A program made the translations under genes and the position numbers. The notes below the pieces were generated by a model, which had not been told where the DNA came from, ran no database searches, and worked only from the letters and a program-made list of their open reading frames with translations. A stretch of DNA of 34,622 nt from IMG/VR virus record IMGVR_UViG_3300014655_000006, positions 1-34,622 of that record. One strand, written 5' to 3'. Origin of the DNA: a virus. Its lineage: Duplodnaviria; Caudoviricetes. Below are positions 1 through 34,622 of this stretch, piece by piece. How positions within the stretch are numbered: the first letter of the stretch is position 1; every line of letters starts with the position of its first letter.

Positions 1-1
1 G

Positions 2-325
2 AGGGTGGAGATAAAGGGGCGTGTCTGTCAGGAGGCGATGCTGCCCGACGGTGGTCGCAAGCTTCCCGTCAAGCTGGGTGTTCCTACCGTGGTCGGGGGG
101 AACACCTTGGAGGAGGAGTTCGAGAGGGGGAGGGTGGTCAGGAAGAACGGGTGGAAGTTCTACACCATCTACGCCATCACGCACATGTTCTGTGAGGGCC
201 TCTCCGGTGCGGGCCACTTCGTGCCCTACGACAAGGCCAAGATAAGGTCGGCTGGGAAGAAGTTTAGGGAGTCCATTTCCCAGCATCAATATGCAGAGAT
301 TGTTATGAGGCAAAGGGATATATAA
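2..325 (+). CDS. hypothetical protein, probably 5'-truncated by the window edge
   Basis: Frame is open from position 2 to TAA at 323-325 with phage-like codon usage; no recognisable motif. Confidence 0.6.
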   Translation, partial: RVEIKGRVCQEAMLPDGGRKLPVKLGVPTVVGGNTLEEEFERGRVVRKNGWKFYTIYAITHMFCEGLSGAGHFVPYDKAKIRSAGKKFRESISQHQYAEIVMRQRDI

Positions 326-358
326 ACCCCATTGACCTATGGGTTACACTGCTTATAT

Positions 359-562
359 ATGAAGACGTACGAAGTGATCCCTGATGAGATGGTACAGGAG
401 CTGGGGTACGGAGACCTCAATCTCAACGACGGGCCTGCGGTGGCCGTCATGGAGGTCACTCCGAGGGGTGACTACACGGGAGACCTTTTTTATCTGGTGC
501 CGGCCAAGAAGATCCCTTCCCACGCTCCGGACCCTCGGCAGTATCAACTGCCGATGATTTAA
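359..562 (+). CDS. small hypothetical protein (MKTYEVIPDEM...)
   Basis: ATG at 359 follows an AT-rich gap containing TACACT (345-350); preferred over the TTG at 332; ends TAA 3 nt before the next gene. Confidence 0.6.
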   Translation: MKTYEVIPDEMVQELGYGDLNLNDGPAVAVMEVTPRGDYTGDLFYLVPAKKIPSHAPDPRQYQLPMI

Positions 563-565
563 TAT

Positions 566-1438
566 ATGAACACATCCGGAGTATTCACCACCCACAAGTA
601 CAGGATCCCTCTTCAGGATCAGAGTCCGCTAAGGTTAGTGATCTTCGGAGATGTCCATAGGGACTCTCCCAACTTCGCCCACAACCGGTGGGAGGAGTTT
701 CTCGACTACGCCAAGGGTCTCCCCAAGTCGACCCGCTTCCTTGGGATGGGTGACTACATCGACTCGATGAGCGCCTCAGAGAGGAAGGCTCTCATGGCCG
801 CCTCGTTCCACGAGGGGACGACGGTTGACCTGACGCACCTCGCACAGGGGAAGGTAAAGACCCTGACCAACGAGTTGTCCTTTATGAAGGGGCGCCTGAT
901 CGGGCTGATCAACGGCAACCACTTCTTCCTCGACCCTGGAACGGGCATCAACTCGGACCAGATGCTGGCCCAGGCGCTTGGCTGCAAGTACCTTGGGGTG
1001 TCCTCGTTCATCCGCTTGGAGTTTGTGATCGCCAAGACCACGGTCATCACCTACGACCTGTGGGCGCACCACGGCGCCGGAGGGGGAAAGCGTGTGGGCG
1101 GCTCCCTGAACAGGGTGGACGACATGCGTGACCACGCCGAGGCCGATGTGTATCTGATGGGACACGACCACAAGAAGGGTGTCTGGCCGGCCACGCCCCG
1201 CATGCAGTTGGTGAACGGCAACGGCATCCTGAGGGTCAGGGAGCGTCAGGCGTACCTTGTGCGCTCCGGCTCGTTCCTGAAGAGTTACGAGGACGGTGAG
1301 ACCTCCTACAATGTCGATTCCTGCCGTGGGCCCTCCTCCTTGGGGCATGTGGAGCTGGAGTTGACCTTCCGCAGGAGTGGAGGCAGGAAGCCTGGAGAGT
1401 CCCGCCACTACGTCATTGAGACCAGGGGGATCGCATGA
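566..1438 (+). CDS. calcineurin-like metallophosphoesterase
   Basis: Metal-binding motifs in order: GDVH, GDYID, GNH, HHG, GHDH. Confidence 0.9.
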   Translation: MNTSGVFTTHKYRIPLQDQSPLRLVIFGDVHRDSPNFAHNRWEEFLDYAKGLPKSTRFLGMGDYIDSMSASERKALMAASFHEGTTVDLTHLAQGKVKTLTNELSFMKGRLIGLINGNHFFLDPGTGINSDQMLAQALGCKYLGVSSFIRLEFVIAKTTVITYDLWAHHGAGGGKRVGGSLNRVDDMRDHAEADVYLMGHDHKKGVWPATPRMQLVNGNGILRVRERQAYLVRSGSFLKSYEDGETSYNVDSCRGPSSLGHVELELTFRRSGGRKPGESRHYVIETRGIA

Positions 1439-1626
1439 ACCCCAAGAACTCACCCCTTTCTGCCGAGGAGACCACCAAGTTGGGCGGATCCCTCCCTCCC
1501 CCTGCCAAGACTCCTGAGGAGGTCCGGAAGGAGAAGGACCACTCCGAGGTGATGAGGGCCCTTTGCGGGGGCATCTACATGCCTGGGACGGGAGAGAGCG
1601 TGTACATCAGGAGGCACAAGCGATGA
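1435..1626 (+). CDS. small hypothetical protein
   Basis: ATGA overlaps with both neighbouring genes (translational coupling). Confidence 0.6.
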   Translation: MNPKNSPLSAEETTKLGGSLPPPAKTPEEVRKEKDHSEVMRALCGGIYMPGTGESVYIRRHKR

Positions 1627-2105
1627 GCGTCAACATCAACAACGTCATCACCTCGGCCGTCATCACGGCCCAGTCGTGCAACTCCACGGGCACCTACATC
1701 ATCAACTCGGGAAGCCCCATCCAGGCCCCGTACACGACGGATGGGTACATCTGGACGCAGACAACCTACCCGCCCACTGGCATCCAGATTGACCCCCAGC
1801 CCCTGAACAACGGGCTGGTCATCGTTGGGTACGACCCGTCTGGCAACCCCATCTGGGGACCTCCTCCCGTTGGTACATTCACCTGGCCCCAGCCGCAGAC
1901 CATCTTCACGCCGGCGACCACCCTCCAGAAGATGAAGGAGGAGTTGGAGGATGTGGACAACAAGGAGAAGCCCGTGATCCGGCAGCACCTGAAGGAGATG
2001 CTGGAGCGTGACCCTACGGAGGATGAGGTGGAGCAGTTCCGCCAGGCCCTCTGGTGCATCTTCCTGCGCAAGCCTGTGCAGGGTGTGCAGGTGCTTGATT
2101 TCTAG
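1623..2105 (+). CDS. hypothetical protein (Thr/Pro/Ile-rich N-terminus, charged helical C-terminus)
   Basis: ATG at 1623 overlaps the previous TGA; ends in TAG (2103-2105) whose G is the first base of the tRNA. Confidence 0.7.
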   Translation: MSVNINNVITSAVITAQSCNSTGTYIINSGSPIQAPYTTDGYIWTQTTYPPTGIQIDPQPLNNGLVIVGYDPSGNPIWGPPPVGTFTWPQPQTIFTPATTLQKMKEELEDVDNKEKPVIRQHLKEMLERDPTEDEVEQFRQALWCIFLRKPVQGVQVLDF

Positions 2106-2180
2106 CACCCATCGTCTAACGGCTAAGACGTTCCTCTCTAAAAGGAAACATGAGGGTTCGATCCCCTCTGGGCTGCGCCA
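2105..2180 (+). tRNA. amber suppressor-type tRNA (anticodon CUA) with a tRNA-Glu-like body and encoded CCA
   Basis: Cloverleaf: acceptor GCACCCA/TGGG(C)TGC with a 1-nt bulge, D stem GTCT/AGAC, anticodon stem TTCCT/AGGAA with loop CT-CTA-AA (anticodon 2138-2140), 4-nt variable loop, T stem GAGGG/CCCTC with TTCGATC loop, discriminator G, CCA at 2178-2180. Confidence 0.88.
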
Positions 2181-2196
2181 GAAAGTTACGGGGCTG

Positions 2197-2207
2197 CCGA
2201 TAATATA
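2197..2207 (+). promoter_or_regulatory. putative late promoter CCGATAATATA (sigma-28-like -10)
   Basis: GCCGATAATATA; ATG at +14 (2211). Confidence 0.8.
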
Positions 2208-2210
2208 AGC

Positions 2211-2552
2211 ATGTCCTCACCCGAGAATTTTGAGCCTTCTAGCCTGCAGGCCGTACTTGCAACTATAATCGCCGAAGGTCGTTCACGAGACCAGAAGCAA
2301 GATCTTCAGTTCGAATCAATTAAGAACGAGATCAGGGAGAACAAGCGTGTCCTTGAGTCCACGAATGAGCATCTCATCGTCTGGCAGAAGAAGCAGGATG
2401 ACCGGCTCGAGTTGGTCGAGCAGGCGGCCGATGAGCAGCACGGTGCGGTTCGTGTCCTGAAGTGGATAGGCGGGGCGGCCGTGGGGATGTTCAGCATCTT
2501 GGAGGGCTACCGTACATTCTTCGGAGGCAACCCTCCGCTGAACAAGCCGTGA
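2211..2552 (+). CDS. coiled-coil protein with C-terminal membrane helix (holin/XhlA-like candidate)
   Basis: Charged helical region followed by hydrophobic VLKWIGGAAVGMFSILEG; lies behind a late motif. Confidence 0.6.
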   Translation: MSSPENFEPSSLQAVLATIIAEGRSRDQKQDLQFESIKNEIRENKRVLESTNEHLIVWQKKQDDRLELVEQAADEQHGAVRVLKWIGGAAVGMFSILEGYRTFFGGNPPLNKP

Positions 2553-2731
2553 GTTTCAAGTTCCTCAGCTGGCGTATCTCGTTGGGGGTATCTGGGATAA
2601 TGGGGGTTGGGTCTTTTGTGTATGCACATTATCTGCTGAACCCCTCTTGGGTGTGGGATGCCAAGTATGCCCTATTCTCTTTAGTGATAGTGACTTCCAC
2701 ACATCTGGCACACACCAAGGTCTCGAGTTGA
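2549..2731 (+). CDS. small two-TM membrane protein
   Basis: GTGA overlap with the previous stop; 60 aa with two hydrophobic segments. Confidence 0.5.
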   Translation: MSFKFLSWRISLGVSGIMGVGSFVYAHYLLNPSWVWDAKYALFSLVIVTSTHLAHTKVSS

Positions 2732-2737
2732 CCCGTC

Positions 2738-2746
2738 TGGTACAAT
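2738..2746 (+). promoter_or_regulatory. putative host sigma-70 extended -10 promoter (TGnTACAAT)
   Basis: TG-G-TACAAT in the intergenic gap, 6 nt before the GTG at 2753 (leaderless geometry). Confidence 0.5.
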
Positions 2747-2752
2747 CCAGTT

Positions 2753-3154
2753 GTGAAGAGAAAGAAGATCAACAAGTTCTGCTCTGACGTATGGAAGGGA
2801 CGCAAGCGGCCTGCAAGCGGGGACTCTCAGAGGGCCCGTGACTGGGAGATCCTGGCGGGCCTGAACCAGAAGTCCCACTCCTCCCGTGTTATTGTCAGCT
2901 GCCCCGCTTCCTTTATGCTTAAGGCAGACAAGGTTGCGGCATCCAGGGGCATAAGCCGAGCCGAGTTGCTGCGCCGAGTGGGGGAGCCCTCCCCCTACAC
3001 CCTTGGCCAGTCTTTCTGGGATGACGACCAGCTTGTGTGGTGGACTCAGGTGATGCTCAAGGATGAAGAGGTTGGTCTTATCAAGGGCTCCACGGACTTC
3101 GAGTCAAGGGAACGTGCCGAATCTATTATCAGGGACGCCTTTTATCTACCATGA
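2753..3154 (+). CDS. putative ribbon-helix-helix (CopG-like) DNA-binding protein
   Basis: RVIVSCPASFMLKADKVAASRGISRAELLRR fits the RHH strand-helix-G-x-S-R-x-E-helix pattern; basic N-terminus. Confidence 0.6.
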   Translation: MKRKKINKFCSDVWKGRKRPASGDSQRARDWEILAGLNQKSHSSRVIVSCPASFMLKADKVAASRGISRAELLRRVGEPSPYTLGQSFWDDDQLVWWTQVMLKDEEVGLIKGSTDFESRERAESIIRDAFYLP

Positions 3155-3495
3155 ACTTCAAGGAAATACGACACTACCTTCTGAGTCTGGCCCTCATCGA
3201 GTGTGAGGCGGCCAAGGGACACGACTGCGGGGAGTGGGAGGGCAACACCGAGGTGAAGGGGACGGACAAGACGTGGACCTGCGTGTGCGAGTTCACCGTG
3301 CCCGAGGCTGAGGAGTGGCATCGTGTGGGCAACTGGGAGCCTGCCAAGGAGAGGATCCGCCTCAGGGTGGCCTACTGGAACAAGGTGGTGGGGGAGAAGA
3401 GGGTCATCTGCAAGTTGCGCCCCTCCATAGATAACGGAGTCCCGAACGACACGATCAGGATGTACTTCATGGCCGTAGTCCGGCTCACCCCATGA
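3151..3495 (+). CDS. hypothetical protein
   Basis: ATGA overlaps on both sides. Confidence 0.7.
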   Translation: MNFKEIRHYLLSLALIECEAAKGHDCGEWEGNTEVKGTDKTWTCVCEFTVPEAEEWHRVGNWEPAKERIRLRVAYWNKVVGEKRVICKLRPSIDNGVPNDTIRMYFMAVVRLTP

Positions 3496-3923
3496 CCGAC
3501 GAACTCGAGAGGATGGAGGGTTCTCCCATCAAGAAGACCAGGGCTGTGGCCCCTCGCATGAGCCCCAACGAGGAGAAGGAGTATCTGGAGGTTGCCAAGA
3601 AGTACTTGAACAGCCCCGAGGGTCTGATGAAGCTGTCCAAGTTCTACACTCCGGCCCTGTTCAAGCGCCTGCTGGAGCTGACCCAGTCCCCCAACGAGGC
3701 CGTGGCCCTGAACGCCATCAAGGAGCTTCTCCTTCGTGGGCATGGGTCTGTCACGGTTGCCCCTTCTTCCATGGACGTGGTGGTGACGGATGACGACATT
3801 GAGAAGCGTATCGCCAAGGCCAGGTCCAAGGGTGGTCTGACGGTTAACGTTGAGTTTGACGGGCCGCTGGGAGGGCCCTTGGATCCCAATGCGCCTGGAC
3901 CTGTCCAACCGCCTGCCGTTTAA
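3492..3923 (+). CDS. probable terminase small subunit
   Basis: YTPALFKRLLEL...AVALNAIKELLLRGHG helical-hairpin pattern seen in many TerS-like proteins; upstream of TerL. Confidence 0.6.
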   Translation: MTDELERMEGSPIKKTRAVAPRMSPNEEKEYLEVAKKYLNSPEGLMKLSKFYTPALFKRLLELTQSPNEAVALNAIKELLLRGHGSVTVAPSSMDVVVTDDDIEKRIAKARSKGGLTVNVEFDGPLGGPLDPNAPGPVQPPAV

Positions 3924-4239
3924 GGTGGATGTCGGGGGTATCACCATCCAGCCGTTCCGTACCATCTACAAGGATGTCCCTGACAAGCTCGATGTGGATG
4001 GCACCCTGATCACCCAGGTGATGCTGGAGGCCAAGGTCAGGCTCTGGGAGGTCATCTCCCAGCTGCACATGACCAACGACCGATACTACATACAGACCGT
4101 ACACACCGAATATGGACACCGCATCTACGTTTCAGACGACCACAAGGCCCTTCTCGGGGTCTTCTACATCGAGGTAATCTATGGCGACCCAGAAAAGAGC
4201 CCCGAAGCTCCCCCTTCGTCCGGACCCGGTAACGGTTGA
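3889..4239 (+). CDS. hypothetical protein between TerS and TerL
   Basis: Open frame with typical codon usage filling the TerS-TerL gap; start uncertain (ATG 3889 or GTG 3925). Confidence 0.6.
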   Translation: MRLDLSNRLPFKVDVGGITIQPFRTIYKDVPDKLDVDGTLITQVMLEAKVRLWEVISQLHMTNDRYYIQTVHTEYGHRIYVSDDHKALLGVFYIEVIYGDPEKSPEAPPSSGPGNG

Positions 4240-5719
4240 TTTCCCGACGTTCTTCGAGTTCTACTTCATGCCTGGCATGGGGATAGACATACCCATCCTT
4301 GACATCCATAGGAAGGCCTGCCGCCACCTTCAGGACGCCTACCTTGGAGACAACAAGAACGTGGAGGGTGACCCCATCCAGTTCTATGTGATGAACATGC
4401 CTCCCCGAATCGGGAAGACGGTCATGATCCTGGCGTTCATCGCCTGGGGGTTCACCATCAACCCCAAGAGCAAGTGGATCTACGCCTCGTACACCCAGAC
4501 GGTTGCGGACAGCAAGTGCCTTGACCTGCAGCGCTACATGGAGTCCGACTGGTATCAGCGCAACTTCAACGTCCGGTTTGGCGCCGTTCGCAGGGCCGAC
4601 CAGTTCCGTACATCGGAGTGTGGTGAGGTAAGGGCGGCCGGTAACGACGCCTCTATCACCGGCTTCGGCGCCGGACACAAGATGAAGCTCCACAACGGCT
4701 GCTTCATCTTCGACGACCCCGCCAACCCCAACCAGGCCGCCTCCCCCGTGGAGACTGCCAAGCTGATCAAGTGGTTCGGCGACACGGCCCTCTCCCGTCG
4801 TGAGTCCCCTCTCACCACCCCCATGATCATAGTGCAGCAGAGGCTGGCGGTGAACGACCTGAGCGGGTACATCTGCAAGACCTACAAGGATGTCTGCCTT
4901 CATATCACCTTCCCCGCCCTGGTCAAGGATGACAAGGACCAGTGGGTGAGCACCATCAAGGAGTCTCAGCCTGTCAAGGACCTCCTGCGCATGAAGGAGA
5001 ACCAGCCCCTGGTCTTCAACGCCCAGTACCAGCAGGAGCCCATCCTCGAGGGGGGAAACATGATTCCGGTCAACCGGATCCAGTACTACGACGAGCGTCC
5101 GGAGGACATCGAGAAGATGGACTACGAGGCCAAGTTCATCACCACGGATACGGCCATGATGACCAAGCAGTCCAACGACTACTCTGTCCTCATGTGCTGG
5201 GTCAAGATGGGGTCCAAGGCCTACCTGATTGACATGCTGCGCGGCCGGTGGGAGAGCCCCCAGCTCACCGCCCTCATGGCCGAGTTCTACAAGAAGCACA
5301 CGGAGAACGGGAAGCCAGTCCGGAGGATCATCATTGAGGAGGCCCTGTGCGGGCTGAACTACCTCCAGTCCCTCGTGCAGGCAGGCTTGCCGGCCGAGGG
5401 CATCAAGCGCACCAAGGACAAGTCCGCACGCGTCTCGGACATCCTGGTCTACGTCTTCAACGGCCAGGTGTTCCTTCCCAGGGCCTACGATCCGGTCAAG
5501 GGCACCGGCTCGCACTTCACCAAGGACCTTCTGGACGAGCTGCTGGTCTTCAAGAAGGACGGGAACAACGACTTTGACGACCAGGTGGACGCCTTTTCTG
5601 ATGGTGTATCCGCCTGCCTTGCAATGCCTTTGACCACCTTCGACACCATGGGGAGGATGAAGGATCCCAGGTTCGGCAGGGCAACGGGTAAGGGAAGCTT
5701 CCTGTCATACAATGTTTGA
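4181..5719 (+). CDS. terL: terminase large subunit
   Basis: Walker A NMPPRIGKT, Walker B FIFDDP, AQYQQEP linker, nuclease acidic motifs DTAM..KQSNDYS and DDQVDA. Confidence 0.95.
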   Translation: MATQKRAPKLPLRPDPVTVDFPTFFEFYFMPGMGIDIPILDIHRKACRHLQDAYLGDNKNVEGDPIQFYVMNMPPRIGKTVMILAFIAWGFTINPKSKWIYASYTQTVADSKCLDLQRYMESDWYQRNFNVRFGAVRRADQFRTSECGEVRAAGNDASITGFGAGHKMKLHNGCFIFDDPANPNQAASPVETAKLIKWFGDTALSRRESPLTTPMIIVQQRLAVNDLSGYICKTYKDVCLHITFPALVKDDKDQWVSTIKESQPVKDLLRMKENQPLVFNAQYQQEPILEGGNMIPVNRIQYYDERPEDIEKMDYEAKFITTDTAMMTKQSNDYSVLMCWVKMGSKAYLIDMLRGRWESPQLTALMAEFYKKHTENGKPVRRIIIEEALCGLNYLQSLVQAGLPAEGIKRTKDKSARVSDILVYVFNGQVFLPRAYDPVKGTGSHFTKDLLDELLVFKKDGNNDFDDQVDAFSDGVSACLAMPLTTFDTMGRMKDPRFGRATGKGSFLSYNV

Positions 5720-5740
5720 CCGAAAAGGGCTGGAAACGCT

Positions 5741-5751
5741 CCGATAATATA
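5741..5751 (+). promoter_or_regulatory. putative late promoter CCGATAATATA
   Basis: Exact motif; ATG of portal at +14 (5755). Confidence 0.8.
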
Positions 5752-5754
5752 GGT

Positions 5755-7392
5755 ATGGCGAAGACCACACCTAAGATAAACCGAGCGGAACTCAAGCGCC
5801 TGGCGGAGGTTATACCCGAGGGCCAGAGGCTGAACGAGCTTAGGGCAGCCATCAAGGACCTTCGCACGGAGTTGTCGGCCATGCCCGAGAAGAGGGAGCA
5901 GATCAGGACCAACGATATGGCCGACCTGGTGGCCGGCCTCGGGGACCAGTTCAGCGGAGTCTACGGAGCCCAGCAGTACTCCAACCAGCCCCGCATGCAG
6001 CCCTACACGCTGTCGGGTTCGAGCAACTTCGCCCAGATCACCCTGGACCGCGTCATGCTCACGGCGGCCTATACCAGCCAGCAGCTAGTGGCCCTGCTCT
6101 GCGACTTGGTGGTTGATGATGCCATGTCGGGAAAGATTGAGTTTGAGACAGACGATGAGCTCGACCCCAAGGAGCTGAGGAGGCTCCAGCAGGAACTCTA
6201 CGCTCCCCGCCTTGGTATTCGTGGTGGTACTACCAACATCATGCAGGAGGAGATTGAGGGTGTGCGAAAGCCCCTCATCACCGACACCGGCCCGTCCCAT
6301 GCCGAGTGCATCAAGTTCTGCAGGAAGATGACCCGTCTCTTTGGCGGTGGGGGACTGATCATCAACACGGATCAGGACTACCGCGAGCCGTTCGACATCG
6401 AGAAGATCCGTCCGGATTCCCCCTTGGAGTTCATCCCGTGCGACCGCTGGGAGATTTCCCTGATGTCGACGAACCTGTTTGGGTACGACAAGACTCCGTT
6501 CAACTACTACGGGGTGCCGGTGAACAGGACCCGCTGCATGATCTTCAAGGGCAAGGAGGCCCCGTCCCTCGTGCGCCAGCGCCTGCAGGGCTATGGCCTC
6601 TCCGTGCTCGAGCCTTGCATCGGCGCCATCAACGCGTTCATGCGTTTCGAGAACCTGATGTTCGAACTTTTGGGGCAGGCCAAAATTGATGTTTACAAGA
6701 TCAACGGCTTTACTACCTTGCTTGGAACACCTTCTGGAACCGCTCAAGCTCAGCAGCGCATCATGATGGCGAACGCCATGAAGTCGTTCACCGACGCCGT
6801 GATGATCGACAAGAACGACGACTACGAGCAGAAGAAGATGACCTTCGCCGGCATGGCCGAGATCTGGAACGAACTCCGCCGCAACCTTGCCGCCTACCTC
6901 TGCATCCCCATGACCAAGTTGTTCGGGGAGAGTGCGGGAGGCTTCAGCTCCGGTGCTGACTCCCTGCAGAACTGGAACGCCACGGTTGAGATTGAGCGCA
7001 CCCAGATCGAGCCGGCCATCCTGCTCGTTGGCAAGCTCCTCTCCAAGTCCATCTTCGGCTATGTGCCGGAGACCCTGCGCGTCAAGTGGACGAGCCTCCG
7101 CTCCCTCGACGGGGTCCAGGAGCAGCAGGTGCTCACGGCCATCCAGACCCGTGCCGTGGAGCTGTTCAACAACCAGGCCCTCACTGGTGAGGAGATGATG
7201 AAGTGGCTCCAGCAGAAGGGTGTGTTCACCATGGACACGGCGGTTGGCCGTGGCGAGGTGGACATCGTTGCCCCTGCGGTGCGTGCCGAGGATACGGCTG
7301 AGAAGTCGGCCATGGCCAAGTCGGCCCCTGGAACGGGCAAGGATTCCCGTGACAAGGAACGCTCAGTCAAGAAGGACGGCCGCAGTGCATAA
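5755..7392 (+). CDS. portal protein (DUF1073/HI1409 type)
   Basis: Follows TerL; RLFGGG, GYGLSVLE, IPMTKLFGESAGGFSSG..D..NW motifs. Start moved to ATG 5755. Confidence 0.9.
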   Translation: MAKTTPKINRAELKRLAEVIPEGQRLNELRAAIKDLRTELSAMPEKREQIRTNDMADLVAGLGDQFSGVYGAQQYSNQPRMQPYTLSGSSNFAQITLDRVMLTAAYTSQQLVALLCDLVVDDAMSGKIEFETDDELDPKELRRLQQELYAPRLGIRGGTTNIMQEEIEGVRKPLITDTGPSHAECIKFCRKMTRLFGGGGLIINTDQDYREPFDIEKIRPDSPLEFIPCDRWEISLMSTNLFGYDKTPFNYYGVPVNRTRCMIFKGKEAPSLVRQRLQGYGLSVLEPCIGAINAFMRFENLMFELLGQAKIDVYKINGFTTLLGTPSGTAQAQQRIMMANAMKSFTDAVMIDKNDDYEQKKMTFAGMAEIWNELRRNLAAYLCIPMTKLFGESAGGFSSGADSLQNWNATVEIERTQIEPAILLVGKLLSKSIFGYVPETLRVKWTSLRSLDGVQEQQVLTAIQTRAVELFNNQALTGEEMMKWLQQKGVFTMDTAVGRGEVDIVAPAVRAEDTAEKSAMAKSAPGTGKDSRDKERSVKKDGRSA

Positions 7393-8327
7393 TGCCCTCC
7401 TACCTACGACTTCGTGACCCCCGCGCCCATGCCGTGGCTTCCCTGAACAGGGAGGTCATGAAGTGGCTGGACGAGGTGGTGTTCGACCACCTGCAGGAGG
7501 ATGAACTCAGGGAGAACGACGTTGACTCCGCCCTGCTGTCCGCTATCCAGAACAGCGACATAGTCTACTCCGAGGGGGTCTTCTCGGGCAAGTTCAGCTC
7601 CAATACCTCCAAGGCTCTCAGGGAGATCGGAGCCTACATCCACCACGGCAAGTGGAGGGTGGATCCTGCCAAGGTCCCCCATGAACTCATCGGGGCCTTT
7701 ACCCTCTCACGGGACAAGGCTGAGGGAAAGGTGACCAACATCATCAGGACCCTTCGTGACATCTCCTCCAACATGGTCCACGCTCCCCTGGGGATAGACC
7801 TGCGCAAGCATGGGGCTGACATCCTTGCGGTCTTGGACATGCAGTTCAACAAGCACCTGGAGGAGGTTCCCCTGTCCCTCCCCAACAAGGACATGGTGCT
7901 GGACCAGTTCGCCAAGGAGATGCACGAGGAGATAGTAACGGCCGCCGTGGATCAGGTGGACAAGCTGGCCGAGAAGCTGGGTACACTCTCTGAGACTGGG
8001 CGCATGGACAGCCTGTTCGCCTACATCCGTGGCGCCTACATCACCTCCCGCAACGCAGTCTCTGTGAAGATGGAGGACAAGATCAACAGGTTCGCCATGG
8101 ACTGTGTGGAGGAGAAGGCAAGGCTAAGCGGGTCAAACAGTTACGTATGGGTGACCTGCCATGATGACAAGGTGCGCCACTCCCATCGGGTCTTGGATGG
8201 CAAGACTTTCCAGTGGGATGACCCTCCCGAGGTGGCTCCAGGCCGCCACTGCCATCCTGGCCAGGATTACAACTGCCGTTGCTGGGCGGTGCCGGTCCTG
8301 CCGTTCGACCCGAAAGCAAATCCTTAG
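7392..8327 (+). CDS. minor head/head morphogenesis protein (SPP1 gp7 / Mu F-like)
   Basis: C-terminal YVWVTCHDDKVRHSH..LDGKTFQWDDPP...HPGQDYNCRC signature; ends in TAG. Confidence 0.9.
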   Translation: MPSYLRLRDPRAHAVASLNREVMKWLDEVVFDHLQEDELRENDVDSALLSAIQNSDIVYSEGVFSGKFSSNTSKALREIGAYIHHGKWRVDPAKVPHELIGAFTLSRDKAEGKVTNIIRTLRDISSNMVHAPLGIDLRKHGADILAVLDMQFNKHLEEVPLSLPNKDMVLDQFAKEMHEEIVTAAVDQVDKLAEKLGTLSETGRMDSLFAYIRGAYITSRNAVSVKMEDKINRFAMDCVEEKARLSGSNSYVWVTCHDDKVRHSHRVLDGKTFQWDDPPEVAPGRHCHPGQDYNCRCWAVPVLPFDPKANP

Positions 8328-8338
8328 CCGATAATATA
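8328..8338 (+). promoter_or_regulatory. putative late promoter CCGATAATATA
   Basis: GCCGATAATATA (G shared with the upstream TAG); ATG at +14 (8342). Confidence 0.8.
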
Positions 8339-8341
8339 AGC

Positions 8342-9487
8342 ATGAGTCTCCACACCATAGACAAGGACATCCGCCTGAATTTCGTGGATGGATCCCGCAC
8401 CCGCTTCAAGATGAGGTTCTTGCAGCCTGGGGTTGTCTCGTACGCCGAGATGGCTGATGGTGGCATCGAGCTCCTGGAGAAGTCCACCATCGACGCCGCC
8501 TGCGACTCCTTCATCGGATGCCCCCTTCAGATCACCCACCCCAACCCCAAGGCCCACGGAAAGGTGGACAAGGTCTACTTCAACTCCGAGGACGGATGGT
8601 ACTGGGCGGAGGGCACGGTTGAGACCGACGAGGCCAGAGTGGCTATCGACAAGGGCTGGAAGCCGTCCTGCGGCTATCGGGTGAACAAGATTGGTCCTGG
8701 AGGTACTTGGCACAATGTGAAGTACAAGTCCGAGATCCAGCAGATTACGTTCGACCACGTGGCCCTGGTAACAAAGCCCCGCTACGAAGATGCGGACGTA
8801 CGCCTTAACTCTATGAAGAACAACGTCATCAAGTGGATCAAGCAACTCGTCATGAGGGAGAACGCAAGCGTTCCCGCAGAGACGAACGTGGAACTGGCAG
8901 GCGACAGCGAGGTTGAAGTCAACGGCAAGTCCGTTCCGCTGAGCGTGCTCATCTCCACCTACGCCCGCGCCAACGAGGGCGTGGAGCCCAAGGCCGAGGA
9001 TGTACCCGCCGTGCTGGTGAAGGAAGAGATGCCCGTCAAGAAGGAGGAGAAGCCCGTGGTCTCCCTGTGTGAGGATGACAAGTCCAAGGAAGGGGGCAAG
9101 GGTGGTCCTGCCAAGGATGTCCAGCCTGGTGGCGAGACGACCGACAACGGTTCCAAGCTCACCCCTGGCGAAGGCACTGTCAGCTCCCTCCCCCTGACCG
9201 ACTCTCCCGAGAAGGAGGCTGCCTCCAAGTCAGCCGATGGCAAGGACGAGGTGAAGGTGGAGAAGATCGTCATCAACACGGCTCCCGTCAACACCCGCAA
9301 CATCATCGACACCCCGATCGTACAGGTGCCGAAGGCCGAGCGCGTGCTGGACGACAAGGCACAGGGCCTCAAGCATTTCAACGACTTGGCCACTGCCAAG
9401 GATCGCTTCAACGAGGCCATCAAGGGCCAGTCGGTTGACAGTTCATCCAAGGAGCGCCAGCTGGAGCTGGGTCGCCTCCTGTTCTAA
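8342..9487 (+). CDS. prohead protease plus scaffold (DUF2213 type)
   Basis: SFIGCPLQITHP, SCGY, DHVALVTKPRY motifs followed by a charged low-complexity tail. Start moved to ATG 8342. Confidence 0.85.
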   Translation: MSLHTIDKDIRLNFVDGSRTRFKMRFLQPGVVSYAEMADGGIELLEKSTIDAACDSFIGCPLQITHPNPKAHGKVDKVYFNSEDGWYWAEGTVETDEARVAIDKGWKPSCGYRVNKIGPGGTWHNVKYKSEIQQITFDHVALVTKPRYEDADVRLNSMKNNVIKWIKQLVMRENASVPAETNVELAGDSEVEVNGKSVPLSVLISTYARANEGVEPKAEDVPAVLVKEEMPVKKEEKPVVSLCEDDKSKEGGKGGPAKDVQPGGETTDNGSKLTPGEGTVSSLPLTDSPEKEAASKSADGKDEVKVEKIVINTAPVNTRNIIDTPIVQVPKAERVLDDKAQGLKHFNDLATAKDRFNEAIKGQSVDSSSKERQLELGRLLF

Positions 9488-9512
9488 GCCGGTCCCTTTT
9501 TCAAACCCTCTG

Positions 9513-9523
9513 CCGATAATATA
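9513..9523 (+). promoter_or_regulatory. putative late promoter CCGATAATATA (cement/capsid unit)
   Basis: GCCGATAATATA; A at +14 (9527) followed by a 10-nt leader to ATG 9537. Confidence 0.8.
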
Positions 9524-9536
9524 GGAAGAACACACC

Positions 9537-10031
9537 ATGAATACCCTCAACGTTAACCAGTTCGACATGTCAGTGATGCTGGCCCAGGCCACCAACTTGA
9601 CGAACCCGAACGTCATCGCCGTCCGCACGAACCCCTCCTCGGCGCAGGTCTCCTTCCCGTCGGGCACAGCGGTCAAGCTGATCGCCGGCCAGTCCGATGA
9701 GCGCCTCGTCGATGCCTGCACAGGTCCGACGGACCCGAGCTTCCTCGGAGTCATCGTCTACAACTCGCGCAAGGCCACCACGGCTCCTGGCGATCGCAGG
9801 GATGTGTTCGCCCCCGGCTCGACCCTCTATCTAGAGGCCGCTGGTGCGATTCCCCGCGGCTCGTTCCTTTCCTACGTTGCCCCGACCTACTCGGGCAGCA
9901 CGCAGCTGACGGACCCGCAGGTCCAGGTCGCCACGACTGGCCAGACCGTTATCGGTCAGGCTTACGACCAGGCCAACGGCGCCAACGCAATGCTTCAGGT
10001 GACGATCGTTTATCCCTTCGTCAGCCCGTAA
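9537..10031 (+). CDS. capsid cement/decoration protein
   Basis: 164-aa beta-rich protein between protease and major capsid, the usual position. Confidence 0.7.
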   Translation: MNTLNVNQFDMSVMLAQATNLTNPNVIAVRTNPSSAQVSFPSGTAVKLIAGQSDERLVDACTGPTDPSFLGVIVYNSRKATTAPGDRRDVFAPGSTLYLEAAGAIPRGSFLSYVAPTYSGSTQLTDPQVQVATTGQTVIGQAYDQANGANAMLQVTIVYPFVSP

Positions 10032-10055
10032 CCCTCAACAAGGAAACAACTTACC

Positions 10056-11183
10056 ATGAAGTCCCTCCGCCTTATCCCCACCGGCAACAAGCGCCTCAAC
10101 GAAGTGACGAAGATCACTGAGGACGAAGTTCAGCCTTTCTACTTCGACGACACTCGGGGCAAGTCCCTCTGGGCCGACGCCTCCAGGACGAAGCCCGACT
10201 ACCGTCTGAACAGCCCTGGCGACACGCCGGAGGCCAGCACGGGCTACCAGATTGCCATCGACACCTTGACGTATATCGTCCGCACTGTCACGGCGCAGAA
10301 GTTCTACGAGGTCAACCCGTCCGACTACCTGCCGGTCATGGTGGGTGAGGGTTCGTTCGCCAACGACTTCCTGAACAACCTGACGTTCTCCAATGCTGCC
10401 GACTTCGAGTCCGGCATCATCAACAGCGCCAGCTCGAACGCCCGCCTCGACACCGTCGAGACCGCCGTCGCTTCGATCACGACCGAGAACATTTACTGGG
10501 CGAAGGCGCTCGAGTACTCGATCAACGACGTGCAGCGCGCCCTGTTCGCCAACAACTGGGATCTCATCGAGTCCAAGCACAAGGCGATGAAGAAGAACTT
10601 CGACCTGGGCATCCAAAAGATCGCCTTCCTCGGTTCACGCACGGACACGGCCGACATCCAGGGCCTCCTGAACAACACGAAGGTCAACATCGTGGCCAGC
10701 CCGAGCTACCTGAACGTCCCGATCTCTTCCATGACGGCGGCACAGTTCAGCACGTTCGTCGGCACGGTCATCGGCGCCTACGTCACCAACGCCAACGCAA
10801 CGGCGATTCCGGACACGTTCCTGATCCCGCTGTCGGACTACCTGGGCCTTGCGGCTCCGGTGAGCTCGGACTTCCCCTTCAACTCCAAGTTGGAGTACCT
10901 GAGGAAGGCGTTCGTGGAGATCACGGGCAACGACAAGTTCGCCATCAAGAAGCTGGCCTACGCTGACGCCACGTACAACGCGGCCTACGGCATCAACCAG
11001 CAGGTCTACATCCTCTACCGCAACGACAGCGACTCCTTCCACATGAGGGTTCCGCAGCCGTACACGGTCCTCCAGCCCGGCACGTCCAACAACTACCAGT
11101 GGCAGCAGGTCTGCACTGCGCAGTTCACGGGGAACATCATCCTCCGCCCGCTCGAGCAGCTCCAGTTCCGGTTCACTCTGTAA
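10056..11183 (+). CDS. major capsid protein (DUF2184-like, HK97 fold)
   Basis: 375 aa, strong C-ending codon bias, IQKIAFLG, GLLNN and PDTFLIP motifs; followed by a terminator. Confidence 0.9.
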   Translation: MKSLRLIPTGNKRLNEVTKITEDEVQPFYFDDTRGKSLWADASRTKPDYRLNSPGDTPEASTGYQIAIDTLTYIVRTVTAQKFYEVNPSDYLPVMVGEGSFANDFLNNLTFSNAADFESGIINSASSNARLDTVETAVASITTENIYWAKALEYSINDVQRALFANNWDLIESKHKAMKKNFDLGIQKIAFLGSRTDTADIQGLLNNTKVNIVASPSYLNVPISSMTAAQFSTFVGTVIGAYVTNANATAIPDTFLIPLSDYLGLAAPVSSDFPFNSKLEYLRKAFVEITGNDKFAIKKLAYADATYNAAYGINQQVYILYRNDSDSFHMRVPQPYTVLQPGTSNNYQWQQVCTAQFTGNIILRPLEQLQFRFTL

Positions 11184-11244
11184 CCGGCAGCACGAGTCCA
11201 AGTAACGCATAGTATCACATCCAAATGGGGGTAGGCCCCCGCTA

Positions 11245-11273
11245 GACGGCTCTCCGAAAGGGGAGCCGTTTTT
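11245..11273 (+). terminator. rho-independent terminator after the capsid gene
   Basis: GACGGCTCTCC-GAAA-GGGGAGCCGTT stem with a GNRA loop and T run; small GGGGG-TAGG-CCCCC hairpin at 11227-11240 just upstream. Confidence 0.85.
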
Positions 11274-11290
11274 GCTTAGGTTTCGAAATG

Positions 11291-11301
11291 CCGATACTAT
11301 A
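11291..11301 (+). promoter_or_regulatory. putative late promoter, variant CCGATACTATA
   Basis: GCCGATACTATA just after the terminator; ATG at +14 (11305). Confidence 0.75.
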
Positions 11302-11304
11302 GTT

Positions 11305-11517
11305 ATGAACCCACTACTCGTTCTCGGTCTGGTTGCTCTCGTCGCGGCTGCGGTCGCTGTTCTCGTTGTCAAGTTCCTCCCCAACTCTTCACTGGCGAAG
11401 CGGCTGGAAGCCCTTGAGGCCAAGGCAGTTTCAACGGGGAAGGCGGACGTGGCCAAGGTTGAGACGGTCGTGAAGACCGACGAGGCCAAGGTCGAGGCCG
11501 TAGCCAAGAAGCTCTAA
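11305..11517 (+). CDS. small protein with an N-terminal membrane anchor
   Basis: MNPLLVLGLVALVAAAVAVLVVKF followed by a Lys/Ala/Glu-rich helix; start moved to ATG 11305. Confidence 0.75.
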   Translation: MNPLLVLGLVALVAAAVAVLVVKFLPNSSLAKRLEALEAKAVSTGKADVAKVETVVKTDEAKVEAVAKKL

Positions 11518-11521
11518 TCCC

Positions 11522-11896
11522 ATGCCTGTCAAACTATCTGCGGCCCCCGTTGGCCCATCCTCAGCAGTCCTCAAGGCCAAGGCCGCAGCCAACGCTGCAG
11601 CCCAGAAGGCACCCGTCGCTCCCCCGGAGCCGGTCGATACCACCGTCTACAACAAGGGCACCCGCTCCTTCTACGTCGGCTCTGGCAAGGTCAGCACGGG
11701 CCCGAACAAGGTGACGGCGTCCGAGGCGGCCTCGCTACTGAAGCTCTATCCGAGGGAGATCATCTCCACGGCTGACGGTCCGTCCACCACGGTGGCGGCT
11801 CTCGAGGCCGAGGTGGTTGCCCTCAGGGCTCAGCTGGCGGCCATCAAGAAGGATGTCGCCCCTGTGGTTGCTCCTGCCGCTCCCTCAGCCTCTTAA
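11522..11896 (+). CDS. Ala/Pro-rich hypothetical head-associated protein
   Basis: Lies between capsid and adaptor; C-terminal coiled coil. Confidence 0.7.
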   Translation: MPVKLSAAPVGPSSAVLKAKAAANAAAQKAPVAPPEPVDTTVYNKGTRSFYVGSGKVSTGPNKVTASEAASLLKLYPREIISTADGPSTTVAALEAEVVALRAQLAAIKKDVAPVVAPAAPSAS

Positions 11897-11901
11897 CCTC
11901 C

Positions 11902-12339
11902 ATGTACACCCCGCCGACTGTAGCCCAATTCAAGGCTCGGTTCGTCAGGGATTGGACCTACGGGGCCACTCCCCAGACGGTCAACGACTCGGACATCGCC
12001 AACGCCATCTACGACGCTGGGCGCAATATCAACTGCGGGCTGTACACGGACAACACGGAGTACCAGTGGGCGTACCTTTACCTGGCCGCCCACTACATGG
12101 TCATGGCGTTCAGGCGCAGCCGCCTGGGCACAGCCTCCTCCTTCAACTGGTTCACGGAGAGCAAGAACGTTGGTGAGGTGGGTCAATCCTTCACCTACCC
12201 GAGCTGGGTCAAGGATGACAAGTACCTTGGTGAGAAGACCCTGACCGGTTACGGAGAGGCCTTTGTCGCCATCACCGCCCCCCGCATGGTCGCCAACGTC
12301 CGTGTCACACCCCGCTCGAACTACTTCCAACCCTACTGA
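11902..12339 (+). CDS. head-tail adaptor (DUF4054-like)
   Basis: AQFKARF, YLYLAAHY, SKNVGEVGQSF, LTGYG pattern and synteny. Confidence 0.8.
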   Translation: MYTPPTVAQFKARFVRDWTYGATPQTVNDSDIANAIYDAGRNINCGLYTDNTEYQWAYLYLAAHYMVMAFRRSRLGTASSFNWFTESKNVGEVGQSFTYPSWVKDDKYLGEKTLTGYGEAFVAITAPRMVANVRVTPRSNYFQPY

Positions 12340-12917
12340 TGTCTCGCATCACCTATGAGCATACAGACGAATCACTCATCCACAAGGGCTTTGAGGCTCT
12401 CGTGGAGGAGCTGGTAAGGCTGCGCACATCGACGGTGGAGGTGGGTGTCCTCTCGGACAAGAACACCCGTACATCGGACAGGCACTACGACGGCAAGACG
12501 CTCTCCCCCTTGGGACCCCCTGAGTCGAACAACGCCACGGTGGGGTTCAACATGGAGTTCGGCAACGCCTCGGATGGGGCTGACCGGGTCCCTGCCCGCT
12601 CCTTCTTGCGTGAGCCTCTCATCAACCATCTCTCGGATGCGCTCACATCCGGAGGGGTTGCTTGGGAGCAGGGCGCCGGCAAGGCACCCAACGCCGAGTC
12701 GGGAACGGCCGTGATTGGCAACCCAGCCGACGCCTTGGGTACACTCCCCGAGCGCATCGGCCAGACTGCGGAGGCCGTCATCAAGGAGGCGTTCAACACT
12801 TCCGGCTTCGGCCAGTGGCCTCAGAACGCTCCCGGCACCATCGCTGCCAAGGGAAAGGACGAGCCTGGGGTTGACACGGGCCAGCTCAGGGACTCCATCA
12901 GCTACAGGATAACCTAA
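12339..12917 (+). CDS. neck/virion morphogenesis protein (HK97 gp10-like)
   Basis: MEFG, VPARSFLREPL, WPQNAPGTIAAKG..PGVDTGQLRDSISY motifs. Confidence 0.8.
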   Translation: MSRITYEHTDESLIHKGFEALVEELVRLRTSTVEVGVLSDKNTRTSDRHYDGKTLSPLGPPESNNATVGFNMEFGNASDGADRVPARSFLREPLINHLSDALTSGGVAWEQGAGKAPNAESGTAVIGNPADALGTLPERIGQTAEAVIKEAFNTSGFGQWPQNAPGTIAAKGKDEPGVDTGQLRDSISYRIT

Positions 12918-13333
12918 TGCAACATCCTCCCATCTTCAACGCCAACTCCGTTCCCCAGGAGACCATGGGTTACCTGCCGGACATGAGCGACACCCTGATG
13001 GAGTGGCTTCGCCCCATGGTGATTCGCCGCACCACCAAGACGGGACCCAACGCGGCCACGGAGTTCAAGGTACTTGAGACGGCTCAGACTCCCCAGAACT
13101 TCAACGGCTGCATCCAGCCTTACCCCGAGGAGAAGCTGGTCATGAAGCCCACGGAGCAGCGTTCTTGGAAGTGGTGGAAGATGTTCAGCACTACCGACCT
13201 GCTTCTTATCAACGACGACAAGGCCGAGGTGGACAACATCACCTACCGTGTTATGTCGAACAAGAACTGGAACCAAGCTGGCTTTTTCGTATATGAGATG
13301 ATCCAGACCTACCAGAACGGACAACCAGCATGA
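12917..13333 (+). CDS. head closure (stopper) protein
   Basis: Beta-rich 138 aa with GCIQP and YRVM..KNW...GF pattern; synteny. Confidence 0.7.
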   Translation: MQHPPIFNANSVPQETMGYLPDMSDTLMEWLRPMVIRRTTKTGPNAATEFKVLETAQTPQNFNGCIQPYPEEKLVMKPTEQRSWKWWKMFSTTDLLLINDDKAEVDNITYRVMSNKNWNQAGFFVYEMIQTYQNGQPA

Positions 13334-13839
13334 CCGACACCCTCATCCTCCTAGCCGGCCTGATCCAGACCAAGTGCGGCCTGCCAGATGGTTCCGTCTT
13401 CCTGTTCAACCAGAAGGTGGATCCGAAGGTGGTGGGGCGCCCTGGGATGTTCGTGTGCCTGCAGACCATCGGGGTGAAGGCTTACGGTCCCCAGATGCCC
13501 TCGTACCGCTGGGACGGGGTGCAGTACTGGGAGGACACGGCCATAACCAAGTCCGAACTTATCCAGATCGACATCTTCAGCCGCAACTTCGAGGCTCAGG
13601 AGAGGTACATGGATGTCGTTGCTACCTTTGGTAGTTACGCAACCAACGAGCTGTCCTTGGATGTGGGCATGAAGATCCAGCTCCTGCCCGACATTGTCAC
13701 CGTCTCCCAGCCCGACGGAGAGGCTATTCCCTACAGGTACATCCTTACTTTGAGGGTCAACAGGTTGTACACCAGCTCCATCCCGATGCCGTGGTTCGAC
13801 AACGGCTTCCTCCCCGTGCAGGTAGTGCCTGACCCTTGA
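13330..13839 (+). CDS. tail terminator/completion protein
   Basis: Immediately before the sheath; IQIDIFSRNFEA motif. Confidence 0.7.
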   Translation: MTDTLILLAGLIQTKCGLPDGSVFLFNQKVDPKVVGRPGMFVCLQTIGVKAYGPQMPSYRWDGVQYWEDTAITKSELIQIDIFSRNFEAQERYMDVVATFGSYATNELSLDVGMKIQLLPDIVTVSQPDGEAIPYRYILTLRVNRLYTSSIPMPWFDNGFLPVQVVPDP

Positions 13840-13859
13840 CCCCGATTTGCCTTCCGTGT

Positions 13860-13870
13860 CCGATAATATA
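13860..13870 (+). promoter_or_regulatory. putative late promoter CCGATAATATA (sheath/tube unit)
   Basis: Exact motif; A at +14 (13874) followed by an 11-nt leader to ATG 13885. Confidence 0.8.
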
Positions 13871-13884
13871 GAGAGACCCATACC

Positions 13885-15135
13885 ATGAGTGTAACCTCCA
13901 TCCTCCCGCTGAGCATCGGCATCAACGTCACAGTTGCCCTTCCTGGTGCTACCCTCCAGCCCTTCGCCATCAACAACCTGTGCCTAATCAGCTCAGAGAC
14001 GCTGACGACACAGGGCTTGGCCAATCTGGCAGCCGGTCCTGGCTACCTCGTCTACAACTCTCTTTCCGCCGTGCAGGTTGACTGGGGTGCAAACTCGGAG
14101 ACGTACGCAGCGGTCTCGGAGATCCTCGACCAGCCGTTCAACCCCCTCTCGGGCAATGGTGTGGTGCTTGTCTATCCCCAGCAGGTTCCTGGCACGGACA
14201 CGTTCACGACCTCCATCAACCAGCTTCTCAACCTGACCAGCGCCGGCGGGTTCATCCCTGTGGGCTTCCAGCCCTCGTACGCCGACTACATCTCGGCCGG
14301 CAATGCCGCCCAGAACACCGACCTCTCGGTCAACGCTCCGGCTGGTTTCATCGTTGTCGCCCCCACCCCCCTCCTCACGGATGTCACCACCTCCTACACG
14401 GCCACTCCTCCTGGCCTCGGTTCCCTTGCTCTTCAGCAGGGCCTGACCCGCCTGCGCGTCGTGTACTACGGAGGGACCTTCCCGCAGTTTCCCGTCGCCA
14501 ACACGGCCGGTGCCGCAGCGGCTCGGGTGTTCGCAGCCGCCTATGCCGGCCGTGGGTTCAGCACCAACTTCAACGGAGTGGCAACCTGCCAGACCCTCAA
14601 CTGGAAGCAGCTGGAGGGAGTCTCCGCAGACCCCACCATCACCACGACCATCTGGGCCTCGGCCCAGGCGAACGGCGTGGATGTCTACGCCAACGTCGGT
14701 GGACCGAATCTTCCGAAGATCCTCTGCAGCAACGGTGCTGGCGCGGGCGACTGGTTCGACAACGTGTACAATCTCCTGTGGTTCCAGAACGGAATTCAGG
14801 TGGCTGCGTACAACTCCCTCGCCTCGACCCAGACCAAGATCCCCCAGACCGAGGCCGGCATGACCGTCTTCAAGCGCCCGCTCCGCAACTTCTGCGCGCA
14901 GGCTGTTCAGGTTGGCTTCCTTGCCCCTGGCACCTGGACGCTTCCTGAGACCATCGGCGTCCCCGATGTGTGCGAGTCCAACATCGAGCAGTACGGTTAC
15001 TACCTGTACTCCCTGCCGGTGAGCGAGCAGTCCACGGCGGCCCGCCTCGCCCGCACCGCCCCGCTCACGCAGATTGCCATCAAGTACGCTGGGGCCATCC
15101 AGTCCGCCAGCATCGTCATCAACGTCAACTTCTAA
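13885..15135 (+). CDS. tail sheath protein (DUF3383 type)
   Basis: TLNWKQLEGV, WFDNVYNLLWF, KIPQTEAG, GFLAPGTW, GYY, YAGAIQS motifs. Confidence 0.9.
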   Translation: MSVTSILPLSIGINVTVALPGATLQPFAINNLCLISSETLTTQGLANLAAGPGYLVYNSLSAVQVDWGANSETYAAVSEILDQPFNPLSGNGVVLVYPQQVPGTDTFTTSINQLLNLTSAGGFIPVGFQPSYADYISAGNAAQNTDLSVNAPAGFIVVAPTPLLTDVTTSYTATPPGLGSLALQQGLTRLRVVYYGGTFPQFPVANTAGAAAARVFAAAYAGRGFSTNFNGVATCQTLNWKQLEGVSADPTITTTIWASAQANGVDVYANVGGPNLPKILCSNGAGAGDWFDNVYNLLWFQNGIQVAAYNSLASTQTKIPQTEAGMTVFKRPLRNFCAQAVQVGFLAPGTWTLPETIGVPDVCESNIEQYGYYLYSLPVSEQSTAARLARTAPLTQIAIKYAGAIQSASIVINVNF

Positions 15136-15144
15136 TAGAACACC

Positions 15145-15612
15145 ATGATCCTCTCAAGCGTAGACGTCATCGAACTCGGCCAGCAGACCTCGCGCCTGCT
15201 GATTAACTTCGGCGATGGCGACATCGGTCACCTCACGTTCCCCGGCAAGCACACTCGCAGTGTGGTTGGCAAGGACGGCACGGCCATCACCTCACGCGAC
15301 CAGGCTGGCCGCTGGGGCGAGCTCGTGCTCCGCCTTCTCAAGGGCTCCTCGGACGACATCTGGATGACGGGCATCCTGAACCAGTACCTCCTCACCACGC
15401 AGGGGTCCAACCCCGTGGGCTTCTACGCCCTCAGCGGGTCGATCACCAAGTACCTGAGCGACGGTCAGGCCAACGTCTCCATCGTATCTTACGCCCTGTC
15501 AAGCGGTACTGTCAGCAAGTCCCCCGAGATGGTTGTCAATGTCAACGGTGACACCAACCAGAACTTGGCCATCTGGACTGTTGAGGGCCTCATCGACATC
15601 GTACAGGGTTAA
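15145..15612 (+). CDS. tail tube protein (DUF3277-like)
   Basis: Follows the sheath; FGDGD, VGKDG, LRLLKGSSDD motifs. Confidence 0.85.
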   Translation: MILSSVDVIELGQQTSRLLINFGDGDIGHLTFPGKHTRSVVGKDGTAITSRDQAGRWGELVLRLLKGSSDDIWMTGILNQYLLTTQGSNPVGFYALSGSITKYLSDGQANVSIVSYALSSGTVSKSPEMVVNVNGDTNQNLAIWTVEGLIDIVQG

Positions 15613-15617
15613 TTTCA

Positions 15618-15673
15618 GTGCTGGGCATCAGGGAAAGGCCGGGGCGGTAACCCCGGCTTTTCTATGCCCACAC
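15618..15673 (+). terminator. long hairpin/terminator after the tail tube
   Basis: Core GGAAAGGCCGGGG-CGGTAA-CCCCGGCTTTTCT extended by TGGGCAT/ATGCCCA and GTG/CAC. Confidence 0.75.
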
Positions 15674-15681
15674 ACCAGAAT

Positions 15682-15692
15682 CCGATACTGTA
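15682..15692 (+). promoter_or_regulatory. putative late promoter, variant CCGATACTGTA
   Basis: Just after the hairpin; ATG at +14 (15696). Confidence 0.7.
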
Positions 15693-15695
15693 TGT

Positions 15696-16076
15696 ATGAC
15701 CATCAAGAAACTGGCATCTGGACGTGAGGTAGGACTGGGGGACATCCCCCTCGGCGAGTGCGAGGATGTGCTGCGCCTTATTGCAAACGAACTGCTCAGC
15801 GTGGGCATAGACATCAACTTGGAGGGGGGACTTAAGTCCCTTATGACTCAAGATGTTAACACCATCAAGAACATCCTTCTCAAGCTGGTTGGATCCAAGC
15901 CCATCTGGGCGGCAGCCGAGCAGCTCATGCTCCGCTGCAAGTACAACGGTGCGGCCATCAAGCCTGACACGTTCGAGCCCAAGGAGAACCGCAAGGACAA
16001 GATCCCCACCATGATGGCGGTACTCAAGCACGCCCTGGGGGATTTTATCGAAGGCCTCGACTCACCCTCAGCGTAA
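15696..16076 (+). CDS. tail assembly chaperone (gpG-like)
   Basis: Between tube and tape measure; contains G GAT TTT near the 3' end. Confidence 0.8.
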   Translation: MTIKKLASGREVGLGDIPLGECEDVLRLIANELLSVGIDINLEGGLKSLMTQDVNTIKNILLKLVGSKPIWAAAEQLMLRCKYNGAAIKPDTFEPKENRKDKIPTMMAVLKHALGDFIEGLDSPSA

Positions 16077-16318
16077 AGCCCAAGGGCACGATACTCGGGG
16101 CCAAAGGAGAAGCCAAGCAACCCAAGAAACCAAAGATCTCAACCAACGGATTCCCAACCACAATGCTCATCGCACTCCGCCTCTCCCGTGCCGGCTACGG
16201 CACCCCAGTCGAGATCCTCCAGTGGCCTGTAACCAAGGCCATGGATACCCTCGAGTATGAGAATTTTGTGCAGGACTACGAGCAGGCCGTGAGCGAGATG
16301 AACAGGGAGGAAGATTAA
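16040..16318 (+). CDS. -1 frame extension of the tail chaperone (gpGT-like); not in the ORF track
   Basis: The -1 frame is open from GGATTTT (16040-16046) to TAA 16316-16318, 1 nt before the tape measure ATG; encodes ...MLIALRLSRAGYGTPVEILQWPVTKAMDTLEYENFVQDYE... Confidence 0.75.
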   Translation, partial: GFYRRPRLTLSVKPKGTILGAKGEAKQPKKPKISTNGFPTTMLIALRLSRAGYGTPVEILQWPVTKAMDTLEYENFVQDYEQAVSEMNREED

Positions 16319-16319
16319 C

Positions 16320-17717
16320 ATGGCAGCAGGAATGACCATCGCCGAGTTCTTCGCCAAGATAGGCATCAAGATTGAGGGCGGAGAGCAGATGAAGGCCCTG
16401 GAGAACAGCATGGTTGCTGTTGCCCAGACCACCGCCCAGATCGTGCAGAACATGCAGGGCATGGTCGGGGCGGTCAAGCAGATCCATGGTGTCAGCCAAC
16501 TCCCCCCCGCCGATGCCTCCAAGGAGAGGGAGCGTGCGGATAGGACATCGGACAAGGCGTCGGCTGCGGCCATGCTGTACATCTTCACGCAGGTGGCCTC
16601 GATGCTCAACCGTGTCGCCTCGGCCTTGGATTCCACGGCCTCAAAGGCTGTTGACTTCGCCCAGGACATGCGCACCAACCAGTACGCATTCGGGATAGAC
16701 TCCAAGACCCTTCAGACCTGGGACCAGCTGTCCGACCTGACCGGCCAGTCCCGTGAGGGGCTGCGTTCGTTCGCCGTGTCAGCGCTGGATATGAGGGCCA
16801 AGCTCCTGCGCAACGAGATGAACCCGCACCAGATGAGCATCATGAGGATGCTGGGTCTGGATCCGTTCCAGTCTCCCCAGACGCAGCTCGAGGTGATCAT
16901 GAAGGCCCTGCATGGGCTCACGGGGGACGCCCTGAACTTCAGGCGCTCCATGCTCAACGCCGTGGGGGTGTCCAACGAGGCGGTGGCAACCATCGTGGAG
17001 ATGGACCGGCAGCGCATCAACATGTCCGAGCACGCCAACCGCATCCTCGGCAAGGAGGGTGTGGACTCGGCAGACAAGTTCCGTGTGAGCGTTCTGAACC
17101 TCTCCAACGCATGGGAGTCGTTCCGCCTGCGCATCGGTACTTCCATGGGTACGGCACTGAAGCCCTTGGCCGATGCTCTGGCCAAAATCCTGGACCACTG
17201 GACAGATGTGTGGAACTCCATGTCGGATGGTGAGAGGGCCGCCCTTGGAGTCAAGGCCGCCATAGTTGCCATAGCAGCTCCCCTTACCTCGGCCATCCTT
17301 TTGGTCTATGGACTTGCCAAGGCGTGGCGCAGTGTTACTGCAGCCAAGGTGGAGTCCGAGGTGGCCGGCGCTGCCGGCGCTGCGGGAGCCGGAGGCAAGC
17401 TGCTTGGGGGTCTCGGGAAACTCCTGAGCGGGGCGTCTATTGCCCTTATGTTCCAGGACGTTGTATCCAACGATCCCAAGTACAAGGAGATCATGGCCAA
17501 CATGCGTGACCACGCCAAGGAAATAGAGGGGGGGAACCTATGGGAGAGGTTGACCTACACTATACCCAAGCGCCAATCTGGCGACACCAAGACCACCACC
17601 GTGACCGTGCACAACCACATCTCCTCCACCGACCCCAAGGGGGCGGCTGATGAGGTGGCCAAGAAGATCAGCATGACCTTCCGTGAACTAGGCAACAACA
17701 ACTTCCAGATCGCATGA
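16320..17717 (+). CDS. tape measure protein (short, 465 aa)
   Basis: Helical Ala-rich protein, IAEFFAKIGIKI N-terminus, hydrophobic segment and C-terminal TVTVHNHI; synteny. Confidence 0.8.
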   Translation: MAAGMTIAEFFAKIGIKIEGGEQMKALENSMVAVAQTTAQIVQNMQGMVGAVKQIHGVSQLPPADASKERERADRTSDKASAAAMLYIFTQVASMLNRVASALDSTASKAVDFAQDMRTNQYAFGIDSKTLQTWDQLSDLTGQSREGLRSFAVSALDMRAKLLRNEMNPHQMSIMRMLGLDPFQSPQTQLEVIMKALHGLTGDALNFRRSMLNAVGVSNEAVATIVEMDRQRINMSEHANRILGKEGVDSADKFRVSVLNLSNAWESFRLRIGTSMGTALKPLADALAKILDHWTDVWNSMSDGERAALGVKAAIVAIAAPLTSAILLVYGLAKAWRSVTAAKVESEVAGAAGAAGAGGKLLGGLGKLLSGASIALMFQDVVSNDPKYKEIMANMRDHAKEIEGGNLWERLTYTIPKRQSGDTKTTTVTVHNHISSTDPKGAADEVAKKISMTFRELGNNNFQIA

Positions 17718-18910
17718 GCCCAGCATCCTCCCTCCAGCCCAACATCCTCGATCCGGCCGTCAGCACCTGGGCGACCAAGCTGGTCAACCTTGGCTACGGC
17801 AGCTCGCAGATGCAGGCCATCGCCCGCCCCTCCTCTCCCATCAACGGCTGGGGTGGGTTCGGCCTGGACATCTCCGAGGATACATCGGTCAGCATGACCG
17901 CCACCATCACGGACCATGTGCTGGGCGACGGCACGTCGGTACACGACCACATCGTGCGCGGGCCCATCCACATCCATTGCACTGGCAAGCAGGCGGAGCT
18001 GGTGTTCTTTCAGCAGCCCATCACCAAGCCCCTGATCAAGATTTCTCCGGCCATACCAGGAACCGGCCTGGCCCTCTCCCCGCAGGGGGCGAGCACGAAC
18101 TACGCATCCATAGCCAGGAAGATAGTGGCCTTGGCGGGGGCATCCGGGATAGTACCGCCCCGTCTTATCACTGGGTTCACGAACACCAGCAACCTCCTTA
18201 CCCTGGTGGGAGGGGCAGTGGGGGGCACTGTCACCACCACCCAGCTTTTTCTGGCTGCTGGAAATGCCGTAGGGGCTGGGGCTGTCAGTGCGCTCGGCGT
18301 CAAGCTGGCCATGGCTGCCGGCTACCTTCCCGCCATCAAGCTGCCTGGGTCTCCCACCGCATCGTCCAGCCCCCTTGTTCAGGGGAACTCATCCGACTCC
18401 TCCTCCCCCACCCAAGCCCAGCCTGCTCCAGTTCCTTCCCTGTACCAGGACTTCCTGAACACCGGCTACGATGACAGGGTGGTTGCCACGGATGGATCGG
18501 GCGTCACCTCTGGGGTGACCCGACAGAACAGCTCCTTCCAGTACATGTTCAACCTCTTCTGCGCAGGCATGGTCTTCTCCGTGGAGACCCCGTGGGGGAT
18601 GTTCTGCAACATGGTGATTGAGAAGTGCGACCCCAAGCAGGGCAGGGACTCCAACGGCTACACCGACTACGATGTGGTGTTCAAGCAGATCACCTTCGCC
18701 TCCGGCATCTCCACGACCGAGCTGGGCGTGCAGTTCGGCGGCGCCCTTGCCCCCATCCCCAATGCCATTCCCATAAGCCCCACTGACTGGCAGAACGGTA
18801 CATGGGTGAACGGCAACCCCGTTAACCAGACGCCCGTGTCCTCTGATATCAGCACCCTGGTGGCGCCGGCCCTGGCCGTCAACTCACCGTTCCTTCCCCC
18901 CACCCAGTAA
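17714..18910 (+). CDS. baseplate/tube initiator (Dit-like) protein
   Basis: ITDHVLGDGTSVHDHI..GP and FSVETPWGMFCNMVIE...VVFKQI motifs; follows the tape measure. Confidence 0.75.
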   Translation: MSPASSLQPNILDPAVSTWATKLVNLGYGSSQMQAIARPSSPINGWGGFGLDISEDTSVSMTATITDHVLGDGTSVHDHIVRGPIHIHCTGKQAELVFFQQPITKPLIKISPAIPGTGLALSPQGASTNYASIARKIVALAGASGIVPPRLITGFTNTSNLLTLVGGAVGGTVTTTQLFLAAGNAVGAGAVSALGVKLAMAAGYLPAIKLPGSPTASSSPLVQGNSSDSSSPTQAQPAPVPSLYQDFLNTGYDDRVVATDGSGVTSGVTRQNSSFQYMFNLFCAGMVFSVETPWGMFCNMVIEKCDPKQGRDSNGYTDYDVVFKQITFASGISTTELGVQFGGALAPIPNAIPISPTDWQNGTWVNGNPVNQTPVSSDISTLVAPALAVNSPFLPPTQ

Positions 18911-18911
18911 C

Positions 18912-19262
18912 ATGCTCCTCCTAACAGGCATCTCCGACAGCACCCCACGGTCCCTGCAGATCAAGATCAGCGGGCAGCCTGACGCTGTCATGACGATGAG
19001 GTTCTATCCGACTCAGAACCAGTGGTACTTCGACATCGTCTGGGGCAGCACGTTCACCTGCTACGGTATGGTGCTGGTGTACAGCATCAACCTTCTTGGG
19101 CCTTGGGAGAACATCCTTCCCTTTGGCATCGCCTGCCTGACCTCCGATGGCAGCGACCCTGTGGGTCAGGAGGCCTTCACCTCCTCCGGCAACGCCAGCC
19201 TGTACCTTCTCAGCTCAACCGACATCACCACCAACAACGCCGCCCTGCTGCCGGGCAACTGA
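18912..19262 (+). CDS. small baseplate protein
   Basis: MRFYPTQNQWYFDI and NLLGPWENILPFGIAC pattern; synteny before the hub. Confidence 0.7.
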   Translation: MLLLTGISDSTPRSLQIKISGQPDAVMTMRFYPTQNQWYFDIVWGSTFTCYGMVLVYSINLLGPWENILPFGIACLTSDGSDPVGQEAFTSSGNASLYLLSSTDITTNNAALLPGN

Positions 19263-19264
19263 CC

Positions 19265-20326
19265 ATGGCCATCAAGTTCATCCGCCAGTACAGGATGGAG
19301 ATACAGCAGTCAGCCAAGGTCAAGCCTGCCTCCTCCGCCGCAGCGGCGGCGACGTTCAACCAGCCCAATACGCTCATTGAGTTCGTCAACCTGGGCACCC
19401 TGACGAGCCCCAGCCCCCTCACGGTGGAGTTCGACATCGAGAAGTCGGCCATCTCAGAGGGAGGCAAGGCCACCTTCCGGCTGTACAACCTGCCCGACTC
19501 CGTTGCCGACTCCATCGTCAAGGATTGGTTCGATGGCATGGACATCCGCAGCATCAGCTTCTACGCCGGCTATCGCAGCCCCACCGGCAACCTGATGAGC
19601 CTTGGCCCCAACTCCCTGATCTTCCAGGGCCAGCTCATGACCGTGCACTACAGCCAGGCCTCGGGTTCCCCCGACAAGATCACGACCATCACGGCCATAG
19701 ACGCGCTGTGGGACAGGGCCTTTGCCATGTGCGTGGACACCTCGGGCAACGCCCTGCAGACCTTCACGTCGGCCACGAGCGCAGCCGACAAGGTCAAGGC
19801 GCTGGTGAACTGCATGCCCTTCGTCTCCCACCAGCCGGTCATCTCCACCGTCTACTCCTCCGTCTTCTCCTCCAAGCCCCAGAGCTTCTCCGGCTCCGCA
19901 TGGAGCGCCATCTGCGACCTCACCGAGGGCAGGGCTTTCATCGACAACGGGGTGGTGTACTGGCTGGACGACCAGGACTATTACAGCCACGCCACGGCCA
20001 GCGGCCCTGCCCCGTCGGACGGCATCTACGACGCCATCCTCATGGGGGACCGTGACATCCTTGGCAAGCCCCGCCGCAGCGGAACCCTGCTCGAGGTGGA
20101 CATGATCTTCTCTCCCGAGGTGCACAACGGACAGCTGGTGCAGATCAAGCTCTCCGACAAGAACTCCCCTTACAACGGCATCTGGAAGGTGTACCAGGTC
20201 TTCCACAGGGGCATGATCTCCTCCACGGTTGACACGGGATGCCGCACCACTGTTGCCCTGTGGAAGGGTCCTGGGGTAGATCCAAGCCTCTCCTCCAACT
20301 GGCAGCCTGTCTCCCAGTCCTCATGA
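19265..20326 (+). CDS. baseplate hub protein
   Basis: KFIRQY, VEFDIEK, FRLYNL, FYAGY, LIFQGQ, NGIWKVYQVFHRG motifs; start moved to ATG 19265. Confidence 0.8.
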   Translation: MAIKFIRQYRMEIQQSAKVKPASSAAAAATFNQPNTLIEFVNLGTLTSPSPLTVEFDIEKSAISEGGKATFRLYNLPDSVADSIVKDWFDGMDIRSISFYAGYRSPTGNLMSLGPNSLIFQGQLMTVHYSQASGSPDKITTITAIDALWDRAFAMCVDTSGNALQTFTSATSAADKVKALVNCMPFVSHQPVISTVYSSVFSSKPQSFSGSAWSAICDLTEGRAFIDNGVVYWLDDQDYYSHATASGPAPSDGIYDAILMGDRDILGKPRRSGTLLEVDMIFSPEVHNGQLVQIKLSDKNSPYNGIWKVYQVFHRGMISSTVDTGCRTTVALWKGPGVDPSLSSNWQPVSQSS

Positions 20327-20916
20327 CCTCCCTTCCCAAGAGCAACATCCCCAGTCCAGGCCTGACGGCACTGATGACCAACCTGTCCCGCAAGACAAAG
20401 CTGGAGCTGAACTGCATCCAGGTGGGTAGCATCCAGACCTTCTATCCCGCCACCTGCACGGCCGACGTGCAGATCTCCATGCAGTACCTCTCGGTGCAGC
20501 CTGACGGCAACGGAGGGGAGCGCCTGCAGCCGGTCAACTATCCCCTGATCCAGCAGGTGCCCGTGCAGGTGATGACGGGAGGGTCAGACCTCATCACGAT
20601 GCCCATCCAGTCTGGTGACGGGTGCATCATCCTCTTCAACGACAGGGACCTGAGCAACTGGCAGGCTGGCATCATCGGCCGGCCTCCCGCCTCCAAGCGG
20701 GTTCATGCCATCACGGATGCCATTGTCATCGTGGGACTGCACAACTCGGCCAGCCCCATCACGGGATATGAGATGAGGGGTCCGTGCATCTCCGCCCCAG
20801 GATCGTATGTCAAGGGCAACCTGAACGTATCCACCGGCGCCACCGACACCTTCGTATCCGCTGACGGGGCCACCGTGACGGTGGTGAACGGCATCGTGGT
20901 CAACATAGCGAGGTAA
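20323..20916 (+). CDS. baseplate central spike (Gp138/gpV-like)
   Basis: YPLIQQVPV...ITMPIQSGDGCIILFNDRDLSNW...RVHAITDAIVIVG OB-fold motif; ATGA overlap start at 20323. Confidence 0.85.
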   Translation: MTSLPKSNIPSPGLTALMTNLSRKTKLELNCIQVGSIQTFYPATCTADVQISMQYLSVQPDGNGGERLQPVNYPLIQQVPVQVMTGGSDLITMPIQSGDGCIILFNDRDLSNWQAGIIGRPPASKRVHAITDAIVIVGLHNSASPITGYEMRGPCISAPGSYVKGNLNVSTGATDTFVSADGATVTVVNGIVVNIAR

Positions 20917-20919
20917 TTT

Positions 20920-21267
20920 ATGCCAGCCATCAACACCCAGTACATCACCAACCTGACAGCCCAGATCAACTCCATCAACGACTGCGCCACCCTGCAGTTG
21001 ATGGTGACGCAGGTGGAGGCTGAGATGACGGCGCAGCTGGCGGCGGCCGAGAGGCAGATAGCCGCCCTGCTTCCCCTCACCACGATACCCACCAACCTGT
21101 CCCAGTGCATCTCCTTCATCACCTCCCAGGTGGCCTTCTATGAGGCACAGTATGCACAAGCCATTGCTGCAGAAGCAGCTCTGGTCGCCGCATACGCCGG
21201 ACTCATCTCCGCCATCACGAGCAAGATCAGCACCCTTGGGTGCTCCATCACCCCTCCAACCCCTTAA
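20920..21267 (+). CDS. helical hypothetical baseplate-region protein
   Basis: 115 aa, Ala/Ile/Gln-rich, between spike and wedge genes. Confidence 0.75.
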   Translation: MPAINTQYITNLTAQINSINDCATLQLMVTQVEAEMTAQLAAAERQIAALLPLTTIPTNLSQCISFITSQVAFYEAQYAQAIAAEAALVAAYAGLISAITSKISTLGCSITPPTP

Positions 21268-21278
21268 CCGATAATATA
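21268..21278 (+). promoter_or_regulatory. putative late promoter CCGATAATATA
   Basis: Exact motif; ATG at +14 (21282). Confidence 0.8.
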
Positions 21279-21281
21279 GGT

Positions 21282-21713
21282 ATGGCAGAGAACATGATCA
21301 TCAGGGCACTCGTCCCGCGCTGGCTCCCCAACGCGGGGGACTGGACGTTCGGCCAGGGCATGTCCAACTTCCTGACGGGCGATGCGGCCGTGGCCGAGGC
21401 CATACAGGTGGCGCTGCAGATCTTCCGTGGGGAGGTCTTCTGGTACACCAACTACGGGGTGGACTGGAACAACATCCTTGGGGCGGTTGGCGCCCAGCGT
21501 GTGATGAACATCCTTGTCGTGCAGGCGCGCGAGGTGATACTGGGTGTTCAGGGCGTGGTGTCCGTCAACAACCTGTACGCCGAGGTGGACCCCATCACCC
21601 GCCAGGTCACCCTCCAGTACACCGTCACCACTGAGAACGGGGGCGTCGTCAACTTCACCAGCGCCCCGGACGGCCTGGTGCTGCCCGTGTACTCCAACCC
21701 CATCCCACTATGA
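21282..21713 (+). CDS. baseplate wedge/sheath initiator (gp25/gpW-like)
   Basis: GDWTFGQG..NFL, LQIFRGEVFW...GVDW..ILG, ILGVQGV motifs; start moved to ATG 21282. Confidence 0.8.
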   Translation: MAENMIIRALVPRWLPNAGDWTFGQGMSNFLTGDAAVAEAIQVALQIFRGEVFWYTNYGVDWNNILGAVGAQRVMNILVVQAREVILGVQGVVSVNNLYAEVDPITRQVTLQYTVTTENGGVVNFTSAPDGLVLPVYSNPIPL

Positions 21714-22993
21714 GCCTCTCCGTATCCCAAGTAACCTCACAGGGCCTGACCCTGCAGACGCTTCCCGACCTGTTCACCCAGATGGCCCAGGGCCTCATGA
21801 CCACGTACGGACCCAACATCGACCTGAACCCTGAGTCCCCTGACGCCAACCTGATCAACATCTTCTGCCAGGGCCAGATCAACATGCTGCAGTTCGGGCA
21901 GCAGGTGTACAACTCGTACGACCCTGACCAGGCACAGGGCATCGCCCTTGACCTGCGCTGCGCCATCAACAACGTCAAGCGCCGCGCCGGCACCTACACC
22001 CAGCAGGCCATCACCATCACGACCAACCTTCCCACCTCCGTCGTGGGAACGCTGGTGGGGCTGGACACCTCCACCAACCCGTTCACGGTGTCGGACAACA
22101 ACGGCGTCCAGTACGAGCTCCTCGTGGGGACCACCTTCGACGGCACCGGTACGTTCACCCTCGCCTTCCAGGCCTCCAACTCCGGCCCCGTGCAGAGCGC
22201 CCTCAACACCATACAGTTCATAGTCGGCTCGGTCAACGGCGTGGCCTCTGTCACGAACGGGGAGGCTCCCACCTTCCTTGGCACGGCGCAGGAGACGGAC
22301 GCGCAGCTGCGCCTCCGCCGCCAGCAGAGCGTCGCCCTGCCCAGCAAGAGCTGGTATCAGGGCCTGTACGCAGCCATCACCCAGGTGGCGTCCAACATCG
22401 ACGCGATCGTGTACGAGAACCAGGGGGCCGTCACGGACTCCAACGGGGTCCCGGGCCACTCCATCTGGGTCATCATCGACGACAACCAGCTGCTCCCCGG
22501 CCCTCCCACCCCTCCCAACCAGGGGCCTGTGTCCAACGAGTACGCCAAGATCATCTACATCCACAAGGGCGCCGGATGCGGGCAGAAGGTCAACACCACG
22601 AACGGCTTCGCCCTTCCGGTGGAGACTCCCGATGGCAGCCTCTACACGATCTACTTCGACATCCCCATCCTTACGCAGTTGTACGTATCGGTCACCGCAA
22701 CCACCCTTCCTGGAGGTCCGGCCGTCGATGCGGGCGCCATGCGCCAGGACATCTACGACCACTTCTCCTCGGGCGCTGATGAGTACACCATCGCCACGCC
22801 GGCCGACTTCTCCGCCATCGTGGCCTACCTCAAGGACAACTATCCTGGCATCTCCTTCGGCGGTCCTGGGGTGAGCCTCACCTCCGGCTCGGGCTACGCC
22901 AACCTGCTCCTCTCGGCAGCCAACTCCAAGTTCGTCCTCGGCACCAACCCCTCCCCTGGGGTGGCGGCGAACATCCTCATCAACGGCACCTAA
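21710..22993 (+). CDS. baseplate J/gp47-like wedge protein
   Basis: YDPDQAQGIALD, ETDAQLRLRR, YEN....TDSNGVPGHSIWV motifs. Confidence 0.9.
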   Translation: MSLSVSQVTSQGLTLQTLPDLFTQMAQGLMTTYGPNIDLNPESPDANLINIFCQGQINMLQFGQQVYNSYDPDQAQGIALDLRCAINNVKRRAGTYTQQAITITTNLPTSVVGTLVGLDTSTNPFTVSDNNGVQYELLVGTTFDGTGTFTLAFQASNSGPVQSALNTIQFIVGSVNGVASVTNGEAPTFLGTAQETDAQLRLRRQQSVALPSKSWYQGLYAAITQVASNIDAIVYENQGAVTDSNGVPGHSIWVIIDDNQLLPGPPTPPNQGPVSNEYAKIIYIHKGAGCGQKVNTTNGFALPVETPDGSLYTIYFDIPILTQLYVSVTATTLPGGPAVDAGAMRQDIYDHFSSGADEYTIATPADFSAIVAYLKDNYPGISFGGPGVSLTSGSGYANLLLSAANSKFVLGTNPSPGVAANILINGT

Positions 22994-22997
22994 GGCC

Positions 22998-24032
22998 ATG
23001 GACCAACAGAACCTGCTAACCCTGCAGCAGAACCTGCTCAACCTGCTGCCCATCGTCTACCGCAACCAGCCCAACGCCATAGCCACCACGACGCTTGTGG
23101 CCAACGCGGCCCTGTGTCCTGTCACGGCGGCGCCGGACATGGCCGCCTCGGCGATGGTCGTGGGTCAGGTGTACACCATCACCAGCCAGGGAACGTACCC
23201 CTTCTTCACGGCAGCGGGGGCGCCGGACAACAACGTGGGCACCACCTTCACCTGCACGGGAGGGGTTGGAACCTCCGGCACGGGCACGGTCGCACAGTAC
23301 CAGTTCAACGGGCAGCTGCTCCTGGACCAGATCAGGCAGGCGTACAACTGGAACGTGGACATAGCCGGCCCCAACTGCACGGGGGTCAACCTCGATGTCG
23401 TCGGCAAGTACATCGGCCTGGCCAGGGACATCTACCCTGTCATCTCCGCCACCCCGCTCTTCCAGTTCGGCGACTACAACGACCCAGCTCCCCCTGGAGC
23501 CACGGGTGCTGGCATACCCGTGACCCCCAACAACGGCAGCGCCATTGACTTCCCCGACGGGATGACCGACTACAACGGCTCGGGGGTGCCCTCCACCTTC
23601 GCCTCGTACGTCAACCAGGGGGCCTCGGTCACGACCCTGGACGACCAGTCGTACGCCCTGCTCATGCTGATCAAGGCCTACACCAACACCATGAGCGGCT
23701 CCCTGTACGAGATACAGGACTTCCTCGAGAACGGCCTGGCGGGCACCCCCCTTGCCGGCATGATCACGGTCACCGACACGCAGGGCGATGCCGTACCTGG
23801 GCCTGTCATGGAGCTTACATACTACGTGAACGCCGCCTTCCTCCTCCAGAACTCACAGGGCACCGGTACAACCGCCTCGACGCAGGCCATTCTGGCGCAG
23901 TACCTTCCACGTCCCCTTGGCGTTGGCATCACCATCACCGCCTCAGACTACCCTGGCGAGCGCGTCCTCATGGACGATGTCAGCCCCCGTGTCCTCGGTG
24001 ACGGCACCTCCTTCCGCGTCATCGGCGGATAA
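22998..24032 (+). CDS. baseplate wedge protein (DUF2612/gpI-like)
   Basis: GVNLDVVGKYIGLAR, LDDQSYALLMLIKA, LPRPLGVGI motifs; follows baseplate J. Confidence 0.85.
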   Translation: MDQQNLLTLQQNLLNLLPIVYRNQPNAIATTTLVANAALCPVTAAPDMAASAMVVGQVYTITSQGTYPFFTAAGAPDNNVGTTFTCTGGVGTSGTGTVAQYQFNGQLLLDQIRQAYNWNVDIAGPNCTGVNLDVVGKYIGLARDIYPVISATPLFQFGDYNDPAPPGATGAGIPVTPNNGSAIDFPDGMTDYNGSGVPSTFASYVNQGASVTTLDDQSYALLMLIKAYTNTMSGSLYEIQDFLENGLAGTPLAGMITVTDTQGDAVPGPVMELTYYVNAAFLLQNSQGTGTTASTQAILAQYLPRPLGVGITITASDYPGERVLMDDVSPRVLGDGTSFRVIGG

Positions 24033-24045
24033 TTCGGCCTCGCAG

Positions 24046-24056
24046 CCGATAATATA
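24046..24056 (+). promoter_or_regulatory. putative late promoter CCGATAATATA
   Basis: GCCGATAATATA; ATG at +14 (24060). Confidence 0.8.
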
Positions 24057-24059
24057 GAT

Positions 24060-27000
24060 ATGTCGCTGTACCCCATTCCGAACATCCCCAACACCCGTCT
24101 GCTGCCCCTGGGGGCGGACTACATGGAGATCGGTCAGTCCGGCGTGGCCGGCATCAGCGGGTCCTTCCGCATACTGGCCAACGAGTTCGTGGTGGCCGTG
24201 CAGAACATCGGGGTCCTTGAGAGCCTGCCCGTCACGGGCGTAACCGAGGGCACGCTCGTCCTCGCAGAGGGTGCGGTAAGCATGGGGGACGGCAACGGCG
24301 CCCTGTACTACTACAACCCGTACTCTTCGGCCACGCCCGATGGTGTCAACATCCTTGCCCCTGCAGTGGGATCGGGCCGCTGGCTTATCGTCAAGCTGCT
24401 CGCAAGCGGCGCCACGGGCCCAGTGGGTGCCACGGGCCCAACCGGAGTTCAGGGAGTCACTGGTGTACAGGGAGTTACGGGAGCCTCGGGCCCAAGCGGC
24501 CCAGCGGGCAGCACGGGCCCGGCGGGCAGCACGGGGGCCTCGGGCCCCAGCGGGCCGTCAGGTCCGTCGGGCGGCGTGGGCGCAGCCGGCTCAGCCACCT
24601 TCCTGCAGTCCAACTTCACTCCCCCCAACACCATCGGCGGCAGCGGTACAATGAACGTGTACAGCTCCTCCATCTTCGGGGTGGGGCAGGAGATCTTCGT
24701 CTTCAACTCGGGCTACTACACGGTCACCGCCGTCAGCTCGGGCTTCGTGACGGCCACCCAGCTCACCGTCGTCGCCACACCGTCCTACTGCCCAGCAGGA
24801 ACATCCGTGCTCGTGGCGGGATCGCAGGGACCCGTGGGAGCCCCAGGCACTGGCAACAACGGCTATGGCATCACGATGCCGTACACCTTCCCCCTCACCA
24901 CCACGATAGGCGGCACCAGCCCCATCTCCTTTGAGTCGGGTGGCGAGAACCTCTCCGTTGGCCAGTGGGTCTGGGTCCCAGGCTCGGGCTACTGGACGGT
25001 CATCAGCATCTTCGCAGGCATCTATACCCTCGAGCTCCAGTACACGGTCACGAGCCCCATCAGCACGCTGCCGGCCAACTCGATCATCAGCATCGCCGGC
25101 CCGCAGGGCATCCAGGGGATTTCCGGCCCGACGGGGGCCACCGGCCCGGCCGGAGTCAACGGGTTCTCCACCTCCACCGCCTCCTCGACTCCCCCCTCGA
25201 CCTCAGGAAACTCCTTCACGATCAGCGTCGACTCGTCCTCCCTGTTCAACCTGAACGAGACGGTCTACGTCCTCGGCAGCGGTTACTACCATGTGACCGG
25301 CATCGCCACTGGCTCCCTGACCCTGACGCTTGACCTTGCCCTCTACACGCCAAGCACCCTCCCCATCGGCACCACCGTCCAGTCCTGCGGACCGCAGGGC
25401 GTGACCGGAGTGACCGGCCCCTCGGGGGCAACCGGAGCGGCCTCGACCATCCCTGGTGCCACGGGCGCCACGGGCCCTAGCGGAGCCAACGGGCTGAACG
25501 GGTATGCATTCTTGACGAGCATTGTCAGTACGCCATCCACCATCGGTACAATCATCTCAGGGGTAACTGTAACCAATCTCGCCATCTTTCCGGTAGGCAC
25601 CACCGTCCTCCTCGGGGGCAGCGGCTACTACCTCGTCACCAGCAACAGCGGCGGCACCCTAAGCCTCCAGCTCCAGTACATCATCAGCTCTGGCCTGTTC
25701 ACCCCAGGCACGCTGATCATGGTGAGCGGACCCGTGGGAGTCACGGGCGCCTCGGGTGCCACGGGCGCCTCGGGGGCTGCGGGCAGCAACGGCAGCAACG
25801 GTGCCACGGGCGCCACGGGCCCGAGCGGAGTTGCGGGCGGAGTCGGTGCCACGGGCGCCACGGGGGCCACGGGCGCCTCGGGGGCTGGGGTTCTTGCAAC
25901 CCTTCCCAACCTGGCGGCCCTCCGTGCCCTCAGCGGCATGACGGACGGTCAGACCGCCATCACCCAGGGATACTCCCTGCACGATGACGGCGGCGGGTCC
26001 ACCTGGTACTACAAGGCCACGGACAACTACTCGCAGGACAACGGAGGCACCCTCATTGCCGGCAACACTCAGACGTGGTCCGACCTGGTCATCTGGACCG
26101 CAGGACAGGTCGTGGTGGTCAACAACGTCATCGCCGCCCAGTACTACAACATCGCCACCGGCGGCATCGTCACCGCACCCGGCACGTACCTCTGCGTCAC
26201 GACCCACAACCCAGGCACCTACGGCAACTCCTTCGCAGCGGCCCTCACGGCCGGCGTGTGGACCACCACCCAGGTCACCGGCTACTGGCACAAGGATGAT
26301 GTCGTCACCTCACAGAGCGCCGGCGCCGGAGTGGGGACCTACCCTCCCGCCAAGATGAACATCTTGTGGTTCGGGGCGAATAACAACACTGGAGGCCCCG
26401 CCTCGAGCGGATACCCCGACACCACTCCCGTCATGTACGATGCGTGGTTCGCATGCCACATCGCCAACGGATCCTTCGGGGGAGGCGCCATCTATGTCCC
26501 TGCAGGATCGTACAGGATGTGGACGCAGTTCCTGGTCACCGCACCCAACAACGACATCACCATCGTCGGCGACGGGTCGGCCGCATCCAACCTCATCTAC
26601 TGCTTCCAGGTGTCCGGACAGAACTCCCTCCTGAACCTGACCAGCTCCTTCACCATCGACATCCACAACGTCGGCATCACCGTAGCCAATGTCACCGGCA
26701 CTCTGGTGGGGTCCACCAACATCATCTCCGTCACCGCCCCCAATATCGTCATGGACGACGTGGTGGGATCGGGACTGGCAGGCAACTTCCTCAACGTCAA
26801 CGCAGGGGGAGGGCAGGGAGTCACCATATCGAACATCTTCACCGCCAACGGTGGAACAGGCGCCTACACGGACGGATCGCTTCCCGCCCCGCAGCTGTAC
26901 ATCCAGAACGCCGGCGGCACCATCATGAACGTCAACATGAACACGAGCAACTGCCCTGCGCTCGTGATCACCGGCTGCGATGCTCTCAAGATGAGCACCG

Positions 27001-28697
27001 GACAGTTCAGCGGCGGCGGACCGTACGTCAGGTTCCCTGGCACGACCATCAACAGCTCGTTCATCCTCACCACCCCTTCCGCCCACGGCTTCGTGGCGGG
27101 GGACTACGTCTACATCTCCTCGGCCGCCAGCTACGGAGGTTACGTGAACCTGTGGAAGGTGGCAACGGTTCCCTCGGCTACCACAATGACCCTGGGTCCC
27201 ATCTCCGCAGGACCCTCCCCCATCTACTACGGCACCGACACGGTCGAGCTGGACTCCATCAGCTCCTGCGCCCACCTCGGACGCAACGGCCTGGTCACGG
27301 AGAGCTCCTTCGAGAACCTCATCTTCAACACCTCGGGCACCATGGTCCTGGGATGCTGCGGCATGCACCTTGACGGGTTCCCCGGCTCGGTACAGGGCTG
27401 CAACTTCACCAACATCTGGAACGACTACGGGTACATGGGCATCTTCGGTCACGGACAGGTGGGCGGATCAGGGTCGGGGTTCTGCGGCTCGGGCGGCCTG
27501 GTCGTCCAGTCCTTCACCAGCAACGCCTCCTCGTTCACCTGCACGCAGCTGGGGCTTGCCCCTGGCACGGGCGTCAACTACCTCACCCCTGGAATGTTCG
27601 TTCAGGTCTCCGGACCTGGAGCCTACGCTGGACTGTGGCAGGTTGCATCCACGAACCAGAGCGCCAACTCCTACACCGTTCTCACCAACATCAACCCTGG
27701 AACCGCCTCGGGAGGAGCCTCCACCCGCTTCGCATGGGCCCTCACCAACTCGGTCATGGGAGACTGCATCACCAACGCCACGGGTGGCATCGCCAACGTC
27801 AACCCGTACTACATGGGACACCGCTTCGAGGGGTGCCTCAACATGGACCTGGTGGGCGCCGTCAACGGTCCCATCACCATCTCCGACGGACAGCCTGGAC
27901 TCCTTAGGGGACAGGGCTATCCGGTTGGAGACTTCCGCATCCAGGGCACGGTAGGACAGAACGAGCGTGAGATCACCGCCAACTACCTCGGCTCCCAGGC
28001 CGGAGCAGGGCAGATCTACGGCATCACCTACGACGGGGCCAACCTGTACAACTGCCACGCCGACAACCCCAGCATCGGGTACTCCAACACTCCGATCAAC
28101 ATGATCAACGGGGCCTCGTGCGACTGCGGCCTCACGGCCCTGTACCGCACTCCCACGGGAGGGTTGGTCTGGTTCGGCAACGCCATCTCGTACGACGGCA
28201 ACGGCAGCAACCCCGGCAATGCCACGCTGAACGTCATTAACGCCAACAACCTCTATGCAACCGTCGGCGCCGCCGCCACTTCCGGTGGATCCCCCAACGC
28301 CAACGTGGGAATCCTGGCTGTGGGTGAGAATCAGGCCGGTGCACTCAAGTTCTTCCCCCTGGGGCACAACCAGAGCAGCTATCCTATCTCGGGATACCCG
28401 ACCACCGGCACCGCCAGTATAGATGTGGGGGGGCAGCCAAACCTGTACCTCAAGGTTGCAGCCGGCTCCTGGACCTTCAACAGGGTTGGTGACATGGCGG
28501 ACGGAGGCGTCCTGTTTGTGTGCATCGAGAACGATGGATCTGGAGCCACCACCCTCAGCTGGCCCTCGTGGAAGTACAGCGCCGGAAGGACCCTTCCCAC
28601 CTCACTGGCTGCCGGTGCCGTGCTGCTGTTCAAGATCCGTTGCTACGGCAGGGACTATTTCACCACCACCGACTCCAACTACTACGTCGAGTACTAA
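24060..28697 (+). CDS. large fibre/tailspike with collagen-like repeats and a pectin-lyase-like beta-helix
   Basis: Gly-X-Thr/Ser triplets, four ~80-aa beta modules, tailspike-type GDG.G..Y modules, NILWFGA...DTT...GGAIYVPAGSY...ITIVGDG beta-helix entry. Confidence 0.8.
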   Translation: MSLYPIPNIPNTRLLPLGADYMEIGQSGVAGISGSFRILANEFVVAVQNIGVLESLPVTGVTEGTLVLAEGAVSMGDGNGALYYYNPYSSATPDGVNILAPAVGSGRWLIVKLLASGATGPVGATGPTGVQGVTGVQGVTGASGPSGPAGSTGPAGSTGASGPSGPSGPSGGVGAAGSATFLQSNFTPPNTIGGSGTMNVYSSSIFGVGQEIFVFNSGYYTVTAVSSGFVTATQLTVVATPSYCPAGTSVLVAGSQGPVGAPGTGNNGYGITMPYTFPLTTTIGGTSPISFESGGENLSVGQWVWVPGSGYWTVISIFAGIYTLELQYTVTSPISTLPANSIISIAGPQGIQGISGPTGATGPAGVNGFSTSTASSTPPSTSGNSFTISVDSSSLFNLNETVYVLGSGYYHVTGIATGSLTLTLDLALYTPSTLPIGTTVQSCGPQGVTGVTGPSGATGAASTIPGATGATGPSGANGLNGYAFLTSIVSTPSTIGTIISGVTVTNLAIFPVGTTVLLGGSGYYLVTSNSGGTLSLQLQYIISSGLFTPGTLIMVSGPVGVTGASGATGASGAAGSNGSNGATGATGPSGVAGGVGATGATGATGASGAGVLATLPNLAALRALSGMTDGQTAITQGYSLHDDGGGSTWYYKATDNYSQDNGGTLIAGNTQTWSDLVIWTAGQVVVVNNVIAAQYYNIATGGIVTAPGTYLCVTTHNPGTYGNSFAAALTAGVWTTTQVTGYWHKDDVVTSQSAGAGVGTYPPAKMNILWFGANNNTGGPASSGYPDTTPVMYDAWFACHIANGSFGGGAIYVPAGSYRMWTQFLVTAPNNDITIVGDGSAASNLIYCFQVSGQNSLLNLTSSFTIDIHNVGITVANVTGTLVGSTNIISVTAPNIVMDDVVGSGLAGNFLNVNAGGGQGVTISNIFTANGGTGAYTDGSLPAPQLYIQNAGGTIMNVNMNTSNCPALVITGCDALKMSTGQFSGGGPYVRFPGTTINSSFILTTPSAHGFVAGDYVYISSAASYGGYVNLWKVATVPSATTMTLGPISAGPSPIYYGTDTVELDSISSCAHLGRNGLVTESSFENLIFNTSGTMVLGCCGMHLDGFPGSVQGCNFTNIWNDYGYMGIFGHGQVGGSGSGFCGSGGLVVQSFTSNASSFTCTQLGLAPGTGVNYLTPGMFVQVSGPGAYAGLWQVASTNQSANSYTVLTNINPGTASGGASTRFAWALTNSVMGDCITNATGGIANVNPYYMGHRFEGCLNMDLVGAVNGPITISDGQPGLLRGQGYPVGDFRIQGTVGQNEREITANYLGSQAGAGQIYGITYDGANLYNCHADNPSIGYSNTPINMINGASCDCGLTALYRTPTGGLVWFGNAISYDGNGSNPGNATLNVINANNLYATVGAAATSGGSPNANVGILAVGENQAGALKFFPLGHNQSSYPISGYPTTGTASIDVGGQPNLYLKVAAGSWTFNRVGDMADGGVLFVCIENDGSGATTLSWPSWKYSAGRTLPTSLAAGAVLLFKIRCYGRDYFTTTDSNYYVEY

Positions 28698-28711
28698 GAT
28701 TGGCTCCTAAG

Positions 28712-28722
28712 CCGATAATATA
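28712..28722 (+). promoter_or_regulatory. putative late promoter CCGATAATATA
   Basis: GCCGATAATATA; A at +14 (28726, in-frame ATC), ATG at 28729. Confidence 0.8.
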
Positions 28723-28728
28723 GGTATC

Positions 28729-31700
28729 ATGCTGAACCTGTATGTCATGGGGTCCAATCCGGTCACGGCCTCGCTCATCGCGTCGCCCACGGACACATCT
28801 CCTGTACAGATCCCCCCGTACTGCTTCGGGGATCAGATCGAGGTCATCTGCCAGTTCTTCATCCCTCCCTCGGTCAACAACATAGGGGTCCCCACCCTTG
28901 AGCCGTGGAACGGAGACTCCGCCTATCAGGTCCAGCTGTTCTTCAACGACCAGGTGCTTGGCACCATGGCCGGCCTCACCCTGACCCCCGACCCGGTCAA
29001 CCAGTGGTTCAAGGGCTACCTCAACCGCGGCACGGAGCCCCTGCAGAGCCTCTTCCTGAACAACGGGAACGTCCCTGCAAGCCTCTCGGCGGCCATCATC
29101 GTCACCAAGCTGACGCCAAACACCTACCAGCGCGCCTACAGCATCGGGCCGGCCACCATCCTCTTCAACGTCGTCCCTGGCCTTGTACCGGTGCCCCTGG
29201 GGCTTCAGTACTACGATGAGGCTCAGGTTGACGCGCTCATCGCGGCCATTCCTGCGGGAGCTACGGGACCCACTGGTGCCACGGGAGTTACGGGAGCCAC
29301 TGGTGCCTCGGGCCCGCAGGGCAACACCGTTATCGGGCCAACGGGCCCGCAGGGACAGCAGGGACCTACGGGACCATCTGGCTTGCAAGGAGTTACGGGC
29401 GTCACGGGCGTTACCGGAGTTACGGGCCCCAGCGGCGCTGCGGGGGTTACGGGAGCCTCTGGTGCGCAGGGCGTTACCGGAGTTACGGGCCCGAGCGGAG
29501 TCGCCGGAGTTACGGGCGTCACGGGCCCGAGCGGAGTCGCCGGAGTTACGGGCGTCACGGGCCCGAGCGGAGTCGCCGGAGTTACGGGACCATCTGGTGC
29601 GCAGGGAGTTACAGGTCCAACGGGCCCTGCGGGAGTTGCGGGCGCCACGGGCCCAAGCGGAGCCACGGGAGTTTCCGGAGCCTCGGGCAGCCAGGGCGTG
29701 ACCGGTGTCACGGGAGTTACGGGACCATCTGGTGCAGAGGGAGTTACGGGCCCAACGGGCCCTGCGGGAGTTGCGGGCGCCACGGGAGTTACGGGAGCCA
29801 CGGGCGCCTCGGGGGTCACCCCCACCGGCACGCCCATCTACCAGAGCAGCTGGGACCCCTCCACGAACACGCCAACCCTACCCCTGACCCCTTCGGGCAG
29901 CATGGCGGGTGACTACTGGGTAGCGAGCGCCAGCGGCACCTTTGCCGGCCTGACGTTCAACCCGATGGACTGGATCATCGACAACGGCGGAGTCTGGGGC
30001 AAGGTCGCAGGCAACACCGTTGCAGGGCCTACCGGAGTTACGGGCCCGAGCGGCGCGTCGGGTGCCGTGGGAGCCACGGGACCATCTGGTGTACAAGGAG
30101 TTACAGGCCCGAGCGGGGTTGCCGGAGCCACGGGCCCGAGCGGGGTTGCGGGCCCGAGCGGCGCGTCGGGTGCCGTGGGAGCCACGGGACCATCTGGTGC
30201 CCAAGGAGTTACGGGCCCTAGCGGAGCCAACGGCAGCAACGGTGCCACGGGTGCCACGGGACCGTCTGGTGTACAAGGAGTTACGGGCGCCACGGGCCCG
30301 AGCGGAGCGTCGGGTTCCTTGGGGCCACTGTCCGACAGTTCTGTTACCTTCACGGCCGCCGCAGTATCCACGAGCAACATCTCCTCCTTCCCCCCTACTA
30401 CACAGATCTCTGTGGATGGGCATTACACACAGACGGGAGACGTCATCCTGTTGGAGGGTCAGACAACCACATCCCAGAATGGTCTCTGGCTGGTAGGGCC
30501 TGCTACATGGACACGCCCCTCCTTCTTCCCCAGCGGGGGAACGATGAACAACAACATCAACGTCACCATCTGTACCGGAACCGTTTACCTGGGGTCTATG
30601 TGGACCATGTACGGACCTGGAACCGTCATTGATACGAACCCCATCACTGTAACCCTTCTTCAGCCCCCCACCCCAGCCCTTCTTAACAGCGGAGTACCCT
30701 ACTCTGCCCTAGTAGTTGCTACCTCCAACGTGGCTACCCTATCGGGAAGTGTCGCCATAGATGGTGTAACAACCTACGGAGGGTCCTTGGTCCTCTTGAC
30801 GGCACAGACCACCACCTCTCAGAACGGCCTGTGGCAGACCACCTACCCCCTTCCCCTTGGGGCTTGGACTAGGCCATCCTGCTTCCCCTCGGGCGGCCGC
30901 ATCACCACCAGCTACATCAACGTATCCATCTCCGCTGGTACGGTGTACGAAGGAAGTACGTGGGCCATAAGTGGTGTGATCATCGACACTAACCCCATCA
31001 CCGTTACGCAAATTGCCCAGTCACAGGGTCCAACGGGTGCTACGGGACCGTCTGGTGCCCAAGGAGTTACGGGCCCGAGCGGCGCTGCCGGAGCCACGGG
31101 CCCAACCGGAGTTACGGGCCCGCAGGGAAACACCGTCATCGGGCCAACGGGCCCGTCGGGCGGAGTGGGCGCCACGGGCCCAGTGGGTGCCACGGGAAGT
31201 GTGGGAGCCTCTGGTGCGCAGGGAGTTACGGGGGCCTCGGGCCCAAGCGGCGTCCAGGGCGTTACCGGAGCCACGGGCCCGACGGGCTCGGCCTCGGTCA
31301 TTCCTGGCGCCACGGGAGCCACGGGAGCTACGGGACCGTCTGGTGCCCAAGGAGTTACGGGACCACAGGGCCCAACGGGCTCAACCAACGGCATGGTAAC
31401 TGTCAAGGTAGCCTCCCTCACCAATCAAACTCTGTCCGGTACTCCCACTATCAACGGAGTGACCACTGCCGCGGGTGACCTTGTCCTACTCTTGGCCCAG
31501 ACAAACGCCGTACAGAACGGCGTATGGCAGGTTTTCTCCAGCGGGTGGATAAGGACCGCAGTGTTCGCTACCGGCATGGTTCTTCAGGTCCAGGGCTTTG
31601 GTGGAATTGTTCAGCAGGGGGTGTACGGCGGCATCTACTACGGTGCCGTATGGTATATCGGCGGGGGGGCGGGCTCTACGGTCACCGTGGATACAGACCC

Positions 31701-32259
31701 TCTCACCATTACACTTTCCTACCAGATAGGACAGGTAGGTGCCACGGGCCCAAGCGGTGCCACGGGACCGTCTGGTGTACAAGGAGTTACGGGAGCCACG
31801 GGCCCAAGCGGTGCCACGGGCCCCACAGGGGCGGGAGTCACGGGAGTTACGGGAGTTACGGGAGCCTCGGGCCCGACAGGACCAAGCGGAGCCAACTACT
31901 CGGGCTCCACGGTCAACGCCTTCACGGCGCAGCAGTACTTCACTGAGTACGCCCTTACCGATGCCAGCCCCATCGCGTGGAACTTGGACGTGGCCCAAAG
32001 CGCCTACGTCCTCCTGACCTCGGCCGTCGGAGCCACGCGTCAGCTGCAGAACCCCACCAACATGCAGGCTGGGGCCACCTACATGTTGCGTGTGAAGCAG
32101 TCCTCCACCGGATCCAACGCACTGACCTACGGCACCGCCTACCTCTTCCCCGGAGGGATCAAGCCTGTCCTCTCGACGGCCAACAACGCACTTGATGTAC
32201 TGTCGTTTTACTGCGACGGAACCAACATGTACGGAACTGCACTGCAGACCTTCTCATAA
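28729..32259 (+). CDS. collagen-like fibre protein
   Basis: Long G-X-T/G-P-S tracts separated by three ..IDG....GD.VLL..QT...QNG.W modules and a C-terminal LTDASPIAW...PTN...G..Y.L..KQ..TG beta domain. Confidence 0.8.
29485..29588 (+). repeat. 36-bp perfect tandem repeat, about 2.9 copies
   Basis: ACGGGCCCGAGCGGAGTCGCCGGAGTTACGGGCGTC at 29485, 29521 and partially at 29557. Confidence 0.9.
30041..30199 (+). repeat. 51-bp exact direct repeat, 108 bp apart
   Basis: CGGGCCCGAGCGGCGCGTCGGGTGCCGTGGGAGCCACGGGACCATCTGGTG at 30041-30091 and 30149-30199. Confidence 0.9.
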
Positions 32260-32260
32260 G

Positions 32261-33034
32261 ATGCACACCTTTCCTGTAGCCTATTGGGGAAATAACCTTC
32301 ACAAGGCCAACTGCCTGGGGTGGTGGAGCTTTTCGAGCGGAGCCACCCTGACGGACTCCTCTGGAAACGGAAACAGTCTGACGGTACAGAACGCCGGGTC
32401 CGGCAACCAGAGCACCTCTTCAGGCTTTGAAGGTTACGGGTGGAATTTTGGAGCCGGATCAGACAACACCAACCTTTATACGGCCGTCAACTCGGCTTTC
32501 GCCCCCTCCACCTCCAAGTCCATTTCGGTTGTGGGCTGGGTGAAGCTGGGCGGGGGAACTTCCACGGAGGCCTACAACAGCATCTTTGGCCTGGGTCCTG
32601 ACATCACCAGGGGAAGCGGGGGTTACGCTCCGGCCCTCACCTGGCAGATCCACGCTAATGCCTCTTCTGTTTACACCTCCGCGCAGCTGGTCTACCTGTC
32701 CGGAGCTTCGTCGCAAGCCACATCAGGGGCTCCTCTTCCTCCTGTAGGTTCCTGGGCCATGATCGCCATGGGGTGGGATGCCGTTCAGAGCAAATACTGG
32801 TCCTGGTGCTCTAGCAGTTTGACCGCCAAGACCCTTTCAGGTGTTATCACCCTCTACGCACCTCCCAACCCACGCCTCCAGATAGGCTCCATTGGAAGCA
32901 CGGGCGCTTTCGACCAGTGCCCGGGTGCTGTTGTGGACGAGGTCAGCGTCTGGAATGTGCCCCTGAGCATCGCCCAGCTCCAGTGGCTGTACAACAACGG
33001 ATCCGGCCGGCAGTACAGCGGTTTGCTCACCTAA
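32261..33034 (+). CDS. LamG/concanavalin A-like lectin domain protein
   Basis: GWWSF..G....DSSGNGN, SISVVGWVK, VDEVSVWNVPLS..QLQWLYNNG signatures; start moved to ATG 32261. Confidence 0.85.
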   Translation: MHTFPVAYWGNNLHKANCLGWWSFSSGATLTDSSGNGNSLTVQNAGSGNQSTSSGFEGYGWNFGAGSDNTNLYTAVNSAFAPSTSKSISVVGWVKLGGGTSTEAYNSIFGLGPDITRGSGGYAPALTWQIHANASSVYTSAQLVYLSGASSQATSGAPLPPVGSWAMIAMGWDAVQSKYWSWCSSSLTAKTLSGVITLYAPPNPRLQIGSIGSTGAFDQCPGAVVDEVSVWNVPLSIAQLQWLYNNGSGRQYSGLLT

Positions 33035-33035
33035 G

Positions 33036-33046
33036 CCGATACTATT
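33036..33046 (+). promoter_or_regulatory. putative late promoter, variant CCGATACTATT
   Basis: GCCGATACTATT; ATG at +14 (33050). Confidence 0.75.
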
Positions 33047-33049
33047 ACC

Positions 33050-33871
33050 ATGGCAACACGCCCCACACGCATCACCCAGAAGATCTTCGCAGCAGCCTCC
33101 GCAGCCGCCCCCACGGGGCTGATGGGGGAGTTCGGCAGCGCCGTGGTTGTCCCTGGAGGCACCTTCTCGGGAGACCCTGCTGCCATCATGGGCACGGCGG
33201 CATGGAACACGGGCCTGCAGGCGGCGTTTGTACCCACCTCCCAGAACAGCCCGTTCTGGCAGGACTGGCAGGGCGCCTGGTTCTCCATCACCCGCCAGCT
33301 GGACTACACCATGCGCTTCGGCATCCCCGAGTACGACCCTGGCACCACCTACTTCATCGGGTGCATCTGCAACACCCTTGGGTTCTCCGCAAGCCAGATC
33401 ACGGGCGGCCTGTGGGTCTGCGTCAACGACAACGGCGGCACGGGCCAGTCAGGCAACACGCCCGCCGTTGGATCAGGTTACTGGGCATCGCTGGTGAGCC
33501 CCCAGAACAACAGCTTCCAGTGCAAGGCGTTCGGCAACTTCTACGGCAACCCCGCCTCGGGTGGTCCAGGATGGCGCACCGAGGGCAACTTCCTCACCTC
33601 CATCACGCGCTCCGGTCCTGGCCTGTACACGGTCTACTTCGGCCTGAACAACGTGCCGGCCCAGTTCTCCGATGTCAACTATTCGGCCACCTGTTCGGCG
33701 GGGGATGCGGAGAACGCGTACCTTGTGCGCGAGGTCAGCAGGACCCGCTCGTCCATCACCTACCAGGTGAACGGCGGAGCTGGGTTCAACCACAACAACA
33801 ACTCCACCCCCGTTGACTCGGACAGCGTGAACATCCAGGTGTTCAGCAACGAAAGTTTGTCGCTGATTTAA
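33050..33871 (+). CDS. short baseplate-attached tail fibre protein
   Basis: RITQKIFA, FGS, PFWQDWQG..FSITRQLDY....GIPEYD..TTYFIG N-terminal attachment pattern; C-terminal SITRSGPGLYTVYF domain. Confidence 0.7.
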   Translation: MATRPTRITQKIFAAASAAAPTGLMGEFGSAVVVPGGTFSGDPAAIMGTAAWNTGLQAAFVPTSQNSPFWQDWQGAWFSITRQLDYTMRFGIPEYDPGTTYFIGCICNTLGFSASQITGGLWVCVNDNGGTGQSGNTPAVGSGYWASLVSPQNNSFQCKAFGNFYGNPASGGPGWRTEGNFLTSITRSGPGLYTVYFGLNNVPAQFSDVNYSATCSAGDAENAYLVREVSRTRSSITYQVNGGAGFNHNNNSTPVDSDSVNIQVFSNESLSLI

Positions 33872-33900
33872 GTGACAGACAAGAGGCTGCGGAGTATAAC
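33872..33900 (+). promoter_or_regulatory. putative host sigma-70 promoter of the sigma gene
   Basis: GTGACA (33872-33877) - 17 nt - TATAAC (33895-33900), each 5/6 to consensus; ATG 7 nt downstream. Confidence 0.65.
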
Positions 33901-33907
33901 CTGGCCC

Positions 33908-34597
33908 ATGCCTAGTTTTTGTGTCGGGCTGCCCCGTGGTTACAAGCGCTGCGTGCCCACTTACAAGTTGCAGAAGAAGAGGATAAAGAACCTGCGTGGA
34001 CTCACGCTGAAGGAACTCCTCGTTGACGAGCGCTTCAAGAAGAAGATCGTCCGCCTGTGCTACCAGTTCAGCGCCAAGACATGCGGCGCCGTGGACGTGG
34101 AGGAGTTCAAGAGCATAGCCAACTACCAGACGGGGCTGCTCATCCACAAGTACGACAGGAAGCACGGGATGAAGCTCGAACATTTCCTGTACCAGCGCAT
34201 CAAGTGCCGGTTCCTGGACTACCTGAGGGACATAGACCCCATGAGCCGGACGGCCAGGAAGAACAACGAGGAGCCCATCTATATCGTCCCCCTGGAGCCC
34301 CACCACGACACGGAGCAGGAGGTCTACGAGAACAAGGATGTCACGGACCTCCTGAGGGTCATGATGGATGTCCTCAACCCAGTCGAGAGGACCGTCATCA
34401 CGACCAAGCACCTGCGGGGCATGAAATTCCCAGAGGCCGCACGCCAGTGCAACATACCAGTCAAGAAGTTCCGAAAGATGCACGCGCTGGCCATGGAGAG
34501 GATGAGGGCCCGCTACGAGCAGCTTCAGGAGGACAAGGGGCAGCGTTCAGAGGACACCGAGCGACTCTTAAAGGTCGCTCGCACCATGTTCGGATAG
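33908..34597 (+). CDS. RNA polymerase sigma factor, FliA/WhiG (sigma-28)-like
   Basis: Region 2: YDRKHGMKLEHFLYQRIKCRFLDYLRDIDPMSRTARK resembles FliA FD..RG.KF.TYA..RIRGA.LDELR..DW.PRS.R; region 4: LNPVERTVI....LRGMKFPEAARQCNIP....RKMHALAMERMR. Start ATG 33908 preferred to GTG 33872. Confidence 0.85.
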   Translation: MPSFCVGLPRGYKRCVPTYKLQKKRIKNLRGLTLKELLVDERFKKKIVRLCYQFSAKTCGAVDVEEFKSIANYQTGLLIHKYDRKHGMKLEHFLYQRIKCRFLDYLRDIDPMSRTARKNNEEPIYIVPLEPHHDTEQEVYENKDVTDLLRVMMDVLNPVERTVITTKHLRGMKFPEAARQCNIPVKKFRKMHALAMERMRARYEQLQEDKGQRSEDTERLLKVARTMFG

Positions 34598-34602
34598 GTT
34601 AT

Positions 34603-34613
34603 CCGATACTTAG
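34603..34613 (+). promoter_or_regulatory. putative late promoter, variant CCGATACTTAG
   Basis: After the sigma stop; ATG at +14 (34617) begins a gene running off the window. Confidence 0.6.
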
Positions 34614-34622
34614 TGTATGAAC

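Follow-up and report, generated by a model that had tools for sequence, protein, structure and literature searches.

A sigma factor gene and a repeated motif in a wetland myovirus

The window, the whole 34,622-nucleotide stretch analysed here, belongs to an uncultured wetland myovirus whose genome is about 38% complete in it; a further regulator could thus lie in the missing part. Genome-wide TAG recoding was rejected, as the reading frames stay open with table 11 and TAG closes 3 of the 39 genes. The open reading frame at 33908-34597 encodes a 229-amino-acid sigma-70-family protein (P0001).

The sequence CCGATAATATA is present in eight copies (2197, 5741, 8328, 9513, 13860, 21268, 24046 and 28712), all on the + strand, against a mean of 0.00 in 100 shuffled sequences. 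The broader pattern CCGATA(A/C)T has 13 matches, 13 on the + strand and 0 on the - strand (shuffles: mean 0.77, maximum 4), among them the variant sites at 11291, 15682, 33036 and 34603. This whole-window scan, proposed in a sequence-only reading of the same DNA, recovers the eight exact copies and all 12 sites listed there, on the strand given, and adds one overlooked site at 4080. That reading placed the sites at gene boundaries; the added one sits within the ORF at 3850-4239. CCGATA is invariant (13/13), the next base is A at 8/13 sites, and G precedes the box at 7/13, all seven among the 12 listed sites, in line with the count given there. An AT-rich ATATA lies 3' of the (G)CCGATA box. The majority of the 13 sites precede head, tail or baseplate genes, as detailed below (+1, predicted start point).

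551..566, + strand: weak and doubtful variant CCGATG-N9-ATG, 5' of a metallophosphoesterase gene (motif score 7.3; the 13 sites score 15.8-27.9)
2197..2211, + strand: predicted promoter; +1 falls on the start-codon A of a 113-aa gene, just 3' of the tRNA
4080..4094, + strand: predicted promoter within ORF 3850-4239; +1 A lies 87 nt upstream of the terminase large subunit ATG (4181)
5741..5755, + strand: predicted promoter, leaderless, portal gene
8328..8342, + strand: predicted promoter, leaderless, head maturation protease gene
9513..9527, + strand: predicted promoter, 10-nt leader, 164-aa gene, then the major capsid gene
11246..11273, + strand: GC hairpin and T run, terminator-like (from folding), 3' of the capsid gene and 5' of site 11291
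11291..11305, + strand: predicted promoter, leaderless, 70-aa hydrophobic gene followed by head/neck genes
13860..13874, + strand: predicted promoter, 11-nt leader, tail sheath gene
15638..15661, + strand: GC hairpin and T run, terminator-like (from folding), 5' of site 15682
15682..15696, + strand: predicted promoter, leaderless, 126-aa gene 5' of the tape measure gene
21268..21282, + strand: predicted promoter, leaderless, baseplate wedge gene
24046..24060, + strand: predicted promoter, leaderless, 1545-aa collagen-repeat tail fibre gene
28712..28726, + strand: predicted promoter, 3-nt leader, 1176-aa collagen-repeat tail fibre gene
33036..33050, + strand: predicted promoter, leaderless, 273-aa gene; the sigma gene would be included in any read-through
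33872..33908, + strand: host-type promoter predicted for the sigma gene, GTGACA-N17-TATAAC-N7-ATG, which would be leaderless
33908..34597, + strand: sigma factor gene, 229 aa (P0001), FliA-like in region 2 and the beginning of region 3
34603..34617, + strand: predicted promoter, leaderless, gene truncated by the contig end

Both terminator-like hairpins were seen by folding and are absent from a simple terminator scan.

Predicted start points and the -35 region

The sequence-only reading had overlooked that the distance from motif to start codon is constant. Counted from the first C of the box, the base at offset +14 is A at 13/13 sites. At 9/13 it is the A of an ATG (binomial p 5e-15), which is the first in-frame ATG in 8/8 complete ORFs; at the four sites without an ATG there, the base is still A (4/4, p 0.002). 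A pyrimidine occupies -1 relative to this A at 11/13 sites. In the P. aeruginosa sigma-28 promoter of fliC, the box is numbered (-15)GCCGATAA(-8) (PMC12784957), so +1 falls on the phage +14 A; the sites have the -10 GCCGATAA ending at -8 of the sigma-28 promoter class, with a conserved A at the matching +1. Since the P. aeruginosa +1 lies at the same spot, most phage messages are predicted to be leaderless, and those from the majority of sites would begin at the start codon itself.

None of the sites (0/13) carries an exact FliA/WhiG -35 box at a published spacing, and none (0/13) has the -35 element of the sigma-28 class (TAAA, T(A/C)AA or CTCA, at 15-17 nt), in agreement with the earlier statement that the sites have no common -35 box. 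Neither the four scorings for a sigma-28 -35 element nor the three tests for shared k-mers upstream of the sites reached significance (P 0.10-1.0). Scoring for TTGACA, one of five motif tests, gave P 0.03 before correction, with a 5/6 match at site 13860.

Large parts of the window are covered by contigs from two studies with RNA libraries (27/30 and 28/30 bins in X2; 15/30 and 11/30 in X3). Such contigs are uninformative on starts, strand and level, DNA is possibly present in the libraries, and the runs were located with the 8300-15200 stretch; high depth over the capsid gene was therefore excluded as evidence. Two contigs begin at 9482 and 9514, upstream of the predicted +1 at 9527, which is compatible with read-through and lends no support to that +1. 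No RNA contig covers 34062-34622. A contig end at 11218 recurs in both studies, a weak hint.

A sigma factor with a FliA-like region 2

The four diagnostic -10-region residues of E. coli FliA, D81, R84, D87 and R91, correspond to D104, R107, D110 and R114 in P0001. All four are present in 19/20 FliA rows and in 0/16 other sigmas. The alignment is unbroken over E. coli FliA 58-98, and 8/14 DNA-contact positions are identical. The -35 readers E. coli S219/Q223 (P. aeruginosa S224/Q228, termed essential in PMC12784957) are replaced by K186/K190 in P0001, which agrees with promoters that have no -35 box; Q223 is retained in 20/20 FliA rows. E. coli FliA R98, whose counterpart is termed vital for the open complex (PMC12784957), is E121 in P0001, a substitution that counts against the explanation preferred below.

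Most of domain 3 is deleted, region 4 has diverged and there is an extra C-terminal helix. Only 21 residues correspond to the 77 between E. coli FliA positions 98 and 175, and in the AlphaFold model (pLDDT 81.7, pTM 0.44) a single short helix (114-118) links region 2 and region 4. P0001 thus has the two-domain layout of ECF (group 4) sigmas, sigma2 plus sigma4, and not the sigma2, sigma3 and sigma4 together of FliA/WhiG (group 3; PMC4598750). Short FliA proteins without much of domain 3 exist, such as P0047, which scores above the FliA cut-off.

On TIGR02479, P0001 scores 45.3 bits against a cut-off of 189.6, over profile positions 5-83 only. Region 2 alone gives 42.5 bits, the best non-FliA model being SigI (22.9), and no named ECF family is listed for it; the sequence-only reading had likened this region to FliA/WhiG, correctly. 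Region 4 alone has weak matches to ECF-type models and none to any FliA model. The top three PDB sequence matches include E. coli FliA (6PMI), after two S. venezuelae WhiG complexes (6PFJ, 6PFV), and a FliA/WhiG model is the best match for 42/49 distant hits. Foldseek with the AlphaFold model returned sigmas of all groups and did not discriminate lineage; ESM Atlas behaved likewise. One tree places P0001 inside a FliA-containing group at 82/87, the best mixture-model tree joins its clade to ECF at 74/76, and AU tests reject no placement (p 0.52 for a FliA grouping and 0.11 for SigF/G). By these profile matches P0001 is FliA-like in region 2, yet outside the standard FliA/WhiG family. Of the checks suggested earlier, the profile search supports FliA/WhiG for region 2 and gives region 4 a weak likeness to ECF; the phylogeny fixes no lineage, descent from FliA being neither demonstrated nor rejected by the trees.

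Distribution among relatives

The 26 capsid-gene relatives have no CCGATA-N8-ATG on the capsid strand, and a search of their virus records, of which two are complete, found no sigma in 25/25; these relatives are distant (40-54% capsid identity), partly redundant and mostly fragmentary. Co-occurrence, which the sequence-only reading had proposed as a check, therefore rests only on this joint absence, and no second phage was found that pairs the sigma with readable DNA. We found no close sigma relatives with DNA context in viral contigs, cultured phages or E. coli genomes, nor by starting from the capsid protein alone; plasmids gave only weak ECF-type matches. Scanning viral contigs for the motif gave at least 119 loci, each of the 80 listed having one match. 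In metagenomes it gave at least 120 loci; among the matches listed, genes in common with the window occur only in the window's own contig. No repeated motif was seen at 13 metagenome loci inspected closely, and the five with ORFs listed looked bacterial. Locus L134 has three CCGATA copies, which lie in a local repeat and not in front of start codons.

A predicted -10-only late switch and its alternatives

We infer that P0001 drives the CCGATA(A/C)T promoters: the 13 sites would be late promoters read -10-only by the phage's FliA-like sigma on host core polymerase, with the +14 A as +1 (probability about 0.75). The host sigma would transcribe the sigma gene first, from GTGACA-N17-TATAAC, and the phage sigma would then join the host core polymerase. 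(G)CCGATA could be read via D104, R107, D110 and R114, and the ATATA after the box may help the DNA to melt where no -35 element anchors the polymerase. The sigma would also boost its own supply by read-through from site 33036. The earlier proposal of a captured flagellar-class sigma as late switch is supported in its promoter reading, the absent -35 box and region 2, with added weight from the start-point geometry and the residue map; it must be qualified by the score below the family cut-off, the mostly missing domain 3 and the weak ECF matches of region 4.

The same mechanism could operate with a sigma that is not FliA-descended throughout, either a chimera of FliA region 2 and ECF region 4 or a converged ECF-lineage sigma. 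Its ECF-like two-domain layout (21 versus 77 residues), the best matches of region 4 to ECF models, the mixture-model tree that does not split P0001 from ECF and the non-discriminating Foldseek result all fit this. We nevertheless consider it unlikely, given the unbroken 58-98 alignment with its 8/14 identical contacts, four diagnostic residues that no ECF row has, and the existence of short FliA proteins without much of domain 3, such as P0047. Slightly less credit goes to a host sigma-28 (FliA/WhiG) reading the sites, maybe with a phage activator, while the phage sigma acts elsewhere, for example in redirecting host genes. Host sigma-28 requires a -35 element (PMC12784957), present at 0/13 sites, and the phage sigma lacks exactly the -35 readers; FlgM also locks up FliA (PMC4598750), which would make it an unreliable late switch. 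The box is nonetheless a near-perfect host sigma-28 -10 element with host geometry, and some Bacillus phage sigmas resemble host sporulation sigmas (10.1101/2021.11.12.468384).

TANNNT lies inside 11/13 sites, and a housekeeping sigma with a phage factor might read TAATAT/TACTAT as a variant -10 and CCGA as an upstream determinant. A comparable arrangement has been put forward for Thermus phage Lalka27a, whose late promoters have variant -10 boxes and whose transcripts are mostly leaderless (10.64898/2026.04.20.719267). According to the same paper, however, Lalka27a transcripts start six nucleotides past TANNNT; here the gap between the hexamer and the conserved A is 4 nt, only site 28712 fits the six-nucleotide rule, and the window's two host-type promoters have gaps of 6-7 nt. 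A start six nucleotides past the hexamer would fall inside or after the ATG at the nine leaderless sites, and we regard this explanation as highly improbable. Least probable of all is a motif that works as the operator of a dimeric protein or in translation, as the near-palindrome CCGATA-A-TATAGG adjoining start codons could suggest. Four sites match their own reverse complement at 10/13 positions, but the other nine match at only 4-8/13, and conservation is one-sided, the invariant +14 A having no mirror partner. This A is also kept at the four sites with the ATG elsewhere, where a translation signal would not need it.

Comparison with known systems

Late promoters read by P0001 would share with the sigma-28 family (FliA/SigD/WhiG; TIGR02479; 6PMI, 9WSF, 6PFJ) and class-3 flagellar promoters (PMC12784957, PMC12871210) the (G)CCGATA(A/C) -10 box, the spacing from box to +1, and D81, R84, D87 and R91 of region 2.4/3.0. 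The phage system differs in having no -35 box, replaced -35 readers, little of domain 3 and an extra C-terminal helix; its sigma is phage-encoded and far under the family cut-off, and its targets are virion genes with mostly leaderless messages. Bacterial sigma-28 needs both boxes; in this phage the -35 half seems to have gone from sigma and promoters alike, which makes the pair a natural test case for the conditions that let an alternative sigma act from a -10 box alone. Tentatively, and at somewhat less than even odds, phages may have turned a flagellar sigma into a minimal late switch by dropping domain 3 and the -35 readers, keeping the GCCGATA readers and adding a C-terminal helix. This would allow a lone -10 box, escape from FlgM/RsiG and a mostly leaderless late programme, and P0001 would form one undescribed clade with six related short sigmas, P0003, P0004, P0005, P0010, P0022 and P0027. 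P0003 also retains D, R, D and R at the four diagnostic positions; P0005 has Y at the R91 position. If the phage sigma does act at these promoters, the flagellar lineage would join the short list of sigmas that serve phages as late switches, and sigma and promoter together would make a compact, orthogonal pair for leaderless expression. With an exact +1 predicted at 13 sites, the proposal is directly testable.

The general strategy of a phage sigma with -10-only late promoters is already known from T4 and phiEco32, and as in gp55 and gp36 systems a phage-encoded sigma occurs here with a single-box motif before virion genes. New here are the invariant +14 A, usually that of the start codon, and the sigma residue map. 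The same system, a FliA-like phage sigma with -10-only promoters, was not found in the literature searched; supplementary tables of phage sigmas could list FliA-type members. The likeness to T4 gp55 claimed earlier holds as strategy: gp55 is likewise a phage sigma that reads one short -10 motif (TATAAATA, -13 to -6) at virion genes, with another box and another sigma lineage (PMC1524935). T4 requires gp33 and the sliding clamp gp45 (PMC1524935); neither gene was recognised in the present partial genome. The phiEco32 gp36 and phage 7-11 sigmas (PMC12276001, PMC4331800) are likewise small, use one element centred near -11.5 at middle and late genes, and have a sigma gene for which transcription from host and phage promoters is proposed, as here. 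They differ in the box (AATGTA), the ECF annotation and the aid of gp79, and P0001 has no significant alignment to them (E 3.9).

The Thermus phages YS40 and Lalka27a (10.64898/2026.04.20.719267) likewise have many -10-type late promoters directly against start codons; Lalka27a, unlike the present phage, has no sigma gene and carries TANNNT boxes with a 6-nt gap. SPO1 gp28/gp34 and the sporulation-like Bacillus phage sigmas are likewise phage-encoded alternative sigmas, SPO1 gp28 falling in a mixed cluster that includes SigD (10.1101/2021.11.12.468384). Of three such Bacillus phage sigmas that we compared, two carry the annotation 'sigma 28 subunit' or 'fliA'; all three have domain 3 and none has the FliA residue set.

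A repeated CCGATA motif on the + strand

The CCGATA promoter-like motif set is a real feature of the window. CCGATAATATA occurs eight times, on the + strand only (shuffle mean 0.00), and CCGATA[A/C]T 13 times, again only on the + strand (shuffle mean 0.77). The six CCGATA hexamers on the - strand all lack the extension. In a weight-matrix scan of both strands the 13 sites, named here by window start coordinate, scored 15.8-27.9 bits and everything else at most 9.7. These counts bear out the repeated + strand box of the sequence-only reading. The absence of a shared -35 box, which it also claimed, holds as well: no motif is common to the upstream columns of 12 of the 13 sites (the last lies too near the contig end), and exact FliA/WhiG -35 boxes precede none of the 13. 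One of five -35 scorings, that for TTGACA, gave an uncorrected P of 0.03. Terminator-like hairpins were found by folding upstream of sites 11291 and 15682; a simple terminator scan did not return them.

A putative FliA-like sigma factor

P0001, the 229-residue sigma encoded at 33908-34597 (+), scores above the sigma-70 superfamily cut-off. Its proposed FliA/WhiG character survives in part: the full-length score on the FliA_WhiG model is 45.3, against a cut-off of 189.6, whereas region 2 alone reaches 42.5 bits, compared with 22.9 for the best other family, and carries the FliA residue set. Region 4 alone matches ECF-type models only, and weakly. Positions 58-98 of E. coli FliA align without gaps, with identity at D60, Q73, R74, L80, D81, R84, D87, R91 and R94 and substitutions at R58, R76 and R95 (all to K), Y70 (F) and R98 (E). 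P. aeruginosa residue numbers were converted to those of E. coli by residue identity, with an offset of 6 in region 2 and 5 in region 4. Of 20 FliA rows, 19 have the full set D81/R84/D87/R91, as against none of 16 other sigmas; G026_L147, which lacks a measured score, is not counted here. The -35 readers S219 and Q223 of E. coli FliA correspond to K186 and K190, domain 3 has lost about 55 residues, and the C terminus carries an extra helix.

34520-34594, + strand: C-terminal helix, about residues 205-229, with no counterpart in FliA.

This helix is conserved across three close relatives, with D209, G211, D216, L220, L221 and A224 invariant in four relatives. Among 1.84 billion representatives there were 53 matches. 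One is P0001 itself; three are real relatives, with 50, 39 and 31% identity and contigs no longer than 9.2 kb; the other 49 are distant, and for 42 of these a FliA/WhiG model gives the best match. Seven short sigmas, including P0001, form one clade (support 100/99 in a 65-row tree and 91/85 in a mixture-model tree). The 65-row tree places this clade within a FliA-containing group (82/87); the mixture model, run on 32 of these rows, joins it to the ECF branch (74/76), and AU tests reject neither a FliA (p 0.52) nor a SigF/G (p 0.11) placement. Because placement varies between trees, the evidence for calling P0001 putatively FliA-like is its profile scores and residues rather than the tree. Domain 3 was apparently lost on more than one occasion; six other FliA-like proteins (P0047, P0037, P0017, P0031, P0034 and P0048) lack much of it and keep an SRVSQ-type -35 helix.

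Start-site geometry

All 13 sites have an A 14 nt past the first C. This A is that of an ATG in nine (p 5e-15), and the other four keep it. A pyrimidine, the usual start-site pattern before a start A, directly precedes it in 11 of 13. The P. aeruginosa fliC box is numbered (-15)GCCGATAA(-8) in PMC12784957; applied to the window, this numbering places +1 on the conserved A, so that leaderless transcripts are predicted at nine sites. Predicted leaders are 3, 10 and 11 nt at three further sites and 87 nt at site 4080, which lies within an ORF.

An embedded TANNNT in 11 of the 13 sites would allow a housekeeping reading, which leaves just 4 nt before the A, whereas the gap is 6 nt in Lalka27a. At the window's two host-type promoters (2741 and 33895) it is 6-7 nt.

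2735-2755, + strand: extended -10 host-type promoter TG-G-TACAAT, 6 nt ahead of a GTG start.

The position of this promoter next to the GTG suggests that the host uses leaderless mRNA. Shine-Dalgarno-like words occur at few genes of the window.

Proposed mechanism and precedents

We consider it likely, with a probability of roughly three in four, that the phage sigma reads the CCGATA sites. The motif, its geometry, the residues and the domain loss are the observed part of this mechanism. The sigma gene would first be transcribed from the host-type promoter at 33872-33908; its product would then bind core polymerase and read the -10 box alone, the AT-rich run easing melting, and read-through from site 33036 may raise the sigma's own level. 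A comparable self-boost is proposed for phage 7-11 (PMC4331800). We speculate that the phage sigma escapes FlgM, which contacts all three FliA domains (PMC12784957 and PMC4598750).

Late promoters with a single box that are read by phage sigmas are already known from T4 gp55 (PMC1524935) and phiEco32 gp36 (PMC12276001), and the FliA-like CCGATA system would be a variant of this kind. No significant alignment was found between phiEco32 gp36 and P0001. SPO1 and sporulation-like phage sigmas are surveyed in 10.1101/2021.11.12.468384, the accessible text of which mentions neither FliA nor WhiG, and leaderless transcripts are known from Thermus phages (10.64898/2026.04.20.719267). The accessible portions of PMC7824862, PMC8244752, PMC10452541, PMC12340547, PMC12871210, PMC4598750 and PMC3950348 contain no precedent, and no report of CCGATA late promoters driven by a FliA-type phage sigma emerged from our search, which covered only a small part of the subscription literature. 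A tblastn search with FliA protein matched 129 phage records, the best annotated being Bacillus phage sigmas; four proteins from three of these phages lack the FliA residue set. In Bacillus phage Goe20, the gene annotated fliA (L279:223-1254) has none of the four FliA -10-region residues, so this annotation looks wrong.

Capsid-related phages

The comparison set was 26 loci with related capsid genes (40-54% identity), 25 of them viral and one from a genome. CCGATA-N8-ATG was absent from the capsid strand of all 26. The 25 virus records yielded no sigma, and the ordinary sigmas of the bacterial bin G026 lie on other contigs. Searching five records in full, two of them complete, returned no match to the sigma-70 family and never more than one stray hit to the pattern per record. 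This joint absence fits the model, although the relatives are distant and redundant, the window being the one genome read that holds both parts.

Genomic setting

The window is a virus contig, linear and 34,622 bases long (61% G+C, completeness about 38%), present in wetland metagenome runs. A + strand myovirus morphogenesis module (terminase, portal, protease, capsid, sheath, tape measure, baseplate and two collagen-repeat tail fibres) precedes the sigma gene. TAG is the stop codon in 3 of 39 genes, including that of the sigma, where read-through would carry the protein across site 34603. An amber-anticodon tRNA gene lies immediately upstream of site 2197.

2105-2180, + strand: tRNA gene, anticodon CUA (amber), assigned to tRNA-Pyl by ARAGORN; acceptor stem imperfect.

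The two tail fibre genes are very long (24060-32259, +), and their region holds 20 copies of the 11-mer GGAGTTACGGG; a DNA run differs from the window at three positions within it, near 26501-26507. Contigs of two sequencing runs (X1 and X3) match the window at 332-364 only, with identical foreign flanks on both sides, and this segment is possibly a shared element, an integration-type site or a CRISPR spacer.
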